The notes under the pieces: model-generated
What the model saw: the letters and a program-made list of their open reading frames with translations, nothing else
Database searches by the model: none
Told to the model about the DNA's origin: nothing
DNA from: Escherichia phage Cyrano
DNA: 64,000 nucleotides
Sequence record: OV696614
Reading direction: 5' to 3' (one strand)
Shown: in pieces, positions 1 through 64,000 of the stretch
How positions within the stretch are numbered: the first letter of the stretch is position 1
Layout of the letters: each line of letters starts with the position of its first letter
Position numbers and translations under genes: made by a program

Positions 1-866
1 ATATTGATTTAGGAGGATGTCCAATCAGCCGCTATCGCATCGTTCCTGAAGGCAACCAGCTCTTCGACAAATATATTGAAAAGCATCTTTCGTCAGGTGT
101 TTCGTCGACGCTGGCAAAAGACCTGGAGCGAGCAATAGCAAGCAGAAACAGAGTTCAGTTTATACCGGGCCAGCGTCGGGGGCGCATTCATGGTTCTAGT
201 ATCTACAGATTAGCAATGAATGATGATCGCGTGTTTCGTAAAAAAGAAGAATCTAAAGCCGTTAACGCCTGTGTTCAACAAGTGATTGATTTATCAGGTT
301 CAATGAGGGGTATAACGATACAATTGGCTCTTGCAAGTGCATATACCATCGCCGATGCCCTTGATCGAATAAATGTTCCCAACATTATCACCGGCTTCAC
401 TACATTTGGTAGTCATATGGCGGCAGGAGAACTTAAGGCTGTCAAGTATGAGTTCTCTCGCTTTGAATCTTTAATGCTACCTATCATCAAAAATTGGAAT
501 GAAAAGGTAAATTCTCGCGAAGTTCGCTCACGTATGGGGTGCGTAGGCTACACATTCCCACTTCTTAATAACGTGGATGGTGAAAGCATAGCCAGCCTTG
601 CATCGTTATTTTCCGGTCGCATGGAGGACAGGAAGATCATGCTTGTTCTGAGCGATGGCGAGCCGTGGGCTGTTGGGAGAGGTTTTGACGCTCATTTGCG
701 TTCGGTTGCGAAGCAAATTGAAACGCAGACTGACATTGATTTGATGGCAATTGGCATCATGACTGACGCACCGGAGAGATTTTACTCAAATCATGCCCTG
801 GTAACGAGCGTTGATAGTCTTGGTTCATCTGTAGTTACTGAACTATCTCGTATCATTTTAAAGTGA
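1..866 (+). CDS. vWA-domain protein, CobT-like, 5' end truncated by window edge
   Basis: Frame is open from the window start (no stop before listed ATG at 216). MIDAS-like DLSGSM motif and vWA-like MLVLSDGEPW. Immediately precedes an AAA+ ATPase, as in CobS/CobT or MoxR/vWA pairs. Confidence 0.6.
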   Translation, partial: IDLGGCPISRYRIVPEGNQLFDKYIEKHLSSGVSSTLAKDLERAIASRNRVQFIPGQRRGRIHGSSIYRLAMNDDRVFRKKEESKAVNACVQQVIDLSGSMRGITIQLALASAYTIADALDRINVPNIITGFTTFGSHMAAGELKAVKYEFSRFESLMLPIIKNWNEKVNSREVRSRMGCVGYTFPLLNNVDGESIASLASLFSGRMEDRKIMLVLSDGEPWAVGRGFDAHLRSVAKQIETQTDIDLMAIGIMTDAPERFYSNHALVTSVDSLGSSVVTELSRIILK

Positions 867-961
867 ACAAAACAGCCTTAACGATAAGTAACCACTTACG
901 ATAGATAATGATATATTTATATAAGAAGTTGAACGCTCATTAGAAAACAAAGGAAAAACGC

Positions 962-2197
962 ATGACTACTACTGCACTGCAAAATGAAAAAAATCCTTCT
1001 GATTACCTTGTTTGCAAGTGGTGCGGAAAATCATTTCACTATTTTAAGTCCCATGTAGCCAATGGTAATTGCGAGGGCATTCCTGAGTCAGTAAAAGATG
1101 CCGATCCTGACACCGTACTGAAAATGTACACAACACAGTTTCCAGATGAGCCAACGCTATCGAAAAAGGCACTTGATGCAATTCAAGCTAAACGTGCCGA
1201 GCAAAAAAGCGAAATGGCCAAATCATCTGGCGTGACCAGTAGCCCAGGCTACACAGGCACAGTTGAGTACAAGACAGATCTGGTCGCAGCTCACGAACTG
1301 CTAAATGTAACGGTGAAAGAACTCGGAACAAAACGTGGGACGCCGCTCATGGTTAGCGTCAACGTCAATACGCCGTTTCCAGAGTTCGTTCCAGAAGTGA
1401 AGAAGGGCTACGTATATGGCGACTTCGAACTGATCAAAGACATTTTCATGATGCTTGAACTTGGCATACCTGGCTATTTGTGGGGTCATGCAGGAACAGG
1501 CAAATCGTCATTGCCTACACAACTATGTGCTTTGCTCAATCGTCCGTTGATCCGTGCCCAACATACAGCATCAATGGAAGAGGCACATGTTACGGGGCAA
1601 ATTCTGGCGCGTGATGGCTCTACGTATTTCGAGCCTGGCTTGCTTGCGCTCGCAATGAAGCATGGCTGGGTTTACCTCGCGGATGAATACGACTTTGCGT
1701 TTCCACAGATTCTTGGCGTGTATCAGCCAGTGCTGGAAGGTGAAGCGTTGGTCATCAAAGAGGCGACTCCAGAATGGCGTCGCATTACTCCGCATGAACG
1801 GTTTGCTTTCATTGGCACTGGCAACACGAACGGATCTGGTGATGAAACCGGCTTGTACCAGGGTACAAACATCCAGAACGCCGCGAACTTTTCGCGTTTT
1901 GGCATCGTTTCGAATGTGAAATACATGAGCAAAGAGGCAGAGATCAACATGTTGATAAATGCCGGTATCGTGGATGAATACGCAGAAAAGATGGTTAAGT
2001 TTGCCGGTATCGTTCGCGATGGATACGAAGAACACCTTATCAGTCAGCCAATTGGCCCTCGTGAACTTTTGTTGTCGGCCAAGATTGGAATGATGCGAGG
2101 CGACTTTGTGACAGGTATTGAGCGTTCTTTCATTAACAAACTCCCTTCAGCTTCTGCACAAGCGGCTCGTGAAGTTGTTCAAAAAATATTTGGTTGA
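962..2197 (+). CDS. AAA+ ATPase, CobS/MoxR-like
   Basis: Walker A GHAGTGKSS and Walker B VYLADEYD; N-terminal Cys/His cluster (CKWCGKSFHYFKSH); paired with upstream vWA protein. Confidence 0.65.
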   Translation: MTTTALQNEKNPSDYLVCKWCGKSFHYFKSHVANGNCEGIPESVKDADPDTVLKMYTTQFPDEPTLSKKALDAIQAKRAEQKSEMAKSSGVTSSPGYTGTVEYKTDLVAAHELLNVTVKELGTKRGTPLMVSVNVNTPFPEFVPEVKKGYVYGDFELIKDIFMMLELGIPGYLWGHAGTGKSSLPTQLCALLNRPLIRAQHTASMEEAHVTGQILARDGSTYFEPGLLALAMKHGWVYLADEYDFAFPQILGVYQPVLEGEALVIKEATPEWRRITPHERFAFIGTGNTNGSGDETGLYQGTNIQNAANFSRFGIVSNVKYMSKEAEINMLINAGIVDEYAEKMVKFAGIVRDGYEEHLISQPIGPRELLLSAKIGMMRGDFVTGIERSFINKLPSASAQAAREVVQKIFG

Positions 2198-2403
2198 TCG
2201 TGCGTAAAGGATGTTTCGGCTCTCTTATCGCTGCTTCTGAAACTGGTAAGGCTTGTCTGGTATGTCCAGACAAGCCCGATTGTCACCAATCAGCAAAAGA
2301 AGTTGCGATTTCGATGTATGGGAAGTTCGTAGGCTTCCCCAATGACAAAATCAAAAAAACCATAAAGGTAAAAACACATGAAAGCACTGATGGTTCGAAC
2401 TGA
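2194..2403 (+). CDS. small Cys-rich ORF (hypothetical)
   Basis: 69-codon ORF with TTG/GTG start overlapping the upstream stop; four Cys in a C-x13-CxxC-x5-C pattern; overlaps start of the polymerase gene. Weak support. Confidence 0.2.
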   Translation: MIVRKGCFGSLIAASETGKACLVCPDKPDCHQSAKEVAISMYGKFVGFPNDKIKKTIKVKTHESTDGSN

Positions 2404-5400
2404 CTTCTCACTTGGGGAGTCGGCTCTAAAAGCAGAAAACGCGGTGAAGATTGCCAGAGAAGCTGGCTACACCGCTGTAATTTCAGCAGATAGCATGAAT
2501 ATTGCGAGTGTTATTCCACTACAACGTGCCGCTGGTGACGACATGGCGGTTATTTGTGGTGTGAAACTAAATATCGTTGATGATCCCACATACGAGCACC
2601 GGGCTAAACTTGCTAAAGAATCTATGAGATGTATGGAATCATTAGAGCGGGGACGTAACTACTCGTTTACCGCTCTAATTAAAAATGAGCAAGGATATCG
2701 CGACATCTGCGAACTAATGACGGCGGCCAACACACGAGAACAGTTCTACTTTGTACCGCGTCTCTCGCTCGAACAGTTGGTTTCTACATATGCCAAAGGC
2801 AACATCATCCTGCTTACTTCCGACATCGGTAGCGTGTTCCAACGCAACGATTTTGCAAAAATCATAAGCACACTGATTACAGCGGGTGGAAAAGACAACT
2901 TCTATAGTGTGGTTTATCCGCACCCTACCCCATTCTACGACCAGATTAACGTCCGGGCGATGAAAGTCGCCAGCGCATTGAAAATAGAGCCAGTGGCGTT
3001 CTATCCCGCTTATTACGAATCGATCGACGATGCAGACATTAAAGACATTGCGCACATGGTTACGAACAACATCAAAATCGACCAGCCGCATCGTCTGCGT
3101 ATCCCCCACCAGCGAGATAACGCCATCAATGGTCGTCGCCATCTCCTTGAGGCGCTTAAAGCCTTCTCCGTTCGCATGGATGTGCCGGTAACAGCTGCAA
3201 TGGCCTCAACAACGCAGGACTCCATTATCGATGCCTGCACATGGCGCTGGCATGAATTGCCACCAGCACTGCCCAAGATGGCAGACGACGAACCTGCAAC
3301 GCTGATGAAACTGGCTGTTGCAGGGCTGCGTAAACGTCTTACCACAAAAGAGTTTGGATACACACCACCTGCTTCTGAGAACAGGGTTTATGTTGAGCGG
3401 CTAAAGTACGAAATGGACACGCTGACTCGCCTGGGATTCTGTGGTTACTTCCTGATGGTACGCGATCTGATGAATCACAGCCGTGAAACTGGCATTCCTG
3501 TCGGGCCTGGTCGTGGTTCCTCTGCCGGTTCTCTGGTGGCGTGGTGCATAGGCATAACCAACGTCGACCCAATCCGTCACGGTCTTCTGTTTGAGCGTTT
3601 CATCAACCCTGAGCGTCTCGACTTGCCGGATGCGGACTTGGACTTCAGCCAGGCACGTCGCCATGAGGTGATCGAGTATCTGAATGAACGCTACGGCGAA
3701 GATTACGTTGCAGGCATTCCGAACTTCACCTATCTGGGCGCGGCATCTGCACTACGTGACACCGCTCGTATTTATGGTGTGGAGTCCGCAGATATGGCGG
3801 TATCAAAAGAACTGAAGAACGTCGAGGATGATAGCCTTCCATTGGAAGAGCTGCGCGAACAACTGGCAAGTCTCGACAAATACGCAACAAAATATCCTGA
3901 TGCATTCAATGCAGCCTGCAAGTTACAAAGCCTTATGCGTGGCTTTGGTAGACATGCGGCAGGGATGATCGTAGCAGGTGTTCCTCTGACAGAACGTACA
4001 CCGGTTGAGCGCCGTGGTGACGCGCGTTGTATCGCATTTGACAAGCGTTACTGCGAGGCTATGGGCCTAATTAAGCTGGACGTGCTTGGCCTGGCAACTC
4101 TCGATTTGCTCGATAGTGCAAAACGCTACATCAAAGAGAGTACCGGGGAAGACATCAATCTCGACGCTATCCCACTGGACGATCGCAAGGTTCTGGATGG
4201 GTTCGCTGCAGGGTACACGCAGGGCGTATTCCAGCTGGAGTCCGGCCCCATGCGTAAGTTGCTTAAAGATCTGGGCGGTGGCATCGAGCCAATGAGCTTC
4301 AAGACCGTTGTCGCCACGACCGCACTCTTCCGACCAGGCCCGATCCAATCCGGCATGTTGGACGACTATGTCTCCGTGGCCAAAGGCTTCATGGCTCCAC
4401 ATTCAATTCATCCGCGTCTTGAGGAAGTCACCCGGGAGACTAATGGTGTTTTGCTCTATCAGGAACAAATCATGCAAAGTTCCCGAGTACTTGCCGGGTT
4501 CTCTATGGCCGAAGCAGACGCTCTGCGTTCCGCTATCGGTAAAAAGAACATGGATAAGATGAAAGCGATCGGCAGCGATTTTGTAGAACGAGCACAAGCA
4601 GGCTGGGTGACACTGTCACTCAAAAATGGAGGTACTGTAGAGGTTCACAAACACGCAAAACTGGATTGCTCAGACGGTAAGCGTAGAAGCTACAGCGAGG
4701 CTATTAGTGACGGCATAGACTACGTGGAGATCGTCTCTGAACAAGAAGGTCTCAGTAAGGAAAAAGCCCAAGAAATATGGGACGCCTTTGAGAAGTTCGG
4801 TGGATATGCCTTCAACAAATCACACAGTGTTGCTTATTCTTTAATCAGTTATCAGTCTATGTGGCTAAAGACGCACTACCCTGCTGAGTTCTTCGCAGCT
4901 GCGCTCACCATTCTGGGCGAGGATAAGCATCAGGGGCTGGTGAAGGATGCGCTGACCTATGGCATTCGCGTATTGCCACCAGACGTTAATGTGTCATCTA
5001 ACCGAATTGAGATCCGCACACTCGAAGACGGCAGTCAGGCACTGTATGCGCCATTCTCTGCTGTGAAAGGCTGTTCTGAAAATGGTTGTCAGGCAATTAT
5101 GCGTGCGCGTGAGAAAGTTGGTGGCAAATTCGAGTCAGTGGCACAATTCGATGAAGCGGTCGAGAAGCGTGCATGTAACAGTCGTGTACGCGAGTCGCTT
5201 CATAAAGTAGGGGCTTTTGCGTCAATTGAGCCAGGCAGTCTGCCAGCAACTGATCCTGAACGACTGCGCGACCAGGCTGAGCTGATGGGCAATCTCATCA
5301 TTGACGCTGTTAAAGCATCACGTCCGTTCGAAATGAATCCTAAGCGTTCTGCCGAAATCAACGTACTCATGACACGTATGGCGGCTGAAATGGGCTTGGG

Positions 5401-5884
5401 TGAGGAGTTGATACGCCCGACTATTGGTATTAAACCCAAAATCATGATCATTCTGGACAATGCGAACGGCAATGACGCTCGTACCGGCTACTTCATGGAG
5501 AACGGATACGACGACTTTAAGGCAAAACTACTGACAGTTGGAGATCTGCGCATGGGCGATCTTTATGTCACGGGTGTTTGTAAGAAGGTTAAGGACAAAG
5601 AGAAAGACTATACCAAAGACGAGATAGGCCAGTTCACAGACTTTATGCGGGAAGAAATTAATCTTGTACGACCAACCTACATTTTGACGTGTGGTAGTCG
5701 TTCAACCGCACTATTTAACAATAAGAGTAAACCATCAGATCTGATTGGTCGTAAGGAGTACTTCCCAGAGCTTGATGCAACCGTCTTCTACGGATTTAAC
5801 CCGAATATCCTGTACTTCCGACCGGAAGAAGGAGAGCGACTGGAGGCCATTCTGGCTGATATCGCGGAGACAATAAATAAGTAA
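2378..5884 (+). CDS. dnaE: DNA polymerase III alpha-subunit-like replicative polymerase (DnaE family)
   Basis: 1168 aa. Conserved Pol IIIα palm region GFCGYFLMVRDL...GPGRGSSAGSLVAWCIGITNVDP...FERFINPER. N-terminal PHP-like region lacks the usual His residues. About 200 aa C-terminal extension of unclear fold. Confidence 0.85.
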   Translation: MKALMVRTDFSLGESALKAENAVKIAREAGYTAVISADSMNIASVIPLQRAAGDDMAVICGVKLNIVDDPTYEHRAKLAKESMRCMESLERGRNYSFTALIKNEQGYRDICELMTAANTREQFYFVPRLSLEQLVSTYAKGNIILLTSDIGSVFQRNDFAKIISTLITAGGKDNFYSVVYPHPTPFYDQINVRAMKVASALKIEPVAFYPAYYESIDDADIKDIAHMVTNNIKIDQPHRLRIPHQRDNAINGRRHLLEALKAFSVRMDVPVTAAMASTTQDSIIDACTWRWHELPPALPKMADDEPATLMKLAVAGLRKRLTTKEFGYTPPASENRVYVERLKYEMDTLTRLGFCGYFLMVRDLMNHSRETGIPVGPGRGSSAGSLVAWCIGITNVDPIRHGLLFERFINPERLDLPDADLDFSQARRHEVIEYLNERYGEDYVAGIPNFTYLGAASALRDTARIYGVESADMAVSKELKNVEDDSLPLEELREQLASLDKYATKYPDAFNAACKLQSLMRGFGRHAAGMIVAGVPLTERTPVERRGDARCIAFDKRYCEAMGLIKLDVLGLATLDLLDSAKRYIKESTGEDINLDAIPLDDRKVLDGFAAGYTQGVFQLESGPMRKLLKDLGGGIEPMSFKTVVATTALFRPGPIQSGMLDDYVSVAKGFMAPHSIHPRLEEVTRETNGVLLYQEQIMQSSRVLAGFSMAEADALRSAIGKKNMDKMKAIGSDFVERAQAGWVTLSLKNGGTVEVHKHAKLDCSDGKRRSYSEAISDGIDYVEIVSEQEGLSKEKAQEIWDAFEKFGGYAFNKSHSVAYSLISYQSMWLKTHYPAEFFAAALTILGEDKHQGLVKDALTYGIRVLPPDVNVSSNRIEIRTLEDGSQALYAPFSAVKGCSENGCQAIMRAREKVGGKFESVAQFDEAVEKRACNSRVRESLHKVGAFASIEPGSLPATDPERLRDQAELMGNLIIDAVKASRPFEMNPKRSAEINVLMTRMAAEMGLGEELIRPTIGIKPKIMIILDNANGNDARTGYFMENGYDDFKAKLLTVGDLRMGDLYVTGVCKKVKDKEKDYTKDEIGQFTDFMREEINLVRPTYILTCGSRSTALFNNKSKPSDLIGRKEYFPELDATVFYGFNPNILYFRPEEGERLEAILADIAETINK

Positions 5885-5890
5885 TAAAGA

Positions 5891-5913
5891 AAACCCGCCT
5901 GTTGGCGGGTTTA
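5891..5913 (+). terminator. rho-independent terminator after polymerase gene
   Basis: Hairpin AAACCCGCC-TGTT-GGCGGGTTT followed by T/A-rich tract. Confidence 0.6.
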
Positions 5914-6187
5914 TAAAGAATTATGGCGCTTGTTGAGGAAGTCACTCCTCTTACGCACTTTGTTTTGCCATGCCGGCAGTTAGCTTCTGCCTTTGACTAT
6001 TCATGCGGCAACCCCGCATTTCGCCACAATGGGCAATTCACTTTTATGGAATAAACTGGCCGTTGTGTCGATTTAATTAGCATGGCCTTACCATGCTAAT
6101 TTATTCAACTTGTACAATCCTACAAATCTATCCACTCAGGCTTACACCGTCTTCGTTATTGTAGAAATGAGGATCATCAGCGTTGAA

Positions 6188-6403
6188 TCAGCTTAGAGCA
6201 ACGACATTTGCTGCTGCTGGGCCTTTAGCACCATTCTCGATAGAGAATTCGACCTGCTGGCCTTCTTCCAAAGTGCGGAAATTATTACTCTGAATTGCCG
6301 AAAAATGTACAAAAACATCTTTACTGCCATCAGCAGGAGAAATAAAGCCAAAGCCTTTATCAGAGTTAAACCATTTTACTAAACCAGTCATTTTATTAGA
6401 CAT
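6188..6403 (-). CDS. cold-shock protein, CspA family
   Basis: 71 aa starting [21 protein letters not shown]...; RNP1/RNP2 motifs (KGFGFI, VFVHF); very similar to enterobacterial CspA-family proteins by recall. Long 5' leader typical of csp genes. Confidence 0.85.
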
Positions 6404-6732
6404 AGATATTACCTTCTTAATTTTGTGAGCCACATAGTGCGGCGAGAATTTGATCTGTATAGATTGGGACTTACTTAGGCACTTAAGGAGGAGACTCACG
6501 AAGAAGGGAAATCAGAAGATAACACTGAACTGAGACTGCTTTACTAAAACTGCTTACATAAGGTCTGTCTTGCAAACCAACGATGCTATTAACGCATACC
6601 CCTTCTTTTCATGCAACCTTTATTTTTCAAAGATAACTAATTTTTGTCACCATTGGTTTAGTAAACGTTAACGAACCAGACGATGCCAGACACCTTTACA
6701 GAGAACAGATGCCCGCCAATTGGCGGGCATCA

Positions 6733-7332
6733 TTATGCGCATTTCGCAATATCTTTGCGGCGTTTAATCAGTTTCTCCGCAATTTGCTCTATTTCGTTGA
6801 AATCTTTCGAGACGCTGTTTCGAAGCGCCAGATTCCATTTACTCAAAGTTCGGGCATTTTGGACAATTTGATCGCCCTCTTTAAGTCGTCCGTTATTCAT
6901 GAGCCATTCAGCCACATCAGCCCAATCCCAGAGAGGAGACTGGCCTTTTATGCGTTGTACAGGGCAAGGGAAGTCGCCGCTTCCGCGCTTACCGTCTTTG
7001 AGCAACGCCACTGCCTGGCGAGACAGGTCTGTCAGTTCCGCGATATCGCTTAAGCCCACAAGAGCCGAGTCGACGGATTCAACAATTGCACCGATACCGG
7101 CTGATTCAATATTGTCGACCGCAGATGCGATAGCTGCATCAAGTGATTGTGCTTCGCGGTCAAATTCTACATAGACGGAGTTTCCATATGCGCAAATTAG
7201 CGCATCGTCACAGCCGTTTTGGTACAGCGCGTCTTCCAGTCCTTCCGTCTCATACGATACGCCTGAGAGCGTCAGAGTGAAGTTATAAAGCGCCATAGTT
7301 TTCCTTTGAAGATAGTTGGACAGTTTCTGCAA
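6733..7332 (-). CDS. putative HicB-like antitoxin / DNA-binding protein
   Basis: Immediately downstream (same strand) of the HicA-like ORF; N-terminal region resembles the HicB fold and is followed by an HTH-like segment (DLSRQAVALLKDGKR). Assignment from motif resemblance only. Confidence 0.35.
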   Translation of the reverse strand: MQKLSNYLQRKTMALYNFTLTLSGVSYETEGLEDALYQNGCDDALICAYGNSVYVEFDREAQSLDAAIASAVDNIESAGIGAIVESVDSALVGLSDIAELTDLSRQAVALLKDGKRGSGDFPCPVQRIKGQSPLWDWADVAEWLMNNGRLKEGDQIVQNARTLSKWNLALRNSVSKDFNEIEQIAEKLIKRRKDIAKCA

Positions 7333-7356
7333 AAGGCGGCTAATGCCGCCTTGAAA

Positions 7357-7581
7357 TCATTTACAACGATCAACCATTCGTTTGATCTGTTTGGCATGGT
7401 TTTCGGGATTACCCGGAGTCGACCATACGCTCATTTGGTGAGTTTTGTGTTCACCTTCTGGATTACCGCATCGCAGTCTGCAAAAACAATGTGCAGCACC
7501 ACCAGCAGCTACCCAGATCCAGCCTTTACTTAATGCATAGTCAATGGCTGCTTGAATATGCTTATTCGGATGTTGCTTCAT
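7357..7581 (-). CDS. putative HicA-like mRNA interferase toxin
   Basis: 74 aa. LSKGWIWVAAGGAAHCFCRLRCG resembles the HicA core (L-x-x-G-x-x-V-x-x-G-x-x-H-x-x-x-R). Gene order toxin then antitoxin matches hicAB. Confidence 0.35.
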   Translation of the reverse strand: MKQHPNKHIQAAIDYALSKGWIWVAAGGAAHCFCRLRCGNPEGEHKTHQMSVWSTPGNPENHAKQIKRMVDRCK

Positions 7582-7598
7582 TCGCCTCAGATAATAGT

Positions 7599-7627
7599 AT
7601 TCTATTCACAGTGTTGACATCTGTCAA
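7599..7627 (-). promoter_or_regulatory. sigma70-like promoter with palindromic operator upstream of HicA-like gene
   Basis: On the minus strand: TTGACA, 17-nt spacer, TAGAAT, about 20 nt before the start codon. The -35 lies within the perfect inverted repeat TTGACA-TC-TGTCAA (7614-7627). Confidence 0.4.
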
Positions 7628-7834
7628 CGGCGACTGAATTTCATCCGTTCATGCCACACCCCATCCATCTCATGTATGTGACCTAAAGATGGTCAGCACA
7701 GCTTACCAAAATAAGACAACTAATTATCTTCGGTGATCTCAATATCTTCCCCTGAACAAAGTTGACATGACGCCATAAACCCGTTCTCTGTTTGATATAA
7801 TTGATACAGATTTTATAAGTAGGAACCTATTAGA

Positions 7835-8266
7835 GTGAACACTGATATTTTTTCTAAAATCATGGCCGATCTGGAGTTCGACCGCGACAACCTTGAGGAA
7901 GTATGGCGTAAACAGCCACGGCTTTTAATGGAGTATGGGTCAAAACTAGCGCAGGCAGATCGAGATGTCGCAGAGGCAAAACTTAACCTTGAAGCTGTTG
8001 AAGCAAAGCTATACGACACAGAGCGTAAGAACTTGAGTATGAACGGCATTAAGTTCAACGAGTCTGTACTGGACGCTAAGGTTAAAACAAACCCACAGTA
8101 TCTGTCTAAACGGCAGAAGTTGGATGAAGCACGGCACATCGCAGACATATACAAACATGCTGTCGCCGCCTTTTCGCATCGCCGAGACATGATCGTTCAG
8201 GCGTCAAAGATGGCCATCGTTGAATTAGAGCGATTAGGCTCTGAACGCTTTATTACTCCCCGTTGA
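7835..8266 (+). CDS. hypothetical protein (possible recombination mediator, helical)
   Basis: 143 aa, GTG start; lies directly upstream of the SSB and recombinase genes. No diagnostic motif. Confidence 0.4.
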   Translation: MNTDIFSKIMADLEFDRDNLEEVWRKQPRLLMEYGSKLAQADRDVAEAKLNLEAVEAKLYDTERKNLSMNGIKFNESVLDAKVKTNPQYLSKRQKLDEARHIADIYKHAVAAFSHRRDMIVQASKMAIVELERLGSERFITPR

Positions 8267-8383
8267 TTTTTGATAGATAATAAGTAAGTACTGATCTATC
8301 ATTTAACAGCTCGAAAGAGCCACGAATGAACGAAAGCCCAACGCGCATAGCGCCATCGGCCAAATCACAACAAGGAGAAACAC

Positions 8384-9412
8384 ATGTCTAAGACATTACT
8401 TGATTTGCTTAACAAAACTCGTGAAGACATTGCCGCCAAACGTGGCAACAACGTTGATCTGACTCGCTTAAAAGACGGCGTCAACTATATCCGCATCTTC
8501 CCGAATAAAGACGACCCAAACGGTAAGTTCTTCCAGACTTTCGGTATGCACTACGTTAAGTATCAGAACGAGGAAGGTAAAGAAGCAACCAACGCTTATA
8601 TTTGTGAGCAACATACTCACGGTCGCGCTTGTCAGCTATGCGAAATGGTGATGGAAGGTCGCGCTCGTCACAAGGGTAACAAAGCAATGGAAGAACGCAT
8701 CGGTCAAATGCGTGCCACTCCTCGCTACCTGGTCAACGGCATTCTTTCTGCTCGTGAGGATTTCGCAGATGCTGAGAAATGCCAGTTAATCGAGCTGCCG
8801 TCTACTGTATTCGATGATATCTGCAAAGCAATCACCGAAGACATCGCTGATGATATCGGCAATCCACTGAGCAAAGAGGAAGGCTACGCATTCCTGATTA
8901 AACGTACTGGCTCTGGTCGCGATACCAAATATGACGTCTCGCCTAAGCGTAAAGTCTACAAAGGCGATATCGAAGATAAATTCTGGAACACCCAGCATGA
9001 TCTGATCGCATACGCAAATCAGGCTGATGAAACTCGTCTTCTGTCGACAGTTCGCACTATGGGTCGTCTGATTGGCATCGCTGCACCAACTGCCGCAGCA
9101 TCTGCACCAGCAATTTCCTCAACCGCGAAAACATCGGCTGCGGCACTACCTGGATTTGGCTCTGTCACTGGTCATACAGAAGGAGCGACGGCTGTAGCAA
9201 CCGCGCACACACCGGCTTCTGAACCAACCAGTCTGGTTGATGAAGAAATCCTCCGTGCCGTTGAAACTGAATTTAAACCAGAGGCAAGTTCCGCTGCCGT
9301 TGCCGTATCAGTCAAAGAGTCTGAAGCAGTCGCAGCGACATCTGTAGCAACCGCATCTGCGACGGAAGATGAAGGTCTGGATGACCTACTGAGAGAGCTG
9401 GACTCTCTGTAA
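8384..9412 (+). CDS. single-stranded DNA-binding protein, T4 gp32-like
   Basis: IRIFPNKDDPNGKFFQ resembles the gp32 N-terminus; zinc-ligand pattern CEQHTH...CQLC; acidic C-terminal tail (DEGLDDLLRELDSL); RBS GGAG upstream. Confidence 0.8.
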   Translation: MSKTLLDLLNKTREDIAAKRGNNVDLTRLKDGVNYIRIFPNKDDPNGKFFQTFGMHYVKYQNEEGKEATNAYICEQHTHGRACQLCEMVMEGRARHKGNKAMEERIGQMRATPRYLVNGILSAREDFADAEKCQLIELPSTVFDDICKAITEDIADDIGNPLSKEEGYAFLIKRTGSGRDTKYDVSPKRKVYKGDIEDKFWNTQHDLIAYANQADETRLLSTVRTMGRLIGIAAPTAAASAPAISSTAKTSAAALPGFGSVTGHTEGATAVATAHTPASEPTSLVDEEILRAVETEFKPEASSAAVAVSVKESEAVAATSVATASATEDEGLDDLLRELDSL

Positions 9413-9430
9413 TCCCATTACGTGACCAGT

Positions 9431-9457
9431 AAGGCGTCTACGGACGCCTTACTTTTT
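9431..9457 (+). terminator. rho-independent terminator (AGGCGTC...GACGCCTT family)
   Basis: Hairpin AAGGCGTC-TACG-GACGCCTT followed by TTTTT; same stem sequence recurs at 13031 and 14170. Confidence 0.6.
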
Positions 9458-9472
9458 GGAAGGAATGTACCG

Positions 9473-10417
9473 GTGAATTATCTCTTCGTAGATGGCAATA
9501 GCCTGGGTTATTACCACCAACAATCTGACAAATTGCACAACGGCGAAATGGAAGTACAGGCTGCTTTCGGCTTTGTTAAGAACGTCCGTCGTTATGCCTC
9601 CATCCTCCATGCCCGACCTATGATTCTTTGGGATGGATTTAGTGACAAGCGTCGCGACTTTTACCCGGACTACAAGGCAAATCGCGACGACGATCCTGAT
9701 ATGAAAAAGATGAAGGAAGGCTTTGCTATCCAGAAGCCATACATCCTCAAAATGATGACCGCGCTTGGAGTTACCCAACTCATTGCAAAAGATGCAGAAG
9801 CGGATGATCTGGCCGGGCTGCTGGTATCCCGCATGGCACCGCAGCCAACCGTTGAACACATCTATCTGTTAACAGGCGATAGCGACTGGCTTCAGTTAGT
9901 TCGTGAAAACGTAAGCTGGGTAAGCCTGCGTGAAGACGCCAAAAACAAGCAGGTTAATTTTGAGCAATTTGCGGAGCTGACAGGATTCGCTACTCCTCGC
10001 GCATTTTTGGAAGCAAAAGCATTACAAGGCGATAAATCGGACAACATTAGCGGTGTTGGTGGCATTGGTGCTGGCGGTGCGAAAGAGCTGCTGCATGAAT
10101 GGGGAAGTGTCGCAACGATGGTACGCGGCATCAACGACGGCTCAATCGTGGTTGACAAAGGACGCCATAAGACCGCCTTCAACAAACTAGCGAAGAATGC
10201 CTTCAACGAGAAAACAGGCTGTCGAATGCTCGAAGCGTTCAAGAGAAACATCACGCTAATGAACCTGATTGAGACGAAGTTTCCGCCTACCGAAATCGAA
10301 ACAATCAAAGGCAATCGTGACGTGAAAGCATTCGAGCAACTGTGCTACGAGCTGAATTTCCGTTCGTTCCTTGAAGACCTTGAAGTGTTTGTTCTTCCAT
10401 TCGAAAGGTATTGCTAA
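9473..10417 (+). CDS. 5'-3' exonuclease / flap endonuclease (RNase H-like, FEN family)
   Basis: LFVDGNSLGYY N-terminal motif, EADDLAGLL, LTGDSDWLQLV, and H3TH-like GVGGIGAGGAKELL. Start set at GTG 9473 because the listed 9422 start lies inside the upstream terminator hairpin. Confidence 0.8.
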   Translation: MNYLFVDGNSLGYYHQQSDKLHNGEMEVQAAFGFVKNVRRYASILHARPMILWDGFSDKRRDFYPDYKANRDDDPDMKKMKEGFAIQKPYILKMMTALGVTQLIAKDAEADDLAGLLVSRMAPQPTVEHIYLLTGDSDWLQLVRENVSWVSLREDAKNKQVNFEQFAELTGFATPRAFLEAKALQGDKSDNISGVGGIGAGGAKELLHEWGSVATMVRGINDGSIVVDKGRHKTAFNKLAKNAFNEKTGCRMLEAFKRNITLMNLIETKFPPTEIETIKGNRDVKAFEQLCYELNFRSFLEDLEVFVLPFERYC

Positions 10418-10683
10418 TGCTTAAATCGATTATTAATGGCGCTACAACCACCCCCACCCAACTGGCAAAAGAGATTGTCTTTTATCACGGTGAGTACGCT
10501 GTCATCGCACTGCCGTCAATTCTAGGCGCTGCCGGAATGAAAGCGACAGATCGCGAGTTTGGATTAGTCAGCGAGCAGGTCGTAAAAATCCTCGCTCGTG
10601 TATCCAGACTCCTTAATCACGATGCGATTGTATTCGACGAATCCGCCGCTTTAAAACGAATCAACGAAACAAAAGGAGCCTGA
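10411..10683 (+). CDS. hypothetical protein
   Basis: 90-codon ORF tightly packed between the exonuclease and recombinase genes; no recognisable motif. Confidence 0.4.
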   Translation: MLMLKSIINGATTTPTQLAKEIVFYHGEYAVIALPSILGAAGMKATDREFGLVSEQVVKILARVSRLLNHDAIVFDESAALKRINETKGA

Positions 10684-10685
10684 TC

Positions 10686-13025
10686 ATGGCAAAAGGAAAA
10701 TCCGCACTGGCACTTGCTCTGAAAAAGAAAATCGGTAGCAACGACGAAATTCAGAAAGTAACTCATTGGATTGACACAGGCTTTCCTCCGTTAAACAAAG
10801 CTATTTCCGGTCGTTACGATGGCGGTTTCCCATGTGGTCGTATCGTAGAAGTATTCGGGCCACCAAGCGCGGGGAAATGTGTTACCGCAGACACCATGCT
10901 GCTGACGGAGCGTGGAATGGTAACAGTGAAAGAACTGTTTGAGATTGAGGGGCACAAAGCAACATGCACTACTCGCGATGTAGAGCATAACGTTGGACTC
11001 ATCAATGAAAATGGCGTGATAGAGAAGACCTCACACCTGACATGGAACAACCGTCGCAAATTCAAGCGTATTAAGCTGGCATCAGGCGGTTATATCGAGG
11101 CTACGTTCCGTCACCCAATCCGTGTGGTTGACGACTTAGGTAATGTCGTCTGGCGACATGCTGAAAAAATCAGTGTAGGCGACACGATTCCTTCAATGGT
11201 TGGCACACATCAATTCGGCGATCAGCACCTGGATGCCAATATCGCAAAACTGATGGGCTATTTAATTGCTGACGGATACGTGGCCTCTGAAAATTCAGTG
11301 AATTTTTCTAACACAGATCCTTTCATCAAGGATGAGTACTACCGCCTCATTTCGCTGGTATCAGACAAGATGCCAGTTACGAGAAAACATAACGGCTCGG
11401 AAGACCATGTGCTGTTTAGCAAAGAGGTGCGTTCGCTGCTTTTTAAAGAGTATGGTCTGGAGTATGAGAAAGCTGCTGGCAAGCAGGTTCCGTTGAGTGT
11501 GCGTCGCGCCAATAGCGAGGCTCAAATTGCATTCCTTCGCGGCTACTTTGAGCTGGAATGCCACGTCAATGATGGTCGCTGCATTGAGGTTGTGAGCGCG
11601 AGTGGGCTGCTGCTACAGCAAATTCGCCTCATGCTCCTGAATCTGGGGATTACGTCAACTATCTCTGAAAAACACGTCGCGGGTTATGAAAATACATATT
11701 ACCGGCTGTCATTCAGTGGCTCTAATTACGACCTTTTTCTGTCAACGATTGGTTTCGAATCTCCGGCACGTTTATCAGTGGCAACCAAACGGGACATTGG
11801 TTTTGACCGCACTTACTCAGGCTATGTTCCGCACATCAGCGGCTTAGTGAAATCACTCTACGAGTCGCTCACCAAGACCACCCGTGAAGACTACGCTCTG
11901 GTAGACCACGTTATTGGCCGCGGCGATCGTGTCGGAATAGACAAACTGCGAGAAATCTATGTCTCCTTCATTGGCAGAAAGAATCGTTTTAACGAGCATC
12001 TGTTTGCACAACTGGCAGCGGTAATTGGCTCTAACTTGTTCTACGACGAAGTCGTGGCTATTGAGGAAGGTGAAGCACCAACGTTCGACGTAGCGATGCC
12101 GGAAACACACTCTTTCTGGTCTAACGGGATTATCAGCCACAACACATTCCTTGCAACAGCAGCGATGATCTCCGCTCAAAAACAAGATGGTCTGGCGGTA
12201 TTCCTCGATCATGAAAACAGTTTTGACGTTGGCCTGGCTGTAGCCAATGGCCTGAACGCAGATGAGGATGACGGTCAGTGGGTATACAAGCAGCCAGATA
12301 CCTTCGAAGACTCTGTAGAGTTGATCGGCACAATACTTAAATTGGTTCGTGATGAAGAGCTTATCCCCGAATCAGCACCTATCTGTATCGTGGCTGACTC
12401 TCTTGCGTCTATGGTTCCGAACTCCAAAGCCGAGAAGTTCGAAAAGATGGCTGAAGGCACTGCCAAAGACAAAGATCAGCTAAACATGAACGACAATACG
12501 GCACTGGCTCGTGCGACGAGTGCGAACTTCCCTACTCTGGCTTTGTGGGCACGCAAATACAACGCCTGCATCATCTTCTTGAATCAGGTTCGCACAAAAA
12601 TCGGTGTAATGTTTGGCGACCCTACTACGTCGCCAGGTGGAGATTCACCGAAGTTTTACGCTTCTGTGCGCATCCGTCTCGGTGCATCGGTGATGAAGGA
12701 TGGGAAAGAGAAGATCGGCCAGGACGTAGGCGCAGAATGCATCAAAAACAAAGTTGCACCACCGTATGGCAAATGCACCTGGAAATTCTACTTCGATCCT
12801 ACTCGTGGCCTCGACGTTATCGAGTCGCTCGTCGAGTACATGCTGGAAGAAGGATACCTGCCAAAGAACGCCAGCGGGCGAGTTGAAATTGGTGACAAGA
12901 AATACACCAAATCGCAGATCGTCGACATGTATCGGGAGAAGCCATTAGCAGAAATCATTGCTGCGTTACAGGCGATAGATGACCGACGAGAGAAGACATC
13001 ACCAACAGAAGAACTAGAAGATTAA
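10686..13025 (+). CDS. recA: RecA-family recombinase interrupted by an intein
   Basis: N-extein GRIVEVFGPPSAGK and C-extein TFLATAAMISAQ rebuild a RecA-like P-loop (GPPSAGKT). C-extein contains IFLNQVRTKIGVMFGDPTTSPGGDSPKFYASVRIR, very close to the RecA L2 region. Exteins total about 357 aa. Confidence 0.85.
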   Translation: MAKGKSALALALKKKIGSNDEIQKVTHWIDTGFPPLNKAISGRYDGGFPCGRIVEVFGPPSAGKCVTADTMLLTERGMVTVKELFEIEGHKATCTTRDVEHNVGLINENGVIEKTSHLTWNNRRKFKRIKLASGGYIEATFRHPIRVVDDLGNVVWRHAEKISVGDTIPSMVGTHQFGDQHLDANIAKLMGYLIADGYVASENSVNFSNTDPFIKDEYYRLISLVSDKMPVTRKHNGSEDHVLFSKEVRSLLFKEYGLEYEKAAGKQVPLSVRRANSEAQIAFLRGYFELECHVNDGRCIEVVSASGLLLQQIRLMLLNLGITSTISEKHVAGYENTYYRLSFSGSNYDLFLSTIGFESPARLSVATKRDIGFDRTYSGYVPHISGLVKSLYESLTKTTREDYALVDHVIGRGDRVGIDKLREIYVSFIGRKNRFNEHLFAQLAAVIGSNLFYDEVVAIEEGEAPTFDVAMPETHSFWSNGIISHNTFLATAAMISAQKQDGLAVFLDHENSFDVGLAVANGLNADEDDGQWVYKQPDTFEDSVELIGTILKLVRDEELIPESAPICIVADSLASMVPNSKAEKFEKMAEGTAKDKDQLNMNDNTALARATSANFPTLALWARKYNACIIFLNQVRTKIGVMFGDPTTSPGGDSPKFYASVRIRLGASVMKDGKEKIGQDVGAECIKNKVAPPYGKCTWKFYFDPTRGLDVIESLVEYMLEEGYLPKNASGRVEIGDKKYTKSQIVDMYREKPLAEIIAALQAIDDRREKTSPTEELED
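10878..12143 (+). mobile_element. intein with double-motif LAGLIDADG homing endonuclease, inserted in the RecA P-loop
   Basis: In-frame 422-aa insert starting with Cys (CVTADTML) and ending in His-Asn (IISHN) before Thr+1; LAGLIDADG-type motifs LMGYLIADGYV and FLRGYFELECHV. Confidence 0.75.
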
Positions 13026-13030
13026 TTATC

Positions 13031-13055
13031 AGGCGTCCAAACGGACGCCTTTATT
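13031..13055 (+). terminator. rho-independent terminator
   Basis: Hairpin AGGCGTCC-AAAC-GGACGCCT followed by T-tract, directly after the recombinase stop. Confidence 0.6.
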
Positions 13056-13118
13056 GTATGTTGAAAATGTATAAGCACTTACTTATCATTAGCACACAAT
13101 AACCACATAGGAAAACAC

Positions 13119-13319
13119 ATGTTCAAACTCTATCTTATGGCAGTAGTTACAGGTCTATCTGTAGTTTTCATCTACTGTTTGCTGGTTCCGTCGCTGATCT
13201 CTGCTAAAAGCGACATTGCCGTAATGCTTGGAATCATCGTTGCTTTTGGTGCTCCTGTGATCGGGTTTATTGCAGGTCGTAAGTTTCTAAAGTCACTCAT
13301 CAATTCGAAGGAGAAGTAA
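13119..13319 (+). CDS. small membrane protein (possible NfeD-like partner of the SPFH protein)
   Basis: 66 aa with two hydrophobic segments; stop lies 4 nt before the SPFH gene start. Confidence 0.45.
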   Translation: MFKLYLMAVVTGLSVVFIYCLLVPSLISAKSDIAVMLGIIVAFGAPVIGFIAGRKFLKSLINSKEK

Positions 13320-13322
13320 GTA

Positions 13323-14153
13323 ATGAAGAAAGGTTTACTTGCAGTTGCTCTGGCGGCTATTTGCACAATGGGTCTTACTGGCTGCGATCGCGTGGAGCCT
13401 GGATACGTTGGCATCAAAGTAAACAAATTAGGTGAAGACAAAGGGATTGGTGAAGTGGTTGGCGTTGGTCGCCAATGGACAGGTCTTAACACCGAACTTT
13501 ACGTATTCCCGACCTTCAAACAAATGAAGACCTACGACGAGCCGTTCACATTCCAGATGAGTGACGGTACTGCTATTGGTCACAAAATTGGCGTTGCGTA
13601 TCTGGTTAATCGTGACAAGGTAACGACGGTGTTCCAGACCTATCGCAAAGGCGTAGACGATATCACCGAATCAGATCTGCGTCAGAAAATTGCCGACTCT
13701 CTAAACCGTTTGGCCAGCCGTATGACCACTGACTCATTTATCGACGGTGGTAAGGCACAATTGCTGGACAACGCACTGAAAGATATTCAGAAAGAGATGT
13801 CTCCGGTTGGTATTGAGGTACTGAGCCTGTCATGGGTTGGAAAGCCTGATTACCCAAAAACTGTCATTGAATCTATTAACGCCAAAGTAACGGCTAACCA
13901 GCGTACTCTGCAACGTCAGCAGGAAGTTGAACAACGTAAAGCTGAGGCGAATATGCTACGTGAACAGGCTAATGGTGAAGCTGATGCTATCCGTGCTCGT
14001 GCGCAAGCAGAAGCAGACGCCATTCGTCTGCGCGGTGAAGCTCTGCGTCAAAACCCGAACGTTATGGAACTGGAAGCCATCAATAAATGGAATGGCCAGT
14101 TACCGCAGTACATGACTCAAGGGGCTAACACTCCTTTCATTACAGTGAAATAA
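13323..14153 (+). CDS. SPFH/band-7 (prohibitin/HflC-like) domain lipoprotein
   Basis: Lipobox LTGC after a signal peptide; band-7-like core; C-terminal coiled-coil with Ala/Glu/Arg repeats (EADAIRARAQAEADAIRLRGEALR). Confidence 0.6.
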   Translation: MKKGLLAVALAAICTMGLTGCDRVEPGYVGIKVNKLGEDKGIGEVVGVGRQWTGLNTELYVFPTFKQMKTYDEPFTFQMSDGTAIGHKIGVAYLVNRDKVTTVFQTYRKGVDDITESDLRQKIADSLNRLASRMTTDSFIDGGKAQLLDNALKDIQKEMSPVGIEVLSLSWVGKPDYPKTVIESINAKVTANQRTLQRQQEVEQRKAEANMLREQANGEADAIRARAQAEADAIRLRGEALRQNPNVMELEAINKWNGQLPQYMTQGANTPFITVK

Positions 14154-14169
14154 CTCCCCTTAAAAGTTC

Positions 14170-14196
14170 AGGCGTCCAGTTGGACGCCTTTTTTAT
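14170..14196 (+). terminator. rho-independent terminator
   Basis: Hairpin AGGCGTCC-AGTT-GGACGCCT followed by TTTTTT. Confidence 0.6.
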
Positions 14197-14367
14197 CGCA
14201 ATTATCTTATTAAGAAAACAATTTGTTTAAAGGGTTAAGAAAATATAACAGCTATTAAGAAACTCTACGATGCCGCAAACGCGGCTCTGGATGTTATTGA
14301 TGATGAAGTATCAAAAGGCTTTCCTGAACCTGATTGGGCGCATCAGCTACGAAACGCTATCGCCGAA

Positions 14368-14670
14368 ATGAATCCACCAGATCCGACCACCGAGGAGACA
14401 GACTGGCAGCGATTCATCCGTATGTACGCTCAGGAAATAGGTCCAACGCCAACGGCAGAGCAGGCAATGCTGCTGAAATACTTCAAAGAGGCGGGAGAGG
14501 ATTTACCAATTGATGACTCAGCATATTGGTTCCACTGCGCATGGCGTAAGTATGACGTGATATTCACACAAGGCATGGGAAGCAAAGATATGGTTGTGTG
14601 GCATCTACTCCATATAGACACAGCCGTTGACAGAGTTATTGAACAGTTTTTCCCTAAACAAGAAGATTGA
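14368..14670 (+). CDS. hypothetical protein; true start may lie upstream at a non-ATG codon
   Basis: Listed ORF starts at ATG 14368, but the same frame stays open and protein-like back to 14239 (…KKLYDAANAALDVIDDEVSKGFPEPDWAHQLRNAIAE-M…) with no in-frame ATG/GTG/TTG; ATT at 14254 is a candidate start. Confidence 0.4.
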   Translation: MNPPDPTTEETDWQRFIRMYAQEIGPTPTAEQAMLLKYFKEAGEDLPIDDSAYWFHCAWRKYDVIFTQGMGSKDMVVWHLLHIDTAVDRVIEQFFPKQED

Positions 14671-14725
14671 TCGCCTATTCATAACTAACAAAATAAGTAA
14701 ACACTAACCACAAAAGGAAAAACAC

Positions 14726-15001
14726 ATGAGAGTTTTAGTTCGAATCGTTACCAGCACTGTCTATGACGTGTTTCCGGTTTTTATGGTCAAAGCCGATGGC
14801 CTTAACGACGAAGAAACTGACGCGCTGATCCAGCGTATTCTCGTTGAATATACAGGTCATGACGCTGATTCAGTGATGGTTGATGATGATGGTGTTTGTT
14901 GGCATAACGGCAACTGTTGGTACGTAGAAGAGACTCAACAAATCAGTGATGAAGATGCCGAACATCTTGAGCGTATTTTAAGCATCAGCACTTTTGAGTG
15001 A
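14726..15001 (+). CDS. hypothetical acidic protein
   Basis: 91-codon ORF preceded by the AGGAAAAACACATG start context seen at many genes in this window. Confidence 0.45.
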   Translation: MRVLVRIVTSTVYDVFPVFMVKADGLNDEETDALIQRILVEYTGHDADSVMVDDDGVCWHNGNCWYVEETQQISDEDAEHLERILSISTFE

Positions 15002-15039
15002 GTTTACAGTAAAATTTATATAAGTTAGTATCTACCTAT

Positions 15040-15219
15040 CATGAAGATTTTTATTGAATACTTGTTACTCATCGTTTCAATAGCTTTTGTCATCGACTGC
15101 ATTTTCACTGGTGTCATTCGTAAAGTCTTTTCCCCGGTGCACGACGTAGTCATAAACGCTTTGGCTATCGTGCTCGTATTTAATTCAGCATTTGATGTAA
15201 TCAAAGAGGTGGCAGCATG
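15040..15219 (+). CDS. small hydrophobic protein (not in supplied ORF track)
   Basis: 59-codon ORF read from the sequence (MKIFIEYLLLIVSIAFVIDCIFTGV...); stop overlaps the ATG of the next gene (ATGA). Confidence 0.3.
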
Positions 15220-15552
15220 AAGGCCATCCCATTCGCGCTGTTGTTCCTTTCTTCGATCGTTGTGGCCGACACCACTGTTTATCAGTGTGAAATGTCTGTA
15301 GCCGACGTTAAGAATGGCGCTCTTACCGACGTCATAAAAGCACCATATGGAGCGATGGTCGTAGACAGCGGCGACCAGTTCTATGTTGTGCGTGACGATC
15401 GAGTGTTGTCATCCCCATATCTCACAAATCGTAATGGCAAATTAACCGGCGTCGGAGAAGACCACTTCGTATACAACAAATACAAGGGCTTCTATGGCGT
15501 TCACGCTTCTCAGCAAAGCTACCTTTTCGATGACTGCAAGGAGGTTGGATAA
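15217..15552 (+). CDS. secreted hypothetical protein
   Basis: N-terminal signal-peptide-like segment MKAIPFALLFLSSIVVA; start overlaps upstream stop. Confidence 0.45.
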   Translation: MKAIPFALLFLSSIVVADTTVYQCEMSVADVKNGALTDVIKAPYGAMVVDSGDQFYVVRDDRVLSSPYLTNRNGKLTGVGEDHFVYNKYKGFYGVHASQQSYLFDDCKEVG

Positions 15553-15764
15553 TGGCATTAACACTGGCAGGTCTGGAAATCGAGAAAACAAGCGGCTACT
15601 GGCGTGCCAAGGGTTTCAAGCAACCTGGCATTCTTGAGCGTCTGGAACGTGAAGATGGGTATATCGTCCACCAGCGGCGTGAATGGCGTATGTACAATCC
15701 AGAAACAGGAAAACTGACTACAAAAGCCGGAACACTTTGGGGTCTGTTGAAGAAAATACACTAA
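15552..15764 (+). CDS. hypothetical protein
   Basis: 70-codon ORF coupled to the upstream gene (ATAATG overlap). Confidence 0.4.
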   Translation: MALTLAGLEIEKTSGYWRAKGFKQPGILERLEREDGYIVHQRREWRMYNPETGKLTTKAGTLWGLLKKIH

Positions 15765-15773
15765 TAGCACCAA

Positions 15774-16250
15774 CCACTGCGGTGAGTAGTCTGCTCACCG
15801 CATTCGTATCCAGCTCATTATCCACTGTAGTCAGTAACAAAACCTTCCTACATATCTGCTAACCACTGTAGCGAGTAGACAGCCTTTCATTCGCATCAAA
15901 CAACCACTATGGTGAGTATTGGAGTGAGATGTCCAGCGGGTATCCACTATGGTGAGTAAGCCTTTGCTGTTTTCAGTGGATATCCACTCGCCACAGTGGA
16001 TACGCTCAAAGATGAGGGCGACAACAACCACTATAGACAGTAAATTTTCCAAGATACCCAGTGACCACTAACCTCGCAGCCCTTGTTTCATCAGTGTTAG
16101 TGATCACTAACATTTAATTCAGTATTTGCATTCTACTGCCTACAGTGGTTATCAACAGATAACGATACTCACTATAGTGGATAGCGAATTACAGATATAA
16201 GTAAGGCTCACTACAGTGGATAGTGAGCCTTACTACTAACTACAGTGGTT
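15774..16250. repeat. iteron array downstream of repA (incA-like), about 11 copies in both orientations
   Basis: Repeated core CCACT(A/G)T(A/G)G / CTA(T/C)AGTGGATA, e.g. CCACTATGGTGAGTA, CCACTGTAGCGAGTAG, CACTATAGTGGATAG, CACTACAGTGGATAGTG, plus the palindrome CCACTCGCCACAGTGG. Confidence 0.7.
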
Positions 16251-16253
16251 GGG

Positions 16254-17309
16254 CTATTTGCGAGTCTTTGCCTTGCGCAACTCTTCGAGAAGCGCCAGTT
16301 CTTCTTTACTCAACATGACCATTTTGCCTTCTTTTTCGTCAGGCACAACGTCGATAATGTCATCTTGATTCTCATCTGGGAGGCTATATTCCGTCTCATC
16401 ATTATCGATTTTTGTTGATATTTGTGCCTGGCGTAACTTTGGCCGCCTATAGTGGATGACGAAGTAGACCGAGTTTCCGCGCTTAACTTCCGTGTAATCG
16501 AGATATCCTATCTCTCGCAGCTGTTCCATAGCCTTTCTTACCGTCGCATTCTGAGTAATAGTGCGACTTGTCAGATTAAGTCTGGCGCGTAAACGGGCTA
16601 GTGATATTGGTGCCGGATCAGGCGGCAAACTTTCAATAAAAGTATAAAGCGCCTGAGCGGATTCTTTTCTTGAGAGTTCGTTTATAGCCCGGAGTTGCAG
16701 AAGAACCTTTTTGTCGAACTGGTAGAGTTCGAAAATCTTGGGATCTGCTTTCAGTTCGACCGTATCGTGCTTGACACTATATTTTGCCGTTTGCACAAGA
16801 TGCGTTACGTAAAACTCATCAGAGCCTTTGCTACGGAACGAGATGGTATTTGTGGCAATACGGCTTAGCGAACTGTCCAGGCGTTTGCGTAACTTCGCTG
16901 ATGACCTGGCGGTCGGAATGCCACACAGCCTTACAAACTCAACGAACGGCAACGTGACAGTATCGCCAACGACCTTGTGTTTGGCAAACGCGTGGATTAT
17001 TCCCACCCACGTTTTAAAGTCGTTATCCATATCAAGCCGAAGGCCAGAGATCCTTATGTCTTCGTACCCTTCGGCTTTTGCCAGAGACAGCTGTTTGAGT
17101 TCAGCAGAGGCATCCATAGAGACCATTTGCCCCTTTCTTCCTCTGGATGTCGATTTCAGCGTCGGAACGAAGAGGCCCAGACGCATCAAAGCAACAGGCT
17201 GAACAGTGTTATTAGTGTTAGGAACCAACGTAACAACTTCGCCTGTCTTTTTATCTGTTTCTGAAAATGCTTCAACGATCGCTATGTTTTTATTGCCGTT
17301 TTCGCTCAT
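16254..17309 (-). CDS. repA: iteron-binding replication initiator (RepA/Rep_3-like)
   Basis: 351 aa flanked on both sides by iteron arrays; C-terminal half has a winged-helix-like pattern typical of Rep_3 initiators (…ALYTFIESL…[12 protein letters not shown]…[19 protein letters not shown]…). Confidence 0.65.
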
Positions 17310-17355
17310 TCCAAATGTCTCTTGTTATTCGACGGCTTTGGTGGCCTTTGCTGAT

Positions 17356-17473
17356 TACAGTGGATAGTAGCACTCATCACAGCGGTTATCCTACCGTCTA
17401 TAGTGGTTTTTCTCCTCTCTATAGTGGTTGCTTTGCTCCCTATAGTGGATTATTCGCTCTCTATAGTGGATAT
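17356..17473. repeat. iteron array upstream of repA (incC-like), 22-bp periodicity
   Basis: CTATAGTGG repeated four times at 20-22 bp spacing (17397-17473) plus two degenerate copies (TTACAGTGGATAG, CACAGCGGTTATC). Confidence 0.7.
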
Positions 17474-17474
17474 C

Positions 17475-17966
17475 GATCATGTCTGAAGGCAGATGGCACA
17501 ACGGTTTGAGGTGGGCGGGGATCTTATTGGGTCTTTATGGGTCTCTTTGGTTCTCTTTGTGATCTGAATTACTGGATCGGGCCTGTGGATAAAAATCAGA
17601 GGATTTCAAGAACAGGTAACTCTACTCTTCTGTGGATATTTAAGGACATAAGAATCATGACTAAGAGTAGAGTTTAAAATATATCTATGTATATCAGTAT
17701 GTTAATGAAGAATTAAGTCATTAAGTTATCCATAAAAGACAATGTGCTCTACTCTCTACAGTGGATATATACAGCTCTCCAGAGTGGTTGTTTTACTCTT
17801 CATAGCGGTTATTCAGCTCTCTACAGAGGTTTCTTTGCTCTCCATAGTGGATGGCAACACCCTTTCAGACCAGTAACCGCAACGGCTAGAGGCGATCGGG
17901 GATCTCTTTGGATCTTCTATTTGATCTTACTTGGGATCTCTTATTTGGATCTATCCAGTGGATAAC
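17475..17966. promoter_or_regulatory. origin-like region: DnaA boxes, AT-rich segment, second degenerate iteron set and GATC clusters
   Basis: Perfect DnaA box TGTGGATAA at 17585-17593 and near-matches at 17631, 17726 and 17958; degenerate 21-22 bp iterons at 17744-17870; six GATC sites within 17894-17951; a related degenerate block at 17510-17578. Confidence 0.55.
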
Positions 17967-18052
17967 TGGGATAAGTAAAACAGGCAAATGCAGATTAAGG
18001 TATGCCTAATGAGTTATCGTAGCATCGGCCAATAACTACTGAAAAAACGATT

Positions 18053-18697
18053 ATGGATCTAAAACGCACGCGCTGGGTTCGTCGTCTTGAGGACGGCTCC
18101 TACACTATCGAATCAAATTCCAACCTGAATAAGCAGAAGTTACTTTGTGATATCTGCGGTATAGCGGCGAAGTGCCCGATCTACGAAACCAGAATTAAAC
18201 TTGATAAGGCTGGTGTGAACTTTCATTTGAATAGTTGTATCAGGTACGTTCCATTGCTCGCATTTCGTAAACCGATCATCGGATTGGATGCGCCCTACTT
18301 CAACACACTCCGTTCAGGAGTAACGTGGCGAGATCGTTTAACACCAGACAAACTGATTTGCCTTGTATCCGCAGATACAGGAAAAATCATTCGTTTTGGG
18401 AAAGTAGACAAGGTTTACTCAGGCCCAGTTGACGAGATGTTGCGGAAACACAGCCGGTTTAATCACCTCTGCATGGGTGGTGAGAAAATCGAGAAGGTTG
18501 AAGAAGTGATCCGCAAATCCTACGGACACTTCCTGACCAAAGATAGCCTGCTCACTGCAATCTACATCAGACATGTAAAACGTGAGTTCGACCTTGAATA
18601 CCATAGCGAAGAAGAACTGAACCTTGTCGATCCACGTCCTAAAGCTGGCGTCATAAGCATAAATGCAGCGCGTAAAAAGCCCACTGACGCGCTGTAA
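18053..18697 (+). CDS. hypothetical protein
   Basis: 214-codon ORF next to the origin region; no recognisable motif. Confidence 0.45.
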   Translation: MDLKRTRWVRRLEDGSYTIESNSNLNKQKLLCDICGIAAKCPIYETRIKLDKAGVNFHLNSCIRYVPLLAFRKPIIGLDAPYFNTLRSGVTWRDRLTPDKLICLVSADTGKIIRFGKVDKVYSGPVDEMLRKHSRFNHLCMGGEKIEKVEEVIRKSYGHFLTKDSLLTAIYIRHVKREFDLEYHSEEELNLVDPRPKAGVISINAARKKPTDAL

Positions 18698-18951
18698 CCC
18701 TCCAGATCGTATATTGGCGTAGATAGAATCTACGCCCCCTCAAAATAGCTCTCATAGCGTTCTACAGTGATCCAGTCTTATTTTTAGTCATACAGACAAG
18801 CAAAGTTGCGCCACGATAAATAGGTATATACTTACTTATAAATTTTGTATATTAAGGCGCTCGTTTCATTCCTAACATACCGTTATGCATAGTTGTTTAC
18901 CTCCTCATTGCTCTTAGAATTTGTATCAAAATAACCACAAAGGAAAAACAC

Positions 18952-20037
18952 ATGACTTTGCCATACGGCGTCATTTCTGACTGCCACTACCACAAATGGG
19001 ATGCGTTCTCCACGACGAACGCTGAGGGGCTTAACTCCAGACTTGAAATACAGTTGGAAGCAACGAAAGAAGCAGCCATCGCCATGAAGAAGGCCGGTTG
19101 TAAGTACATGTTGGTTGCCGGTGATACATTTCACGTCCGAGGAACTGTGTCCCCTTCTGTTTTGCATTACGTAACTGAAACGTACAAGTGGATTATCAAC
19201 GAGCTTGATCTGACAGTAGTAATGCTGGCCGGTAATCACGATCTTGAAACCAACGATTCAGTATATAGCGCCAACGCAGCAGCATCGCTGAGTTCTATCG
19301 GCGTGGTAATCGTATGTGGCAAGCGCCCACACTCAATAAAAATTGGTGATGTGACTGTCCACCTGATTAGCTGGCGTAACAATCATGCGGAGCTTATCAG
19401 CGATCTGAAAGCATTACGTAAGAGCGTAGAAGGTGATAATCATGACGTTGTTATCCATACATCCATTAACAAAGCCATTCCAACAATGCCTGACGTCGGT
19501 ATCGATGCGCAGGAGTTAAAGGATATCGGCTTTCGTCTCGTGCTTAGTGGGCATTACCACAACCACAAAGAGGTCATTCCTGGAGTTATCAGTGTCGGTG
19601 CACTGACTCATCAAAATTGGGGAGATGTTGGATCTCTGGCTGGCTACATGATCGTAAACCCGGACGGCAGTTTCAGTCACTACGAAACCAGTGCGCCTAA
19701 ATTCATTAACCTGGAAGATGATGTTGCTGATGACCAAATTCGCGGCAACTACGTGCGTTTCCGCGCCGTAATTGAGAACGATGAAGAAGGCATTAAGTAC
19801 CAGAACATCCTCAAAACAATGGGTGCAAAAGGTGTCGTGTGCAACTTCATCCGTAAGTCATCAATGATGGAAGGGACAGCCAGCACAACTGAAACCAGCA
19901 AAATCGATAGCCTGGGAGAGTCGGTATCTGCTTATTGCAAGATTGTCCACGATACTGACGGCGGATTTGATCTGAGCAAATTGGATATTTTGTGTCAGGA
20001 AATCCTCACCGAAGCGGAGAGTTCGGAGGCTGTGTGA
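18952..20037 (+). CDS. sbcD: SbcD/Mre11-family nuclease (T4 gp47-like)
   Basis: Calcineurin-like phosphoesterase motifs in order: SDCHY, AGDTFH, AGNHD, SGHYH. Confidence 0.8.
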   Translation: MTLPYGVISDCHYHKWDAFSTTNAEGLNSRLEIQLEATKEAAIAMKKAGCKYMLVAGDTFHVRGTVSPSVLHYVTETYKWIINELDLTVVMLAGNHDLETNDSVYSANAAASLSSIGVVIVCGKRPHSIKIGDVTVHLISWRNNHAELISDLKALRKSVEGDNHDVVIHTSINKAIPTMPDVGIDAQELKDIGFRLVLSGHYHNHKEVIPGVISVGALTHQNWGDVGSLAGYMIVNPDGSFSHYETSAPKFINLEDDVADDQIRGNYVRFRAVIENDEEGIKYQNILKTMGAKGVVCNFIRKSSMMEGTASTTETSKIDSLGESVSAYCKIVHDTDGGFDLSKLDILCQEILTEAESSEAV

Positions 20038-20075
20038 AGCAAAGTCGTTATGGGAGCTTTCGAGACTTTGCCATC

Positions 20076-20270
20076 ACGATGAAAAGACTTGAACGAGGCC
20101 AGACGGTGATGTTTCACAAGCCCTACCCGCCACAAGGAAATCCCGTAGCGTTTTATCTTGGAAGGTTAACAAGAAAAGGCGTATTGAGGCGCAGATCCTT
20201 CCCGGCGCATACGGAGTTCAGATTGAAAGAAGGTCAAAAGCTAACACACGGTATCAAAGGTGTTATATGA
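20076..20270 (+). CDS. small ORF between sbcD and sbcC (hypothetical)
   Basis: Open frame spanning the 229-nt gap between the two nuclease genes; start chosen at an internal ATG. Weak support. Confidence 0.25.
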   Translation, partial: TMKRLERGQTVMFHKPYPPQGNPVAFYLGRLTRKGVLRRRSFPAHTEFRLKEGQKLTHGIKGVI

Positions 20271-22183
20271 AGTTTTTAAAGCTCCAGGTTGAGAATTTTA
20301 TGGCTATCGCCAGCGCAGAGGTCGAGTTAGATCAGCGTGGTTTAGTGCTTATTCAGGGTGTTAATAGTGATGATAGTTCCGCATCAAGTAATGGCTCTGG
20401 AAAGTCAACTCTAATGAATAGCCTGATGTGGTGTCTTTATGGCGAAACAGCTCATGGTGTGAAGGGTGAAGATGTGTTGTCTACCGACCATGAAAAGAAC
20501 TGTCGTGTTGCAGTAACCATCGAGGATGAAGGCAAGAGATACGCAATCATTCGTCACCGTAAACACAAAGAGTTCAAAAATCGTCTTATCGTTCGTGGTG
20601 AAGATGGCGATATGACGAAAGGCAAAGATGCGCTGACGCAGGAGTTCGTCGAGCGTCTGATCGGTGCATCTAAAGAGGTTTTCATGGCTTCCATCTATGC
20701 GAGCCAAGAAGCTATGCCAGATTTACCTGGAATGTCCGACAAAAACCTCAAAACCATCGTAGAAGAAGCCGCTGGCGTTGACAGACTGACACGCGCCTAC
20801 GCTATTGCTCGTGAGCGAGCTAATGCAGCTGCCGCACGTATGGATGTGGTTAAAACCAAATTGGAGTCGACAATCTCGACCATTGAGGCAACACAGTCAG
20901 AAATTGAGTCAGCGAAAGCCTCCTCTGAATCATGGGAGCAAGAGCGTTCTAAACGTTATGACGATGCCCTGGCTGGGCTGGCCAGTGCCGAAGTTGAGTT
21001 AACGGAAGTTGAACTTGAGATCCGCACTCTTCCCGAACAGATACGTGATACCGAGAAGGCAATCGAAAGTGAGCGCAAAAAGTTAGCCTCAAAAGAAGAA
21101 CATGACGCCAAGTTGCTCAAAGTTCGTGGTGCGATAACTGATATTCGGGCAAGCATCAAAGCTACAGAAAATAGTCAGGCTGATGCAATGAACCGCGCGC
21201 GTAATTTTAAGACCAAAGCAGAAGAGGTTGGTACTAAAGTGGGATCACCATGCCCTACTTGTGGCAAAGCCTACTGCGAAGAAGATCTATCAACGGTGAA
21301 GGAGAGTTTCATTGAACAAGCACGTCAGGAAATTGGTCAGGCGAAGACACTTGCAGAGGCAATGGCTAAACACAAAACGAATCTTGAGAAAGCGTTAAGC
21401 ATTGAGTCTGCCCTTGTTAAAACGACACCTGATGTAACGGCTATCATTGCCCGGATTGAAGAGCTTACGAAACAACTCTCATCTTTGCGTCATCGTGAGA
21501 AGGAGGTTGTTGCTATTGAGTCTCTTGTGACTCGTGCTCGTACTGAGGTCGATCGTATATCAAAAGAGATTAATCCGTTTATTGCTCTTATCGCCAGACA
21601 CGAAGATAACTTGGTATCCAGTAAGTCTACCTTCAAGTCCTTAAAAGATGAGTTGAAGGCTATTCAGGAACAAACGTTGCTATTGGAAAAAGCTCGTCAG
21701 GTCTACTCTCCTGCCGGGGTGCGTTCTCATATTTTGACGTCTGTTACGCCTTTCCTGAATACACGCACTGCCGAGTATCTCAATACGTTGTCTGACGGGA
21801 ATATTACTGCTGAGTGGTCGACGATGGATGTCACTAAAAAAGGTGAGTATCGCGACAAATTCAACATTAGTGTGCAGAAGAAAGGTTCAAGTAAGTCGTT
21901 CCAGACCCTCTCTGGTGGTGAGAAGCGGAAGGTTCGCATTGCGTGTTCTTTGGCATTGCAGGATCTGGTTAGTAACCGGGCGAGTAAAAACATCGATTTG
22001 TTTATCGGCGACGAAATTGACGATGCACTCGATACAGCCGGTCTTGAACGCCTCATGGGTATTCTGGAGTCCAAAGCTCGCGAGCGAGGTACTGTGCTGA
22101 TTATCTCCCATAAAGAGATGAAGTCATGGTTCCGGGAAACTATTACGCTGGAAGTTAAAGAGGGGCGCAGCTATGTCGTTTAA
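20267..22183 (+). CDS. sbcC: SbcC/Rad50-family ATPase (T4 gp46-like)
   Basis: Walker A SNGSGKST, central coiled-coil with zinc-hook-like CPTCGK, ABC signature LSGGEKRK, Walker B LFIGDEID. Confidence 0.8.
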   Translation: MKFLKLQVENFMAIASAEVELDQRGLVLIQGVNSDDSSASSNGSGKSTLMNSLMWCLYGETAHGVKGEDVLSTDHEKNCRVAVTIEDEGKRYAIIRHRKHKEFKNRLIVRGEDGDMTKGKDALTQEFVERLIGASKEVFMASIYASQEAMPDLPGMSDKNLKTIVEEAAGVDRLTRAYAIARERANAAAARMDVVKTKLESTISTIEATQSEIESAKASSESWEQERSKRYDDALAGLASAEVELTEVELEIRTLPEQIRDTEKAIESERKKLASKEEHDAKLLKVRGAITDIRASIKATENSQADAMNRARNFKTKAEEVGTKVGSPCPTCGKAYCEEDLSTVKESFIEQARQEIGQAKTLAEAMAKHKTNLEKALSIESALVKTTPDVTAIIARIEELTKQLSSLRHREKEVVAIESLVTRARTEVDRISKEINPFIALIARHEDNLVSSKSTFKSLKDELKAIQEQTLLLEKARQVYSPAGVRSHILTSVTPFLNTRTAEYLNTLSDGNITAEWSTMDVTKKGEYRDKFNISVQKKGSSKSFQTLSGGEKRKVRIACSLALQDLVSNRASKNIDLFIGDEIDDALDTAGLERLMGILESKARERGTVLIISHKEMKSWFRETITLEVKEGRSYVV

Positions 22184-22916
22184 ATTAAGCCGCTCGCAGT
22201 TTTTGCAGGTATTTGCAGTGATGCAGTCGATAAAACTGATCAATGGGCATACTTCCAATGGTGCGGCTCCACGTATTCTGTGGGGCAGCAACAATATTGA
22301 CGGAGTACAATTCGCCGCGTTGCTTGGTCTAATATCCGAGACGCCATTGATGCAAAGTTTGAAATCACTACCACCTGGATGTATTGCGCCGATCCTGATT
22401 AATCCTTTTGTTGAGGGGGGATATCTTCCCAACGTCGGGCCTGGGTTTATTGCATCCCATGAAACTGAAGATCTTAACATTAATAGCGAAGGGTTCTTTG
22501 GGGGAATGGGTGCGCATCACTGTATGGCTTTCACGAACCTTATTCGACTTGCCAATAAGCGGGTGGATAGTTTGGCATCGCCAGGTGATGCTTTTACTGG
22601 TTTCCTTATCCAAAGGAGGGATAAAAAGTACAGTGCGGACAAACTACAGTTTGTTGGTAAGTATGGAGAAATGGTAGAAATCGAACTTCAGCTCCCTCAT
22701 GTTTTAGCAAACGATAGTGCAGACAGTCGGAGGCTATTGGGCATCATGCGTCATTTCATAGCAAGTGGTGTTAAACATGCCGCAGATAAACGTGTCACGC
22801 AGGAAAATGAGTATTCAGACTTTGCAAACTATCCCCAACCAACGTTGCAAACGGCAATAGTAGCCAATTCGTTGGAGGCGAGATTATTGGAAAACCCTAT
22901 ATGGGGAACATGGTAA
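22173..22916 (+). CDS. hypothetical protein
   Basis: 247-codon ORF overlapping the sbcC stop; no recognisable motif. Confidence 0.5.
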   Translation: MSFKLSRSQFLQVFAVMQSIKLINGHTSNGAAPRILWGSNNIDGVQFAALLGLISETPLMQSLKSLPPGCIAPILINPFVEGGYLPNVGPGFIASHETEDLNINSEGFFGGMGAHHCMAFTNLIRLANKRVDSLASPGDAFTGFLIQRRDKKYSADKLQFVGKYGEMVEIELQLPHVLANDSADSRRLLGIMRHFIASGVKHAADKRVTQENEYSDFANYPQPTLQTAIVANSLEARLLENPIWGTW

Positions 22917-22925
22917 GGAGACTAT

Positions 22926-23495
22926 ATGAGTAAAAAAATCAGCGTAGTTGGTGTTGATCCCTCAATGAGCAACTTTGGGCTTGCTGTGGGCACTTTAGAC
23001 CTTGAGACGGACGAACTTGAGATTCACGGCCTTACTCTTGTTGAGACTAAAGCGGGGAGTAACAAAAAGACCGTTCGTGTGAACAGTGACGATCTGCGCC
23101 GCGCCAGTGAAATATGGCGTGTTGCGAAGCCAATCATTGATAAGGCAAATATGGTTTTTTGTGAGCTACCGGTTGGGAGCCAAAACTCTCGTTCGCAGAC
23201 GTCTTACGGTATTTGTATCGGTGTACTTGCGTGTGTGGATAAGCCATTGATCCAGGTTACTCCAAACGAAATCAAGCATTTTGTCGGCAATAAACTTACT
23301 ACATCGAAAGAAGAGATTATCCAGTGGGCTACGAAAAAACACCCTAAAGCACCGTGGCTGCGTCGTAAGCAATCTGGACAGGATGTTCTCGTGAACAAAA
23401 ACGAACATTTGGCTGATGCGGTGGCTGCCATCCATACCGGTATGCAAACAGATCAGTTCCGCCAGGTGCGCGATGTTCTTAAGTCTCTCATTTGA
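22926..23495 (+). CDS. RuvC-like Holliday junction resolvase (putative)
   Basis: N-terminal VVGVDPS...FGLAVG resembles the RuvC first catalytic Asp region; later FCELPVG and ADAVAAIH could supply the remaining acidic/His residues. Confidence 0.5.
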   Translation: MSKKISVVGVDPSMSNFGLAVGTLDLETDELEIHGLTLVETKAGSNKKTVRVNSDDLRRASEIWRVAKPIIDKANMVFCELPVGSQNSRSQTSYGICIGVLACVDKPLIQVTPNEIKHFVGNKLTTSKEEIIQWATKKHPKAPWLRRKQSGQDVLVNKNEHLADAVAAIHTGMQTDQFRQVRDVLKSLI

Positions 23496-23568
23496 TTTCA
23501 TTGATAGGTAAGTGCTTATCTATTAACATGGGCCACTATATTTAGTGGCCCTCTTTATTTGGTGATAC

Positions 23569-25884
23569 ATGATAAGCATCGTAAAACGTAACGGCCAAAC
23601 AGAGCCGTTATCCGAAGAAAAATACAACCGCGTCGTAATGTATGGCGTAGAAGGCATTCGTGGTGTAAGCGCATCCGCTGTAGCAATGGGAGCTGCGGCC
23701 AGCATTTTTGATGGGATTACCACCAGCCAGTTGCATGAGGCTTTGGTTAAATCTGCCGCTGATTTGATCTCACCAGAAGCACCAAATTACTCACAGGTGG
23801 CTGCCCGCCTGAACATTTTTAAAATCCGCAAAGATGCCTTCGGTCGTTACGACTATCCGAACTTCTACCAACACATTGTCAAGAACGTTAACAAGGGCGT
23901 TTATGACAAGGATTTGCTGACACATTATTCGTTTGAAGAGATCGAAGAACTCGGCAATTACATTAAGCCGAAACGTGACGATCTTTTTGGCTATGCAGCT
24001 ACGGTGCAGTTGCAAAGCAAATACCTCGTTCAAAACCGTGTTACTGGTGAGATTCATGAGGGGCCGCAACATATCTATATGCTGGTAGGCATGTGTCTGT
24101 TCCAGAATTGGGAAGACGACTGCGCTGGCAAAACACGTATGGAGATGGTCAAAGGTTTCTATGACGTTACAAGTACGTTCAAACTGTCTCTGCCCACACC
24201 AATCATGGCCGGCGTCCGTACTCCAACCCGTCAGTTCTCCAGTTGTGTGCTGATTGAGTCTGGCGATAGTCTGAAAGGGATTAGTGCAGCTTCAGCCGCA
24301 ATTATCGACTACGTTTCACGTCGTGCTGGAATTGGTATTGGTTTTGGCCGTATCCGTGCGCTGGGCAGCGAGATCCGCAATGGTGAAGCCACCCATACTG
24401 GAGTTATTCCATTCCTGAAGCATTTCCAGACGGCTGTTAAATCTTGTTCGCAAGGTGGTGTTCGTGGTGGCGCAGCAACAGCGTTTTACCCGATCTGGCA
24501 TCTTGAAGTTGAAAGTCTGCTGGTGGTGAAAAATAACCGTGGTATTGATGAAAACCGCGTTCGCCATCTTGATTACGGCGTCATGAGTAACCGTCTAATG
24601 TACCGTCGACTCGTCAGAAGCGAGAACATCACTCTGTTCAGCCCGCATGATGTGCCTGATATGTACGAAGCCTTCTTCACAGACCAGGAGCTGTTTGAAA
24701 AGCTGTACCATAAATACGAAGCCGATGATTCAATTCGCAAGAAGTCAGTACCTGCCATTGAGCTGTTCTCATCTCTGATGCAGGAACGAGCGTCCACGGG
24801 CCGAATTTATATTGCGAACGTCGATCATATTAACGAGCATGGCGCTTTCATTCCCGCTCTTGCACCTGTTCGCCAGTCAAACCTGTGCATGGAGATCACT
24901 CTACCCACTCGTCCACTGGCATTTACCGACGACCCGAACGGTGAGATCGCGCTATGCACTTTATCCGCTTTTAACCTCGGAGCCATCCGTTCACTGGAGT
25001 CTCTTAAAGAGGTGGCGTTCTATGCCGTTGCTGCACTGGATTCGTTACTGGATTATCAAGACTATCCGATGGAGGCAGCCGAAGTGCCTGCCAAAGCTCG
25101 TCGTAGCTTGGGAATTGGTGTAACCAACTTTGCTTATTACCTGGCAAAGAATGGCGTTCGTTATTCTGATACCGCTGGCAATAAACTGGTGCATGAAACG
25201 TTCGAAGCTATCCAGTATTACCTTCTTGATGCCAGCTGCCGACTTGCTGAAGCAAAAGGTGAGTGTGACTGGTTTGAGCAGACCAAGTACGCAATTGGTC
25301 AGTTGCCGATCGACCATTACCGTTCTTCATTAGACGAAAGTGGCGAAACCAACTTTGAGTTAAAGATGCCGTGGGAAGAACTGCGTGAACGTATTGCAAA
25401 ATACGGCCTTCGCAACTCCACACTGACGGCACAAATGCCATGCGAGACTTCCAGCCAGATCACTAATTCCACCAACGGCATCGAACCGCCTCGTGGACCG
25501 GTGTCGGTGAAATCTTCTAAGGACGGCATCGTTAAGATGGTCGTGCCTGAGTTTGAAAAACTGAAGGAACAGTATGAATACCTGTGGGATATGCCGGACA
25601 ACCGCGGCTATCTGACAAAGGTGGCGATCATCCAGAAGTTCTTTGACCAGGCTATTTCAGCCAATACCAACTATGACCCTTCTCGCTTTGAAGGCGATAA
25701 AGTCCCAATGATGACGCTACTGTCAGATTTGCTTCTCGCCTACAAGATGGGAGTTAAAACGCTTTACTACCACAACACCAGAGATGGGGCAGGAAAGCGT
25801 GATGACGACGAACCGCAGAATCCACTGACGCAAGCTGTAGCCGTCGAGCCAGAAGATGAGTGCGACGGAGCCTGCAAAATCTGA
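23569..25884 (+). CDS. nrdA: ribonucleoside-diphosphate reductase alpha subunit (class Ia)
   Basis: 771 aa with long conserved blocks recalled from E. coli NrdA (LVQNRVTGEI, PTPIMAGVRTPTRQFSSCVLIE, SQGGVRGGAATAFYP, NLCMEI, C-terminal ...CDGACKI). Confidence 0.9.
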   Translation: MISIVKRNGQTEPLSEEKYNRVVMYGVEGIRGVSASAVAMGAAASIFDGITTSQLHEALVKSAADLISPEAPNYSQVAARLNIFKIRKDAFGRYDYPNFYQHIVKNVNKGVYDKDLLTHYSFEEIEELGNYIKPKRDDLFGYAATVQLQSKYLVQNRVTGEIHEGPQHIYMLVGMCLFQNWEDDCAGKTRMEMVKGFYDVTSTFKLSLPTPIMAGVRTPTRQFSSCVLIESGDSLKGISAASAAIIDYVSRRAGIGIGFGRIRALGSEIRNGEATHTGVIPFLKHFQTAVKSCSQGGVRGGAATAFYPIWHLEVESLLVVKNNRGIDENRVRHLDYGVMSNRLMYRRLVRSENITLFSPHDVPDMYEAFFTDQELFEKLYHKYEADDSIRKKSVPAIELFSSLMQERASTGRIYIANVDHINEHGAFIPALAPVRQSNLCMEITLPTRPLAFTDDPNGEIALCTLSAFNLGAIRSLESLKEVAFYAVAALDSLLDYQDYPMEAAEVPAKARRSLGIGVTNFAYYLAKNGVRYSDTAGNKLVHETFEAIQYYLLDASCRLAEAKGECDWFEQTKYAIGQLPIDHYRSSLDESGETNFELKMPWEELRERIAKYGLRNSTLTAQMPCETSSQITNSTNGIEPPRGPVSVKSSKDGIVKMVVPEFEKLKEQYEYLWDMPDNRGYLTKVAIIQKFFDQAISANTNYDPSRFEGDKVPMMTLLSDLLLAYKMGVKTLYYHNTRDGAGKRDDDEPQNPLTQAVAVEPEDECDGACKI

Positions 25885-25990
25885 CATATGGTGGGGGATA
25901 TCCCCACCTTCTCTTTGATTTGTAAGCCTTGTTTAAACACATAAGATAACAACTTGTTTAAACCCACCAAAAAAGAAAAAGGAAAAACAC

Positions 25991-27133
25991 ATGTCATATT
26001 CAACGTTCCGTTTGGGTGCTAATGATGCAACCAAAGAGCCTATGTTCCTCGGACAATCTGTCAACGTGGCACGTTACGATCAGCAAAAATACCGTGATTT
26101 TGAAAAGTTGATTGAACGTCAATTGTCTTTCTTCTGGCGGCCGGAAGAAGTTGATATTTCGAGCGATCGTATCGACTTCAACACGAAGCTGCGGGACCAC
26201 GAACGTCACATTTTTCTGAGCAATCTCCGTTATCAAACGTTACTCGATTCAGTTCAGGGACGTAGCCCAAATGCAACGCTGCTGCCGCTTATCTCTATTC
26301 CTGAACTGGAAACGTGGGTTGAAACATGGTCTTTCTCTGAGACTATCCATAGCCGCAGCTACACCCACATTATTCGTGGCATGGTGGACGATCCGAGCAT
26401 TGTTTTTGACGGTATTGTTACGGATGAAGAAATCATCAACCGAGCGATCAGTATCTCTGCTGAATATGACAGGCTTTATGGGATGACCTGCGAGCGCCAG
26501 TCGTTAGGTGAGAAAGAGTTTGAACGTCTGTACGTAAATGAATATGGCTGGGAGCCATACCCTTTGCATCGTCAGCTTTTCCGCACGTTGGTGTCCATTA
26601 ATGCGCTTGAGGCGATCCGTTTCTATGTAAGTTTTGCATGTACGTTTGCCTTTGGCGAACGGAAGTTGCTTGAGGGTAACACCAAAATTATGCGCTTTAT
26701 TGCCCGTGATGAAGCTCTGCATTGCGAAGGAACTGAACGCATGATCCGCTTCATGCGTACCGGTCGCGAAGGTTTATTGTGGAAAGAGATTGCTGCTGAT
26801 GAAGAAAACGTCATTTACGACACCATGAAATCAGTCGCCGAACAAGAAATGAACTGGGCAGACTATCTCTTCAAAGACGGTTCGATGATTGGTTTAAACG
26901 CGGATATTCTGAAGACCTATGTAAAATACCGAACCAATCTGGCTATGAATCGTCTTGGCCTGAAGGCTTTATTTCCAGAGGTTACCACCGATCCGCTGGT
27001 CTGGATGAACAAGTGGTTGTTAACCGACACACTGCAAATTGCACCACAAGAGGCAGAGCAAAGCACATATCTGGTAGGTCAGATCGATTCTACCGTGGAT
27101 AAGGCTTCTCTAAGCCAGTTTGCTGACCTGTAA
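25991..27133 (+). CDS. nrdB: ribonucleoside-diphosphate reductase beta subunit
   Basis: 380 aa; [46 protein letters not shown] and [13 protein letters not shown] closely follow the E. coli NrdB pattern. Confidence 0.9.
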
Positions 27134-27210
27134 ACCGATACAAAGCATTATGTGGCCTGGCAACGCTGGGCCACAATGGATCACAAGAATTAAGAAGGAA
27201 CAAAACTAGC

Positions 27211-28080
27211 ATGAACTTTACCAAACTGACTGACCACCTGAAACTTGCCACCGATCGACTCATTGGATTTAAGCCAGAACCATATGAGTTGCATGAAGGT
27301 CATGGTGTAGCTACTGAAAGTATTTACAAGATGGTCGATCAGTTTCATGAACTCTTCCAGCATCCGAGACGCGTTATGCCGACACCAGAGCTGCTTCGTC
27401 TCCGTGCAAGCCTGATTCATGAAGAAGCTGTAGTGGAAGGTATTCCAGCTGCAATGAATGGGGATATTGAGCAACTGCTGGATGCAATGGCCGACTTTTT
27501 ATACGTTGGTGTTGGTACGATGGTCGCCATCAAAGGTGGTATTTCTACCGGCATGACCTATTACACGCAGGAACAGAGCATTGATCGCTTTATGCAGACA
27601 ATTTTTGTGCCTGGTAACACTGTTTTCGATGATATGGCAATGCCATTTCAGGAAGCTCGTGAGGCGTCATGTATGCTCGAAGAGCTGGCAGATAAACTTG
27701 AGAACAAGACTGTTAAGGATTCTGAGCTGATTCAGGAACTGCGCCGTGTCATGAACAAAATCTATGTGGCGTGCATGATGACCTATCGACTGGCTGATTT
27801 CCTCGGTATCAATGTAGTCGAGCTGGTTGGCGAAATTCATCGGTCTAACATGACAAAATTATGGCCTGCTGATGTTGAGGAACGTCGCCAGGCTGTGGCC
27901 AACTGCAAATACGACTCTTCAGATCTGGGATTCCGCCATGCTGATGGCACCGATAAGATGATCGGTTTTCGAATTTCCGATGGAAAGATTCTGAAGTCTC
28001 CAACCTATAGTGATGTCGATTTATCCTCCTTTGTTGAGCAAGCTAAAGCCTCAGCAATGTACGGAATGATCAAAAAATAA
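27211..28080 (+). CDS. putative all-alpha NTP pyrophosphohydrolase (MazG/HisE-like)
   Basis: EExxE-type segment LIHEEAVVEGIP followed by DIEQLLDAMADFLYV, resembling MazG metal-binding motifs; sits between nrdB and thyA. Confidence 0.35.
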   Translation: MNFTKLTDHLKLATDRLIGFKPEPYELHEGHGVATESIYKMVDQFHELFQHPRRVMPTPELLRLRASLIHEEAVVEGIPAAMNGDIEQLLDAMADFLYVGVGTMVAIKGGISTGMTYYTQEQSIDRFMQTIFVPGNTVFDDMAMPFQEAREASCMLEELADKLENKTVKDSELIQELRRVMNKIYVACMMTYRLADFLGINVVELVGEIHRSNMTKLWPADVEERRQAVANCKYDSSDLGFRHADGTDKMIGFRISDGKILKSPTYSDVDLSSFVEQAKASAMYGMIKK

Positions 28081-28148
28081 TTGTAGGTAGTTATCTATCT
28101 GTGTATATTTAACATGCGTAATAAAACTCTGGAATGACTATTCGTTTT

Positions 28149-28177
28149 GGTGGCCTATGGCCACCATTTTTTTATCT
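28149..28177 (+). terminator. rho-independent terminator
   Basis: Hairpin GGTGGCC-TAT-GGCCACC followed by TTTTTTT. Confidence 0.55.
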
Positions 28178-28250
28178 GTCTGGTCTTGTTCTCTCAATGA
28201 ATGTAAACTCACACGATGAATAAGTAATTACTTATCTTTGTGAGGTTTTT

Positions 28251-29354
28251 GTGTCACTCCTTTTGAATCGAGAGCATACGAACGGTCAGGTAACAAACGC
28301 ATCGTATGCAAAAGTTATTGAGACGGTGCTTAAAAGCGGCGTGCAGGCTGATGATCGCACAGGCACTGGCACTTTAAGCACCTGCTACGTTCCCTCTTAC
28401 TACATGCTTACTGGTGGGACTGTGCCGCTTATTTCTGGAAAGGCGGTAAATCTTAAGCCACTACTTGTCGAACTTGAGTGGTATCTGAAAGGCACGGGCA
28501 ACATCCAATTTCTCAAGGATAACGGCGTTAAGATTTGGGATGCATGGGCCGATGAGAATGGCGATTTGGGGCCGGTTTACGGTAAGCAGTGGCGTCGATG
28601 GGAAGATACCCGCATCGTGAGCCATAGTGAATATCTGAGCAAGATCGCTACTTTCCGTGAACGCGGGTACAAAGTCGAGGGATACCTGGGTATCAGTGAA
28701 GATCGCGTAGTGCTGTCCCGTGAAATCGATCAGCTACAGCGTATTGTCGATACACTGCGCACGAACCCTACCGATCGTCGCATCATGCTTAACGCATGGA
28801 ACGTAGGCGAGCTTGAGGATATGAAACTGCCACCTTGCCACTTTGTCTTCTCTTTGTGGAGTCGTGAGCTGGATTTTGAAACCCGTTTAACGATGGCAAC
28901 TGACATTGGTCTTCAACACAGTCGCCTCGGTTACGAGTCTATCTACACCAAGATGCTATACGATCTGGAGATGGACGGCAGTGTTACTGAAGCTGAACTG
29001 GATGAACTTGGAATCCCCAAACGCATCCTCAACTCCTGCCTCGTACAGCGTAGCGTAGACACTTTTGTTGGTATGCCATTCAATATTGCTGGCTATGGCA
29101 TTCTCACTCATTTTCTCGCGAAGATTACGGGTCACATGGCCGGTGCATTTGTGCATTTTGGCTTTGACGTGCATTTGTACAACAACCACATGGAAGGTGT
29201 GTGTGAGCTAATGAAACGACAGGCTCCAGAGCATTCAGATCCGGTCGTTATTTTCCCTCATGAATGGTCAGAGTTGGATGATTTCAAATGGGACGAGGTT
29301 TTAATTCTTGGCTATGACCCTCTACCGTGGATCAAGGTTCCAGTGGCGGTGTGA
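28251..29354 (+). CDS. thyA: thymidylate synthase with two internal insertions
   Basis: DRTGTGTLS, IWDAWADENGDLGPVYGKQWRRW, DRRIMLNAWNVGELEDMKLPPCHF and MPFNIAGY match ThyA active-site blocks; 367 aa versus about 264 in E. coli, so insertions are present. GTG start. Confidence 0.85.
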   Translation: MSLLLNREHTNGQVTNASYAKVIETVLKSGVQADDRTGTGTLSTCYVPSYYMLTGGTVPLISGKAVNLKPLLVELEWYLKGTGNIQFLKDNGVKIWDAWADENGDLGPVYGKQWRRWEDTRIVSHSEYLSKIATFRERGYKVEGYLGISEDRVVLSREIDQLQRIVDTLRTNPTDRRIMLNAWNVGELEDMKLPPCHFVFSLWSRELDFETRLTMATDIGLQHSRLGYESIYTKMLYDLEMDGSVTEAELDELGIPKRILNSCLVQRSVDTFVGMPFNIAGYGILTHFLAKITGHMAGAFVHFGFDVHLYNNHMEGVCELMKRQAPEHSDPVVIFPHEWSELDDFKWDEVLILGYDPLPWIKVPVAV

Positions 29355-29355
29355 T

Positions 29356-29769
29356 ATGGCAAGAGGTATGTATGTCTTATGCGAAATTGAAGGTGTGCTG
29401 GCAAATGCCAGCCATCGTAAATCAGTATCTGACGCGGATGCAGGCCAGCTCATTGCCGGTGATGAACTCATTTTCCCCACCAGCCGTATGTTGCGTGGTT
29501 TTGCTCGCTCAGGGGCTGAAGTGGTGCTTATCAGTAGCCGCTCTGAAACTCTTGAAGCGCCCACTAAACGATGGCTGAAAGATTTTGGCGTTGATTACGA
29601 CTGGCTTCATCTCGTACCGAATAGCACCAGTTATGAGAAGCATATTAAGCGCACATTAGCGGAGCATAAAGGCGATCTGCTTATCGCTGCGCTGGTGCAC
29701 GATCCTCGACTCCGTGCCGCTTTAGCTGACTCTCATCATAGACCGGTCATCTATGAGGTGAGCAAATGA
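29356..29769 (+). CDS. hypothetical protein
   Basis: Start set at the ATG just after the thyA stop (listed ORF start overlaps thyA); no confident motif. Confidence 0.4.
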   Translation: MARGMYVLCEIEGVLANASHRKSVSDADAGQLIAGDELIFPTSRMLRGFARSGAEVVLISSRSETLEAPTKRWLKDFGVDYDWLHLVPNSTSYEKHIKRTLAEHKGDLLIAALVHDPRLRAALADSHHRPVIYEVSK

Positions 29770-30242
29770 AGATGATAGCTGCTGTTGGCCGTAACTATGA
29801 GATCGGCATAGCGAACGAACTGCCCTGGCGTTGTTCTACCGATCTGAAGCTATTTAAGAGACTCACCAAAAACGCCACTGTCGTTATGGGGCGTAAAACG
29901 ATGGAAAGTCTCAAACGCCCTCTTCCAGAGCGTCATAACCTCGTTTTGACGCGCTCTCATGGCTTTGTACCAAATGGATTCTACCCTGCTGGTGTGGATG
30001 ATGTGTTGCGATTACCAGAGCCTGTGTGGGTGATTGGCGGGGAACAAATTTACTCGCTATTCATGCCGCATGTTGAAGAGATTTGGCTCTCCCACATCGG
30101 CGTTGATGTACCAAACGCCGATGCATTCTTCCCGGCAAGCATGATGCGTAACTTAGGCTTTGTGCCTGTTGAAACAGCTTATACCCAACGAGCCAGCGAG
30201 GAAGAGCCTGGCTTTTCGCAGATCGTATACAGAAGGTCGTAA
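29766..30242 (+). CDS. folA: dihydrofolate reductase
   Basis: MIAAVGRNYEIG...LPWR...DLKLFKRLT...VVMGRKTMESLKRPLPER...VIGGEQIY follows the DHFR fold pattern; adjacent to thyA. Confidence 0.8.
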   Translation: MKMIAAVGRNYEIGIANELPWRCSTDLKLFKRLTKNATVVMGRKTMESLKRPLPERHNLVLTRSHGFVPNGFYPAGVDDVLRLPEPVWVIGGEQIYSLFMPHVEEIWLSHIGVDVPNADAFFPASMMRNLGFVPVETAYTQRASEEEPGFSQIVYRRS

Positions 30243-30886
30243 TGGATTACCGGATTGGGATCACTGGTGCTCAGGGCAGTGGGAAAACAACCCTGGCTAA
30301 ATATATCGACAAACATTACGGAATCCCTTACGTGGATGCTGGTGTCGGAAGTTTGATGAGCCGCCTCGGTGTTCGAGTAGGTGAGTCTATGCCTCTATAT
30401 GAGCGGCTTCAGATTCAAATGGAAATAGCAAAGCATATAGAGCTACTTACACGTGGTGTTGAAGGCTTTGTTATCGATCGCACACCTGCTGATGTTATGG
30501 CCTACACGTTGGATTTGGTCGGCCATACAAATGAAGATCGGTGTATTGAGTTAGCCCTCGATATCGAAAAGTTTTGCCACAAAACTGCTATTTCAAACTT
30601 TAACGCCATTGCTGGCCTACGCCCGGGGGTCGCTCTCTCAGAGCGAGATTACTTGCGATCACAACGAGCATCATTAGACCGTCTGTATGTCGCTCGTATT
30701 GATGCGTTGATGTGCGGGGAACTGACAAAAATTCACCTGCATCCGCAAAGGGGAGATCTGCAAACCTTCGTCGTTTCCAACCGATATCGCACGGTTGAAG
30801 CAAGAGCCAGATCAGTGATGAGAATGCTAGATAACGCTGTAGAAAAGATAGAAAACCGGTTCTGTGGCCGAGTAACCGTTCATTAG
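30242..30886 (+). CDS. P-loop nucleotide kinase (putative dNMP kinase)
   Basis: N-terminal Walker A IGITGAQGSGKTT as in small nucleotide kinases; nucleotide-metabolism context. Confidence 0.45.
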   Translation: MDYRIGITGAQGSGKTTLAKYIDKHYGIPYVDAGVGSLMSRLGVRVGESMPLYERLQIQMEIAKHIELLTRGVEGFVIDRTPADVMAYTLDLVGHTNEDRCIELALDIEKFCHKTAISNFNAIAGLRPGVALSERDYLRSQRASLDRLYVARIDALMCGELTKIHLHPQRGDLQTFVVSNRYRTVEARARSVMRMLDNAVEKIENRFCGRVTVH

Positions 30887-30947
30887 AAATTGTTCGCCTC
30901 TTCGACATTGCGACAATAAAACTCTCAAAATGGGTTAAGGATAAAAA

Positions 30948-31367
30948 ATGTTTAGTGAAATGTTACTTGAAGATGAACTGGATCGGAAAACAACAGAGGC
31001 TTTGATTCGTGTAGCGGACGAACATTCCCGGTCGCTTATGAGCGATCGAGAGGCTCGTCTGGCTATTCGTACCGTATTCGAAATTGCGCAAGGGCTTGTT
31101 GGCGCACAAGTAGGTGAAGCCATTAACATCGCCATGTCTCAGTTCAGTGAAGACAGTAAAAAGCCTCTGTTTCCTATGCATTTGATGCTGGCTGGTGGCA
31201 CGGTGCTTTATATCTCTGTTTGTCTGGATAGCAACCAAATCAATATTCTCAACACTGCGTCAGGTAAGTGGAAAGATCCGATTGTCTGTGAAACCAGTGA
31301 AGAAACTTTGAAAAAAGCGGCTCAATTTGTACGTAGCGCACTACTTAAGGGCGCTAAGAAGTTGTAA
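30948..31367 (+). CDS. hypothetical protein
   Basis: 139-codon ORF with RBS-like AAGGATAAAAAATG context; no recognisable motif. Confidence 0.45.
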   Translation: MFSEMLLEDELDRKTTEALIRVADEHSRSLMSDREARLAIRTVFEIAQGLVGAQVGEAINIAMSQFSEDSKKPLFPMHLMLAGGTVLYISVCLDSNQINILNTASGKWKDPIVCETSEETLKKAAQFVRSALLKGAKKL

Positions 31368-31376
31368 GGAGTTCTG

Positions 31377-31934
31377 ATGACAACGATTGTTGCAGGCATC
31401 GATATCGAGTCTACGGGACTGGATTTCCTTGCTGGTCATAAAATTATTGAAATCGCAATTACCCGCTATGAACTGGAGACACAGAGACATATTGATAGTC
31501 TGGAGATGCGTTTTAACCCTCGCAGAAACATAGATCCGAAAGCTCAAGCCGTTCATGGCATTTCATTAGAACAGCTGGCAGCTGAACCTTTGTTGTCAAA
31601 TCATGCCAGCGAAATTGGCGCTTATATGGAGGCATGTAGTGCGTGGGTTGCTCATAACGGCGAAGCATTTGATATACCATTTATTAGACACGAGTTTTCA
31701 GGGTATGGAGTAAGACTGCCAGACGTTCCCGTTATAGATACTATGTTATCGGGATTGTGGGCCACAGAAGACGGTAAACGTCCTCGTCTTGAAGAATTGG
31801 CCTTCTCTCTTGGCTTTATATACGATCATGCCAAAGCACATAGTGCCTTATATGACACAAACTTAATGATGCAATGCTTCTTTAAGGCACGTAATAAATA
31901 CGGATTTTTTAAATTACCCTCTGAAATTGTGTAA
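31377..31934 (+). CDS. DnaQ-like DEDDh 3'-5' exonuclease (putative proofreading subunit)
   Basis: Exo I GIDIESTGLD, Exo II WVAHNGEAFDIPFI, Exo III HSALYDT, in the canonical order. Confidence 0.7.
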   Translation: MTTIVAGIDIESTGLDFLAGHKIIEIAITRYELETQRHIDSLEMRFNPRRNIDPKAQAVHGISLEQLAAEPLLSNHASEIGAYMEACSAWVAHNGEAFDIPFIRHEFSGYGVRLPDVPVIDTMLSGLWATEDGKRPRLEELAFSLGFIYDHAKAHSALYDTNLMMQCFFKARNKYGFFKLPSEIV

Positions 31935-31937
31935 AAC

Positions 31938-31977
31938 AAAAGCCTGCTTTAAAGAGAGTTTGAAGCAGGCTTTCTTT
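31938..31977 (+). terminator. rho-independent terminator
   Basis: Hairpin AAAGCCTGCTT...AAGCAGGCTTT followed by T-tract. Confidence 0.55.
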
Positions 31978-32094
31978 TAAAGAACAGTCGCCTTTCAATC
32001 ATTTCCTGCCTGTATTTAATACTTTTCCGCCTGATAGGTTTAGTCAAAATGTAGCCATCGAAACGCAAATGCAACTAAACAGAAGGAGACTTAC

Positions 32095-32904
32095 ATGAGT
32101 TCGGTTGAAAATGTAATGACAAATGATGATCTGGATGAGCTGACAGCCATGTTGCAATCACTTGATGAACCAGTAAAAAAAGCTGCACAGGTTGAAAATA
32201 CTGATGATATTGACGATCTGCTTCTCGGCCTCGATGCTGGCGTAGCCATGAGTTCTGATGATGTTGCCGAAGAACTGTTCAATGAAGAAAAAGCAGGTGA
32301 TTTCAGCTCTGCTTTAAATGAGTTGGAGTTAGCGCATGAGCCTATAAACGTAATTAATGCTGAAAGTGTTGAAGCTGCCGTAAACGAGCCAGAACAATTG
32401 GGATTTATTGAGGTTGAAGGGTGTGTTGAGGTTAATGAAGAATTAAAAGTTCAACAGTCAAATGATAGCAATACAAATAAAAAAGCTCGTACTGCAAGAG
32501 GTCCTCGCTTCACTTTAAGTGATAAAGATGATTCGTTTTTCAATAAAGCGGGCTTAGAAAAAGATATTTTCTTAGACGCTTACGATAACGCGCCTGTCAA
32601 AGCAAAGGATAAGATATTAAACCTTCTTAATTGGTTTAGCGGAGGTCCAGATATTAGTGTTTACACGGTAATTTCCATGAGACACCTTCTCACAGAAAAG
32701 AAGGCTACAAGTAATAGTATTAAGATTGCTTTAATGAGCAATCCAGAAAAACCGTATCCGCTTAACACTGCGTCAACTCAGGCTGGGCAAATGATGGCTG
32801 TATTTCCAGCGACAGGAATTGCCGTTAGAGACGGTGGAAATCTAACATTGAACGAAGAATCACCGATCGTTAAGAAGTTTGTAGCGGAGTACACTATTGG
32901 ATGA
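32095..32904 (+). CDS. highly acidic hypothetical protein
   Basis: 269 aa; N-terminal ~120 aa is strongly Asp/Glu-rich (DDLDELTAMLQSLDE...DDIDDLLLGLD...). Lies upstream of the Dam-like methylase. Confidence 0.5.
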   Translation: MSSVENVMTNDDLDELTAMLQSLDEPVKKAAQVENTDDIDDLLLGLDAGVAMSSDDVAEELFNEEKAGDFSSALNELELAHEPINVINAESVEAAVNEPEQLGFIEVEGCVEVNEELKVQQSNDSNTNKKARTARGPRFTLSDKDDSFFNKAGLEKDIFLDAYDNAPVKAKDKILNLLNWFSGGPDISVYTVISMRHLLTEKKATSNSIKIALMSNPEKPYPLNTASTQAGQMMAVFPATGIAVRDGGNLTLNEESPIVKKFVAEYTIG

Positions 32905-33087
32905 CGTCCCCCTACTGAAAATAAAGCCCATAGAGAGCTTTATAGTGCTGGGTAAGCCAATCACATATCCAGCACCACAAAAACGCGCCAGAGAGCTTCT
33001 CGTTTGCATTTCTGGCGCGTTTTATTTGATTGCCAGACATAAAATCAAATGCAAAAATAGGTAATCACTTACCTATCGAGAAAGAAG

Positions 33088-33681
33088 ATGATTGCAGCCG
33101 AAAAAATCAAACAGCGAAAGCGCGACAACTCTCTTCGTGACCTCTGGAGAACACCTGACTGGCTGTTTTCTGCCATTCAACGTTATCTTGGAGTGACATT
33201 TGATGTTGACGTTGCCTGCAACAAGGACAATGCGAAGCTGCCTAATTTCATAGGCGTTGAGCGTGATGCTTTGAAATCTGAATGGGGACAGCCAGGTACA
33301 ATTGCCTTCCTCAATCCACCCTACTCCAAAATCTCCCCCTGGATTGATGCGGCTATACGTGAGCAGGCTCGCGGAGTTACAACAGTGATGCTAATTCCTC
33401 AATCCCTCGATACAAAGTGGTATGAGCGTGCAACAGAGTGTGCGAATGAGACGATTATTCTGTCTGGTGGCCGCGTAGCGTTTGTCGAGCCTGACGTCAA
33501 TTTGGGTCAGGTAGAAGTAAACATCAACCCCGGTGGCAGTATGCTCGTTGTTTTTCGAGGATTCTGTCAGGACGCTGGGCACTCTATAAGCAAGATCCCT
33601 TTGGACGTCATGAAAAGTCTGGGAGGGTATGATCCTGCGAATGTGATCAGGAAAAAAAGACCATCAAAGAAGGCTGCTTAG
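33088..33681 (+). CDS. phage-type DNA N6-adenine methyltransferase (Dam family)
   Basis: Catalytic motif NPPYS (AFLNPPYSKISPWI) in a ~200-aa protein with WRTPDWLF N-terminal block, typical of the small phage Dam family. Confidence 0.75.
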   Translation: MIAAEKIKQRKRDNSLRDLWRTPDWLFSAIQRYLGVTFDVDVACNKDNAKLPNFIGVERDALKSEWGQPGTIAFLNPPYSKISPWIDAAIREQARGVTTVMLIPQSLDTKWYERATECANETIILSGGRVAFVEPDVNLGQVEVNINPGGSMLVVFRGFCQDAGHSISKIPLDVMKSLGGYDPANVIRKKRPSKKAA

Positions 33682-33843
33682 TTTGTTCTGGCGTCTGTAA
33701 TTAGCCTGCTTCTGTATATATAAATAACTACATATTAATTATTAATATACGGAAGCAGGCTGTTTTATATCAGAGACTCCCAGACCTGAACACCACTACA
33801 GAATCCACTAGAACCCCTTCCCAGACGCTTTAAAATCGATTTT

Positions 33844-34098
33844 ATGAACCACTTTAAGGAAACCAACATGTCATACCCGACTAATGTCGTTGCGCTCGTA
33901 GAGAGCGATTTTCTGGCCCAGGCTCGTGAAATGATGAAAGATCGTGAGCAGGCTTTCAACTTGTACGAGTGGGCAATTAAGTGCTTGCATCTTGGCGAGC
34001 ATCGCGAACTTGTTGAACAGCTTTTAGGTGAGTTGATCAATGAGGTGTTTGCCTTGAATGTTCAACTACATGGTCGAGAAAATAATCAATCACAATGA
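33844..34098 (+). CDS. hypothetical protein
   Basis: 84-codon ORF; no recognisable motif. Confidence 0.4.
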   Translation: MNHFKETNMSYPTNVVALVESDFLAQAREMMKDREQAFNLYEWAIKCLHLGEHRELVEQLLGELINEVFALNVQLHGRENNQSQ

Positions 34099-34681
34099 TA
34101 GATAAGTACAAACTATTTATAAAGTGAATTGTAAGTGCTAAGATCTGATAGTTTCCAGTCGTAGACTGGAGACTCGACCTGATGGGTGGGGGTAAGCGTC
34201 ACTGGCGTCAGGTTTAAAAAAGCTCACTACCAGCGTAGAACCGGCACCGTTTAGGGGTTGGGGAAGGGGGAACCAAAGTGGGCAGAGACAAGGGTCACTT
34301 TATGATTGTCGAGTCTGGAGTGTTTCGAGAGGTTGAATCCAGTACTCCCCTTCATAAAGTGTGGGAAGATCTCGGTTCTGGGGTGCTGTCATCCATAACT
34401 TCCCAAGCCTAAGCTGGCAGTAGACTTAGGTCATAACTTTTCAGGTTATGAAACGACCAGGTTGGTGAGGAAATTTTGTACTCACCTCCCTGGGAGAGTA
34501 TTACCTGAAAAGACAACCTCTCACTTCGTTCGAGGTGAACTTCACTCACTTCGTTCGTTCAGTTCAGGTTTATAAAAACCTGTTCTGGGAAGTAATTTGT
34601 TTATTTTAATAATTATTAACACGCACGCGTGTGCGCACGCGCGAGGAAAAAATCGGCGCGGCGCTTGATTCAGGAGTTTAT

Positions 34682-35275
34682 ATGACGACGAAGACACCAG
34701 CCCGATCGCAAGCAAAAACTCGCAAAAAAGCCAAAAACAAAAATTCTCCCCGCACCAATCCCACAACGTCTGTCGTAGAGTTCAATCCCCAGCTTAAAAC
34801 CGTGAAAATCTTCAGTGATGGCTCTTGCCTTAAAAATCCGGGTGGCCCGGGCGGTTACGGTATAGTTCTCCAGTATCGTGGTGAGGAACGCGAGTTCTCA
34901 GATGGTTTTCATAGCACCACCAATAACCGCATGGAGATGATGGGGGCACTTATCGGGCTGGAGCGTTTGAAATATCCATGCAACGTTATTTTGCACTCTG
35001 ATAGCCAGTATCTGAAAAACGGCATGACACTGTGGATGAAATGGTGGAAACGCAATGGATGGATGACTTCTGACAAAAAACCGGTAAAGAATGTTGATCT
35101 GTGGAAGCGTCTGGATGAGGCCGCAAGTCGACATAATGTTCGCTGGAAGTGGGTTAAAGGTCACGCCGGGCATCGTGAAAATGAAATATGTGATCGACTC
35201 GCGAAGATCGCAGCTTTTTCAGCAGCAGATATGCCTCACAAGAAAGATATTGGTTTTGTTTATAACAAGTGGTAA
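34682..35275 (+). CDS. rnhA: ribonuclease HI with basic N-terminal extension
   Basis: [17 protein letters not shown]...TNNRMEMMG...[41 protein letters not shown]...[20 protein letters not shown] closely tracks E. coli RNase HI. Start set at ATG 34682 (AGGAG RBS); the listed 34631 GTG lies inside a palindrome. Confidence 0.85.
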
Positions 35276-35420
35276 GTAAGTGTTTACCTATCATTTTAAA
35301 TCATGTATCTTATCAGCGTCAGGATGACAATGTGTCGGTAAGACACAGTTCCAGGATGGAACGAGAAAGGCGGCTGGCAATCGCCAGCCGCAACTCTTTC
35401 TGACACTGGATGGAGTCCAC

Positions 35421-35915
35421 ATGGCACGTCAAACCTATTTCACTTCTGCAACTAAACGTCCTCGTTCACTACGTCAAATTTTGGCCGAATTATTTAGCGG
35501 TCGTGTTCTGTCACGTCTTGATGAACTGGAGACTACCGTTCGGTTGCTGAATGAACGTTTAGATAAGCAAGCGTCAGTTGTTGCGAACGTGGGGGCGATT
35601 GTTACCTCTGGTTCTTCACACCAAGCGAAAAATGCACGGCCTTTAGTGAAGGAGAAAAACAACAAGGACAGTTCGAATGGAAAATTTTCAAAGAAAGAGG
35701 CTGAAACCAATGGCCTACGTTCTCATTATAGTTTCACTGGCGACGGTAGCCGTTCCAGCCGGCCAGAGCCTTTTGATGCCGGGTTCATCCATCACCACAC
35801 CTCCGTCGACGACAATTACCACCACTCCAGTAGAGCGTCCTGTCACTCTGGATGGGATGACGGTGGATGCGATACCTCAAGTTCATCCGGTTACTCAGGA
35901 TCATGCTGTGACTAA
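35421..35915 (+). CDS. hypothetical protein (3' portion of reading frame doubtful)
   Basis: N-terminal ~95 aa look protein-like; the remaining frame is Ser/His/Cys/Gly-rich low-complexity and overlaps a better-looking ORF in another frame. Confidence 0.3.
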   Translation: MARQTYFTSATKRPRSLRQILAELFSGRVLSRLDELETTVRLLNERLDKQASVVANVGAIVTSGSSHQAKNARPLVKEKNNKDSSNGKFSKKEAETNGLRSHYSFTGDGSRSSRPEPFDAGFIHHHTSVDDNYHHSSRASCHSGWDDGGCDTSSSSGYSGSCCD

Positions 35916-35928
35916 GGCGGTTGTATGA
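35710..35928 (+). CDS. small membrane protein with Thr/Pro-rich linker
   Basis: RBS AAGAGG 9 nt upstream of ATG 35710; hydrophobic segment YVLIIVSLATVAV followed by TTPPSTTITTTP. Confidence 0.35.
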   Translation: MAYVLIIVSLATVAVPAGQSLLMPGSSITTPPSTTITTTPVERPVTLDGMTVDAIPQVHPVTQDHAVTKAVV

Positions 35929-36113
35929 ACTGGTTTTCAAATCACTTTGGAAAAATTTGGCTGGCAATTCTTGCCCTCATGGCCGCCGGTTGGGTATCGA
36001 ACATTATAAAACTTGTTTGCTCTGGCGATCTCCAGTTTCAGGCTGGCATGACCTTGGCTCGTGTAGTTGGGATTTTTGTTTTTCCAGTCGGTTCGGTACT
36101 TGGTTATTTCTGA
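35925..36113 (+). CDS. small membrane protein
   Basis: 62 aa, two hydrophobic helices; start overlaps upstream stop (ATGA). Confidence 0.35.
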   Translation: MNWFSNHFGKIWLAILALMAAGWVSNIIKLVCSGDLQFQAGMTLARVVGIFVFPVGSVLGYF

Positions 36114-36206
36114 CGGCTGTTAGTGCATATGCATTGACCATCTTTGCGTAAGCAATTTATGAAACTATAAAACAACTTGTTTTGACAAATAACAAAAGGA
36201 AAACAC

Positions 36207-36632
36207 ATGTTAGGTTTCTTCAAAAAGAAAACTCGTAAAGCAGTTATCGAAGTCAAAAAAATGGAGAACCGTGATGCGGTTGAGGCCACCGTGTGGGGCG
36301 CGTACATGATCTCCTATGCCGACGGCACATGTGACGCAAAAGAAATTGCCATTCTTGAGAAGACAATTGCAGCTCTGCCTGCGTTTTCTCCGTTTGCTGG
36401 TGAAATTGCCCAAATGAGCGCCAATATCCGTGCTCGTTACGAAGCGTCCCCTCGTTCTGCTAATGCACAGGCTATTCGTGAGCTGTCTGATATTGCGGGT
36501 ACTCCAGAGGCGGTCGATGTTCTGTGTCTGTGCCTTGATATTGCCGACCAGGACGGCATTGATGAACCAGAAGAGCAGGCGCTGAAAAAGATCGCCCAGG
36601 CGCTTCAGTTGTCACTGGATGCTTATCTCTAA
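36207..36632 (+). CDS. TerB-like domain protein (putative)
   Basis: Pattern ISYADGTCDAKEIAILEK and LCLCLDIADQDGIDEPEEQALKKIAQAL resembles the two ADG/DG-x-E repeats of TerB-family domains. Confidence 0.4.
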   Translation: MLGFFKKKTRKAVIEVKKMENRDAVEATVWGAYMISYADGTCDAKEIAILEKTIAALPAFSPFAGEIAQMSANIRARYEASPRSANAQAIRELSDIAGTPEAVDVLCLCLDIADQDGIDEPEEQALKKIAQALQLSLDAYL

Positions 36633-36790
36633 TGCTTGAGAGATTCCGGCTTGTGACCGTCATTGCTCTTCTGGTGATAGCGGTGTTGGTGGATTTTACG
36701 GGAAAGATGATGTCTGTCATTTCTGATGGCGTCCTCATTGGTCTGGCGATCTACTTCGCTTATCCGCTAGTCCGTAAAGCAACGTGTTAA
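36632..36790 (+). CDS. small membrane protein (not in supplied ORF track)
   Basis: 52-codon ORF read from the sequence (MLERFRLVTVIALLVIAVLVDF...), start overlapping the TerB-like stop (TAATG); followed by a terminator hairpin. Confidence 0.3.
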   Translation: MLERFRLVTVIALLVIAVLVDFTGKMMSVISDGVLIGLAIYFAYPLVRKATC

Positions 36791-36793
36791 TGA

Positions 36794-36820
36794 CAAGGGC
36801 CAAATGGCCCTTGTGTTTCG
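36794..36820 (+). terminator. rho-independent terminator
   Basis: Hairpin CAAGGGCC-AAAT-GGCCCTTG followed by TGTTT. Confidence 0.55.
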
Positions 36821-36929
36821 TTGACCGAAATAGAGAGTTTGCACCTTTACGTTTAGCTTGCTCCCCTTTTATGCCACATCACAATAAAGCCAATAAGAAA
36901 ACAACTTGTTTAAGCATTAGGAAAAATAC

Positions 36930-37499
36930 ATGTGCAAGAAATGCAAAGCGATAGCTGATGAACAAAACGCCTTATTCGAAGAAATGGATGCTAATGAGCT
37001 GGTCAAAATGTTAGCCATTCTTCGAGGAATAGAAGACGTTTCCATATTTGAGAGAGTGGTTACAGCACTTAATTTTGAGTCCACCTTTGAAGAGCCAACT
37101 CAGGTTGTAGCTTTAGCACATCATTTCGGTGTTCATTATCTTGCTGAAAAAGAGCGCGCTGATAAGTTGCAGGCGACTTTGGATATGGTGAGCGAGACTC
37201 AACGAACTGATGACACTAACAAGAGTGAGGCGATTATTGCCAGCAAAGATCGTGAAATTGCTGGGCTTAAATCCTCTCTAACGATGTTGATGTCTGCGTT
37301 CAATCTTATGTCTTCTCAGGCGGGTTATAAAATGCCATCACTAAACAGCGATGATCCGATGGCCGTTCGTCAGCTTTTGGGAGCAATGGCCGACCAACTC
37401 GACGACACAAAGAGTCGCCTTGAAGACATGATGCGTGAGTTAAGCCATCGACATAACCTCGCAACACAACCACACAAAGTCTTTCAAAGCTCTAATTGA
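36930..37499 (+). CDS. hypothetical protein
   Basis: 189-codon ORF preceded by the AAAACAACTTGTTT upstream motif. Confidence 0.45.
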   Translation: MCKKCKAIADEQNALFEEMDANELVKMLAILRGIEDVSIFERVVTALNFESTFEEPTQVVALAHHFGVHYLAEKERADKLQATLDMVSETQRTDDTNKSEAIIASKDREIAGLKSSLTMLMSAFNLMSSQAGYKMPSLNSDDPMAVRQLLGAMADQLDDTKSRLEDMMRELSHRHNLATQPHKVFQSSN

Positions 37500-37553
37500 T
37501 CTGATATGGCCGCATGATCGGCCATATTGTGTTGATAAAAACAAGGGTGAAAA

Positions 37554-37835
37554 ATGGCATACGGTACAGGGATTTACAACAATAAAGGAATTAACGTTAC
37601 TGGCTTCCTTACACCTATTTTTTTTCTTGATCGATTTACGGCGTCATCAGGCTCTAAGACGTACTCTAATCCGCCACCGGGTAAATCACTACATGCCGTG
37701 TGGTCATTAATGCCTCTTAACAACGACAACTACATCAATTTACCTGTTCCAAATGTTACTATTAATGGAAATACGGTTAGTTGGTCAAATTTATATACGG
37801 GGCTTGGTTCTTACATATACACATACTGGGGATAA
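37554..37835 (+). CDS. hypothetical protein, AT-rich gene
   Basis: 93 aa rich in Asn/Tyr/Gly/Thr; GC content visibly lower than surrounding genes. Confidence 0.4.
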   Translation: MAYGTGIYNNKGINVTGFLTPIFFLDRFTASSGSKTYSNPPPGKSLHAVWSLMPLNNDNYINLPVPNVTINGNTVSWSNLYTGLGSYIYTYWG

Positions 37836-37837
37836 TT

Positions 37838-38452
37838 ATGTTCGGGATGTCAATTACTCAATCAGATGGAAGTTTGTGGATGAGTCCAGAATTTACTCCG
37901 CAAAATCTGATTAATAAAGGGACAATGTCTACATCTAAAGGTTCTGTTTTTCAAACATCAATCCCATCAAACAAATCATGTTTTTTTTTCATAAAAAGCA
38001 GTAATAAGGCGAACATGATGTTTATTCATGAGCATAGTAACGGATACAATGCTCTCAGATTGCATCAGGTAAATGGTAGCCCCGGAACAATAACAGTTTA
38101 TGCTTTTTCTGATATGGTGTTACCACATTCTGGCTATGGCATTGCCATGTATAACAGCGCAGGCGCAATGGTGTATCACGGTGAGATGATGCCCCTTGAT
38201 GCGAAACTTATCACTATTTCTGACCCTCAATTTACAATAGATATGGGGTATCCATGTGCGGTAATGCCTGCTATGGTTGGAGTATATAACTATAGACGAA
38301 CCGATTACGACAGACCTGTCTATGTAACAATGACAGGTGCAACTGGAAACCAAGTATATAACGGTAAATGGTATTCCGGTAATGTCACATGGGATATTAA
38401 GAAGATTTATACAAACAAAATTCTGGTGATAAATACCTCCAAGTATGATTAG
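37838..38452 (+). CDS. hypothetical protein, AT-rich gene
   Basis: Start set at ATG two nt after the upstream stop; about 204 aa, Asn/Tyr/Ser-rich, same low-GC composition. Confidence 0.4.
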   Translation: MFGMSITQSDGSLWMSPEFTPQNLINKGTMSTSKGSVFQTSIPSNKSCFFFIKSSNKANMMFIHEHSNGYNALRLHQVNGSPGTITVYAFSDMVLPHSGYGIAMYNSAGAMVYHGEMMPLDAKLITISDPQFTIDMGYPCAVMPAMVGVYNYRRTDYDRPVYVTMTGATGNQVYNGKWYSGNVTWDIKKIYTNKILVINTSKYD

Positions 38453-38555
38453 CCAATGCCTTTATTTGAAGGATTGCCTGTTTATTTCTATTTAGTACCT
38501 TTTCATTTTTGAAATAATTGCACCATTAAACAAATCACTTCTTAATGGTGCAATT

Positions 38556-40241
38556 ATGAATACAGCCCTTTCCATCATCGACGATGCCAACTCAAACACT
38601 GCTATCGACTATCGGCAGGAAATGAACGTCATCCACGAAATTGTGGCCGAGTGCGAGAAAGAGATCGCTTTCATGTACCAGGTTCACGACTTCGTTTATG
38701 GCGACGAACGCCACAACATGATTAATCGCCTGCTGCAACTGAACCACCGACCAGATGAAGAACGCTCACGTTTGAATCGAGCTTGGCTGGATAAAGTCGA
38801 TCTGGAATGGGTGAAACAGAATATTTGGGCCGAGTACTGGAGGAAGGTCACGGACATGACTAACGTTTTGCTGATCATGCCAGCTTCCCGTCGAGATGAG
38901 TGGCGCGAGCAGTTTATAGAGGGCAAACAGGAAGTCATCAAAACTGACAGAACCGGCTACCAGATGAAGGTTAAAGAGTTCGTTGGTGTACCGGAGTTCA
39001 AAGCAGAAACGGTCATACCCACGATGCTTAATTTGCTGAATGACAGGCACAAATATCTCTCTGAGCGCGTGTATGGCTTGTTTAAGGCGCTGAGTCCTGC
39101 GCACAAGACAAATAAGACAAACGGTTTCAGCGAGCGGCTGATAATCGCTGACTGCATTTCTGATTTCTGGCGGGACAGCGTTAGCGTGAACTATCGCAAA
39201 GAGGACTACATCGACGATCTGCGTGTCTTGCTTCATTTCTTCGCGCACAAAGAATTTATTACCATCAACCGCACTGCTGAGGTGCTATCAGCTGCGTATC
39301 GGGCAAACGACTGCCAGACCGGTGACTGGATGAACGTCGATGGAAATCTGATGCGCGTGAAGATGTTCAAGAACGGCAACGTTCACTTTGAAATACATCC
39401 TGACGTGGCCTGGAAGTTGAATGAGGTGCTGGCTTACAGTATGCCTGCTGCAATTCCCGCGCCATGCCGAACTGCGCCAAAAACACGGGCACCAAAGCAG
39501 TTCGGGTTAATCCAGAAGACGATCTCCGTGCCGGTTCGCACTGCGCTTCGTGACGGGCGATTGAGCAAAGACAAAGGCGTATGGTACTTCTCTGATTCAG
39601 CTCTCCAGAAGTCGCAGGTGGAAGAGCTTGAGCGCACACTGAGCTTCATTGGCGGCGTGCAGGAGAAAAAGCACTGGCAGTTCCCGTATGACATCGGCCA
39701 TACGCTAAATACGATTGTGGCTACCGGTTTAATACCGGATACAAAATCACACCAGTTCTACCCTACCCCACGCTTGATTGCTGAGTACGTTGCCAGAGCC
39801 ACTGAATTGAAGCCTGGTGAGAAGCTGCTTGAGCCTCAAGCCGGACGTGGGGATCTTCTGGCCTATATTAACGCCGATCTGGAAGATGTTACCTGCATAG
39901 AAATCGCACCTCTCTTCGCTGATATCCTGCGTGGAAAAGGGTATACGAACACGATTTGCTGCGACTTCATAAAGTGGTCTGAGGACAACGCAGGTTATCA
40001 GTTCGACAAAATCGTTATGAACCCGCCGTACTCGCTTGGTCGTCATAGAGAGCACACGCTGGCTGCGCTGGGGCATCTGAAAGTCGGCGGGCGTCTTGTA
40101 GCAGTATTGCCGGGCACTGCGCCAATCCTGAGCTGGATGACGATGGATAATTACGTTTATGCCAAAGGGAAGTCGTTTACCAACGAGTTTGAAGATACCG
40201 GGATCACAGTCAGCGTATACGTTTTCAAACGCGTTAAATGA
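38556..40241 (+). CDS. putative N6-adenine DNA methyltransferase with large N-terminal domain of unknown function
   Basis: C-terminal region has an AdoMet-binding-like LEPQAGRGDL followed by catalytic NPPYS (IVMNPPYSLGR); N-terminal ~400 aa unassigned. Confidence 0.5.
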   Translation: MNTALSIIDDANSNTAIDYRQEMNVIHEIVAECEKEIAFMYQVHDFVYGDERHNMINRLLQLNHRPDEERSRLNRAWLDKVDLEWVKQNIWAEYWRKVTDMTNVLLIMPASRRDEWREQFIEGKQEVIKTDRTGYQMKVKEFVGVPEFKAETVIPTMLNLLNDRHKYLSERVYGLFKALSPAHKTNKTNGFSERLIIADCISDFWRDSVSVNYRKEDYIDDLRVLLHFFAHKEFITINRTAEVLSAAYRANDCQTGDWMNVDGNLMRVKMFKNGNVHFEIHPDVAWKLNEVLAYSMPAAIPAPCRTAPKTRAPKQFGLIQKTISVPVRTALRDGRLSKDKGVWYFSDSALQKSQVEELERTLSFIGGVQEKKHWQFPYDIGHTLNTIVATGLIPDTKSHQFYPTPRLIAEYVARATELKPGEKLLEPQAGRGDLLAYINADLEDVTCIEIAPLFADILRGKGYTNTICCDFIKWSEDNAGYQFDKIVMNPPYSLGRHREHTLAALGHLKVGGRLVAVLPGTAPILSWMTMDNYVYAKGKSFTNEFEDTGITVSVYVFKRVK

Positions 40242-40302
40242 TAGGTAAATGCTTACTTAATTTGTGTAAGAATGTAGTAACTAAACGATAAGAGAAAAAC
40301 AC

Positions 40303-41007
40303 ATGAGCAACCTCCAGTTAGAGCATTTTAACGTCACAGGACATTCCGATTTTCCTTTCAAGTTTACATTGAAAGGTTATGCAGAGGATGCGGTAGGCCA
40401 GATCATTATTGATAAAGGCATCGTTAAGTTTGAGGGGAATTTTGATGAATCCGCGAAAACATTCATAGACTTCGTTGCCAAACGTTGGAGCGAGCAATGG
40501 AAAGACCTGGAAAAGCGCGCTAGTGAGTTTGATCGGTTCATGGATGCAATGGATACAGCAAAAGAGGCTATTGCTGCCGGGACTCCGTTAGATCTGGAGT
40601 CACTTTTCAACGGCGAAGTGGCCTCTGCGATGTTCGCTACCATGTTCGCGGGTGAGTTCGTCCGCAGCGGTGCCAAAAACTACCTTGAGCTGGATTACAA
40701 CGTCCCTGCAATTGGCGATTTCGTCGTTACCATCCAACGCAAAGAAGGTAAGACGCCAGGTGAACGCGTCGCAGAACTTGAGGCTGTTGTGGATCAGCGT
40801 AACGGAGAGTGTGACCGTTTGATCAACGAGCTTCATGCACTTCGGGAAGAAAGAATATGCGAGGGTAGTAATACACGTAATGCAGCGGATATCTACTTCC
40901 AGTTAGTTGAGGAATGCCAGATTCCACCAGGTGGCTCTCTTGTCGATTACGTCGGACATTTAATGGCGGAAGTTAACTCCAGCCATAAAGATGGTGAGGT
41001 GCGCTGA
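40303..41007 (+). CDS. hypothetical protein
   Basis: 234-codon ORF with AGAGAAAAACACATG start context. Confidence 0.45.
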   Translation: MSNLQLEHFNVTGHSDFPFKFTLKGYAEDAVGQIIIDKGIVKFEGNFDESAKTFIDFVAKRWSEQWKDLEKRASEFDRFMDAMDTAKEAIAAGTPLDLESLFNGEVASAMFATMFAGEFVRSGAKNYLELDYNVPAIGDFVVTIQRKEGKTPGERVAELEAVVDQRNGECDRLINELHALREERICEGSNTRNAADIYFQLVEECQIPPGGSLVDYVGHLMAEVNSSHKDGEVR

Positions 41008-41387
41008 TGTTTGGCATTGACGCACAGCGTATAGCCGCTTTTGCAAAAAGCCCTCTTGATAATCCCTTGTCTCGTAGTGAGCAAATGGAGCTGGCAAGGC
41101 TTTTTCTTCACATTCAAAAACAGGCAGACATTTTCAATAACATGCCTAATCAACCTATTCTGGATGGTCACATCCAGATGGTCATTAACAGTCATGAGAA
41201 AGGCTGGGCTGCAATCGTCCCCTGCACAATTACATACAGGTTGGCTAAAGAGGTTCAAGAGTTTCGAAAAGTCAGTGTCGAATCAGAGTCTACCAAAGCC
41301 GCAATAAACACTCTTATTCGCATGGGGTTCACATGGACCGGTGGAGCCTACTGGCAAGCACCTCACCCCATTTTATCCGGCAATTAG
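41007..41387 (+). CDS. hypothetical protein
   Basis: 126-codon ORF coupled to the upstream gene. Confidence 0.4.
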   Translation: MFGIDAQRIAAFAKSPLDNPLSRSEQMELARLFLHIQKQADIFNNMPNQPILDGHIQMVINSHEKGWAAIVPCTITYRLAKEVQEFRKVSVESESTKAAINTLIRMGFTWTGGAYWQAPHPILSGN

Positions 41388-41524
41388 ACGCTACAAATCC
41401 TTCGGCATGAATAAATAAAGGCCATAAGTTGTGGCCTTAAATAAATTGTTTTCTACCTTTTCTTATTTGTGAAAATAACCAGCACTTGGTAGTGCTTATG
41501 TAACAGCAAAGAAGAGAAAAACAC

Positions 41525-42076
41525 ATGAGTAACAAAATCGAAAATCCCGTAGTTCTCATTCACAAGCGCGAGAACCACGACTCCTATGCGGTGGCGATCA
41601 CCAATGGGAGTCACGATTTTTACGATGGCCTGCTAATGGCCTCAGTGTCGCCTGATAAGGCAGACAACTCTTTTGCCGTCTTCGCTATGGTTGGTTACTA
41701 CATGGCTGCCGAAATTGAGAAGTTGCGGGCGCAGAGAGACGCATTAGCGGCGGAGAATGTGGCATTGCGATCTAAGGCTGCGGAACTGGCACATGAAGCG
41801 TCAAAAATTTACTCGGCATATAACGCCACTATCACAGAGCCTGACGGGGATTTTATGGACATGCAGACATTGCATGAAATGCAGTGCATAGAAACTCCAG
41901 CCACCGATGCTTTTCTGGCTGAAGTACGTGCGCAGGGCGTGGATATGGCTCGTAACGCGATGATTGATTTTGTTGATGGTGAAGTTGGGCCAAACAAGAA
42001 CGTTCCGGGGCTGATTAGAGGCGCAGAGATATGCGTAAGTATTGCTGAACAGCTTCGTAAAGGAGTCATCCAGTGA
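41525..42076 (+). CDS. hypothetical protein
   Basis: 183-codon ORF with AGAGAAAAACACATG start context. Confidence 0.45.
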   Translation: MSNKIENPVVLIHKRENHDSYAVAITNGSHDFYDGLLMASVSPDKADNSFAVFAMVGYYMAAEIEKLRAQRDALAAENVALRSKAAELAHEASKIYSAYNATITEPDGDFMDMQTLHEMQCIETPATDAFLAEVRAQGVDMARNAMIDFVDGEVGPNKNVPGLIRGAEICVSIAEQLRKGVIQ

Positions 42077-42633
42077 GCAAGATTGACTATCAGGCACTGC
42101 GTGAGATAGCAGAGAAAGCAACGTGTGGTGTGTGGTCGCTCGAGTATGGAGAGGGCCGATTTGATGGTGATGATGCACTAATTCATCGCGAGGCTGCTGG
42201 ATATATTCCCATTTGCAGAATTGAAGGAGCGCATCCTGAAAGCGGTTTCGATGAAGATTTCCAAATGGAACAGCAGGCCAATGCTGAATTCATCGCCGCA
42301 GCCAATCCGGCTACTGTGCTGACGCTGCTGGATGAACGGGAAGGAAACCAGCAATACATCAAACGCCGCGACCAGGAGAACGAGGAGATTGCGTTAACGG
42401 TAGGGAAGTTGCGCGTTGAGCTTGAGGCAGAAAAACAGCGGGCAAAGGATCTGTTTATGGAAAATGCTCGGCTTAAGTCAGGCATAGCTGGTCTGATACA
42501 CCTCGGTATTCGATATGCGGATGTTGAGGTCATGAAAATTGCTGGAGATGCCCAGCTTTCTACTCCATGCACTGACAGCATCATAAACAGCATTGCAGCA
42601 GGCATTTTCACCAAAGAGGGGGCAGCACGATGA
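42073..42633 (+). CDS. ead/Ea22-like family protein (putative)
   Basis: N-terminus ...YQALREIAEKATCGVW resembles the conserved start of Ea22-like prophage proteins; central coiled-coil. Confidence 0.4.
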   Translation: MSKIDYQALREIAEKATCGVWSLEYGEGRFDGDDALIHREAAGYIPICRIEGAHPESGFDEDFQMEQQANAEFIAAANPATVLTLLDEREGNQQYIKRRDQENEEIALTVGKLRVELEAEKQRAKDLFMENARLKSGIAGLIHLGIRYADVEVMKIAGDAQLSTPCTDSIINSIAAGIFTKEGAAR

Positions 42634-42815
42634 GAACACTAGAGGTTCGCGCTGAAGACGTAATCCCTGGTGATGTGCTCATAACATCTAAAGGTCAACA
42701 ATGTGCGGTTAAATCTTTTTGGATGGAAAATGACAAAGTGACTCTGTTCGGTACGGATGGTTCCGAAACTGATTATGACTACGACGAATTGCTTGTTGTT
42801 GAGAGAGCTGCCTAA
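42630..42815 (+). CDS. hypothetical protein
   Basis: 61-codon ORF translationally coupled on both sides. Confidence 0.35.
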   Translation: MRTLEVRAEDVIPGDVLITSKGQQCAVKSFWMENDKVTLFGTDGSETDYDYDELLVVERAA

Positions 42816-43468
42816 TGACCACCGTTAACAATAAGAAATGCTACCCAAGCGAGAAATATCTTAATGAGCTGATCACCAACATTGAGTTTGCTGCAAGGGC
42901 ACCAGTTGAAGTCGTGAGAGCGATTGCAGCAGAGCTACAGAAGCACCGTAAGGCCTATGCCAATACAGCCGCATCTAAGGATGGTTGGATAAGCTGTAGT
43001 GAGCGAATGCCTGTAATCGGCGAGCTAAATTGGAGAACTGGTTTTCCTTTGCTGATTACGTGTGAGATCGGCGTTATACCTGCTTATTACGGCTTTGTGA
43101 GCGTTAATGGTGATAGGCATTATGGCTTTATGGAGAGTCTTAAATACGGAGACGATAACGGCAACCATCCTCAAACTAATGAATATGGTCTGATTAGCAA
43201 TGTCACACACTGGATGCCACTACCAGAACGCCGCAGGAGTCGAACAGTGAATAATGCAGAGTTATTTCAGAAAATATCGGCTCTCGCGACTGAATGCCAC
43301 GCTATAGCATCTGAGCTTGATGTTGGCGATGAACGAACCGAGATGTTCGAAATATACAGTGTGCTGCGCAATCTCTGTCGGCGTGGCTACGCCACTCAAG
43401 TAGGGCGAATGACTAACCCACTACTCTCATCCTGTGATGAGGATGACTCGGATGAGGATGACGAATGA
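42815..43468 (+). CDS. DUF551-like prophage protein (putative)
   Basis: GWISCSERMP motif resembles the conserved tryptophan/ERLP block of DUF551 proteins common in enterobacterial prophages; acidic C-terminus. Confidence 0.4.
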   Translation: MTTVNNKKCYPSEKYLNELITNIEFAARAPVEVVRAIAAELQKHRKAYANTAASKDGWISCSERMPVIGELNWRTGFPLLITCEIGVIPAYYGFVSVNGDRHYGFMESLKYGDDNGNHPQTNEYGLISNVTHWMPLPERRRSRTVNNAELFQKISALATECHAIASELDVGDERTEMFEIYSVLRNLCRRGYATQVGRMTNPLLSSCDEDDSDEDDE

Positions 43469-44130
43469 TGCATAAATCAGTAGCCGGTGAGTTTCAGAAG
43501 GAAGTCGATAATACTACCGTTCTATTGGACGATATTTTAAGCATTCTCGCGCTTCTTGAGGCTGGCGATTGGTCAGAACATTGCACTAAAACGGAGTTAG
43601 GCGGTCGGCTTGAAAGAGAGATTACACGACTTATTGGTGATGCGCAGGAAGCTACAGTCACTAGTTATGAGTTAATCGCTGAAGCCTGGCGTTTGATGGA
43701 TGGACAAGATCCTAAAACCAGCGATTGGCATAGCAAGGCTTCGAAGTATTTAAATTCCGATAGGGTAGAAAAAGTTGATGATGTGAAACCGAAGCCAGTA
43801 GACCACGGTTTCCGCGATAACTGCGAATGCTCTAGTTGCCAGACCACGGCCCGTATTTGTTCCGAATTGACAGATAAGTCCAGCCTAATCTACGAAGTTA
43901 ATGTAGGCGGTAATACATGGGTCGAATGCACAAGAGCTGCATACGTAAGAGCAAAAGACAAGGGTGAATTAACCAGAGTTGTTACCAATCACCCAAATAA
44001 TGAGCTTAAAGATCACCAGATTCGAGAACTGGTGAACGAGTTGAGAGATATTGCGGTTCAGTACCACGGAACGCAGCAATTGCGGGAGAAGATTGCCAGA
44101 GCAGTGAACAACTCAGTCCGTAAAAAATAA
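43465..44130 (+). CDS. hypothetical protein
   Basis: 221-codon ORF, last gene of a coupled plus-strand operon. Confidence 0.45.
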   Translation: MMHKSVAGEFQKEVDNTTVLLDDILSILALLEAGDWSEHCTKTELGGRLEREITRLIGDAQEATVTSYELIAEAWRLMDGQDPKTSDWHSKASKYLNSDRVEKVDDVKPKPVDHGFRDNCECSSCQTTARICSELTDKSSLIYEVNVGGNTWVECTRAAYVRAKDKGELTRVVTNHPNNELKDHQIRELVNELRDIAVQYHGTQQLREKIARAVNNSVRKK

Positions 44131-44571
44131 GCAATAGTACGATAAAGAGGCCCCATGCTCTTGATGGGGCCTGTAGCAACTAGCGTTATGGACGCTGGTT
44201 TACGTACTCAATGATCGCTTTGATAATCGCGAACATCGGCGGCACGATTTTGAACAGTAAGTTAACCATAACAGGCCTCACTTAGTTTTATCGCGCCTAG
44301 CTGCAAATACCTTTGGGCTTGCCTTTGCAGTTGCAATATCTGTAGTCGCCAGATACTTACGGCACGATTTCGAGTTAAGGTAAGGTTTTAGAGTCACCAA
44401 AAACCTGGACTTAAATCTTCTTTGAGAACAACGATGTTTAGTAAATGGTCATTATTACCTGGTATGACCACTCAACGTTTCTTGATGAATCCAGTACATT
44501 CGGTTAATCTTAATTCAGTCGCCAGATACTTATGGCTCAGGAACAGAGCCGCAAACTCTGTTTCCTTTTAA

Positions 44572-44600
44572 AAAGCCCAGCCTAGTCAACTGGGCTTTTT
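44572..44600. terminator. bidirectional terminator-like hairpin
   Basis: AAAAAGCCCAG-CCTAGTCAA-CTGGGCTTTTT: hairpin flanked by an A-tract and a T-tract. Confidence 0.5.
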
Positions 44601-44895
44601 AATGTCTATTTTTAACCCAATGAACCTTCAATACCGCAACATCAGTGTCTTGCGAATTAAGATAGTGTGTATAGGTTATGCATGCAAGTGCATAACTCTG
44701 TGGATAACTCAGGAAGGAAAAAGTAGCTTCCGCGCAATTTAGGCCAGACAAGGCTTTCGCAAAAGTCAACAGAGAGAAAAAATTTGTTAAAAATAACGTT
44801 TGTTGGAATTGTATATATTTATGCCTTTCAATAGTTAGCATCTTATTAACATCTTTTTTAAGAGATAGAGTTCAAAAATATATAGCTTCAACATA

Positions 44896-44915
44896 TACTG
44901 TATGTGTATACAGTA
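44896..44915 (+). promoter_or_regulatory. LexA (SOS) box upstream of the UmuD'-like gene
   Basis: TACTGTATGTGTATACAGTA is a perfect CTGT-N8-ACAG palindrome, 17 nt upstream of the start codon. Confidence 0.7.
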
Positions 44916-44931
44916 TTAAGAGGCGAGTATT

Positions 44932-45321
44932 ATGGGCTTCCCTTCTCCTGCGGCGGATTATGCTGAGAGCCGTATTTCTCTTGATCAGCAGATAATTAGA
45001 CATCCTTCAGCGACCTACTTCATGAGGGCAGCTGATAGTCATCATCGTGAGGGAATATTACAGGGTGCATTGCTGGTGGTCGATTCCTCACTTACCCCGG
45101 TTGATGGTTCTCTGCTTGTATGCGCTCTGGATGGGGAATATCGCGTAAAAAGATACCGGAAGTACCCACGTCAGCATCTGGAGGATTTAAGAACCGGTAA
45201 GAAGGAAGCATTGCCAAAGGATGACGATGGATGCACGGGCAGCAATGCCGTGTTTGGTGTGATCACTCACATTATCAACGACGCAAGAAGTGGCGAGTTT
45301 GATGATTGTCCCGTGATGTAG
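44932..45321 (+). CDS. humD: UmuD'-like protein (HumD-like, S24 LexA-type peptidase fold)
   Basis: Starts MGFPSPAADY..., i.e. at the position where UmuD is cleaved to UmuD'; HPSATYFMRA and VFGVITHII blocks match UmuD; in-frame stop 15 nt upstream; no umuC gene follows. Confidence 0.75.
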   Translation: MGFPSPAADYAESRISLDQQIIRHPSATYFMRAADSHHREGILQGALLVVDSSLTPVDGSLLVCALDGEYRVKRYRKYPRQHLEDLRTGKKEALPKDDDGCTGSNAVFGVITHIINDARSGEFDDCPVM

Positions 45322-45333
45322 GAGAACTGATTA

Positions 45334-45358
45334 GGCGGTGCATTGCACCGCCTTTTTA
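45334..45358 (+). terminator. rho-independent terminator between humD-like gene and apbC
   Basis: Hairpin GGCGGTGCA-T-TGCACCGCC followed by TTTTT. Confidence 0.55.
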
Positions 45359-46459
45359 TCACACTGCGCGGAATGCGATTTCGCCAGGTATTACTTCACC
45401 TTGCCAATACATTTGGGCAGCAACGCGATCTGCGAGGTCACGATAAATAGCCGTAAATTCGCTATCTGGACGACTAATAACGGTTGGTGTTCCGTTATCC
45501 AGATCTTCACGAAGAGAGATATGAAGTGGCATTTGGCCTAACAACTGCGTGTTGTATTTCTCGGCCAGTTTCTGTGCGCCACCGGTGCCAAAAATTGGCT
45601 CGTGATGACCGCAGTTACTGCAAATATGCACACTCATGTTTTCGACGATACCCAGTACCGGCACTTCGACTTTTTCGAACATCACAATGCCTTTCTTCGC
45701 ATCGATCAGCGCGATGTCTTGCGGCGTAGTTACCACAACCGCACCAGTTACAGGAATGTTCTGCGCCAGCGTCAACTGAATATCACCAGTGCCCGGCGGC
45801 ATATCGAGAACGAGATAGTCCAGATCAGGCCACAGTGTTTCCTGCAACATCTGCATCAGCGCCTTGCTGGCCATCGGTCCACGCCACACCATCGCATTGT
45901 CGTCAGTGACCAGATAACCAATTGAATTGGTTGCCAGGCCATGAGACATGATAGGTGCCATGTGAGTACCGTCAGGTGAGGTTGGACGTTGGTTTTCCGC
46001 GCCCAGCATGGTTGGAATTGATGGCCCGTAGATATCGGCATCCAAAATACCAACTTTCGCACCTTCAGCCGCCAGCGCCAGCGCCAGGTTTACCGCCGTG
46101 GAGGATTTACCCACGCCGCCTTTACCGGAGCTGACCGCAATGATGTTCTTCACGCCATTAATGCCTGGTTGGTTTTTGACGCGCTTAAGCGTGGCAATGT
46201 TGTACGACAGCTTCCAGTCAATAGCCTTTGCGCCAGTGATACGGAGCAGATCACCACTACATTGCTCTTTCAGATCTTCAAAAGGCTTATTCCACACGAA
46301 AGGCATGATTAGTTCGACATGCAGTGTGTCATCCATCAACGCAACATGGTGTAACGCTTTAAGCGTAGTCAGGTTGTGTTTCAGGGTTGGGTGCTGAAAA
46401 TTAGCCAGCGTACCGGCTACCATTGCTCTCAGGGCATCCGGCGATTTGGACTCGCTCAT
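45359..46459 (-). CDS. apbC: Fe-S cluster carrier ATPase ApbC/Mrp
   Basis: 366 aa with deviant Walker A SGKGGVGKSSTAVNLA and CSNCGHHEP motif; matches the enterobacterial Mrp protein by recall; divergent from metG as on the E. coli chromosome. Confidence 0.9.
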   Translation of the reverse strand: MSESKSPDALRAMVAGTLANFQHPTLKHNLTTLKALHHVALMDDTLHVELIMPFVWNKPFEDLKEQCSGDLLRITGAKAIDWKLSYNIATLKRVKNQPGINGVKNIIAVSSGKGGVGKSSTAVNLALALAAEGAKVGILDADIYGPSIPTMLGAENQRPTSPDGTHMAPIMSHGLATNSIGYLVTDDNAMVWRGPMASKALMQMLQETLWPDLDYLVLDMPPGTGDIQLTLAQNIPVTGAVVVTTPQDIALIDAKKGIVMFEKVEVPVLGIVENMSVHICSNCGHHEPIFGTGGAQKLAEKYNTQLLGQMPLHISLREDLDNGTPTVISRPDSEFTAIYRDLADRVAAQMYWQGEVIPGEIAFRAV

Positions 46460-46616
46460 CCCGTCTCCTTTATTTTAATTTGCGCAATTGTCGCCTTGTA
46501 GTGTACTCCAGCTACGACATTTAATCATTTATGAGAAATGCTGTTATCACATGGCAGACATAAGGCCATTTTGTTACTATCAAGCCCCTTTTCACTACAA
46601 AGAAGTAATGCCTACT

Positions 46617-48650
46617 ATGACCCAAGTCGCGAAGAAAATTCTGGTGACGTGCGCGCTGCCGTACGCTAACGGCTCAATCCACCTCGGCCATATGCTGGAG
46701 CACATCCAGGCTGATGTCTGGGTTCGTTACCAGCGAATGCGCGGCCACGAGGTTAATTTCATCTGTGCCGACGATGCCCACGGTACGCCGATCATGCTGA
46801 AAGCACAGCAGCTTGGTATCACACCGGAGCAGATGATTGGCGAAATGAGTCAGGAGCATCAGACTGATTTCGCAGGCTTTAACATCAGCTATGACAACTA
46901 TCACTCGACGCACAGCGAAGAGAACCGTCAGTTGTCTGAGCTTATCTATACTCGCCTGAAAGAGAACGGTTTTATTAAAAACCGCACTATCTCTCAGTTG
47001 TACGACCCGGAAAAAGGCATGTTCCTGCCGGATCGTTTTGTGAAAGGCACCTGCCCGAAATGTAAAGCGCCAGATCAATACGGCGATAACTGTGAAGTCT
47101 GCGGCGCAACATATAGCCCGACTGAATTGATCGAGCCGAAATCGGTGGTTTCTGGCGCTACCCCGGTAATGCGTGATTCCGAACACTTCTTCTTTGATCT
47201 GCCTTCTTTCAGCGAAATGTTGCAGGCATGGACCCGCAGCGGCGCGTTGCAGGAGCAGGTGGCAAACAAAATGCAGGAGTGGTTTGAATCTGGCCTGCAA
47301 CAGTGGGATATCTCCCGCGATGCGCCTTACTTCGGTTTTGAAATTCCGGACGCGCCGGGCAAATATTTCTACGTCTGGCTGGACGCGCCGATTGGCTACA
47401 TGGGTTCCTTCAAGAATCTGTGCGACAAGCGCGGCGATACCACCAGCTTCGATGAATACTGGAAGAAAGACTCCACCGCCGAGCTGTACCACTTCATCGG
47501 TAAAGATATTGTTTACTTCCACAGCCTGTTCTGGCCTGCCATGCTGGAAGGCAGCAACTTCCGCAAGCCGACCAACCTGTTTGTTCACGGCTATGTGACG
47601 GTGAACGGCGCGAAGATGTCCAAGTCTCGCGGCACCTTTATTAAAGCCAGCACCTGGCTGAATCATTTTGACGCTGACAGCCTGCGTTACTACTACACTG
47701 CGAAACTCTCTTCGCGCATTGATGATATCGATCTCAACCTGGAGGATTTCGTTCAGCGCGTGAATGCCGATATCGTGAACAAAGTGGTTAACCTGGCCTC
47801 CCGTAATGCAGGCTTTATCAACAAGCGTTTTGACGGCGTGCTGGCAAGCGAACTGGCTGACCCGCAACTGTACAAAACCTTTACTGATGCCGCTGAAGTG
47901 ATTGGCGAAGCATGGGAAAGCCGTGAATTTGGTAAAGCTATCCGTGAAATCATGGCATTGGCTGACCTGGCTAACCGCTATGTCGATGAACAGGCTCCGT
48001 GGGTGGTGGCGAAGCAGGAAGGACGCGATGCCGATCTGCAGGCGATTTGCTCTATGGGCATTAACCTGTTCCGCGTGCTGATGACGTACCTGAAGCCGGT
48101 ACTGCCGAAACTGACTGAACGTGCAGAAGCATTCCTGAATACAGAACTGACCTGGGATGGCATCCAGCAACCGTTGCTGGGCCATAAAGTGAATCCGTTC
48201 AAGGCACTGTATAACCGCATCGATATGAAGCAGGTTGAAGCACTGGTGGAAGCATCCAAAGAAGAAGTGAAAGCCACAGCCGCACCGGTAACTGGCCCAC
48301 TGGCTGACGACCCGATTCAGGAAACTATCACCTTTGACGACTTCGCCAAAGTTGACCTGCGCGTGGCGCTGATTGAAAACGCAGAGTTTGTAGAAGGTTC
48401 TGACAAACTGCTACGCCTGACGCTGGATCTCGGTGGTGAAAAGCGTAATGTCTTCTCAGGCATCCGTTCTGCTTATCCAGACCCACAGGCACTGATTGGT
48501 CGTCACACCATTATGGTGGCTAACCTGGCTCCGCGTAAAATGCGCTTCGGTATCTCCGAAGGCATGGTGATGGCTGCTGGCCCCGGCGGGAAAGATATCT
48601 TCCTGTTAAGCCCGGATGCTGGTGCTAAACCAGGCCACCAGGTTAAGTAA
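46617..48650 (+). CDS. metG: methionyl-tRNA synthetase
   Basis: 677 aa starting [26 protein letters not shown] (HIGH motif), KMSKS motif present, zinc knuckles CPKC...CEVC; near-identical to E. coli MetG by recall. Start set at ATG 46617, not the listed upstream 46488. Confidence 0.95.
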
Positions 48651-48672
48651 TTAAACAACCTCTCTTCGCAAT

Positions 48673-48696
48673 GCCCGGCAACACGCCGGGCATTTT
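48673..48696 (+). terminator. rho-independent terminator after metG
   Basis: Hairpin GCCCGGC-AACAC-GCCGGGC followed by ATTTT. Confidence 0.65.
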
Positions 48697-48811
48697 CATA
48701 TAGACACAATCCCTTCTGATTTACACAGTACCTAAAACAATTTGTTTTCTGCCTTTTGTTGATTGAGATAATAAGCCACATAAGAAAACAAATTGTTTCG
48801 GAGTGGTTGAA

Positions 48812-49111
48812 ATGTTGAACATTACCCAAGCCTACCAGGTGGCATTGATCAGTTCATCTCATACATCAGAGGAAGATGCTCGCCGATTCATGATCGCAAG
48901 CAATGAGCTGGATTGGGTTTCACAAATTGATGGCGGTTGTATTGTCCACGCCGGGTTACAGGATGATGTCTGGAAAGAGGACTTGCGTCGATATGGTATA
49001 TCCGAAGGCGCGATTGCTAACATTCAGAAAGTACTTGATGTAGGCTTTGACTCTGTACATTTTGATTGTGGTGCACCGGTCGTTGAAGGGCTTGAGTGCT
49101 GGAACTGGTAA
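48812..49111 (+). CDS. hypothetical protein
   Basis: ATG with GGAGTGG RBS, preceded by two copies of the AAAACAAnTTGTTT motif. Confidence 0.45.
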   Translation: MLNITQAYQVALISSSHTSEEDARRFMIASNELDWVSQIDGGCIVHAGLQDDVWKEDLRRYGISEGAIANIQKVLDVGFDSVHFDCGAPVVEGLECWNW

Positions 49112-49156
49112 CAGATATTAAAGCATTGGTAGTTTGTTTTTAGGATTATCAAAGAA

Positions 49157-49891
49157 ATGAAAAAGTTGAAAAGTTTAGAAATCCCTGGAACTGGTTATAA
49201 ATTCTTTATGGACAACGCGGAGTGTGCACCTAACGCGTTGGAAAAAATACAAAGTCTTATCAACAGCCTTACTGAAGAAGCGAAAGAACTGAAGAGCGAG
49301 GCGACAAAGGACAATACAGCTAAAATCCAATGCTTAAATCTCGTCTCTTATTGTTTATATCAAGTATCCAAAACACTGATTAAAGGCAATATCTATTACG
49401 ACGATGAAGACACCTCGACACCTGAAGAAAAAGATAGCGATGAAGAACTCTATGAAGATATCTCTACTAGTGCGGGTCACGCTGCCTTCGATGCTATGGG
49501 TGAATCGTCAGGCATCAGATCATTTGTTGAACAGAACAATTCGACAATAATGATTGAGTACTGTGAACAAACAAGCTCCAAGGCCATACATGTTCTTCAC
49601 GATGTTGCTGCAGGGGTTCGCTGTGAGGCTGAAGCGGTCAGAAAAGATGTATTTGGTGCAGACAGTAATACCGTGAAAGCGTTTATCAACAGTGCTCTGC
49701 TAAATTCTTACTCAAACCTTATAGTCAATGCGGCACTATGCGCAAATTCAGGTGAAGAACACATTGTCATAACTGAAACCAAACATGAGCATCAACAGTC
49801 ACCAACCATAGAAGAGGTAACTGCATTGGCTATCAAACAGGCGAGTGAAATTAGTGATGAAATTCTCTCTCTGCTAAACAAAACTAAGTAA
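49157..49891 (+). CDS. hypothetical protein, AT-rich gene
   Basis: 244-codon ORF with low GC and an acidic central segment; no recognisable motif. Confidence 0.45.
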   Translation: MKKLKSLEIPGTGYKFFMDNAECAPNALEKIQSLINSLTEEAKELKSEATKDNTAKIQCLNLVSYCLYQVSKTLIKGNIYYDDEDTSTPEEKDSDEELYEDISTSAGHAAFDAMGESSGIRSFVEQNNSTIMIEYCEQTSSKAIHVLHDVAAGVRCEAEAVRKDVFGADSNTVKAFINSALLNSYSNLIVNAALCANSGEEHIVITETKHEHQQSPTIEEVTALAIKQASEISDEILSLLNKTK

Positions 49892-49994
49892 AACATTGAT
49901 AATGGCGGTCACAATTTGATTCTTTTCTATAAGAATCCGTTGATCGCCACTACTCCCCTTCCATACCCGCAACCACATCCTTAAATATCAATAA

Positions 49995-50790
49995 GTTATA
50001 GTTGTTTATACAATCAAGAAAACAACTGAATAACAGATCAACGAAACGTCAACGCTTTCACCCGATTTGGCCTAAAAAATTGACGTTTTCACACATCACT
50101 GCTTATACCCGTAATTCTACGCAGCAGACAGCACCACAGCGTTCAATTTTCACCACAGACGACTCAACACACTACCAACAAAAACACACGCTCAAAATCG
50201 CTCCCGTTGCGTTACATAACCATATAAACAACTTATTTTCAGGCATAACAAAACAACTAAATAACACATATGCCATTACCCAAAACAACCAACCTCTTTA
50301 TGGCAGGCTACCGAAAAGACCCACCTCTTCTTCCCAGGCTACCGGACAACCAACCTAACTTTCACAGGCAATCCGAAAACATTCATACGCGCGATACCCA
50401 CGACACGCCATTACCCAAACAGCGAAGAAACACCAGAATCACTGAAACCCCAACGAAGCCTGTAACCGCAAGGTTTCTCTCAATCCCAAAAGACACGAAA
50501 CATAACAATCACGGGAAACGCCATTACCCAATACACGAATAACTACAAAAGCCTTTCACACACTCCAGACAAACAACTCAAACACAATAACGAAAGGAAT
50601 CGCCCACCTGCCATTACTCCATACACGGAGAAGAACAATCACCAAAACGACGAGAACACCCCATAGAAGAACCACCGCAAAACTAACGAAACCACATACA
50701 CCGACAGAGAAAACAACACACCCAATTCACCAACAGAAATAGTCGCCGTATAGAACGTTCTGGAAGGAGTGAGCATTAACGCCTATAGAG
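49995..50790. repeat. G-depleted CA-rich non-coding segment with GCCATTACCCAA direct repeats
   Basis: About 800 nt with very few G on the plus strand; GCCATTAC(C/T)CAA(A/T)ACA recurs at about 50271, 50408, 50519 and 50600; CAGGCTACCG recurs at 50303 and 50336. Confidence 0.55.
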
Positions 50791-50939
50791 AGGTTGAAAC
50801 AGATAAAACACGAAGAAAACACAACATGTATAGCGAACAAGACAGGTATGTATAAGTGGGGAGGGAAGGAGGGGTGTCGCCTCCTTTTTCGTATTTATTC
50901 AACTCCTGATTTTATCCCCCGTAACACCCCTACGGTCAG

Positions 50940-51100
50940 CCTTCGGTCCATACAGGGAAAAGGCTGCATCCCGCTACAGAAACGGCTGGGTTGCCTTCGG
51001 GGAACGGCTGGAGGTTTTCAGGGAAACGGTCGAGTTGCCTGTGTGGATTTCGGGAAAAGGCTCGATGCCGGTTCAGGAACGGCGGCGTACCGGTATAGCG
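50940..51100. repeat. array of GGAAACGGC-type direct repeats
   Basis: CAGGGAAAAGGCTGC, CAGAAACGGCTGG, GGGGAACGGCTGG, CAGGGAAACGGTCG, CGGGAAAAGGCTCG and CAGGAACGGCGGCG at roughly 20-25 bp spacing; a similar array lies at 54604-54720. Confidence 0.55.
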
Positions 51101-51425
51101 TGAGGGAGAGTTGCGGCTACCCACCTGTAATGTGCGGGAAGAAGAGAGGCGCTCACGTGCAGGCGAACTTACTTACCGCAGGATTCCCTCTGAATGCCCA
51201 ACTACAGCGTAATTGTGCCAGACAGCCAACGGGCCACAATCGATTTCAGTAGGTTTTCGGGGAGATGATTATTCTGCCCACCAGCCACCTTCGGCCACTA
51301 AATCAGAATAATGTAAAAAGTGTACTCGGTACTGAACCTGAAAACTCACTGCCAAAACCACATTCACCGGAATAAAATCCTTTTTCGCCTTTGCGTTATT
51401 GCGATAATAACACCATCAAGAAAAC

Positions 51426-51776
51426 ATGTTGTTTAAGGATTGCTTTATGTTTGCAAATATCGACATCAACCAAATTAAGAAATTGACTCAAAAAGAGTTT
51501 GACCAGTTTTATGAGTTAGAAGGTTGGTCTTCCACTCTGATTAATTCAAGATGGGTGCTGGAACTGATGACTCGTGATGACGCACCTGCTTTGATGATCA
51601 GCGACCTGGGTGAAGATGCTGACTTTATGGATATGAGCGAATTTTGTGTGGACACATACAACCGCAGCCAGAAGTACTACTTCACATGCGATAGCGAAAA
51701 TGACGTGATTTCTAAGGTCTATCTTCACCTCGTCCAGCATTGGGACGTTCAGGAGTTTCTTGAGGTATTCGCGTAA
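51426..51776 (+). CDS. hypothetical protein (small-gene cassette)
   Basis: 116-codon ORF preceded by CGATAATAACACCATCAAGAAAACATGTTGTTT promoter-like motif. Confidence 0.45.
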   Translation: MLFKDCFMFANIDINQIKKLTQKEFDQFYELEGWSSTLINSRWVLELMTRDDAPALMISDLGEDADFMDMSEFCVDTYNRSQKYYFTCDSENDVISKVYLHLVQHWDVQEFLEVFA

Positions 51777-51930
51777 TCACAACCAAAGCCAGCAATGCTG
51801 GCTTAACTTAATCTGTAGCCGCAGGGAAGAACCTGCATATCGCTCATGCACCTGATCAATATGCTTTGTAGCCGTTTTCTTACTGGTATTATTTACGCCA
51901 TTGAGAAAACAAGTTGTTTACGGAGTTGTG

Positions 51931-52242
51931 ATGAAAAAATCATTGGTTCTTGGTCTGGACAAAGACCAGAAGAGAAAAGAGAAGCCTGCGCTGGTTGCTC
52001 AATTAACTTTGCTGGACATCGTTGCCAATGGAACCTCTATTCGTCTGTTCCGTGAAACAGCGGTGTCTTTCGATAAAAACACCTTTACTCGTTATGTAAT
52101 GAATGTTCGTCGCCAGCGTGGAAAAGGCTGGGTGGCATTTCAAAGAATGTGGCCGGAACATCAGCTCGAACTGGCTTTGATGGAAGTTAACCGCGTGGCC
52201 CAGCAAGAGATTCAGAGAGCATCAGTGATGGCAATAGCCTGA
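51931..52242 (+). CDS. hypothetical protein (small-gene cassette)
   Basis: Start set at ATG 51931 (GGAG RBS) after the AAAACAAGTTGTTT motif; followed by a terminator hairpin at 52277. Confidence 0.45.
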   Translation: MKKSLVLGLDKDQKRKEKPALVAQLTLLDIVANGTSIRLFRETAVSFDKNTFTRYVMNVRRQRGKGWVAFQRMWPEHQLELALMEVNRVAQQEIQRASVMAIA

Positions 52243-52276
52243 TAATGTGCAAGTGGTAATTAGTCGACAGTACGAC

Positions 52277-52307
52277 AGCCCCGCCATCCTTACGGGGCTT
52301 TTTTTGT
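52277..52307 (+). terminator. rho-independent terminator
   Basis: Hairpin CCCCG-CCATCCTTA-CGGGG followed by CTTTTTTT. Confidence 0.55.
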
Positions 52308-52369
52308 ATTGTAAGTACATACTTACGATCATAGAATATAAAAATAACCAAAACACTACGGAGAGTGAA

Positions 52370-52765
52370 ATGACCGTTAAACGCGAAAAACTGACAGTTG
52401 ATGTTTACTATGCCTCTGAAACCGCCGAAGGTAAGAATGTGGCAAAAATCACCGTTGTTACGTACAACACCGAAACTGGCGCCGAAGTCCAGGCCAGTAC
52501 GATCGTGCGTAAAGGTGATGCCTCCGGCGGCGAGTACGCGACTCAATACCAGTCTATTTTCGATGCAACTGACCCGCTGCTGCTGAAAATCGAGAACTAC
52601 TTCCGCCAGGTTGATGAAGAGGTGTTTGAAACCATGATGAATATGGTTAACACCGTATTCGCCTCCAGCCTGAATACCAACACTACCTGGATTGGTCAGT
52701 ACGGCCTGCGCATTACCTCTGGCATTCCTGCCGACACCTTAATCCCTGAAAGCGTATTCGCTTAA
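52370..52765 (+). CDS. hypothetical protein (small-gene cassette)
   Basis: Start set at ATG 52370 with GGAGAG RBS; followed by terminator hairpin AATGGCGCG-TAAA-CCGCGCCATT. Confidence 0.45.
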   Translation: MTVKREKLTVDVYYASETAEGKNVAKITVVTYNTETGAEVQASTIVRKGDASGGEYATQYQSIFDATDPLLLKIENYFRQVDEEVFETMMNMVNTVFASSLNTNTTWIGQYGLRITSGIPADTLIPESVFA

Positions 52766-52882
52766 TCCTCTTTAAATGGCGCGTAAACCGCGCCATTTTA
52801 TTAAGCCCGATAACAATTTGTTTTCTGCCTTATCTGATTTGTGAAAATGATTTCACTGAAGCAACTTAATAAGGAAACCATC

Positions 52883-53257
52883 ATGGGACTTGATATCTAT
52901 ATCGAGACACAGCCTAAAAACGATCTGAATAACGAGGCATCCAGAAAGCGGGTTGCTTACTTCCGTAAGTTCAATGCGCTCGTTGGGTGGATGGAGCGCA
53001 ACGTAGGTGAAGTCGAAAATTGTGAGCTTTTAGAATTAACGATGAATGACATTTGTTTTCTGAAGGCTCATTTGATGCACATAAACGAAAGTAATTGCGA
53101 AGAGTACTTGCCTACCCGGGAAGGTTTTTTCTTCGGCAGTCAGGAGTACGATGAAGGTTACTGGCATGATGTGGGGGAGTTGAAAGAGCTTGTGGAAGAT
53201 CTGATTAAGAACCACGACTTTCACAATAACAGACTGACCTTCTGCGCCTGGTGGTAA
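52883..53257 (+). CDS. hypothetical protein (small-gene cassette)
   Basis: Start set at ATG 52883 (AAGGAAACC RBS) because the listed start lies inside the conserved upstream motif. Confidence 0.45.
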   Translation: MGLDIYIETQPKNDLNNEASRKRVAYFRKFNALVGWMERNVGEVENCELLELTMNDICFLKAHLMHINESNCEEYLPTREGFFFGSQEYDEGYWHDVGELKELVEDLIKNHDFHNNRLTFCAWW

Positions 53258-53407
53258 ATATGGGCGATTTCAAGAAACGCCTGAAGGAGAGAGCCGAGAT
53301 GGTCAGAAAGCGAAACGCCTCTTCTGTCATCAGATACGCAAGGCAGTTTAGTCGCAACAACAAATCAGTTGAGGAAAAGATCCTTAGCGTAATCGGGCGA
53401 TAATTAT

Positions 53408-53433
53408 TAAGGCCACCAGCATTGGTGGTCTTA
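53408..53433. terminator. hairpin element, one of a near-identical pair flanking the 53587 gene
   Basis: AAGGCCACCAGCATTGGTGGTCTT here and AAGGCCACCAATGCTGGTGGCCTT at 53880-53906, each followed by AAATGAC. Confidence 0.5.
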
Positions 53434-53586
53434 AATGACTTTTAATAACCGAAGGTTAGTTTGAAACCTGGCTATCAACTTCCAGAACCTTTCTTGTGTA
53501 TTCAGCCTGTATTAACTTCTTTTATGCCTTATCTACACTGCGATAATTACACCAACAAGAAAACAACATGTTTACGCAGTGAGGAT

Positions 53587-53874
53587 ATGCTCATGACTGA
53601 TTTCACCATTACCCCTAAAGCACAAAATGTATTCCTTGAATCATGGCTGGACTTGCCGGAAACAGAACAGCAAGAAATGGATCATGTGGATTATGACGAG
53701 CAGGTAAGCACGCGATTCTTCCACTTTGAGGGATGCGTTTACGACATTGCCGACTTCATGCGAGATGACCGCTTCCCTGAATGGCACGCAAGCTATCCAC
53801 TAAACGCCTTTGCCATGCTGATGATCCGTGTGGATGATTCAGGGGATACCATCGACATCGGTCTGCTCCACTAA
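53587..53874 (+). CDS. hypothetical acidic protein (small-gene cassette)
   Basis: Start set at ATG 53587 after the GATAATTACACCAACAAGAAAACAACATGTTT motif; bracketed by the hairpin pair. Confidence 0.45.
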   Translation: MLMTDFTITPKAQNVFLESWLDLPETEQQEMDHVDYDEQVSTRFFHFEGCVYDIADFMRDDRFPEWHASYPLNAFAMLMIRVDDSGDTIDIGLLH

Positions 53875-54078
53875 AGATTAAGGCCACCAATGCTGGTGGC
53901 CTTAAATGACCATCCTGTTTCCCGCAGGCTAAAAACACCAACCTCTTACCTCCAGGCAACCGACAAACCCACCTGTTCCCGTCCGGCTACCGCAACTTTC
54001 CACTTTGACGCCTTATTCGTACAACGATAATTAACACCAACAAGAAAACAATTTGTTATTTACGATAAGGAATTAATC

Positions 54079-54561
54079 ATGAATTTTATCGCTACTGTAA
54101 ACGCACCCGCACATGGCAATATCGCTGTAACGTTCTCTGACATTGAAAAACGAGTACTTGGTGCATGGCGCGACAATGAGACGGTAGAACTGTCAGCACA
54201 AGAAAAATGCATTATTGCACGCGACATCATTGGCAATCGTCGTTACTCGCGGGTATTTGAGAAAGCATATGTGGTAAATTCTGGATTCGGAACGTTCGTC
54301 TTTCCGGTGCGCTCCGGGCGATTCTGCCAGTCCAAGCTGATTGAGTTCGCTACGCAGATTTCTGTCTGGATTAAAACTCAATCGTCGTTCAAATTTTCCG
54401 ACGATGAAGCAGTATCGCAGGGGATGCGGATCGCCAACAATGCGATTAAATGCAAAAACATTACGTATACCGCTGGCGTTGATACATGGAAACTGTTTTG
54501 CGCTAACTTTATGCTGAATGTATACGCAAGCAACCGCATCCACATCCTTGATGGCGTGTAA
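54079..54561 (+). CDS. hypothetical protein (small-gene cassette)
   Basis: 160-codon ORF preceded by CGATAATTAACACCAACAAGAAAACAATTTGTT motif. Confidence 0.45.
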   Translation: MNFIATVNAPAHGNIAVTFSDIEKRVLGAWRDNETVELSAQEKCIIARDIIGNRRYSRVFEKAYVVNSGFGTFVFPVRSGRFCQSKLIEFATQISVWIKTQSSFKFSDDEAVSQGMRIANNAIKCKNITYTAGVDTWKLFCANFMLNVYASNRIHILDGV

Positions 54562-55149
54562 CTGAGAAGAGGGCCAGAAACGGCCCTTTCTCTACAGCCA
54601 CCAGCTGCCGCAGGGAAATTTTCAGAAACGGCGAGGAACGTATTCATGAGCCGACGGGAAACGGCCAGGATTTTTTCGGGAAACGGCTGCATTCGCCTTT
54701 ATGTAGAAAAAACATCGGGAAGCTGGTGGAATCCAACCAGCGGTTGTCGGACAGGTGAGCGGGGAAAATCATGATGACTTTCGTCGCCTGAGACATCCAG
54801 ATTTCTTTCGTAGCGTAATCACATACGTGATTAAGTGGTGTGATTATGTGAAAAATCACGCGCACATAATACGCGAGCGGATACGGAACAAAACAAAATG
54901 CCGATCCGCGCCGACAATTAAACGCGGATCACATAGCAAGAATAAAAGCCAATGATTAACCATACACCATAACGCAATATAACGCGCTTAAATCGCGTTA
55001 ATGCGCTAAGTAATGGGTATGTACTGGTAAGGATATAAAAGCGCGTCTATGGCGTTATTTTGGCGCTTATTTTTATGTTGTTGGAGTGAGTCAAAGACAA
55101 TAAAAAAGCGCCATCATTGGCGCGTTATGGTGGGAGTATTGGAAACGAA

Positions 55150-55172
55150 AAAAGCGCCCATAGTGGGCGCTC
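55150..55172. terminator. bidirectional hairpin, one of an identical pair flanking the 55177-55407 gene
   Basis: AAAAGCGCCCATAGTGGGCGC occurs here and at 55425-55447, each with A-tract on one side and T-rich sequence on the other. Confidence 0.5.
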
Positions 55173-55176
55173 GATT

Positions 55177-55407
55177 TTATTTGTGTAAACTAATTTTGAA
55201 TCCCATTTCTACAAACGCTTTCAACATTAAAAATATATCAGCGTCATTCACGTCTGCTTTTTTTCGCTCCTGGTCGCTCAGTAAGTCAATTTTGCGCGTC
55301 GTTTCATCGATAAACTCGACTGCGCGCCCAGCGTAACCAGCGATCCCAGCGATGCGATTAACAAAATATTCATTGCGCACGTTAACGCCAGCGATAAGAA
55401 TAAACAT
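55177..55407 (-). CDS. hypothetical small protein
   Basis: 76-codon ORF exactly bracketed by the identical hairpins; no recognisable motif. Confidence 0.3.
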   Translation of the reverse strand: MFILIAGVNVRNEYFVNRIAGIAGYAGRAVEFIDETTRKIDLLSDQERKKADVNDADIFLMLKAFVEMGFKISLHK

Positions 55408-55454
55408 GATTAAGCTCCTTAAAAGCGCCCATAGTGGGCGCCAGATTCCATTAA

Positions 55455-56114
55455 TTACGCTTTGAAAGCATCAGCCAGATAGTTATAGAAATCATTTTTA
55501 ATAAAGCGATATTGCTGCGTACCAGCTTTTGCGCTTCCCATTCCTTTGACTTTCTCAACAAGTCCAAGACGTTCGCAAAGATTGATAAGCTGGTTGGCTT
55601 GAGTGTATCCTGCGTCTAATTTTATTTCGTTGGCTTTTTTCGCTTCATTCATTAAATCGAAAACAGCGCCATTTGTGAACGTCTCGATCTCGTCGTTAAT
55701 CATATCGATTAATGCGAATACACGAGATCCGGACATATCAGCGACGGAATAAACACACTTTCCAGCTTTAATGGATTTAACCAGATAAACCAGTTTTTCC
55801 AGAGAATAACTATTAGTCATTGCATCACGGAAAAATACTTCTGGCGCTTGTTTGCTTGCTTTGATCGCATAGTAGAAAACAGAGCACAATTTTTCGTCTT
55901 CTACTGCGTTTACGACGTTGTTGATGAAGTAAGCAAGTTTGGTGGTCGCAGCTTGCATATTTGCTTTGTCTGCTTTTGTGTGCGTACCATTTTTATAATG
56001 TTCGTTATATGTTTGAGTTGCCAGATCTGCTTTTTCGCGCAGCTCGTCGGATACAATGGCAGCAGCTTCAATGATGGACTTTTTAGAAATGATAATGTTA
56101 GTCATGATGGACAT
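55455..56114 (-). CDS. hypothetical protein
   Basis: 219-codon ORF; C-terminal segment may be HTH-like but is not diagnostic. Confidence 0.45.
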   Translation of the reverse strand: MSIMTNIIISKKSIIEAAAIVSDELREKADLATQTYNEHYKNGTHTKADKANMQAATTKLAYFINNVVNAVEDEKLCSVFYYAIKASKQAPEVFFRDAMTNSYSLEKLVYLVKSIKAGKCVYSVADMSGSRVFALIDMINDEIETFTNGAVFDLMNEAKKANEIKLDAGYTQANQLINLCERLGLVEKVKGMGSAKAGTQQYRFIKNDFYNYLADAFKA

Positions 56115-56400
56115 CCTTACGAAAAATTAAAATGAATTTATTTTTTACTGTCGTTAGCTAGCTCGCTTTCGACGAGTTCAATTATCGATACGTGAAAAAA
56201 GATTGCAAGTATTTTTTTTAAATTTTCTGCAGGGATGAAAGTCCTAGAAATAAAAGCGAGATCGTCGAAGGTGTTCCCTAAATAAATAATCAATTCGGGC
56301 TTTTAACCTTATATATTTATACAGAGTGACATTGAAAGAGTTTTAAATGAATGGCATGTAAAATAATAACCGGGCTTAGCCGGTTATTACCCTTATAGAT

Positions 56401-56922
56401 TTAAAATGGAAGGATTCGTTCAACCCAATCGAAGAAAACAAGTATTTTTCTGCCGTCTTCTAATTTAAGAGTGACCTGGCAAGCATCAACGCCTCTTGAC
56501 ACCCCTTCTATTTCACGACCGTCTGTCATGTAGACCCTTATAGATTGGTCGTTTTGATAAGCCTTGCGACATATCGCAAAAAAGTCACGGCGTGATGGCT
56601 GATTGTCAACATAGTCTGGATGTATTGTTAGCCTACCTTTGAACTCGCGAGCAATGCCATCGATTACACCTGATTCAATTGTGCTAATGCGCTCAAGTGG
56701 GAGTCTTATACGATTTTCTTTATCATATGGAAGCGGGCATAAATCTAGCTTATTGCGGGAAGGCATTGTCCCCTGAACGTACATGCAAAACACCTGACCG
56801 TCTTCAAGCGTGACTCTTACAGGAATGTTGTTCTTCCGCCAGAACATAAGTATGTTTTCAGCATGTTCGTAGTCTCGCGGCCAGACTTCAGCCGGTATGC
56901 CGTAGGTGATGTCTTTAACCAT
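56401..56922 (-). CDS. hypothetical protein
   Basis: 173-codon ORF in an AT-rich stretch. Confidence 0.45.
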   Translation of the reverse strand: MVKDITYGIPAEVWPRDYEHAENILMFWRKNNIPVRVTLEDGQVFCMYVQGTMPSRNKLDLCPLPYDKENRIRLPLERISTIESGVIDGIAREFKGRLTIHPDYVDNQPSRRDFFAICRKAYQNDQSIRVYMTDGREIEGVSRGVDACQVTLKLEDGRKILVFFDWVERILPF

Positions 56923-57024
56923 AGTCTACCTTTTTAAGTCTTTTTTGGTCATTATATACATCTCTATGATGCGTAGACAGACTAACCGTACATTCCACCA
57001 AAAATTGATTATGGAATAAGTTTC

Positions 57025-57825
57025 ATGAAGAATGGGGTGAATAAAAAATACTCATTAGCATTGTTAATAGCGGCTTTACTATTAACAGGTTGTGATTCTG
57101 ATGAAGAGCGAGCCATAGATCTAGTTGAAAAGGATATTCGCTCTACACTGCTAGATCCTGATGCTGGTCGGTTCACGAATATGCGAGCTATTCAGTTAGG
57201 TGAAAATAGCTATTCATATATGGTATGTGGAGAGGTGAATGGCAAAAACGTCTTGAACGCCTATACAGGTGCGACCGCATTCAATGCGCACATCTTTGAT
57301 GTTCGTGAACGTAACCCGATTGTATTCGTTACAATGGATAAAAGTGCCAACTCGGCAAGAGAACGATTACGTTTTGAACGCCAAAATCTAGCATGTAAAG
57401 AAAACGGTGTGAAACTTTATCTGGAAAACGAATCTAAAATCAGGAAGGAAAAAGAGAAAATAGATGATTTAAAAAAAACTCCATTAGGTCAGGCTGTGTT
57501 TGATGCAGCAAGTGATTCGACATATGTGAGTAGAGAGTTGGGCGAATCGAGAGGTGTTAGTGAAGTGTATGCAAGAGAAAATGATAAATATGCTCTTGTT
57601 AGCGTCACCAATTATGACACTCCTGACTTTTACAAATTTAGGAAAAAAGACAACGGTGAACTAGAACCTGTTAGGGGACTGTCCTATACCGGCTATCCAT
57701 TCGCGGTTACACTGTGCCATTCTGAACAAACAGATTATGACAAATGTATAACAGAAGAAGAAATCAAGTTGCTTCGAGACGAAAAGAATAAGCTCGATGA
57801 TTTTGTCGTGCCACCAGAAGAATAA
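57025..57825 (+). CDS. lipoprotein of unknown function
   Basis: Signal peptide ending in lipobox LLTGC; AT-rich gene. Confidence 0.5.
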   Translation: MKNGVNKKYSLALLIAALLLTGCDSDEERAIDLVEKDIRSTLLDPDAGRFTNMRAIQLGENSYSYMVCGEVNGKNVLNAYTGATAFNAHIFDVRERNPIVFVTMDKSANSARERLRFERQNLACKENGVKLYLENESKIRKEKEKIDDLKKTPLGQAVFDAASDSTYVSRELGESRGVSEVYARENDKYALVSVTNYDTPDFYKFRKKDNGELEPVRGLSYTGYPFAVTLCHSEQTDYDKCITEEEIKLLRDEKNKLDDFVVPPEE

Positions 57826-58209
57826 CATATACAAAATATTTAATTGCTGTAAAATTTAATCGTTCAGACATAGGGAAAGCCCGACGCCCTCGACAAATCT
57901 TTTTGGTATTGTCGAGGGCGTGTTTCAGATATGCATCCTATTGAACTCTTCAGATTTATAGGTAGATAGCGTTAATTAGCGTTTTTGTTCTTCTCTTTTT
58001 TGCTAATTTCATCACATGCAATATCATCTACTATATTTCTTAGGTCACACGTTTTTATAAATTGTCGCATATATCCTCCGAATTTCTTCGGAGGCGAAGC
58101 CTACAAATATCATTTAGCCTATCAAGATCTTTTTCAGCCGAAGGTATATACATTCAAAAATGTGATGAATGTCACATGCAGGTGCTCTCATACACCTGCA
58201 TGTAGACTA

Positions 58210-58776
58210 TTAATCATTCAATAATCTATATTTTCTTTTGATTAAATCTTCACCTTTTTTGGTGAACACAAAACCAAATTGCGATTTTTTGTTCAGCCTA
58301 AGGACTCTGTTATCCAACGCATCTGTTGATGGAATCAATGTTTGATCATCTATCCAATTAAGCAGCGTAAGAAAGTTCAGCAGCCTCAACGTTGTTGTGC
58401 GAAGCTCTTTCGATATATTTTCAATGCTGGCAATTCGTCTTTCTTTTTTCTCAGGTGGTACAGATAATTGTTCTTGAGATTTCGTGGATAGATAATCAAT
58501 TTCGTTTGTTGCATCGAATGATATGTGAGGCGTAATTTTGCTAAAAAAGCCTTTCGCTGACTCACTTGATAATAAACCAGACCTATTCATATCGTTTGTT
58601 ATTCTGTACAGGAGTGGACTGTGTTTCATTTCTGGATAACGTTGATAAAAGTTAAGCAATTCAAAAGCAGCATTAGCACCAACAAGAAAATCAGAAGGAT
58701 CGCTGACTTTCCAGAAAGAATGATTTTTCTTAGCGCCAGTGGTGTCAACAAATGATAATTCTTTTAACCAACTCAT
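58210..58776 (-). CDS. hypothetical protein, AT-rich, last gene of the helicase operon
   Basis: Start set at ATG 58776 (MSWLKEL...) with AAGGAG RBS; about 188 aa; low GC. Confidence 0.4.
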   Translation of the reverse strand: MSWLKELSFVDTTGAKKNHSFWKVSDPSDFLVGANAAFELLNFYQRYPEMKHSPLLYRITNDMNRSGLLSSESAKGFFSKITPHISFDATNEIDYLSTKSQEQLSVPPEKKERRIASIENISKELRTTTLRLLNFLTLLNWIDDQTLIPSTDALDNRVLRLNKKSQFGFVFTKKGEDLIKRKYRLLND

Positions 58777-58841
58777 GATGTGCTCCTTTCTAACAAGTGA
58801 GCACATCATAGAATTAGTAGATAGGGGGTAAATATGAAATG

Positions 58842-59120
58842 TTACGGCAACCTGCTCAGTATTTCCTCTAGATCTTTTTTTGTCATATTGGAGTTTTCAT
58901 AGATGCGCATGATTTTCTCACGCGTCTTAGCGGAAACCCCAACGGCAGATGTGACTTTGTCAAATTCAGCCATAGTCATCGTCTCCAGAATGGCATTGAT
59001 AACTTCAGCCTTAGACATCTTGATTTTTTTCTCTTTGAGTTTTATTTGGAATTTTCCAAGTTTTTCATTGGCCTTATCAGACAATGCCACCTGGCAATAA
59101 GTTGTTTTCTTTTCGCTCAT
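58842..59120 (-). CDS. small basic protein (possible DNA-binding), coupled to the helicase gene
   Basis: 92-codon ORF whose ATG lies 2 nt after the helicase stop codon; Lys-rich. Confidence 0.4.
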   Translation of the reverse strand: MSEKKTTYCQVALSDKANEKLGKFQIKLKEKKIKMSKAEVINAILETMTMAEFDKVTSAVGVSAKTREKIMRIYENSNMTKKDLEEILSRLP

Positions 59121-59122
59121 AA

Positions 59123-60682
59123 CTAATCTCGTTTCAGAACTCCAAAATCGAATGCGCCATCAATAGGCAATACACCTTCTGCAAAGCCAGGTGTGGTGTC
59201 GATGATGTGTTTTCGCTCATAAGAGTGAGACAACAGGTATTTGTTGCTAATGTCAATGAAATCAGTGATAAAACACACGTTTGCCTGATTCTTCTTGGCT
59301 CGTAAGCCACGACCGACACGCTGTCTCATTTCAACTTCTGCTTTCCCACCACCAGCAAGAATGACCGCACCAACGCTTGGCACATCAACACCAACATCCA
59401 GAATAGTCGAGCCTATTAAAACATCTATTTCACCAGACGCTAAACTGTTCAGCTTTGCTTGCCTTGTCGACTGGTTCGATTCCCCATAAATGAAGTCAAC
59501 TCTAAGGCCGGACTCTTTCATCATTTCCATCAGGATTTGCCCGTGGCGTTTAAGACGAACCAGAGTCATGCAATTGAGAGAATGTTGCTTATAGAGCAAT
59601 GCTTCGCGCACAATGGCCTCGTTACGTCCCAAATTATACACGATCCCCAACTGATAAGCCTTTTGGTAGGCGGTGCTCATACCAACTCTAAAATTGAGGT
59701 GTTTGTTGGCAAGTTCGGCCTTGATTCTGGCCTCGTCTGGCTTGTAGGCAACTTTATGATAAAGGAAGTACGGTTTTGCCAGAATGCCTCGATCAATCAG
59801 GTACTTTTCTGTGACTTTGATTTCAATTCGCCCAGCCACAGCCATCAGACGCATGTTGGCTTCTGTAGAATCCTTCATGAACGGCGTGGCCGTAAGTGCC
59901 AGACGATAGTCTGCGTTCACACATAATCTGGCAATGTCATAGAAATTAGAACCTGAAGACTCATGCGCCTCTTCCAGAATAAGCAGAGACACACTTGAAA
60001 GGAAGCGTTTCACCAAGTCCCGACGTTTGAGGTGGTAGCTTTTCTTATCTGGTGTTGCATCGCGTGGTGGTTCTTCGAGGAAACTTGCAAGAGTTTGAAC
60101 TGTAGCGACGTTGATATGTCGTGATACCTGGAACTCACCCGAGCCAATGACTCCAACCTTTTGGTCTTTTAACCACGGTTCGCCATTTTTGGCGCGGTAG
60201 TCGATGGATCTCTGGAAGTTTTCGGCCATTTGAAACATCAGAACAGAGCGGGTTGTTAAAAATAATGTCATTCGACCGATACGTGCAGCTGCTTTGCAGG
60301 CAACATTAGATTTCCCGCCACCAGTAGCGATCTGCGCAATCATCATTCCCTCTCGAACCAGTGTTTCCACAGTCTGATCCTGATACGCATAATCAGGATT
60401 GTATGGGAATGGGTTAACCGCCGGATTTGGTTTACCAAGCGCCGGGGCTTTGTCTTTGCGGATATGAACACATTTGATGCCCGCCTTGTTCAAGTTCGCC
60501 GCTACAGGCTTGGCAAAGCCAGCAGGGAACGAGTTTTTACTCCAGTTGAACATCGTGCTTGTGCCCTTCCAGTCGCCAGTCTCGACTTCGTAGCTCAACA
60601 TCTGTTGCACCATTTGCTTTACCTTGTCATCTGCGCCAGAAATAAGCGCATTAACTGCGTTAGATACAATCCGAACAGTCAT
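59123..60682 (-). CDS. superfamily 2 DEAD/DEAH-box-type helicase
   Basis: Motif I IATGGGKS, motif II LILEEAHE, motif III LTATP, motif VI QRVGRGLR, in canonical order. Confidence 0.7.
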   Translation of the reverse strand: MTVRIVSNAVNALISGADDKVKQMVQQMLSYEVETGDWKGTSTMFNWSKNSFPAGFAKPVAANLNKAGIKCVHIRKDKAPALGKPNPAVNPFPYNPDYAYQDQTVETLVREGMMIAQIATGGGKSNVACKAAARIGRMTLFLTTRSVLMFQMAENFQRSIDYRAKNGEPWLKDQKVGVIGSGEFQVSRHINVATVQTLASFLEEPPRDATPDKKSYHLKRRDLVKRFLSSVSLLILEEAHESSGSNFYDIARLCVNADYRLALTATPFMKDSTEANMRLMAVAGRIEIKVTEKYLIDRGILAKPYFLYHKVAYKPDEARIKAELANKHLNFRVGMSTAYQKAYQLGIVYNLGRNEAIVREALLYKQHSLNCMTLVRLKRHGQILMEMMKESGLRVDFIYGESNQSTRQAKLNSLASGEIDVLIGSTILDVGVDVPSVGAVILAGGGKAEVEMRQRVGRGLRAKKNQANVCFITDFIDISNKYLLSHSYERKHIIDTTPGFAEGVLPIDGAFDFGVLKRD

Positions 60683-60764
60683 AAACCTCTTTCCTTAGTG
60701 CCTTTTGTATGTTATTTGGCTATTATAATAAGTAAGTGACTACTTAGTGGATTGTAGCAATAAA

Positions 60765-61445
60765 ATGGATGTAAAAATCACGATTTTGCAGGTTGATGTT
60801 GCCAACCTTCGCCCGAATACCTGGAACACCAATTCGGTTGGTGCGCAGAATTTTGAAAAACTGAAAGGTTCTATCGAAAAATTGGGCTTTTTTAAGCCAA
60901 TTTTGGCTCGTGAACTTGAAGATGGATTTTTTGAAATCCTCGGCGGCGAACATCGCTGGCGTGCTGCTATTGAGCAAGGAATTTCAACGGTTCCGGTGCT
61001 TTCTGTGGGCAAAATTAGCGATGTCGTAGCTAAACAGATGTCACTGGTGGACAACGAGCGATACGGTGAAGACGACCAAATCGCATTGCAACGCTTCATT
61101 GAAGAAATTCAGTCAGAACTTGACTATCAACTGTCTGAAATCGCCCCGTATGACGACGAAATCTCGATGGTTTTAGCAAAAGAGGCGGCAATCGACCTTG
61201 AAGCACTGGAGGCGTTGTCTCGTGGTAGTGATGAGCCTGTCGATACCGACAAACGAGAGAAAACCGAACGTGTCGGTGCGGAACATCAGACCATGCGCTT
61301 CAAAGTAACTTTCGATGCGTCAGATCGTGTTGCAGAAACCATAAAAAACATCATCAAAGAGCAGGCTATTAACACCGGTAATGAAATGGAGAACGCTGGT
61401 GAGGCTCTGGTGTGGCTGGTCGACTACTACAAGGAGCGTATGTAA
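60765..61445 (+). CDS. ParB/Srx-like N-terminal (ParB nuclease) domain protein 1
   Basis: LRPNTWNTNSV...LKGSIEKLGFFKPILAREL...EILGGEHRWRAA matches the ParB N-terminal domain signature (GERRWRAA-like). Start set at ATG 60765. Confidence 0.65.
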   Translation: MDVKITILQVDVANLRPNTWNTNSVGAQNFEKLKGSIEKLGFFKPILARELEDGFFEILGGEHRWRAAIEQGISTVPVLSVGKISDVVAKQMSLVDNERYGEDDQIALQRFIEEIQSELDYQLSEIAPYDDEISMVLAKEAAIDLEALEALSRGSDEPVDTDKREKTERVGAEHQTMRFKVTFDASDRVAETIKNIIKEQAINTGNEMENAGEALVWLVDYYKERM

Positions 61446-62113
61446 TGACCAAAAAGTTTGAAATCGTATATCGCGACCCGGCAGATCTTATTCCCTATGA
61501 GATGAATGCCAAAAAGCATGATGAACAGCAGATCCGAGATCTGGCCGCAGCCATTAAAAAGCGCGGATTTGACCAGCCAATTACGGTCGATAAGAACGAC
61601 GTAATTATTACTGGCCACGGCCGCCGTGAGGCTGCAATTTTTGCTGGACTTGAGCGCGTACCGGTTATTGTTCGCGATGATCTCAGTGATGACGAGGTTC
61701 GTGCGAAGCGCCTTGAAGATAACCGACTTGCCAGCATTGATTACGATGCAATTAAGCTACAGAAAGAGCTTGAGTCGCTTGTTCTGGACGATATTGAGGT
61801 TTTCGGCTTTGAAGAGCGTGAGTTGAATGTTCTCGTTGGCAGTATGACAGAAGAAATGGACACCGACTCGCTAGTTATCGATCTTGGCGAAGAAACTAAA
61901 CGACAGAAGGATGAACACACCGAGATCAGTCGTGAAGTTGCAGCGGAAGAAGTACGTGTTGTCGACGTATTGGGCTTTAAAACGCTCCCTGCTGGCTCTG
62001 CCATTGTTGTTGGTGATTTGCTTGCCCACATGGAAGAAATGACGGGAGAAAGCGGGGTAGACGCATTTGTGGCATATGCGGAGAAGATCTCTTCCGGGGA
62101 GATGGCTGCATGA
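61445..62113 (+). CDS. ParB/Srx-like N-terminal (ParB nuclease) domain protein 2
   Basis: LIPYEMNAKKHDEQQIRDLAAAIKKRGFDQPITV...ITGHGRREAA is a second ParB-N-like signature; start overlaps the upstream stop (TAATG). Confidence 0.65.
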   Translation: MTKKFEIVYRDPADLIPYEMNAKKHDEQQIRDLAAAIKKRGFDQPITVDKNDVIITGHGRREAAIFAGLERVPVIVRDDLSDDEVRAKRLEDNRLASIDYDAIKLQKELESLVLDDIEVFGFEERELNVLVGSMTEEMDTDSLVIDLGEETKRQKDEHTEISREVAAEEVRVVDVLGFKTLPAGSAIVVGDLLAHMEEMTGESGVDAFVAYAEKISSGEMAA

Positions 62114-62775
62114 GCAAATACATCATCAACGTATCGTTTCAGACACGCGTAAATAAAACCACGCGCACGTTGGAAATCGCTGAGTCGTTCGGGCTTGGCC
62201 TGGACGAAAAAGAGTGGACGCTTTACGACAATCTGGATCTGGAAGTGAAGCAGGGCGATGTGGTGTACATCACCGGCCAATCCGGTTCCGGCAAATCCGT
62301 TGTGCTGCGCGAGTTGCAACGACAGATGAAGGATGAAGGGCTGTCTGTAGCCTCCATCGATGATTTTACCTTCGATAATGAGGTTAACGTCATCGATCAG
62401 TTGGGCAAAACGACCAGTGATGCGCTTGGGTTGTTATCTATGGCTGGTCTGAACGATGCATATCTGTTTGTTCGCAAGCCTTCTGAAATGTCAGACGGTC
62501 AGAAATATCGTCTCAAGATTGCCAAACTGATTGAGTCAGGCGCTAAAGTGTGGGCTGCTGACGAGTTCGGTGCTGTTCTAGACCGTGTAACCGCCCAGGT
62601 TGTGGCATCTAACCTCCAGCGTGCCGCTCGAAAGGTTGGTGCGACGGTAATGGTGGCGACGACTCACGAAGACCTGAAGAACGCGCTGCGCCCGGATATG
62701 CAGATCACCAAGCACTACAAAGAACGCGTGAAGGTGGAATATCACAATGGTAGTCATGATGAGGTTCATTTATGA
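62110..62775 (+). CDS. soluble ABC-type ATPase (nucleotide-binding domain only)
   Basis: Walker A GQSGSGKS, ABC signature-like MSDGQKYRL, Walker B VWAADEFG, D-loop AVLD, H-loop ATTHE, in ABC order; 221 aa with no transmembrane or TOPRIM domain. Confidence 0.6.
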   Translation: MSKYIINVSFQTRVNKTTRTLEIAESFGLGLDEKEWTLYDNLDLEVKQGDVVYITGQSGSGKSVVLRELQRQMKDEGLSVASIDDFTFDNEVNVIDQLGKTTSDALGLLSMAGLNDAYLFVRKPSEMSDGQKYRLKIAKLIESGAKVWAADEFGAVLDRVTAQVVASNLQRAARKVGATVMVATTHEDLKNALRPDMQITKHYKERVKVEYHNGSHDEVHL

Positions 62776-63662
62776 CGGACATCATCATTAAACGCTACCG
62801 CCCTGAAGAGTTTCCGCGTCATCTGGACTTTCTGGAGCGAATGACTGTCACAAAGGGAACTGTAGAGGACTGGCACGCTCTTAAGTCGCTTCACTACAAA
62901 ACAGACGGCAAACCTTTCGCGCCAACTTACTATCGCTGCGAACTTGATGACCGTCTGGTGGGCGTCGTGGTTATGGCTTACCCGAAACTACTGTTGGCAC
63001 CTCGCCACCGCATGTTTCCTAAGTTGAAACCAACCACTAATACCACCGTGGCTAACCAGTACTGGGGTCGGTACGTGAATAACAACTTTGCGGTGATCAG
63101 TCGCTCAGTTGTGGATACTCAGTATCGTGGCGTAGGCGTCTCTTATCGAATGATTAACCTGGTTAGCAGGATGCATGACCGGCCAATCATTGAGATCCAG
63201 TCCTCGATGAGCAAATACAATCCCTTCGCCATGAAAGCAGGGTTTAAGTTCATCCGCCCTGAGCGACCGAAGAGCTATGAAAGTGCACTGCGTGTATTCC
63301 AGCGCCATTTCCGTTCCGACCCGGGTGATAACGAGGCGATCGTCAAAGAGTTGTTCGCAATGAGCGAGTCTCGTCGTCGCCGTGCATTGCGTGATCTGGT
63401 GGCGGACTACCACAAGAACAGTTCCCTGGCAAAAGCTGGGCGGAATCGTGGCACGACGATTCAGGACATTGCCGACAGTCTGGTGGACGAGGCCAGCATT
63501 GTGAAGCTGCTCAAGGACATTCACAACCTGAGCTTTACGTCTCCGTTGTATGGTGTGTACCGAAACCCTGACTTTGGCCGTCGACTGCCTGACACGCTGC
63601 CACTGCTGGCATTCGACAAACAACCTTTGGATAAACCGTTAGAAATTGCTTTACCGGCATAA
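62772..63662 (+). CDS. GNAT-fold acyltransferase-like protein (putative)
   Basis: VVDTQYRGVGVSYRMINLV resembles GNAT motif A (R/Q-x-x-G-x-G/A) and NPFAMKAGFKF resembles motif B; about 120 aa C-terminal extension. Confidence 0.45.
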   Translation: MTDIIIKRYRPEEFPRHLDFLERMTVTKGTVEDWHALKSLHYKTDGKPFAPTYYRCELDDRLVGVVVMAYPKLLLAPRHRMFPKLKPTTNTTVANQYWGRYVNNNFAVISRSVVDTQYRGVGVSYRMINLVSRMHDRPIIEIQSSMSKYNPFAMKAGFKFIRPERPKSYESALRVFQRHFRSDPGDNEAIVKELFAMSESRRRRALRDLVADYHKNSSLAKAGRNRGTTIQDIADSLVDEASIVKLLKDIHNLSFTSPLYGVYRNPDFGRRLPDTLPLLAFDKQPLDKPLEIALPA

Positions 63663-63671
63663 GGATTTGCC

Positions 63672-63938
63672 ATGACGTTAACCGATAAACAAAAGGACAT
63701 CATCAAAACGCTCAATCTCGGTTATGAGCGAGGTCATCTACTTGATCTGGACGAATTGCTTGAAGTTTTGCCGTACAAGACAACCAAGCAAAGTATCCAG
63801 TTCTCAATTCGCGCTCTGATAAAAAAGGGGCTGGTGGAGAAAGGGCATACGCGCCAACGCAGTGACAATCGCTATCACCGCCGAACTCTTGGGTTAACCA
63901 CTTTAGGTCGAGCCAAAGCGAAGTTACTGGTGATGTAA
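63672..63938 (+). CDS. small putative winged-helix DNA-binding protein
   Basis: 88 aa; IQFSIRALIKKGLVEKGH resembles a winged-helix recognition helix/wing; last gene of the plus-strand cluster. Confidence 0.35.
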   Translation: MTLTDKQKDIIKTLNLGYERGHLLDLDELLEVLPYKTTKQSIQFSIRALIKKGLVEKGHTRQRSDNRYHRRTLGLTTLGRAKAKLLVM

Positions 63939-64000
63939 TCGGTCTGGGAGCTTATTTAAAGACCTGCATCTGTATATATAAATAATAAGTAACTTATTAA

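Follow-up and report, generated by a model that had tools for sequence, protein, structure and literature searches.

A recurrent 15-bp palindrome at putative promoters of the SSU5-like phage-plasmid Cyrano: a candidate repressor operator

Dyads of the Cyrano window

The stretch of DNA that was analysed (the window; 64,000 nt) corresponds to coordinates 44,380-108,379 of Cyrano/pLF82, an SSU5-like phage-plasmid of E. coli LF82. After a shift of 44,379, 75 of 76 Cyrano gene coordinates fall on intact ORFs, and the coding share of the window is 84 % by the Cyrano annotation. T4-like early genes are numerous on the element and include those for gp32, UvsW-like and UvsY-like proteins.

In the window, the motif AAAACAAnTTGTTTT is present 13 times, against about 0.3 matches expected by chance. 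With up to one mismatch allowed and both strands counted, AAAACAANTTGTTT has 21 matches, where dinucleotide shuffles average 0.27 and never exceed 3; this bears out the recurrent palindromic motif described in the initial annotation and makes it commoner than base composition predicts. The motif is a dyad of 15 bp whose central base is free and whose core is AAACAA-N-TTGTTT. When all 5+5 inverted repeats are counted without bias, AACAA-N1-TTGTT comes out on top in the window (9 copies against 0.10 expected, p = 2e-15) as well as in PhiR41_1, and in SSU5 it is first jointly with the overlapping form AAACA-N3-TGTTT, the p values of the top repeats in these three sequences ranging from 1e-15 to 1e-26. 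The symmetry is imperfect, in that an AAG flank is found on the promoter-proximal side only. From the site listings, the promoter-proximal half-site seems to be the longer one. Arm variants among the sites are one-sided and never compensatory, the palindrome as RNA is an unstable hairpin (-0.6 kcal/mol) that is missing from minimum-energy folds of the 5' leaders, and the motif forms no centromere-like array.

When a 7+7 dyad matching at 12 or more of its 14 positions is taken as a site, the window holds 13 distinct dyads; a doubtful extra one at 56435 lies within the 3' end of a gene. The initial annotation had listed at least 12 intergenic copies. Its sites hold, with coordinates right to within 1-6 nt (the copy given as '41444 partial' is the dyad at 41438-41452), but 50225 was missed, and only 10 of the 13 are intergenic by the Cyrano annotation, the remaining three overlapping only doubtful annotated start regions. 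In SSU5, 21 of 21 dyads are intergenic by the RefSeq annotation. That the motif is usually followed by AGGAAAAACACATG was an overstatement, since just four of the 10 copies of that sequence in the window (up to two mismatches) come after a motif site; AGGAAAAACACATG is a general ribosome-binding context and not a part of the motif. The motif does tie both flanks of the apbC-metG block to one element, as had been proposed, the whole window being one SSU5-like phage-plasmid.

The palindrome AAAACAATTTGTTTA (14215-14229) follows a terminator hairpin about 24 nt before CYRAN_58, a DUF7238 gene; ATAACAACTTGTTTA (25946-25960) lies 30 nt before nrdB (25991), with an orthologous SSU5 site at 70218; and the perfect palindrome AAAACAACTTGTTTT (36169-36183) lies 23 nt before a TerB-family gene (36207). 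At 36880-36912 (+), a -10-like CACAAT (36880-36885) is followed, after a 12-nt gap, by AAAACAACTTGTTTA (36898-36912) and a gene start at 36930, and this island is kept in SSU5, pJN2-26 and PhiR41_1. Two sites on the plus strand are of an upstream type, with the dyad centred near -38. One (41438-41476) consists of a GC hairpin, TAAATAAATTGTTTT (41438-41452), CTACCTT and the extended -10 TGtGAAAAT (41471-41476), and would belong to a putative promoter for the gene at 41525, while the other (52810-52848) consists of ATAACAATTTGTTTT (52810-52824), CTGCCTT and the extended -10 TGtGAAAAT (52843-52848), with a likely start codon at 52883. A putative double operator spans 48734-48799 (+), where the perfect palindrome AAAACAATTTGTTTT (48734-48748) and AAAACAAATTGTTTC (48785-48799), their centres 51 bp apart, enclose the extended -10 TGaGATAAT (hexamer 48767-48772) ahead of a gene start at 48812; SSU5 (88318/88369) and the relative L010 have the same double arrangement. 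The palindrome TAAACAACTTATTTT (50225-50239) lies directly 3' of a -10-like TTACAT/TACATA and has orthologues in SSU5 (90739), pJN2-26 (25868) and L008 (1597/1622). In the remaining four cases, all on the plus strand, a -10 element precedes the dyad. At 51403-51435, the extended -10 TGcGATAAT (hexamer 51403-51408) and AAAACATGTTGTTTA (51421-51435) are 12 nt apart, with a likely start codon at 51447; at 51887-51920, TGgTATTAT (extended -10, hexamer 51887-51892) and AAAACAAGTTGTTTA (51906-51920) are 13 nt apart, with a gene start at 51931; at 53542-53574, a second extended -10 TGcGATAAT (hexamer 53542-53547) and AAAACAACATGTTTA (53560-53574) are again 12 nt apart, with a likely start codon at 53593; and at 54026-54059, the -10 GATAAT (54026-54031) and AAAACAATTTGTTAT (54045-54059) are 13 nt apart, before a 160-aa gene that starts at 54079.

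Register with predicted promoters and conservation

Approximately 20 sites yield the consensus (TGn)GATAAT-N12-dyad, and in 21 of the 27 clear cases 12-13 nt separate the -10 element from the dyad. The longer conserved block reported for the 51-54 kb cassettes is real, with the consensus CCTTT..(TGn)GATAAT-AACACCAATAAG-AAAACAAnTTGTTTA, and a GCCTT/CCTTT box precedes the -10 element at a constant distance of 12 nt. As for the -35/-10-like hexamers that had been ascribed to this block, the -10-like ones exist and usually carry a TG extension, but no -35 hexamer was found at the motif-linked promoters, and because of this a simple sigma-70 scan calls none of them. The dyad takes one of two positions, beginning 12-13 nt past the -10 hexamer (about +5 to +20) or lying in the -35 region with its centre near -38, and the putative promoter at 48.7 kb has both. 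Six of the eight strict extended -10 matches on the plus strand are at most 45 nt from a dyad, where about 0.15 would be expected. Spacing to the -10 element has a standard deviation of 2.8 nt and spacing to the start codon (7-83 nt) one of 17.5, although much of this constancy comes from paralogous cassette promoters and is therefore not fully independent evidence. About 70 % of the sites lie between the -10 element and the Shine-Dalgarno sequence, often 0-10 nt from the latter. Judged by sequence, the motif-linked hexamers read as ordinary sigma-70 extended -10 elements, and the motif sites are probably active promoters.

Orthologous intergenic positions of SSU5 and of Klebsiella, Kluyvera, Buttiauxella, Yersinia pestis and metagenomic relatives bear the same motif, each genome having 15-21 copies (18 sites in PhiR41_1, 21 in SSU5, and 15 in 100 kb of Klebsiella phage pJN2-26). 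The same consensus also occurs in L008, L010 and L014-L019, Yersinia pestis being among these. In alignments, the -10 element and the dyad form conserved islands within diverged spacers. Every relative examined has a dyad on the parA promoter, and dyads upstream of parA and dnaB are kept in divergent elements.

Lysogen silence and the meaning of the motif

In published RNA-seq of the LF82 lysogen, every gene directly following a dyad is at or near background, with readings of 5.7-25.5, where the background has a median of 9.8 and the authors set their cut-off at 49 (PMC9928086 S1 Table). Expressed units without a dyad are HicAB, repA, a umuD-like gene, apbC and the helicase operon, and parA, which has a good dyad, is still on at 50 (PMC9928086 S1 Table), so any repression is not absolute.

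The motif is probably the double-stranded DNA operator of a genome-wide repressor regulon. Because it is present on about a dozen promoters and conserved throughout the phage family, the 15-base palindrome is most likely where one repressor docks to silence viral genes in the plasmid state; the kind of system is familiar, and the motif itself seems to be undescribed. A regulon under one DNA-binding protein, as the initial annotation had suggested, fits the dyad, its fixed -10 register, its invariance across the family amid diverged flanks and the lysogen silence, and we infer both that a protein binds the dyad and that the effect is repression. A phage-plasmid-encoded symmetric dimer, or dimer of dimers, would bind the 15-bp dyad, which would be built into approximately 20 sigma-70 promoters per genome (12 in the window) that depend on an extended -10 (TGnGATAAT) and have no -35 hexamer. 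Bound at about +5 to +20, the protein would block open-complex formation or promoter escape, and on a -35-region dyad (centre near -38) it would exclude RNA polymerase; at 48.7 kb, where two dyads bracket the -10 at 51 bp, or about five helical turns, it might bind cooperatively. In the plasmid-prophage state, the protein would thereby hold dispersed transcription units off, including those for nucleotide metabolism, recombination and the small-gene cassettes at 48-54 kb within the window, and the cobT/DNA-polymerase early operon, dnaB and the terminase/late leader outside it, with the parA operon apparently only damped. Counting against an operator are the presence of two dyads in the late-operon leader too, the need for lytic growth to escape a repressor that the lytic phage SSU5 would still encode, and the asymmetry of the AAG flank, which is confined to the promoter-proximal side.

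An unlikely alternative places control at the RNA level, where the motif, within the first ~20 nt of 5' leaders, would be bound by a 173-aa FljA-family protein encoded at 56401-56922 (-), with translation blocked and many phage mRNAs destabilized in the manner of T4 RegA (early mRNAs) and FljA (fliC). This protein, the candidate trans-acting factor for this explanation only, matches PF03614 (E = 1e-80) and is predicted to be a tandem Hfq-fold RNA binder with two Hfq/Sm domains; FljA proteins are known to act post-transcriptionally on fliC mRNA (PMC2652032). The Salmonella fliC leader AGCCCAATAACATCAAGTTGTAATTGATAAGGAAAAGATC-ATG contains, 5 nt before its Shine-Dalgarno sequence, the core CAAGTTGT, which is equal to motif positions 5-12 with G as the free central base, but its match to the full dyad is 10/14, with an estimated chance probability of ~0.01-0.04. 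The FljA-family protein is present in every relative examined and its gene is expressed in lysogens (log2 7-8 in several conditions), although only about 2-fold over background in LB. As with FljA and RegA targets, most motif copies (~70 % of dyads lie between -10 and Shine-Dalgarno) are in predicted 5' leaders near the Shine-Dalgarno sequence, and the asymmetric AAG 5' flank is oriented with the gene. However, reverse-complement symmetry means nothing to a protein that binds single-stranded RNA, the hairpin, at -0.6 kcal/mol, is unstable, and the dyad is held more tightly to the -10 element than to the start codon (the standard deviations given above). In addition, dyads near -38, which are outside the transcript of the promoter they occupy, or between convergent genes, lie outside the leader of the gene they precede. 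Finally, target mRNAs in the lysogen are at background rather than present but untranslated, whereas fliC mRNA stays detectable under FljA (PMC2652032), and the phage protein is a putative binder of the motif.

RNA-seq silence behind the motif could also be compatible with a missing activator. It is nevertheless quite improbable that the dyad, or the whole 50-nt module with its GCCTT box, is a positive element needing a phage activator or polymerase-specificity factor absent in lysogens, as part of a temporal class comparable to T4 MotA-dependent middle or Mu Mor/C-dependent promoters. Such an element would suit promoters without -35 hexamers, the GCCTT/CCTTT box (at a constant 12 nt on the upstream side of the -10, a spacing it shares with the T4 MotA box), the upstream-type dyads near -38, which is the class II activator position, and the many T4-like early genes (gp32, UvsW-like, UvsY-like). 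Yet the majority of dyads, at about +5 to +20, come after the -10, in a position from which activators are normally not effective, TG-extended -10 elements are usually self-sufficient, and a dyad also precedes parA, which serves plasmid maintenance and is expressed in the lysogen. Moreover, a Pfam scan of ~54 window proteins turned up no MotA, AsiA, sigma factor or phage RNA polymerase, and this result, with the apparently sigma-70 extended -10 hexamers, speaks against the promoter class for a specific RNA polymerase form that had been offered at first.

Very improbable is a dyad bound by a conserved Enterobacterales host protein (IHF-like, nucleoid or global regulator), or a selfish or structural repeat without regulatory role: the motif is invariant from Escherichia to Yersinia while FljA-like and CI-like phage regulators diverge to 54-59 % identity, AAACAAnTTGTTT partly resembles the IHF core WATCAANNNNTTR (7/9 specified positions, by reading) and several dyads abut GC hairpins at gene ends, but to our knowledge the motif matches no known enterobacterial operator consensus (KdgR, PhoP, ArcA, CRP and LexA sites differ in half-site or spacing), and the fixed -10 register, the conservation at orthologous promoters and the lack of a stable hairpin argue against a mobile or structural repeat.

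Candidate binder and related systems

For the repressor operator, the preferred binder is a 119-aa basic protein encoded directly after parA (CYRAN_29, phrog_5111), outside the window, a tentative choice to which we give, should the motif be an operator, somewhat less than an even chance. The protein is 91-93 % identical among E. coli, Salmonella and Klebsiella elements, and its segments RPQGRPTRGK..IKSRTMS.EDE and FTRSDVIRAAI are invariant or nearly so down to 48 % overall identity. It has no Pfam match and no PDB sequence match, and profile comparison with ParG gave a probability of 0.09, the ParG query being an approximate sequence. In the lysogen it is expressed at 89 (PMC9928086 S1 Table).

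The lac O1 and LexA-box operators on sigma-70 promoters likewise have palindromes centred at about +11 to +13 or overlapping the -35 region, as well as paired sites on the same helix face; geometry alone is in common, with no sequence or protein relationship. As with C1 of P1, a plasmid prophage would hold its lytic functions in check by means of one operator that recurs many times across a genome of ~100 kb, each copy overlapping an individual promoter. In P1, a monomer binds an asymmetric 17-mer operator (ATTGCTCTAATAAATTT), whereas the Cyrano site is a 15-bp dyad of unrelated sequence. No C1-like protein was found among the window proteins scanned, and P1 c1 is preceded by operators, whereas the Cyrano CI-like and FljA-like genes have no upstream dyad. 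If the post-parA protein is the binder, the system resembles omega of pSM19035 (Inc18) or KorB of RK2 (IncP), in which a partition protein is a global repressor. In contrast to KorB and omega, which target replication and transfer genes, the Cyrano targets are phage early, middle and late units, the operator sequence differs, the motif forms no centromere-like array, and the fold and DNA binding of the candidate are putative. What is shared with KorB/KorA and omega is the reuse of one small palindromic or heptad operator at many plasmid-backbone promoters, including that of the partition operon itself (here the parA dyad), and, like the omega diheptad, the dyad lends itself to a reading as two inverted units of 7 bp.

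Distribution and conservation of the dyad

The 15-bp palindrome with the core AAACAA-N-TTGTTT (the dyad) is, on comparative sequence grounds, a real and strongly conserved operator-like element, positioned on about 20 predicted extended -10 promoters per SSU5-like phage-plasmid genome. The initial annotation had described a recurrent motif upstream of many genes, and its over-representation in the window is borne out: the 14-mer, with up to one mismatch allowed, has 21 matches over both strands vs 0.27 in shuffled sequence. When scored as a 7+7 dyad, 13 window sites between 14215 and 54045 have 12 or more of the 14 positions matching; a score of 11 or below is what chance gives, at about 8 sites in each shuffled window. 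When all 5+5 inverted repeats with spacers of 0-6 nt are counted without bias, AACAA-N1-TTGTT comes first in both the window and the related genome PhiR41_1; in SSU5 it is second, behind only its own overlapping form AAACA-N3-TGTTT, and p values across the three sequences range from 1e-15 to 1e-26. By the Cyrano annotation, 84% of the window is coding and 10 of the 13 sites fall between genes, and the remaining three overlap nothing but doubtful annotated 5' ends; in SSU5, all 21 sites are intergenic (RefSeq annotation). A further claim, that AGGAAAAACACATG usually comes after the sites, did not hold up, as this context is present 10 times and stands after a site in only four of them.

Several gene models near the sites deserve comment. 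The annotated start at 51426 lies inside the dyad itself, that at 53524 lies upstream of a dyad, and that at 52847 falls inside a predicted -10 hexamer; all three are probably wrong, and ATG codons with good Shine-Dalgarno sequences are present downstream of them at 51447, 52883 and 53593. The open reading frame CYRAN_103 (50002-50358), which spans the site at 50225, is non-coding in appearance.

SSU5-like phage-plasmids are frequent in clinical Enterobacteriaceae and include the pHCM2-type plasmids of Salmonella Typhi as well as many E. coli and Klebsiella plasmids. Within the E. coli complete-genome set, the query region gave 262 matches to plasmids. The 48-56 kb segment shares 94-97% identity with the Escherichia phage records CMS-2020a and PhiR41_1, with Salmonella phage SSU5 and Klebsiella phage-plasmids as more distant relatives; a Yersinia pestis relative (L016) was also among the SSU5-like elements retrieved. 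The window contains replication, recombination and nucleotide-metabolism genes, repA with its iterons, the apbC-metG insert, small-gene cassettes, an FljA-like gene, a helicase operon and a ParB-like operon, and its right edge falls just short of the terminase genes. When the Cyrano gene table is shifted by 44,379, 75 of 76 genes acquire a start codon and a single terminal stop in the window, which is Cyrano/pLF82 coordinates 44,380-108,379 or an essentially identical element; the published lysogen RNA-seq of E. coli LF82 (PMC9928086 S1 Table), which reports one value for each gene and condition, is therefore directly applicable.

The same dyad consensus is present in all relatives retrieved, with 18 copies in PhiR41_1, 21 in SSU5 and 15 in the first 100 kb of Klebsiella phage pJN2-26, and a search among these relatives for one with an altered motif found none. 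It also occurs in Kluyvera, Buttiauxella and Y. pestis elements, and in four 20-kb loci (L008, L010, L017 and L019) whose FljA-like protein is only 54-63% identical. Beyond the window, dyads lie upstream of parA, dnaB and the cobT/DNA-polymerase operon, and a pair of them lies upstream of the terminase genes; the structural-gene block of SSU5 (134 to ~29,000) has none. When four orthologous spacers are aligned, both the -10 element and the dyad stand out as conserved islands within otherwise diverged sequence.

Promoter architecture and the nature of the target

Alignment of about 20 sites on the dyad, the cassette promoters among them being paralogues, yields the consensus CCTTT, ~12 nt, (TGn)GATAAT, AACACCAATAAG, AAAACAAnTTGTTTA, a variable distance, a Shine-Dalgarno sequence and ATG. 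Of the 27 clear cases from five genomes, 21 have 12 or 13 nt between hexamer and dyad, and the start codon follows the dyad at anything from 7 to 83 nt. Defined by a TG one base upstream of a hexamer with A at position 2 and T at position 6, sigma-70 extended -10 elements (TGnGATAAT, TGnTATTAT or TGnGAAAAT) are found at 41468, 48764, 51400, 51884, 52840 and 53539, with weaker -10-like hexamers at the other sites; the window's + strand has eight strict TG-extended -10 matches, six of them within 45 nt of a dyad. No -35 hexamer was found at these predicted promoters. If transcription begins about 7 nt past the hexamer, the dyad would span roughly +5 to +20. In a second arrangement, seen at 41438, 48734 and 52810 and at their equivalents in relatives, the dyad lies 18 nt upstream of the extended -10 element, is centred near -38 and often comes right after a GC hairpin. 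Both arrangements surround a single -10 element at 48.7 kb, where the two dyads are 51 bp apart. As read from the site listings, the half-site toward the core promoter appears to be the longer one (AGAAAACAA or TTGTTTTCT), so that a palindrome of 19 bp may be the ideal form of the site. Upstream of the 53560 site, the promoter module also contains a DnaA-box-like sequence, TTATCTACA (at ~53528 in the window), whose SSU5 counterpart (93683-93691) is a perfect box, TTATCCACA.

Such an element could be read as DNA or, in the transcript, as RNA. As an RNA hairpin, the palindrome folds at just -0.6 kcal/mol and is unused in the minimum-energy folds of three leaders; the same weakness, together with the fixed register of the dyad with -10 elements, sets it apart from REP- and MITE-like repeats. 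Among ~60 sites there are no compensatory arm changes, variants in the arms being one-sided. The dyads centred near -38 are outside the transcript of the promoter that they occupy, and register is held with the -10 element, not with the ribosome-binding site. In the lysogen, the genes directly after window sites (CYRAN_58, 70, 85, 87, 93, 101, 105, 106, 108, 110 and 111) have values of 5.7-25.5, mostly 5.7-12.8, against a background median of 9.8 and the authors' cut-off of 49. The units that are on in the lysogen, namely HicAB, repA, CYRAN_81, the umuD-like gene, apbC, CYRAN_102, CYRAN_109 and the helicase operon, all lack a dyad; parA has a good dyad, yet its lysogen expression is 50. Overlap with the core promoter or start site in combination with silent targets is the configuration of a generic repressor operator. 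From the weak hairpin, the one-sided variants, the -38 copies, the -10 register and the silent lysogen genes, a putative operator in double-stranded DNA, by which otherwise self-sufficient promoters would be shut, is therefore favoured, albeit on circumstantial evidence, and the dyad rather likely defines a repressor regulon.

The main competing explanation is that the roughly 20 phage leaders form a regulon read, also or instead, in RNA by a tandem-Hfq protein of the FljA family. A PF03614 protein (E = 1e-80) is indeed encoded in the window by the FljA-like gene CYRAN_114 (56401-56922, - strand) and is present in all relatives examined, and most sites fall in predicted 5' leaders. However, the sites centred near -38 are not in predicted leaders, and target mRNAs at background level in the lysogen are unexpected from the fliC precedent (PMC2652032), although mRNA decay could give the same result. 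Reading in RNA seems improbable; were it true, the FljA-family protein would be a global post-transcriptional regulator, and Salmonella FljA, with CAAGUUGU as its target in the fliC leader, would be a domesticated fragment of this phage regulon.

The motif offers a concrete, testable map of SSU5-like phage-plasmid transcription units, with 12 predicted promoters in the window. It also gives an operator consensus that can be used in pull-down or DAP-seq work, together with three short-listed candidate regulators. Should a partition protein or the Hfq-fold FljA homologue prove to be the binder, plasmid prophages would have a new regulatory logic; the latter would also indicate where the Salmonella flagellar phase-variation repressor came from in evolution.

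Candidate binding proteins and known regulons

For the DNA operator reading, the best remaining candidate is the putative binder CYRAN_29 (phrog_5111), a basic protein of 119 aa encoded outside the window, directly after the gene for a 222-aa ParA. Its candidacy follows from four observations: its identity among the E. coli, Salmonella and Klebsiella elements is 91-93%; even where overall identity falls to 48%, its segments RPQGRPTRGK..IKSRTMS.EDE and FTRSDVIRAAI are (nearly) invariant; the divergent elements, with CYRAN_29 proteins down to that identity, retain the dyad on their parA and dnaB promoters; and it has a dyad on its own operon promoter while being expressed in the lysogen. The latter dyad lies 34-35 nt upstream of the parA start codon (PhiR41_1 73103, SSU5 30448 and pJN2-26 71832) and is also found ahead of parA in three further related loci (L140-L142). 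By eye, CYRAN_29 has a strand-helix-helix-like sequence pattern, which together with its gene position is what speaks for a possible ribbon-helix-helix or helix-turn-helix DNA-binding fold; it gave no Pfam match and no PDB sequence match, and hhalign against a ParG sequence returned a probability of 0.09. A partition protein encoded after parA may silence the whole lytic programme, coupling plasmid segregation to prophage maintenance.

Other candidates were rejected. The CI-like XRE repressor CYRAN_45, encoded beside the integrase, 1.8 kb ahead of the window, and well expressed in the lysogen, has no dyad in its own control region, which bears a different recurrent palindrome, ATAGGTAAGTnCTTACCTAT, and the protein is absent from SSU5, which has 21 dyads. 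RepA has its own iterons, CTCTCTAYAGTGGATA, which are unrelated to the dyad and likewise distinguish the latter from Rep3 iterons. The two ParB_N proteins and an 88-aa winged-helix-like protein (63672-63938, + strand) are silent in the lysogen. No DNA-binding domain was detected in the 10 cassette proteins or in about 20 other small window proteins.

Among known systems, the nearest functional likenesses are to global and dispersed regulons. In type Ib partition systems, small centromere-binding repressors are encoded after ParA, which is the position that CYRAN_29 occupies, and, as in partition regulons, the putative operator is on the partition-operon promoter, here that of parA. RK2 KorA/KorB and pSM19035 omega are comparable as global regulons. 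The P1 C1 network is similar in its dispersed operators; the C1 operator, however, has an asymmetric 17-bp consensus, ATTGCTCTAATAAATTT, whereas the element here is a 15-bp dyad of other sequence, and no C1-like protein was found among the window proteins scanned. The dyad system is not part of the P1 family, from which it differs in sequence, symmetry and protein. T4 MotA-type middle promoters have a MotA box of consensus TGCTT about 12 bp upstream of the -10 element, whereas the box here, 12 nt upstream of that element, is GCCTT, and Pfam scans of window proteins, which covered part of the ORFs, found no member of the MotA or AsiA families. In the searchable literature, there is no account of the motif, though older papers on pHCM2 or the SSU5 supercluster could contain one, and lysis-lysogeny control of SSU5-like phage-plasmids is not described.

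Other elements in and near the window

The palindrome ATAGGTAAGTnCTTACCTAT occurs about seven times per genome vs ~0.2 expected, with most copies right after stop codons. Copies are at 23507 and 33060 in the window, with weaker ones at 35275 and 40244, at 88154 in PhiR41_1, and at 2034, 27477, 67778, 77654, 78712 and 84181 in SSU5. One copy immediately precedes the gene of the CI-like XRE repressor, and the palindrome may be either the operator of that repressor or a small hairpin element. A third inverted repeat, TAAGT-N4-ACTTA, has four copies in the window, all intergenic (885, 28221, 52312 and 60733), and eight in SSU5 (p = 6e-14); in the promoter of the ParB-like operon, one copy comes just past the -10-like TATTAT.

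At least 14 copies of the iteron CTCTCTAYAGTGGATA, some at 21-bp spacing, lie at 15968-16222 and 17352-17964, on both sides of the Rep3-family repA (16254-17309, - strand), a layout that resembles an origin plus copy-control locus. A perfect LexA box, TACTGTATGTGTATACAGTA (44896-44915), stands 16 nt ahead of a gene for a UmuD-like S24 peptidase of 129 aa (44932-45321), which lacks a umuC partner and is on in the lysogen; the pair could link the SOS response to the reported ciprofloxacin induction of Cyrano. An Rfam scan of the window returned nothing but one cspA thermoregulator (6163-6581, - strand, 187.6 bits), which precedes a phage-plasmid-borne cold-shock protein gene (6188-6499).

Within an otherwise silent cassette region, CYRAN_109 (53260-53403) and CYRAN_102 (49157-49891) have lysogen values of 58 and 57, respectively. 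CYRAN_109, a 47-codon ORF adjoining a GC hairpin of 12 bp, may be a small RNA.

Just past the 3' end of the window, the late leader of the terminase operon (SSU5 55-134, PhiR41_1 45675-45753) carries its two dyads 25 bp apart, the second adjoining a GC hairpin and T run that are terminator-like; this layout suggests late control by attenuation or antitermination. The 88-aa winged-helix-like protein is the product of the final gene ahead of this leader, has a weak LexA_DNA_bind match (E = 0.07) and is a candidate late regulator.

Follow-up and report, generated by a model that had tools for sequence, protein, structure and literature searches.

The initiator gene and its relatives

The window, by which we mean the whole 64,000-nucleotide stretch of Escherichia phage Cyrano analysed here (sequence record OV696614), carries at 16254-17309, on the minus strand, the gene repA, a 351-aa open reading frame for a replication initiator of the Rep_3 family (WH1 and WH2). 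Both parts of the protein are recognised by Pfam, Rep3_N with 42.2 bits (E 1.3e-10, curated cut-off 22.4) and Rep3_C with 22.6 bits (E 1.3e-4, curated cut-off 21.1), and RepA also matches phrog_775 with an E value of 6.8e-146; a sequence search of the PDB and a search of NCBIfam returned no match. The RepA of SSU5 and pMT1 is 91% identical to this protein, those of Pantoea and Moellerella 69%, that of classical RepFIB 60% (E 3e-144) and that of P1 49% over 267 aa (E 5e-93). Judged by these identities, the closest characterised replicon is RepFIB, ahead of P1. The protein ends in an acidic and helical tail (aa 293-351), which is included in the alignment with RepFIB RepA, whereas P1 RepA is devoid of both the N- and the C-terminal extensions. 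A link between this tail and the doubled origin described below was considered and dropped, since a tail of this kind also accompanies the single origin module of RepFIB and of the Klebsiella type.

At 100% identity, the window matches many 107-126-kb plasmids of E. coli and E. albertii, which are typed as IncFIB and have repA annotated, and the replicon is therefore already known. It was found in 91 of 5,426 complete genomes of E. coli, hundreds of plasmid records have repA annotated, and no Rep gene other than repA is annotated in those parts of the identical plasmid that the window covers. By its sequence relationships, the element is a phage-plasmid of E. coli belonging to the SSU5/pHCM2 group. 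Phage SSU5 shares with it 83% nucleotide identity over 2.05 kb and the order of the genes, with an SPFH protein, a 214-aa ORF, a metallophosphoesterase and an AAA ATPase as common flanking genes. MOB-suite types the replicon of SSU5, pHCM2 and pMT1 as IncFIB, and we take it to be the pHCM2-type IncFIB replicon of PlasmidFinder. It is the same replicon as the one studied here, with 80-83% nucleotide identity across the origin region, two modules, the iterons and the gene neighbourhood in common. The differences lie in the spacer between the modules, which in this E. coli lineage has diverged and become more AT-rich, and in the main DnaA boxes, which are both TTATCCAC- here and TTATACACA and TTATTCACA in the relatives. 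None of the inspected records of the replicon carries an origin annotation, and an over-long “RepB family” ORF takes in iterons in some of the relatives.

Iterons around repA

The original prediction saw at this locus a P1-like arrangement, with iterons on both sides of repA in the style of incC-repA-incA, and these features were recovered where it had placed them, to within a few bases, and above chance. We count 24 iterons of consensus TATCCACTGTAGTGAGTA, each of about 19-20 nt: 12 downstream of repA, one inside the gene, and six plus five in two phased upstream arrays. When up to one mismatch was allowed, the iteron core CTAYAGTGGWT occurred 23 times in the window versus 2.6 expected, a number reached in none of 100 shuffles, and 19 of the 23 matches fall within 15820-17852. 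A scan of the window with a position weight matrix gave 24 sites with scores of 14.8 bits or higher, all of them within 15771-17853, while scores elsewhere did not exceed 14.4 bits.

The downstream array, an incA-like control array at 15771-16251, is composed of 12 iterons scoring 18-27 bits each in the matrix scan, six of them on the plus strand (starting at 15771, 15819, 15860, 15901, 15941 and 16025) and six on the minus strand (15963, 15983, 16132, 16164, 16203 and 16232). Relatives have 14-15 iterons in this place, and insertions or deletions of whole units account for the differences. In the middle of the array, at 16061-16111, lie two palindromic boxes, AGTGACCACTAAC and GTTAGTGATCACTAAC, which are not iterons and which are kept in SSU5, pMT1, Rahnella, one Pantoea plasmid and the Klebsiella type, the latter with different iterons. 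The array abuts convergent small ORFs (15217-15764; phrog_2077 and phrog_804), and there is no par operon directly after it, in contrast to P1, where such an operon (parA first) directly follows incA. No sign of an RNA regulator was seen, an Rfam search of 15000-18600 being empty at E <= 1.

The single iteron-like site inside repA (16439-16458, minus strand, 20.7 bits) lies in the 3′ part of the gene, over the codons IHYRRP. Only the close relatives and a handful of others retain this site, which may therefore be incidental to the coding sequence. Its candidacy as a conserved thirteenth control iteron was rejected, as Pantoea, Rahnella and others have other codons there.

Two origin modules upstream of repA

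The region upstream of repA holds two origin modules, which are direct repeats of each other with an offset of 373-381 bp and about 65% identity over 225 bp. In each of them a DnaA box and a block of AGATCC heptamers with a period of about 11 bp come before the iteron array, with a GC-rich spacer between the heptamers and the iterons. The suggestion of a duplicated origin thus stands, with the limits of the modules redrawn to 17347-17592 (proximal, M1) and 17748-17974 (distal, M2).

The iterons of M1 (17347-17472, minus strand) are six direct repeats with a spacing of 21-22 bp that end 38 bp upstream of the repA ATG, and this array is the expected operator region of repA. A promoter-like site that matches at 9 of 12 positions is found within the first two of these iterons (17476->17449), with a -10 that differs in SSU5 and pMT1, and a second one lies in the spacer between the modules (17705->17678, minus strand), again not conserved in relatives; promoter scanning gave only weak or non-conserved candidates for the repA promoter. 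The M1 heptamer block follows at 17517-17579 (minus strand; CGATCCA, AGATCAC, AGAACCA, AGACCCA, AGACCCA and AGATCCC). The earlier claim of GATC-rich blocks in duplicate is right in that both blocks exist, but the proximal one has just three Dam sites (17520, 17561 and 17575) and three heptamers without GATC, with an additional GATC at 17475, at the junction with the first iteron. Next to the block, at 17584-17592 on the minus strand, is the perfect DnaA box TTATCCACA, one of only three in the 64 kb; its counterpart in relatives is TTATACACA, still within the TTWTNCACA consensus.

The inter-module spacer (17596-17747) is AT-rich, as had been noted together with the perfect DnaA box: its GC content is 28%, and the same value for positions 17600-17745 compares with 46% in the whole window. 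Matches to the DnaA box at 8 of 9 positions occur within the spacer at 17631 (minus strand) and 17726 (plus strand).

The M2 array (17748-17853, minus strand) is made of five iterons spaced by 21-23 bp, with scores of 27.7, 14.8, 20.0, 14.9 and 24.7 bits. This second set had been called degenerate, which fits two of the five iterons, at about 15 bits, but not the other three, at 20-28 bits, so that the set as a whole is only moderately weaker. The six GATC sites predicted within about 58 bp are present (17894-17951) and make up the M2 heptamer block, at 17890-17952 on the minus strand, with GATC at 17894, 17901, 17911, 17923, 17935 and 17948. This is the only spot in the window with at least four GATC per 58 bp (Poisson P ~2e-7 per position). 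The module is closed by tandem DnaA boxes at 17957-17974 (minus strand), TTATCCACT at 17957-17965 and the degenerate TTATCCCAG at 17966-17974.

The Dam-like methylase that the element had been said to carry is encoded at 33088-33681 on the plus strand. This 197-aa protein belongs to the Dam family of N6-adenine methyltransferases (Pfam PF05869, E 2.5e-38), and its gene is annotated as “phage N-6-adenine-methyltransferase” in the identical plasmid. The element-encoded protein could methylate the GATC sites of the origin.

Conservation and history of the doubled origin

Two iteron arrays are present in 47 of the 52 loci surveyed, among them SSU5, pHCM2, pMT1 and plasmids of Pantoea, Rahnella and Erwinia. 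Two modules are likewise seen on non-phage plasmids of these last three genera, which do not have the phage-plasmid backbone. A single origin module is found in P1, SJ46, RepFIB and the pKPHS1-type, pSLT-type and IncFIB(K) loci. The number of GATC sites ahead of the array is always 5-7 in the distal module and 0-5 in the proximal one, and sequences were also looked over by eye. Both modules keep the DnaA box, the heptamer block and the phased iterons in the lineage of Cyrano and in Pantoea, Rahnella and Cedecea. In Phytobacter, Franconibacter, Scandinavium and Entomohabitans the M1 heptamer block is wholly lost, with repA and both iteron arrays kept; without this block, M1 cannot be the opening site in those four lineages.

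The spacer is 62-64% identical to that of relatives, a value equal to the 64% of repA four-fold sites, and it is thus evolving neutrally. The M1 iterons, at about 89% identity to relatives, exceed the 64% of neutral sites, and the M1 heptamers, those without GATC included, are 94-95% identical across SSU5, pMT1, Salmonella and Enterobacter. In the distal module the iterons are about 85% identical to relatives, the weaker copies being themselves invariant, and the GATC block is 79% identical. Over six lineages, all 24 GATC columns of the M2 block are invariant, versus 25 of the other 39 columns (Fisher p = 0.0005). The pattern of conservation indicates that both modules are under purifying selection, and the distribution among genera that the doubling is an old trait of the whole clade, not private to the Cyrano element. 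A tree of the modules (225 bp, six genera) is poorly resolved, with all pairs 57-68% identical; it hints at a grouping of five proximal modules, which is no proof of a single duplication or of orthology across genera.

Seen across the relatives, the distal copy keeps its Dam sites in every one of them, and in the proximal copy the iterons are better but the heptamers variably decayed. Against the proximal copy as a mere operator there are its higher conservation relative to M2 in the SSU5/pHCM2/pMT1 lineage, its possession of the only perfect DnaA box of the pair, and its location in the position of the P1 origin.

Comparison with known replicons

RepFIB (of the P307/F/ColV type; here pO104_H21) offers the same succession of DnaA box, five GATC heptamers, GC spacer, five iterons, repA and downstream iterons in both orientations, although it has one origin module and its iterons are unrelated in sequence, of the ATAAGCTGTAG type. 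In the case of P1, the M2 block of DnaA boxes and GATC sites aligns almost base for base with oriR (the annotated DnaA site and five Dam sites), so that the tandem DnaA boxes, the Dam-site heptamers and the GC spacer of P1 all find their equivalents in M2. In P1, too, the origin iterons, five in number, are phased, and nine control iterons lie beyond repA. Together with the homology of RepA, the match to the incC-repA-incA layout and the presence of the Dam-family methylase, this alignment bears out the P1-like reading of the locus on the points accessible to computation. P1 differs in having one module, iterons of another sequence (GATGTGTGCTGGAGGGA) and additional DnaA boxes between the iterons and repA. 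The block of M2 is shared as well by the origins of RepFIB, SJ46 and the pKPHS1 type. The doubled module is an architectural difference from the characterised members of the RepFIB/P1 type, not a ground for excluding membership.

A single initiator serves two or more iteron clusters or origins in RK2 (oriV), R6K (alpha, beta and gamma) and F (oriV and oriS), where the additional clusters adjust copy number or exert their effect from a distance. These plasmids serve as an analogy, as they have no sequence relationship with the present replicon, whose second unit is a full tandem origin module and not iterons alone.

Discussion

Taken as a whole, the homologies of the locus make it very probable that it is the replicon by which the plasmid-prophage is maintained, an iteron-controlled one of the theta type with an initiator of the RepFIB/P1 RepA family. 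The cloned pMT1 replicon displaces (cures) pMT1 by incompatibility, as the work of Ni et al. 2008 is tabulated in PMC6199537. By analogy with P1 and RepFIB, RepA monomers bound to the iterons would act with the host DnaA to open the heptamer block, and firing would require full Dam methylation, after which the hemimethylated origin would be sequestered. RepA bound to the array adjoining its gene would repress repA, and the 12 downstream iterons would limit copy number through titration of RepA and pairing of origins (handcuffing).

As for the division of labour between the modules, we tentatively favour a reading in which opening and methylation-timed control take place mainly at the distal copy, and the proximal copy is chiefly the repA operator plus an extra partner for control or pairing, which may still fire in this lineage. 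With similar reserve, we suggest that the second module is functional, a component hitherto undescribed in replicons of the P1/RepFIB type, one old duplication having split methylation-timed and DnaA-assisted opening (distal) from RepA autoregulation and pairing (proximal), and that this arrangement has been kept clade-wide. In the full-text literature searched, we found no description of the doubled-origin architecture, and an earlier description is possible.

The roles could also be reversed, with M1 as the only working origin and M2 as a non-initiating control locus in cis, an additional RepA sink and pairing partner that would also draw off DnaA and SeqA, tightening the control of copy number and timing. 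M1 does occupy the position of the single origin in P1, RepFIB and the pKPHS1 type, with the only perfect DnaA box, six higher-scoring iterons and the top conservation (94-95%), and M2 has two weak iterons among its five. We nevertheless regard this possibility as doubtful, in view of the disappearance of the M1 heptamers from the four genera named above and because a mere iteron sink would not need invariant DnaA boxes and six Dam sites in M2.

Another alternative, which we think unlikely, is that both modules are working origins, either redundant or dependent on conditions such as the host, the level of Dam or the plasmid versus the lytic state. It agrees with the completeness of both modules in the present lineage as well as in Pantoea, Rahnella and Cedecea, and with a conservation of both above the neutral rate. 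The proximal heptamers, however, are consistently poorer in Dam sites and have been lost repeatedly, which suggests that the proximal block is dispensable for opening.

M2 as an inert relic of the replacement of a replicon cassette beside a conserved backbone is disfavoured and seems to us very improbable. The idea draws on pKPHS1- and PhiR41-type phage-plasmids (RepA ~50% identical), which match the window only from 17883 onward, that is, over the GATC/DnaA block of M2 and its flank up to the conserved 214-aa gene. Yet the M2 iterons are of the same family as those of the resident RepA and better conserved than neutral sites (about 85% versus 64%), and the non-phage plasmids of Pantoea, Rahnella and Erwinia have two modules without that backbone. 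Finally, a locus that is not a replicon at all, with a transcription factor or recombinase and its operators, is barely conceivable: winged-helix proteins can in general be regulators and the PDB and NCBIfam gave no matches, but RepA is strongly homologous to the experimentally defined initiators of P1 and RepFIB, the DNA is homologous to P1 oriR, and the plasmids are typed IncFIB with repA as the sole annotated Rep gene in the parts covered.

While the replicon itself is routine, its doubled origin represents a natural system in which one initiator is faced with two complete origin modules. This architecture bears on how copy number is set in phage-plasmids of the SSU5/pHCM2/pMT1 type, elements that include the virulence plasmid pMT1 of Yersinia pestis and carriers of resistance genes.

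RepA and its iterons

The sole long open reading frame between positions 15771 and 17974 is repA (16254-17309, minus strand), which encodes 351 aa and has repeats around it. Its product matches the Pfam domains Rep3_N (WH1, E 1.3e-10) and Rep3_C (WH2, E 1.3e-4), both beyond the curated cut-offs, as well as phrog_775 (E 6.8e-146). RepA shares 49% identity with P1 RepA (267 residues, E 5e-93), 60% with the RepA of a classical RepFIB replicon, C-terminal tail included, and 69% with RepA proteins from a Pantoea agglomerans plasmid and a Moellerella phage-plasmid.

Allowing at most one mismatch, the iteron core CTAYAGTGGWT has 23 matches in the 64-kb window (2.6 expected), a count reached by none of 100 shuffles, and 19 of the 23 matches fall within 15820-17852. 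A weight matrix derived from the repeats (consensus TATCCACTGTAGTGAGTA) puts 24 sites at 14.8 bits or more, all within the locus, the best score elsewhere in the window being 14.4 bits. Of these sites, 23 form a downstream array of 12 iterons, six per orientation (15771-16251), and two upstream arrays of six phased iterons at 21-22 bp spacing (17347-17472) and five phased iterons (17748-17853). Downstream iteron number varies by whole units (12 here, 14-15 in other relatives), which is consistent with a role as an incA-like control array.

The remaining site, iteron-like and scoring 20.7 bits (16439-16458, minus strand), falls within the 3′ part of repA, where it encodes IHYRRP using the rare Arg codon AGG, at the position that in P1 marks the end of RepA and the start of incA. 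The SSU5/pMT1 lineage and a few others retain it, whereas Pantoea and Rahnella do not. Midway along the downstream array there are two palindromic boxes, AGTGACCACTAAC and GTTAGTGATCACTAAC (16061-16111), the second with a central GATC, which are kept in SSU5, pMT1, Rahnella, one Pantoea plasmid and a Klebsiella pKPHS1-type element. The Klebsiella element has them despite its unrelated iterons, so they probably bind a factor different from RepA; the gap being convergent intergenic, they are not an obvious operator.

A promoter scan of the locus and alignment with relatives did not place the repA promoter. Of the sigma-70-like matches in this region, the best (TTAACA-16-TATATT, 10/12; 17705->17678, minus strand) lies in the AT-rich spacer between the origin modules, oriented toward M1 and repA, but it is missing in SSU5, pMT1 and the other relatives aligned and is therefore specific to this E. 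coli lineage.

Two origin modules in tandem

Upstream of repA there are two origin modules, a proximal one (M1, 17347-17592) and a distal one (M2, 17748-17974), both of which read, toward repA, as a DnaA box, heptamers about 11 bp apart, a GC-rich spacer and an iteron array. They are direct repeats, offset by 373-381 bp and about 65% identical over 225 bp, with 150 bp of 28% GC between them. The DnaA/heptamer block of M2 (17890-17974) has the form TTATCCCAG-TTATCCACT-GGAT-AGATCCA-..-AGATCCC-..-AGATCAA-..-AGATCCA-..-AGATCCC-CGATCG, with six GATC within 58 bp; it is the sole site in the window with at least four GATC per 58 bp (Poisson ~2e-7 per position, ~0.015 across the whole window). That of M1 (17517-17592) begins with a perfect DnaA box, TTATCCACA, of which the window has three; of the six heptamers that follow, three contain GATC and the others do not (AGAACCA, AGACCCA, AGACCCA). 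The original prediction of iterons on both sides of repA and a duplicated origin, with a perfect DnaA box, an AT-rich segment and six GATC in about 58 bp, is thus borne out.

At 17475 the origin array is directly preceded by a lone GATC, next to its first iteron (ATGATCGATATCCAC in the window). The same junction GATC occurs in Rahnella, Erwiniaceae, Buttiauxella, Pantoea, RepFIB and IncFIB(K) origins (loci L019, L026, L052, L036, L095, L097), whereas the P1 origin is without it.

Comparison with known replicons

At the level of sequence, the locus has every hallmark of a RepFIB/P1-type iteron replicon. The DnaA-box/heptamer/spacer stretch of M2 aligns nearly base for base with P1 oriR, the string TTATCCACTGGATAGATCCAA being identical, and the aligned stretch is annotated in the P1 record as the oriR DnaA binding site and Dam methylation sites 1-5. 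In P1, the Dam sites are followed by five incC iterons containing the repA promoter, repA, and nine incA iterons. This alignment, together with the RepA similarity, upholds the earlier reading of a P1-like replicon. However, P1 has a par operon after the downstream array and the window has none there.

The DnaA/GATC block also stands before the iterons of SJ46 (p0111 type), of the Klebsiella pKPHS1-type and E. coli O169 phage-plasmids, and of RepFIB, pSLT-type and IncFIB(K) plasmids; all of them have their own, unrelated iterons. Like P1, they carry a single origin module, in contrast to the two of the window. The annotated start of the 405-aa “RepB family” initiator of the Klebsiella and O169 types (L008 1252-2469, L009 1273-2487) lies inside the origin iterons, and its N-terminus (MLSAVNDMLSAVRYMLPTV...) is translated iteron array; translation probably starts at the ATG some 40 codons further on (MSTKNKK...).

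Conservation and spread of the doubled origin

Alignment of the window with SSU5, pMT1, a Salmonella plasmid, an Enterobacter plasmid and a 77%-identical E. coli plasmid shows the two modules throughout, in collinear order. As a neutral yardstick we took the four-fold degenerate sites of repA, which are 64% identical between the window and pMT1 (154 sites; RepA protein 91.7%). The inter-module spacer, at 62-64% identity, evolves neutrally. Identities to relatives in M1 are 94% for the DnaA box, 94-95% for the heptamers and about 89% for the iterons, and the three non-GATC heptamers are invariant. In M2 they are about 85% for the iterons, whose weaker members are conserved in weak form, and 79% for the GATC block, where all 24 GATC columns are invariant against 25/39 other columns (Fisher p = 0.0005).

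We also surveyed 80 loci encoding RepA relatives, one genome per species, scoring upstream regions with the iteron matrix and inspecting representative loci by eye. In one clade (L015-L068), RepA is 62-91% identical to the query and the members inspected by eye have the iteron core CCACTRTAG. Among the 52 clade loci whose upstream sequence extends 900 bp or more, two iteron arrays precede repA in 47, spanning Kluyvera, Buttiauxella, Yersinia, Rahnella, Phytobacter, Erwinia, Pantoea, Franconibacter, Cedecea, Scandinavium, Xenorhabdus and others. A sister group of 26 Pantoea loci (RepA 65-68%, iteron core GTTCACTRTA) has a single module, as P1 does. The intermediate architecture of Moellerella wisconsensis pNX2019-MW3 (L013, 2343-2700), with one DnaA/GATC block, four iterons, a DnaA box, four iterons and repA, could be a collapsed two-module origin.

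This prevalence, together with module conservation above the neutral yardstick, indicates that the doubling is old and maintained by selection. It is also asymmetric, the distal Dam-site block never being lost and the proximal one repeatedly decaying or disappearing: 5-7 GATC stand ahead of the distal array in 47/47 loci, whereas ahead of the proximal array there are none in 6 loci, 1-2 in 5, three in 6 and 4-5 in 30. Among surviving proximal heptamers the third and fourth are typically non-GATC (GAACC or GACCC in Rahnella, Erwiniaceae and the window lineage, GTTCC in Pantoea).

The carrier element

Many E. coli and E. albertii plasmids of 107-126 kb contain the 2.35-kb region at 100% identity; repA is annotated in them, and MOB-suite assigns the replicon type IncFIB. 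The replicon itself is no novelty and is present in many deposited records. Of 5,426 complete E. coli genomes, 91 contain the origin stretch, in each case on a plasmid and never annotated. Salmonella phage SSU5 is 83% identical to the region and shares gene order on both flanks, and Yersinia pestis pMT1 and Salmonella, Enterobacter and Citrobacter relatives are about 81% identical. The remainder of an identical plasmid carries the group hallmark genes for DnaE, NrdAB, ThyA, DHFR and a methylase, and the carrier is one of the SSU5/pHCM2-group phage-plasmids reported by Pfeifer et al. (PMC7969092). Indirect experimental support comes from pMT1, of which a cloned replicon cures pMT1 by incompatibility, according to Ni et al. 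2008 as cited in PMC6199537.

The window itself encodes DnaE, NrdA/NrdB, thymidylate synthase and dihydrofolate reductase (coordinates mapped from CP088831), a 561-aa DUF4942 protein (38556-40241, plus strand) and two ParB/Srx-domain proteins near 61.1-62.5 kb (mapped from plasmid annotation); no ParA-type partition gene adjoins the replicon. The Dam-like methylase originally attributed to the element corresponds to a predicted Dam-family methyltransferase gene (33088-33681, PF05869, E 2.5e-38).

Next to the distal origin block there is a 214-aa ORF (18053-18697, plus strand; phrog_2105, no Pfam match) with a cysteine-rich N-terminal part. It adjoins the block in SSU5, the Salmonella, Enterobacter and 77%-identical E. 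coli relatives, and likewise in the Klebsiella and O169 types, whatever the RepA/iteron type; it is not listed beside the origin in the one pMT1 record inspected.

Proposed roles of the two modules

The established mechanism of P1 and RepFIB replicons (work of the Chattoraj, Austin and Bergquist laboratories) provides the steps proposed here. RepA monomers would bind the phased iterons and DnaA the flanking boxes, and the heptamer block would melt. Dam methylation would be needed for firing, and SeqA would hold the hemimethylated origin inactive. RepA on the gene-proximal iterons would repress repA, and the downstream array would reduce copy number through titration and handcuffing.

Because distal heptamers are universally kept and proximal ones are dispensable in several lineages, we tentatively favour M2 as the main opening and methylation-timed site, with M1 chiefly an operator and control partner. 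The reverse assignment, with M1 as the origin and M2 as a control locus, is possible though not probable; its arguments are the position of M1, its perfect DnaA box and better iterons, and a conservation that exceeds that of M2 in the window lineage. That both modules are origins seems to us rather doubtful, and M2 as an inert relic is highly improbable, given that its iterons are conserved and match the matrix of the resident iterons.

Whichever module opens, the tandem doubling, as judged from the loci compared, sets this clade apart from the P1/RepFIB architecture. No description of it was found in full-text literature searches, and we regard it only provisionally as a new feature. A doubled origin is unsurprising in kind, but it offers specialists in plasmid replication a tidy natural experiment and is useful for annotation.

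Follow-up and report, generated by a model that had tools for sequence, protein, structure and literature searches.

Here we report that positions 34151-34595 (+ strand) of a 64,000-nt stretch of Escherichia phage Cyrano (OV696614), the whole of which is called the window below, most plausibly constitute a previously undescribed gene for a structured non-coding RNA of about 445 nt that belongs to SSU5/pHCM2-like phage-plasmids and acts in trans, a reading to which we give a probability of roughly 0.55. The RNA represents a new family of large structured RNA, which is retained whatever gene lies downstream and has no match in Rfam. An earlier note, made from the sequence by itself, had proposed that this region may encode a structured RNA, and that proposal is now strongly supported by covariation, by conservation of the RNA core above that of the flanking genes and by the lack of a conserved open reading frame (ORF).

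By blastn comparison with plasmids and phages, the window derives from an SSU5/pHCM2-like phage-plasmid of E. coli: a 1.85-kb stretch around the gap in which the RNA lies shares 98% identity with Escherichia phages CMS-2020a and PhiR41_1, 81% with Salmonella phage SSU5 and 78-79% with Klebsiella relatives. The gap is contained in a rightward module for replication and nucleotide metabolism, in the order DNA polymerase, SSB, ribonucleotide reductase, thymidylate synthase, DHFR, DnaQ-like exonuclease, Dam-like methylase, small ORF, gap and RNase HI. A long AT-rich hairpin with a T-run behind it, conserved in relatives, stands at 33698-33766, 3' of the Dam-like methylase gene, and is likely a terminator that isolates the joint unit of small ORF and RNA from the methylase. 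In every relative the small ORF neighbours the RNA slot on its upstream side, whether the slot carries the RNA of the window (type A), its divergent form or the RNA that we call type B. A Pfam scan of its product found no match, the homologues are all named hypothetical, and the modelled structure, a three-helix bundle (pLDDT 79), has no significant fold match in the PDB. A role for this product as a Rop-like RNA binder was considered and rejected, given that the bundle is generic and without a significant PDB match. Elsewhere in the window, on the - strand, an Rfam scan returned a full-length match to the cspA thermoregulator at 6163-6581 (RF01766, 187.6 bits); a gene for a cold-shock protein, together with the regulatory 5' UTR that belongs to it, is therefore part of the phage-plasmid.

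Results

The gap holds no conserved reading frame

The gap extends over 583 nt (34099-34681), from the stop codon of the small ORF to the ATG of the RNase HI gene, rnhA (Table 1). The earlier view that it contains no convincing ORF is borne out: mechanical ORFs of 25-46 aa occur on both strands, none exceeds 46 aa, and every one of them, on either strand, is frameshifted or interrupted by a stop codon in some homologue. Indels in the core measure 1, 2 and 7 nt, none a multiple of three, and a Pfam scan of two of the gap ORFs (34278-34412 and 34462-34575) found no match. The frame-breaking indels and stops thus rule out a conserved ORF, and a conserved protein-coding gene, the outcome against which the earlier note had set its proposal, was looked for and not found. 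Two further features described there are present as well, namely a duplicated unit, CACTTCGTTCG, at 34522-34532 and 34547-34557, and an alternating purine-pyrimidine tract before the start codon, CACGCACGCGTGTGCGCACGCGCG, at 34620-34643, which lies 38 nt 5' of the ATG.

Table 1. Features of the RNA locus and its immediate neighbours, in coordinates of the window.
Feature	Position	Strand	Description
Small ORF	33868-34098	+	76 aa from this ATG; stop codon at 34096-34098
Degenerate palindrome copy, possible operator	34097-34116	.	GATAGGTAAGTnnTTACCTATC-like; abuts the -35 element, sharing one base
Promoter-like element	34116-34144	+	-35 TTTATA (34116-34121), 17-nt spacer, TG-extended -10 TAAGAT (34139-34144)
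5'-terminal hairpin	34152-34172	+	UUUCCAGU-CGUAG-ACUGGAGA; directly after the predicted start
Structured RNA core, type A	34173-34595	+	At least 16 helices; conservation and covariation
Candidate pseudoknot or switch	34432-34512	+	CAUAA/UUAUG hairpin; loop CUUUUCAGG (34437-34445), partner CCUGAAAAG (34504-34512); read from the alignment
Twin hairpins (helices 14 and 15)	34517-34566	+	Duplicated CACUUCGUUCG (34522-34532 and 34547-34557) in or next to the loops
AT-rich spacer	34596-34619	+	3' of the core; sequence variable, AT-richness and 30-45 nt length kept in all groups
Alternating tract, GAGGAAAAAATCG and GC-rich hairpin	34620-34665	+	Tract of 24 nt (34620-34643), then GAGGAAAAAATCG, then the hairpin; boundary of cargo change
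RNase HI gene, rnhA	34682-35275	+	197 aa; CAGGAG ribosome-binding site; Pfam RNase_H, 8e-44

The + strand folds into a structure supported by covariation

Several hairpins had also been noticed in the gap, and they are part of a fold that goes beyond chance: the + strand has a minimum free energy (MFE) of -168.7 kcal/mol (z = -4.26), and none of 100 shuffled sequences folds as well. Both strands fold much better than shuffled sequence (z = -4.3 and -4.4), the + strand being the more stable by 27 kcal/mol. Among 50 unique close homologues the consensus comprises 134 pairs, of which nine have double compensatory changes and almost none is broken, with many one-sided changes from G-U to G-C or A-U. 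With the inclusion of a divergent subgroup, RNAalifold returned 98 pairs in 16 helices, in which 98.8% of cells form a standard pair, compared with 33-49% in slid controls. For the same structure, 30 pairs are changed on both sides (2-7 in slid controls) and the covariation score is 0.38 (0.05-0.10 in slid controls), values attained by none of 500 shuffles; most of this covariation stems from one split between two subgroups, so that the independent events are few, and fewer than the cells. The region thus displays two marks of a generic structured non-coding RNA, compensatory pairs beyond controls and the lack of a conserved reading frame.

The structured strand is the + strand, as judged from G-U pairs and folding energy. 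G-U accounts for 12% of cells and would be C-A if read on the opposite strand, and the + strand MFE is the lower by 18-32 kcal/mol in seven homologues.

Two long-range pairings, read by eye from the alignment, suggest pseudoknots or a switch. In the first, the loop CUUUUCAGG of a CAUAA/UUAUG hairpin would pair with CCUGAAAAG; the divergent group has UUCUGG and CCAGAA at these positions, where an A:U pair has become U:A, and in the stem of the hairpin itself A:U is replaced by G:C (alignment pair 327:337). The second candidate would join the invariant GAGAGGUUG (34327-34335) to CAACCUCUC (34514-34522). Within the twin hairpins, both copies of UUCGUUCG survive in the divergent group, despite a 7-nt deletion adjoining the second copy, and apart from the two 11-nt units the core has no internal repeat array. 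A G-quadruplex reading was rejected, the region having no canonical motif and its G-runs being lost in the divergent subgroup.

The core is more conserved than the genes around it

Core identity is 90.7-99.8% in 49 unique relatives. In blastn comparisons with SSU5, pHCM2 and plasmids of Klebsiella, Enterobacter and Citrobacter the core is 89-94% identical, against 78-81% for the whole stretch with its genes. Segment by segment, it reaches 97.9% in SSU5, 92.2% in pJN2-26 and 92.3% in a Salmonella Newport plasmid, and in the same three relatives the flanks are identical at 74-77% (small ORF) and 76-81% (catalytic part of rnhA). When the whole window was compared with 50 kb of SSU5 in 300-nt stretches, the best of them was 34251-34550, with 98.7% identity; the median was 78%, the 95th percentile 91%, and the DNA polymerase gene stood at 94-96%. 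Relative to SSU5, the core is therefore conserved above any protein gene in the window. Recombination near the neighbouring cargo hot spot could account for some of this extreme conservation.

PLSDB contains 686 plasmids with the element, and of 5426 complete E. coli genomes 232 (4%) have it, all but two of these copies being on plasmids. No feature is annotated beneath any match listed in the complete E. coli genomes, and no annotation of the RNA was found in RefSeq or in any record examined. The RNase H of SSU5 is given in RefSeq as a 765-nt ORF (SSU5_090 in NC_018843.1; 4946-5710 of SSU5 locus L002) with a 5' end reaching into the RNA, and some plasmid records place a small hypothetical coding sequence inside it; both the start of SSU5_090 and the starts of these small coding sequences within the RNA are probably wrong.

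The divergent subgroup (L184-L188), with a core about 72% identical, was found in viral contigs through a search with an alignment of the small ORF. A search of genome contigs with the small-ORF alignment gave two close loci, and a search of metagenomes with a conserved motif gave close relatives together with chance matches. The DNA-motif search of viral sequences reached relatives of at least 87% identity, the divergent subgroup being recovered only through the viral small-ORF alignment search.

A promoter-like element, a 5' hairpin and a palindrome persist upstream

The 75 nt 5' of the core diverge strongly, and the promoter-like element, the 5' hairpin and the palindrome persist in them. 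Six upstream variants that differ strongly in other respects all have the arrangement TTTAnn, 17 nt, TAnnAT, the -10 being mostly TG-extended. A generic promoter scan did not list the element at 34116-34144, of which the -35 matches three of six bases and falls below the threshold. The predicted start of transcription lies near 34151. For the hairpin that follows, at least five completely different sequences occur with the stem preserved, and two of its pairs (22:43 and 25:40 in the close-homologue alignment) show four pair types each.

At the site of the degenerate palindrome, SSU5 has the perfect palindrome GGTAAGTACTTACC. The palindrome core motif is enriched in the window, with 37 sites where 18.9 are expected, and GATAGGTAAGTnnTTACCTATC palindromes of about 20 bp each lie at 888, 8280, 13071, 18824, 23508, 28220, 33061, 34102, 35276, 40245 and 52311. 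Those between genes are usually found directly 3' of a stop codon, overlapping a -35-like TTTAC. From their sequence and placement, the GATAGGTAAGTnnTTACCTATC palindromes look like dispersed operators for a phage regulator, much as P1 has its scattered C1 operators.

The RNA precedes a hot spot of exchangeable cargo

RNase HI of the window shares 59% amino-acid identity with E. coli RNase HI, as compared with a sequence that we take to be that of the E. coli enzyme and that is consistent with the PDB matches (E about 1e-61 to PDB chains). Its DGS, NNRME, DSQY and ENExCD motifs align with the E. coli enzyme and are those of an RNase_H protein with the catalytic Asp/Glu/Asp/Asp. It had been described as unusually close to the host enzyme; at this level of identity it is an ordinary homologue, host-like in kind. 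The Lys/Arg-rich N-terminal extension, put at 40 aa in the earlier note, was found to span 37 aa with nine Lys/Arg (34682-34792), and this basic extension (residues 1-37) is poorly conserved.

The RNA occurs in 83 distinct downstream contexts, and in 67 of them rnhA lies within 1.2 kb. It is absent or decayed in the other 16, where the RNA stands upstream of unrelated genes or rnhA remnants, so that the constant association with a regulated gene expected of an rnhA-specific leader or riboswitch is not found. The RNA persists where rnhA is replaced and is thus not an rnhA-specific leader; the regulatory leader that had been offered as a second reading of the region is not supported as stated. 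Other cargo after the RNA comprises a betT transporter, rnhA remnants, frameshifted rnhA, a protein that looks TIR-like by eye and, throughout the divergent subgroup, an unknown 196-aa protein. With cargo so varied, the slot is a cargo hot spot of which RNase HI is the commonest occupant.

The 3' side of the core is occupied by TCTGGGAAGTAA, the AT-rich spacer, the alternating tract and GAGGAAAAAATCG, in this order, beyond which the sequence differs between lineages. Alternation in the tract is perfect and kept across relatives, with variation by whole dinucleotide units and in length: in a comparison of L002, L004, L007 and L184, the tract is shorter in pHCM2 than the 24 nt of the window, and the divergent subgroup keeps only CGCGCGAG (CGCGCG). 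Judged by this pattern, the tract looks like a slippage-prone or Z-DNA-prone sequence at the cargo boundary. A permissive Rfam scan gave a weak two-hairpin match over the 34620-34665 region. Cargo changes just 3' of GAGGAAAAAATCG (34644-34681 in the window), at the same position in L006, L009, L083, L099, L111, L158, L184 and L236, and several of the cargos other than rnhA share a conserved leader, ATCGCCCATCGTAATGTCTTCAATGTGCC.

A terminator scan found no canonical terminator between the core and the next gene, and a promoter scan found no + strand promoter between the core and rnhA; the RNA may therefore physically be the 5' part of the cargo mRNA.

On the far side of rnhA, the stretch 35283-35420 contains a promoter-like TTTACC-17-TATCTT, two AGGAU-loop hairpins (35325-35335 and 35348-35362), a GC-rich hairpin (35370-35391) and GGAUGGAG at the ribosome-binding site of the ORF that starts at 35421. 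This stretch is conserved in relatives, has a weak CsrB match in a permissive Rfam scan and, in its motifs, resembles a CsrA-binding leader or a small sponge RNA.

A second RNA occupies the same slot in other relatives

About 30 Klebsiella plasmids (e.g. pCAV1099-111) have the methylase, the small ORF, a gap of about 570-650 nt and RNase H. Their gap holds a structured RNA of about 470 nt, type B, with 146 pairs, in which 96.6% of cells are paired, compared with 36-45% when slid, and 15 pairs carry double changes, compared with 0-3. Type B is like type A in its slot, in its roughly equal size, in having a promoter-like element and a 5' hairpin, and in its strong covariation. It is unlike type A in that its 5' hairpin is followed by a U-run and in that no homology between the two was detected by blastn, by nhmmer or with a covariance model of the type A central domain. 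Type B loci have no Rfam match. Type B RNAs of this kind lie in L107 (at 2760-3260), L108 and L189-L191, with three AGCGAAAC repeats before the start of RNase H. Given this unrelated structured RNA of about 470 nt in other relatives, the slot selects for a large folded RNA.

Discussion

The Rfam/Infernal scan that the earlier note had recommended was run on the window and gave no Rfam 15 match for the region, only chance-level matches to miRNA or lncRNA families; the RNA remained without a match at both gathering and permissive thresholds, in the window as in a divergent homologue. ARAGORN found no tRNA or tmRNA anywhere in the window, and no published description of the RNA was found in the literature on SSU5/pHCM2 with ncRNA, RNase H or origin. 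Among known RNAs, the large 'ornate' RNAs ROOL and GOLLD of phages and prophages come closest in kind; they exceed 400 nt and have many covariation-supported helices, candidate pseudoknots, no known protein partner and an unknown function (PMC12286853, PMC5737381); GOLLD is expressed during lytic growth (PMC12286853). The RNA of the window shares with them its large size, its encoding by a phage, a multi-helix fold backed by covariation and candidate pseudoknots. Unlike ROOL and GOLLD, it does not match their Rfam models, as a homologue would, and it is found in an enterobacterial phage-plasmid, in a window without tRNA, between a small ORF and a cargo hot spot.

We propose that the RNA would be transcribed from its own TG-extended sigma-70-type promoter, which abuts a putative dispersed palindromic operator, and that release of this operator would switch the RNA on along with the early genes for replication and nucleotide metabolism. 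A hairpin would protect the transcript at its 5' end, and the folded RNA would act in trans as a scaffold or decoy. Its target would be a highly conserved factor of the host or the phage, bound by parts of the RNA that are invariant and exposed: the twin UUCGUUCG hairpins, a GAUCU.G.UUCU internal loop and a CUGGCA loop. Action in trans is suggested because conservation exceeds that of any protein gene, because the invariant parts are exposed loops and because the adjacent cargo is irrelevant to retention. A trans-acting scaffold or decoy, which would resemble other large ornate phage RNAs and differ from a regulator of rnhA, is the mechanism that we favour, at about one chance in three. The CsrB/RsmZ sponge RNAs offer a partial parallel, with a possible decoy function and a repeated motif in hairpin loops; the RNA of the window differs from them in having only two copies of a different motif (UUCGUUCG) and in carrying GGA mostly in stems. 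Antisense action on sequences of the window was rejected, the RNA being no more complementary to other parts of the window than chance would give. A search for a second copy of the RNA within the window found none.

A different way of reading the locus, possible and in our judgement rather doubtful, is that of a generic cis-acting leader or expression platform that would serve any downstream cargo (rnhA, TIR-like, betT or unknown) through read-through, stability or translation. The lack of an intrinsic terminator and of a + strand promoter between the core and rnhA is consistent with such a leader, as are the conservation of the core, the AT-rich spacer and a CGCGCGAG(G)AAA module up to the point of cargo change, the GC-rich hairpins just 5' of the rnhA ribosome-binding site, and the hairpin and U-run at the start of type B, which could be an attenuator. 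However, 445 nt conserved more strongly than the DNA polymerase gene are hard to explain in front of unrelated and often decaying cargo, and the most conserved parts are distant from the cargo start. The cis antitermination RNAs put and EAR, moreover, measure 70-120 nt, a fraction of the length found here.

The position in a replication and nucleotide-metabolism module, usually beside a phage RNase HI, brings to mind a lytic replication origin at which the transcript would serve as primer or R-loop RNA (as in ColE1 RNA II, the T4 R-loop origins or a mitochondrial LSP/CSB-like system) and be processed by the adjacent enzyme, and we consider this unlikely. In common with ColE1 RNA II, the locus would have a highly structured transcript of about 450-550 nt upstream of AT-/GC-rich sequence, usually near an RNase H function, with folding conserved through compensatory change; the distance of about 450-520 nt from promoter to AT-/GC-rich tracts is similar to that of RNA II, G-runs occur at 34184-34192 and 34254-34270, and an AT-rich stretch follows the core. 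Unlike ColE1, the locus has no obligatory link to RNase H: 16 of 83 contexts lack an intact RNase HI gene, the whole divergent subgroup among them, and that subgroup also does not keep the G-run pattern. Nor does it have an antisense RNA I unit, as neither an Rfam RNAI match, nor a minus-strand promoter about 100 nt into the transcript, nor a minus-strand terminator near its start was found. Cumulative GC skew climbs smoothly across the site and shows no inflection that would signal an origin, no iterons or DnaA boxes were noticed, and type A is uncorrelated with replicon type, occurring with IncFIB, rep_cluster_763 and rep_cluster_488.

Selection on the DNA itself, which could anchor the recombination that exchanges cargo, offer an array of protein-binding sites or serve in packaging or partition, would fit an element that flanks a cargo hot spot and whose 5' hairpins and core types have been reshuffled among lineages (L008, for example, combines a Klebsiella-type hairpin with an SSU5-type core), and the alternating purine-pyrimidine tract, a sequence of a kind that can form Z-DNA, could also be accommodated. 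Against this stand the 30 compensatory pairs and the G-U-specific, strand-asymmetric pairing, which are unexpected for duplex DNA sites, together with the lack of an internal repeat array beyond the two 11-nt units, and we regard a DNA-level role as very improbable. Finally, the reading that the region encodes one or more small proteins, such as a Hok-like type I toxin, has next to no likelihood and was rejected, for the mechanical ORFs that might speak for it are all frameshifted or stop-containing in some homologue, the core carries indels of 1, 2 and 7 nt, the two ORFs scanned have no Pfam match, and none is hydrophobic, so that the small, hydrophobic and conserved ORF of a hok/sok-type toxin mRNA is not found.

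Returning to the trans-acting RNA, a broader and more tentative possibility is that it represents a new class with a biochemical role so far undescribed among phage RNAs, perhaps as a ribozyme, in an RNA-only assembly or as a decoy that engages a conserved host machine or a defence sensor. Types A and B of this class would be non-homologous and functionally equivalent, marking a hot spot for cargo and defence genes.

Clinical E. coli, Klebsiella, Salmonella and Enterobacter commonly carry SSU5/pHCM2-like phage-plasmids, whose most conserved element is an unannotated RNA. Its recognition corrects database records in which the RNase H ORF is extended into the RNA and small hypothetical genes are called there. 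In Enterobacteria, very few large structured RNAs have been described, and with E. coli as the host the function of a large phage RNA becomes open to genetics, probing and cryo-EM.

What the first reader, a model, noticed from the sequence alone, without database searches (positions are those of the whole stretch)
37554..38555. AT-rich two-gene island followed by a long palindrome covering the start of the methyltransferase gene
Two Asn/Tyr/Gly-rich proteins are encoded by DNA of visibly lower GC than the flanks, suggesting recent acquisition. Immediately downstream, the inverted repeat AATTGCACCATTAA-N12-TTAATGGTGCAATT ends exactly at the ATG of the 561-aa putative N6-adenine methyltransferase, a layout suited to translational or transcriptional control of the methylase.
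Basis: seen in the sequence. Interest (0 to 1): 0.45.

Follow-up and report, generated by a model that had tools for sequence, protein, structure and literature searches.

The report
Relocated phage receptor-binding genes plus methylase-leader hairpin
The two AT-rich genes are most likely the tail-tip receptor-binding module of an SSU5-like E. coli phage-plasmid, moved from the tail operon into an early-gene hot spot, and the palindrome next to them is a real, lineage-specific hairpin over the methylase start site whose regulatory role is plausible but unproven.

Summary
Both observations are real. The window is an SSU5-like E. coli phage-plasmid.

**The two genes**
- Genes A (37554-37835) and B (37838-38452) have 38% GC against 46% for the window. 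That is about 2 SD low and not unique.
- They belong to PHROG 557 and PHROG 425. This pair follows the central tail-fibre gene J in T1 (gp32/gp31), Nonagvirus JenP1, Warwickvirus tonijn and Stx phages.
- SSU5 and island-less E. coli relatives carry their own A/B copy in the tail operon. Island-bearing plasmids carry none there. Each genome therefore has one module, in one of two places.
- The "island" is a displaced host-range cassette, not a cargo gene of unknown function.

**The palindrome**
- The palindrome (38514-38529 / 38542-38557) lies outside the exchanged segment.
- Its left arm is the -10 region of a promoter/operator module repeated across the genome. Its right arm covers the methylase Shine-Dalgarno sequence and ATG.
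- The RNA hairpin (-19 to -20.6 kcal/mol) is strong in three lineages, with three compensatory pair changes. It is absent from SSU5.
- The best reading is that it masks the methylase start in read-through transcripts. This is inferred, not shown.

The parts
36899..36911 (+). Perfect copy of the small palindrome AAACAA-N-TTGTTT (operator-like) in the promoter module upstream of gene U. U, and probably A and B, are likely transcribed from here.
36930..37499 (+). Gene U (189 aa, phrog_5508, function unknown). This is the conserved left neighbour. Its last 14 codons lie inside the exchanged segment.
37458..38497 (+). Exchanged segment (the 'island'). It replaces 121 bp in island-less relatives: the end of U, the terminator GGGGGCGAAAGCCCCC-T run, and the upstream part of the promoter.
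   Evidence: with sequences
37506..37525 (+). Small hairpin ATGGCCG-catgat-CGGCCAT after U. It has no clear T run and the scan did not call it a terminator.
37554..37835 (+). Gene A, 93 aa. PHROG 557; small beta-sandwich. Homologue of T1 gp32, SSU5_023, JenP1 gp22 and VT2-Sakai orf63. Proposed adaptor between the tail-fibre tip and the receptor-binding protein.
   Evidence: PMC12309495
37838..38452 (+). Gene B, 204 aa. PHROG 425; all-beta. Proposed receptor-binding protein. Homologue of T1 gp31, SSU5_024 and JenP1 gp21. Remote relative of the Rtp44 / Oekolampad receptor-binding protein.
38510..38518 (+). Predicted extended -10 promoter element TGaAATAAT (TG at 38510-11, hexamer at 38513-18) of the methylase. 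It is conserved as TGnGATAAT in orthologous leaders and in paralogous modules. The predicted transcription start is about 38525.
   Evidence: inference from consensus; no transcription-start data
38514..38529 (+). Left arm of the inverted repeat, ATAATTGCACCATTAA. It overlaps the -10 hexamer and the predicted transcription start.
38528..38540 (+). Degenerate remnant (AAACAAATCACTT, 3 mismatches) of the operator-like palindrome, which is perfect in SSU5-type leaders. It lies mostly in the hairpin loop, overlapping the last two bases of the left arm.
38542..38557 (+). Right arm, TTAATGGTGCAATTAT. It contains the SD-like GGTG (38547-38550) and the first two bases of the methylase ATG.
38556..40241 (+). 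561-aa orphan DNA methyltransferase (DUF4942 plus an N6-adenine-type catalytic domain with NPPY).

Best explanation
Part 1, about 0.8 likely. Genes A and B are the tail-tip receptor-recognition module of this SSU5-like siphovirus phage-plasmid. A is a small adaptor and B is a receptor-binding protein that dock on the end of the central tail fibre J. In this Escherichia/Shigella lineage the module is an allele close to that of Nonagvirus JenP1. It came with JenP1-like lateral tail-fibre genes. It sits not in the tail operon but in an accessory-gene hot spot between gene U and the methylase, in the early/DNA-metabolism region. It is probably co-transcribed with U. The receptor it binds is unknown.

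Part 2, about 0.4 likely. The palindrome acts as an RNA hairpin. Its upstream arm coincides with the -10 region and start site of the methylase's own extended -10 promoter. mRNAs made from that promoter therefore lack the arm and are translatable. Transcripts reading through from U-A-B contain both arms and bury the methylase Shine-Dalgarno and AUG, and no terminator remains in this lineage to stop them. This would uncouple methylase synthesis from upstream transcription.

Shown: gene family membership, fold match, mutually exclusive genomic positions, host restriction, hairpin stability, compensatory changes, and lack of structure in paralogous leaders.

Inferred: virion incorporation, promoter and transcription start, existence of read-through RNA, and any effect on translation.
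For: Element identity: the window is 100% identical to E. coli plasmids of the SSU5 type, with annotated context.

Family membership of A and B:
- A matches phrog_557 (E 6e-29) and B matches phrog_425 (E 3e-72).
- The same ordered pair follows gene J in T1 (gp32/gp31, then cor), tonijn (with a Cor-like gene), JenP1 and VT2-Sakai.
- PMC12309495 modelled PHROG 557 plus PHROG 425 as the tail-spike tip complex.

Fold and remote homology:
- B matches the profile of the Rtp44 family, phrog_1265, at E 2e-6 over its C-terminal two-thirds.
- The N-terminus of A aligns weakly with the N-terminus of Rtp44.

One module per genome:
- SSU5 has A/B/Cor in its tail operon.
- The plasmid identical to the window has no second A/B and no Cor.
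- Of 242 plasmids with a B-like gene, 73 E. coli records carry the tail-operon type and 116 the island type, with 251 places in all.
- 11 of 12 listed tail-operon-type records have the island-less junction. The context of one was checked.

Source and host range: the lateral fibre genes are 83% and 53% identical to those of JenP1. The island occurs only in Escherichia/Shigella (117 of 118 records), whereas the methylase occurs in six or more genera.

Hairpin:
- Stability is -20.6 kcal/mol, z -6.1.
- RNA started at the predicted transcription start is unstructured.
- Nine paralogous promoter-module leaders in the same genome have z about 0, against -7.6 here.
- Three stem positions show compensatory changes: G:C/A:U, U:A/A:U and C:G/A:U. 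Both one-sided changes in the island clade are C-to-U, which keeps G.U pairs.
- One compensatory variant was seen again in a metagenome.
- The stem was built by changes in the left arm in one clade and in the right arm in another.
- No terminator-like site lies on the + strand between U and the methylase. SSU5-type and L014-type relatives have one there.
Against: Module:
- A and B lie about 45 kb from the tail genes, among early genes. No virion proteomics or adsorption data exist for them.
- The C-terminal domain of J is shared by island-bearing and island-less relatives, so it does not discriminate.
- Profile-to-sequence similarity to Rtp44 is weak.
- No Cor-type exclusion partner is present.

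Hairpin:
- The stem is absent from most of the family (SSU5-type z +1.15).
- Covariation statistics are modest: score 0.053 against 0.042 shuffled, with 6 of 500 shuffles as high, and the sequences are related.
- The promoter and transcription start are predicted from consensus only. The scan tool did not call a promoter there.
- The L014 clade has a 12-bp stem although it keeps a terminator upstream.
- The inverse relation between operator integrity and hairpin strength has one counter-example (L102).
Confidence: 0.55

Rival explanations
1. The palindrome is a DNA operator. A dimeric protein binds the two arms and represses the promoter it overlaps (-12 to +32). That protein could be the methylase itself through its N-terminal region, or another phage-plasmid regulator.
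For: The repeat is perfect and overlaps the predicted -10 and start site. Methylases that repress their own promoters through inverted repeats are known (own knowledge: SsoII-type and EcoRII-type enzymes). In the clades with the long repeat, the usual small operator-like palindrome of this promoter family is damaged, as if one control had replaced another.
Against: The arms covary rather than keep a fixed sequence. One-sided changes are G.U-compatible, which matters for RNA and not for a protein site. The half-site is not enriched elsewhere in the window: 13 hits at <=2 mismatches against 7.6 expected. The arm centres are 28 bp apart, about 2.7 helical turns, so they lie on different faces. 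Pfam finds no DNA-binding domain in the methylase.
Confidence: 0.15
2. The hairpin serves the upstream genes. It would act as a 3'-end stabiliser, a processing site (for example RNase III) or a weak terminator for the U-A-B transcript, taking over from the intrinsic terminator lost in the exchange.
For: The island clade lost the GGGGGCGAAAGCCCCC-T terminator and has the strongest stem. In JenP1 the same cassette is followed directly by a strong hairpin. A 16-bp perfect stem sits 62 nt after the stop of B.
Against: No U run follows the stem, so it fails the terminator pattern. Stems of 12-13 bp also occur in L014-type and L047 leaders, which have no A/B upstream. The stem is positioned exactly over the methylase SD and ATG, which a 3'-end element would not need.
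Confidence: 0.15
3. The palindrome has no function of its own. Chance complementarity between a conserved AT-rich promoter element (ATAAT..CACCA) and an AT-rich ribosome-binding region (TGGTG..ATTAT) was extended by a few neutral substitutions or by recombination between promoter-module copies.
For: The core complementarity (ATAAT/ATTAT, CACCA/TGGTG) comes from elements conserved for other reasons: the left side is shared by paralogous promoters. Most of the family does without the stem. Only three clades show it, and the statistics are modest.
Against: Three clades reached or kept long stems by different substitutions, on different arms, all in the pairing direction. None of nine paralogous module leaders shows any excess structure. 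A perfect 16/16 repeat is expected fewer than 0.01 times in 64 kb (own estimate; only two exist).
Confidence: 0.15
4. A and B are accessory lysogeny genes (morons) and not virion parts. For example, they could be decoys that interfere with tail assembly or adsorption of competing phages that use the same module.
For: They sit in a hot spot that in relatives holds typical accessory or defence cargo: HsdM, a P-loop ATPase, a P22 gp17-like exclusion protein and secreted small proteins. PHROGs files phrog_425 under 'moron'. The location is an early-gene region.
Against: Neither protein has a signal peptide or lipobox (sequences), so they cannot reach outer-membrane receptors from inside the cell. 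Island-bearing genomes have no other A/B module, whereas all checked island-less relatives have one in the tail operon. PADLOC gives no defence-system match.
Confidence: 0.1

Closest known systems
[quoted passage not shown] 2021, PMC8594841; Matusiak et al. 2025, PMC12309495)
   Same: Same two PHROG families (557, 425), same gene order and close spacing, similar sizes. The predicted folds are a beta-sandwich plus a larger all-beta protein. Pairwise similarity to T1 is E 1e-5 and 3e-4.
   Different: Here the pair is about 45 kb from J, inside an early-gene cluster. It has no cor-type exclusion gene, and its allele is the Nonagvirus JenP1 type. The receptor is unknown: the family includes FhuA users (T1, JLBYU60) and a BamA user (phi24B), according to the papers cited.
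Rtp44 / RBP of phage Oekolampad with Rtp45 (LptD-binding receptor-binding protein and its exclusion lipoprotein; PMC12685063, PDB 9RPT)
   Different: Rtp44 is one chain of 311 aa. Here the equivalent seems split into A (93 aa) and B (204 aa). Sequence similarity is marginal. LptD binding is not implied.
Displaced adhesin genes, e.g. gp38 about 55 kb from gp37 in Krishvirus (bioRxiv 10.64898/2026.04.02.716166)
   Same: A receptor-recognition gene separated from the tail-fibre genes it works with.
   Different: Different protein families and phage type. Here the displacement is polymorphic within one family of phage-plasmids and goes into an accessory-gene hot spot.
Fold-back inhibition of IS10/IS50 transposase mRNA (own knowledge: Davis, Simons & Kleckner 1985; Krebs & Reznikoff 1986)
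   Same: An inverted repeat whose downstream arm covers the ribosome-binding site. The gene's own promoter starts transcription inside or after the upstream arm, so only read-through transcripts fold and are silenced.
   Different: Not a transposase. The start site is only predicted here, and the effect is untested. The upstream arm is also part of a repeated promoter module.
Dispersed C1 operators of phage-plasmid P1 (own knowledge), and promoter/stem-loop cassettes (PeSL) that flank shuffled genes in T4-type phages (own knowledge: Arbiol et al. 2010)
   Same: A short regulatory motif repeated at many promoters of one phage genome. The motifs lie at the borders of variable gene cassettes.
   Different: The motif here (AAACAA-N-TTGTTT downstream of TGnGATAAT) is symmetric and unrelated in sequence. 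Its binding protein is unknown.

Membership tests
PHROG 557 + PHROG 425 tail-tip module (T1 gp32/gp31 type RBP locus) | Sequence membership of both proteins | tested here: met
   phrog_557 E 6.1e-29 over 1-93; phrog_425 E 2.7e-72 over 1-204
PHROG 557 + PHROG 425 tail-tip module (T1 gp32/gp31 type RBP locus) | Small gene directly followed by the larger gene on the same strand | tested here: met
   The TAA of A ends at 37835 and the ATG of B is at 37838. The order is the same in T1, JenP1, tonijn, VT2-Sakai and SSU5.
PHROG 557 + PHROG 425 tail-tip module (T1 gp32/gp31 type RBP locus) | Position immediately downstream of the central tail fibre gene J | tested here: not met
   In the identical plasmid, J is followed after 145 bp by lateral fibre genes. 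A/B lie about 45 kb away between U and the methylase.
PHROG 557 + PHROG 425 tail-tip module (T1 gp32/gp31 type RBP locus) | Accompanying superinfection-exclusion lipoprotein (Cor type) | tested here: not met
   No Cor homologue in the window or in L081/L082 (tblastn). One is present in SSU5, T1 and tonijn.
PHROG 557 + PHROG 425 tail-tip module (T1 gp32/gp31 type RBP locus) | Part of the virion and binds an outer-membrane receptor | not testable with these tools
   Indirect support only: exactly one module per genome.
Rtp44 / Oekolampad RBP family (phrog_1265) | Full-length single-chain homology (about 310 aa) | tested here: not met
   B matches only profile positions 158-286 at E 2.2e-6. hhalign against Rtp44 gives E 0.042 for B and 0.16 for A.
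Rtp44 / Oekolampad RBP family (phrog_1265) | Shared fold | tested here: met
Moron (self-contained accessory gene with its own promoter and terminator) | Own promoter upstream and terminator downstream | tested here: not met
   The scan finds no sigma-70-like promoter between U and A and no +-strand terminator after B.
Intrinsic transcription terminator | G+C-rich stem followed by a U run | tested here: not met
   The stem is A+U-rich and is followed by GAAUACAGCCC. It is not reported by the terminator scan.
Fold-back inhibition (IS10/IS50 type) | Downstream arm of an inverted repeat covers the SD and start codon | tested here: met
   The right arm 38542-38557 contains GGTG (38547-50) and the AT of the ATG.
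Fold-back inhibition (IS10/IS50 type) | Own promoter starts transcription within or after the upstream arm | tested here: inconclusive
   A conserved TGnGATAAT element at 38510-18 predicts a start near 38525. RNA from 38525 is unstructured. There are no experimental 5' ends.
Fold-back inhibition (IS10/IS50 type) | Read-through transcripts are translationally silent | not testable with these tools
   Needs reporter fusions.
Known RNA families (Rfam 15) | Match to a curated covariance model | tested here: not met
   Only one chance-level hit (rliH, 13.5 bits against a 100-bit gathering score) in 37300-38800.
Known anti-phage defence systems (PADLOC) | Match of A or B to a defence-protein model | tested here: not met
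   No families for A or B at E <= 0.1.

The most novel reading that the evidence does not exclude
SSU5-like phage-plasmids may use a repeated promoter/operator module (TGnGATAAT-ACACCAA-AAACAA-N-TTGTTT) in two ways: as the regulon of an unidentified master regulator, and as the joints at which gene cassettes are swapped. Even the essential receptor-binding module would move through these joints. Where a swap destroys the operator and the terminator of the methylase promoter, selection would build an RNA hairpin from the promoter's own -10 region and the ribosome-binding site as a replacement control. A protein-operator switch would thus be exchanged for a cis-RNA switch at the same promoter.
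Probability: 0.2. Interest if true: 0.6.

Novelty: new variant of a known kind. Interest (0 to 1): 0.45.

Why it matters
**Host range.** Receptor-binding modules decide which bacteria a phage can infect. In these widespread E. coli phage-plasmids, which often carry resistance genes (PMC9600943), the module is not where genome annotators and receptor-prediction tools look for it. It is annotated as 'hypothetical' or 'membrane protein'. Host-range prediction from the tail operon alone would therefore miss it.

The one-module-per-genome pattern supports by comparative genomics the still untested proposal that PHROG 557/425 proteins are tail-tip receptor binders. It also points to a natural pair of near-isogenic plasmids (island type and tail-operon type) for testing it.

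**Regulation.** The leader hairpin and the repeated operator-like motif give concrete, mutable targets for working out how an orphan protective methylase and the early genes of this little-studied family are controlled.

Tried and rejected
- Defence-system models for A and B gave no match (PADLOC).
- Sequence search of A and B against PDB chains gave nothing useful.
- Pfam and NCBIfam gave only a sub-threshold DUF6453 hit for B. The one paper that mentions DUF6453 was not informative.
- Rfam returned nothing for the region.
- The sigma-70 and terminator scan did not call the methylase promoter, because the -35 is poor, or any +-strand terminator.
- I tested whether the C-terminal domain of J covaries with island presence. 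It does not: SSU5 has the same domain at 79% identity, and 1,834 phage records carry it.
- I tested whether the hairpin simply tracks loss of the upstream terminator. It does not do so cleanly: the L014 type has both a terminator and a 12-bp stem.
- I tested whether hairpin strength is strictly inverse to operator integrity. This held in the first set, but the metagenome scan gave one counter-example (L102). That scan added no new compensatory events.
- The genome-contig scan found only three loci.
- I looked for direct repeats or a site-specific recombination signature at the island borders. None was convincing.
- The T1 cryo-EM paper does not resolve the distal tip, so it gives no experimental placement of gp31/gp32 (PMC11945409).
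Full report
**What the window is.** The region is 100% identical to about 105-110 kb non-mobilizable E. coli plasmids and 88-99% identical to records filed as Escherichia phages CMS-2020a and PhiR41_1. Its methylase gene matches Salmonella phage SSU5. The annotated twin plasmid pAVS0747-B shows the finding lies in a long same-strand block of DNA-metabolism and early genes: nrdAB, thyA, dhfr, a Dam-type methylase and RNase H. The siphovirus tail genes are about 45 kb away. The element is therefore an SSU5-like phage-plasmid.

**Checking the observation.** ORFs A (37554-37835, 93 aa) and B (37838-38452, 204 aa) and the 561-aa ORF (38556-40241) are as described.
- A+B is 38.3% GC against 45.9 +/- 3.5% for windows of the same size. 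Only 3.3% of windows are as low, but four other stretches are equally low. GC3 is 0.36 against 0.47 +/- 0.07. This is real but moderate.
- The palindrome is perfect with 16-nt arms (38514-38529 and 38542-38557) and a 12-nt loop. It is one of two such repeats in the 64 kb.
- As RNA it folds at -20.6 kcal/mol, z = -6.1.
- The 561-aa protein carries DUF4942, an NPPY motif and methylase profile matches.

**What the two genes are.** A and B are full-length members of PHROG 557 and PHROG 425. Their database labels, 'outer membrane protein' and 'membrane associated protein', are not based on experiments, and neither protein has a signal peptide.

The same ordered pair lies next to the central tail fibre gene J in unrelated phages:
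- T1 gp32/gp31, followed by cor
- Warwickvirus tonijn, with a Cor-like gene
- Nonagvirus JenP1
- the Stx phages 933W and VT2-Sakai, where it lies before lom

That position is the hypervariable 'bona fide RBP locus', whose alleles track receptor specificity in small siphoviruses (PMC8594841; bioRxiv 10.64898/2026.04.02.716166). A 2025 modelling study proposed that the PHROG 557 protein forms an adaptor on the tip of J and that the 'hand-like' PHROG 425 protein binds the receptor: FhuA for JLBYU60 and BamA for phi24B (PMC12309495).

**The decisive comparison.** SSU5 lacks the island but has its own A/B/Cor set (SSU5_023-025) at the end of its tail operon. The plasmid identical to the window has no second A/B and no Cor in the 96.7 kb I could search.

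Across PLSDB, 242 plasmids carry a B-like gene at 251 places:
- 51 have a copy >=99% identical to the SSU5 gene (Enterobacter, Salmonella, Citrobacter).
- 73 E. coli records have a 75%-identical tail-operon copy.
- 116 have only the island copy.
- Every listed row had a single place.

Eleven of the twelve listed E. coli records with the tail-operon copy have the island-less U-methylase junction. I checked one of them, pIso00225_02: its order is J, tail fibre, A-like, B-like, then holin and endolysin with the same protein accessions as in the island-bearing plasmid.

Each genome thus has one module in one of two places. This is what an essential virion part would show and an optional cargo gene would not.

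The island-bearing lineage also has lateral tail-fibre genes 83% and 53% identical to those of JenP1. Its A/B are 76-82% identical to JenP1's. The whole host-recognition kit therefore appears to share a Nonagvirus-like source. The island is confined to Escherichia and Shigella (117 of 118 records), although the methylase backbone occurs in Enterobacter, Klebsiella, Salmonella and Citrobacter as well. A more divergent A/B allele sits in the same neighbourhood in another relative (L080).

**Where the island sits.** Against island-less relatives, homology ends at 37457 (inside the last codons of U) and resumes at 38498. The exchanged 1,040 bp replaced the end of U, an intrinsic terminator (GGGGGCGAAAGCCCCC plus a T run) and the upstream edge of the methylase promoter.

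In other relatives the same junction holds other cargo:
- a type I HsdM
- a P-loop ATPase
- a P22 gp17-like exclusion protein
- small secreted proteins

It is therefore a general hot spot. No promoter or +-strand terminator is predicted inside the island. A and B are probably transcribed with U from the promoter upstream of U.

**What the palindrome is.** It lies wholly in the conserved part, not in the island.

Aligning the methylase leaders of 28 distinct relatives shows a shared architecture: CTTTTAyGCCTT, about 10 nt, TGnGATAAT, (T/A)ACACCAA, AAACAA-N-TTGTTT, then the ribosome-binding region TAATGGTG and the ATG. The same module, with a different downstream gene, precedes at least six other ORFs in the window. 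The 13-bp palindrome AAACAA-N-TTGTTT occurs 13 times at <=1 mismatch against 0.5 expected.

I read TGnGATAAT as an extended -10 promoter and the small palindrome as an operator for an unidentified regulator. Both are inferences from consensus.

- The right arm is the SD-like GGTG and the start codon.
- The predicted start (about 38525) falls inside the left arm. RNA from that point is unstructured (-2.4 kcal/mol, z +0.5).

**Is the pairing selected?** The full 16-bp stem exists only in the island clade. A 12-bp stem occurs in the island-less E. coli clade (L014 type) and a 13-bp stem in the most divergent relative (L047). SSU5-type and L040-type leaders keep only CACCA/TGGTG and ATAAT/ATTAT and do not fold better than shuffles.

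- Three stem positions show changes on both sides: G:C against A:U, U:A against A:U (L077, seen again in metagenome locus L114), and C:G against A:U (L047).
- The two one-sided changes in the island clade are C-to-U opposite G.
- The island clade reached complementarity through changes in the left arm. The L014 clade reached it through a change in the right arm.
- The formal counts are modest: 80% of cells paired, covariation 0.053 against 0.042 in shuffles, 6 of 500 shuffles as high, and clearly above slid registers. The sequences are related, so I treat this as supportive and not conclusive.
- As a control, nine paralogous module leaders in the same genome have MFE 0.0 to -5.8 and z about 0, against -19.1 and z -7.6 for the methylase leader. 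The stem is therefore not a by-product of the module.
- Leaders with a perfect small operator have weak folds (-1.0 to -9.7). Those with one mismatch reach -12 to -14, and those with two or three reach -16.5 to -19.5. The metagenome scan added one operator-damaged leader without a hairpin, so this is a tendency across about three independent events and not a rule.

**Mechanism.** The best-supported reading is an RNA hairpin that hides the methylase ribosome-binding site only in transcripts that begin upstream. Such transcripts are expected in the island clade, where the terminator was lost. mRNAs from the methylase's own promoter would lack the left arm. This works like fold-back inhibition of IS10/IS50 transposase (own knowledge).

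The rivals are a DNA operator, a 3'-end element for the A/B message, and a neutral by-product. None is excluded. They are listed with the results that would separate them.

**Verdict.** The acquisition idea is right in spirit, but the island is the phage's receptor-binding module in an unusual place. The palindrome is a real, lineage-specific feature of the methylase leader with circumstantial evidence for selection on pairing. This is a new variant of known kinds and moderately interesting, mostly for host-range prediction in phage-plasmids and as a tractable regulatory puzzle.

Noticed in passing
window 14216, 25947, 36170, 36899, 41439, 48735, 48786, 50226, 51422, 51907, 52811, 53561, 54046: A 13-bp palindrome, AAACAA-N-TTGTTT, occurs 13 times at <=1 mismatch against 0.5 expected. 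It usually lies just downstream of a conserved TGnGATAAT-ACACCAA element and 12-45 nt before a start codon. It looks like the operator set of an unidentified regulator of the early genes, reminiscent of the dispersed C1 operators of P1.
   Followed up: partly
window 48735-48798: Two copies of that palindrome form a second perfect 16-nt inverted repeat (32-nt spacer). They bracket a TGaGATAAT promoter element upstream of the small ORF at 48803-49111, just after metG.
   Followed up: partly
L026 1910-2329(-), L052 1913-2326(-), L047 1808-2251(-), L030 391-1953(-), L033 42-2111(-), L044 2109-2396(+): In relatives, the same junction upstream of the methylase holds other cargo: small secreted proteins, a type I HsdM methylase, a 689-aa P-loop ATPase and a P22 gp17-like superinfection-exclusion protein. 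This marks an accessory and defence-gene hot spot.
   Followed up: partly
L066-L077 (e.g. L068 2501-2974): In several island-bearing contigs only the first ~157 residues of the methylase are homologous to the window's protein. The N-terminal module therefore appears fused to a different C-terminal part.
   Followed up: no
window 46488-48650 and about 45300-46400 (-): The phage-plasmid carries a full methionyl-tRNA synthetase (metG) and an apbC iron-sulfur carrier gene in a block of higher GC (0.50-0.54). An S24 peptidase gene lies next to them.
   Followed up: no
window 50001-51000: Extreme strand asymmetry: GC skew -0.43 then -0.17, AT skew +0.32 then +0.38. The sequence is C/A-rich with no convincing gene. 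It could be a repeat or origin-like region.
   Followed up: no
window 10686-13025: The twin plasmid's annotation lists a 779-aa ORF here as a LAGLIDADG homing endonuclease, within the replication gene cluster. It may be an intein or a free-standing homing gene.
   Followed up: no
L087 10611-11216 (SSU5_024): tblastn with B aligns from 10611, 42 nt upstream of the annotated start of SSU5_024. The annotated SSU5 gene is probably too short by 14 codons.
   Followed up: no
L002 4820-4850 (JenP1): In JenP1 the A/B cassette ends in a strong hairpin (AAATGTGCACACAT-TA-TGTGTGCACATTT) and lies on the strand opposite to the tail genes. Rtp45/Rtp44 in phage RTP and the A/B genes in tonijn are arranged in the same way.
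   Followed up: partly
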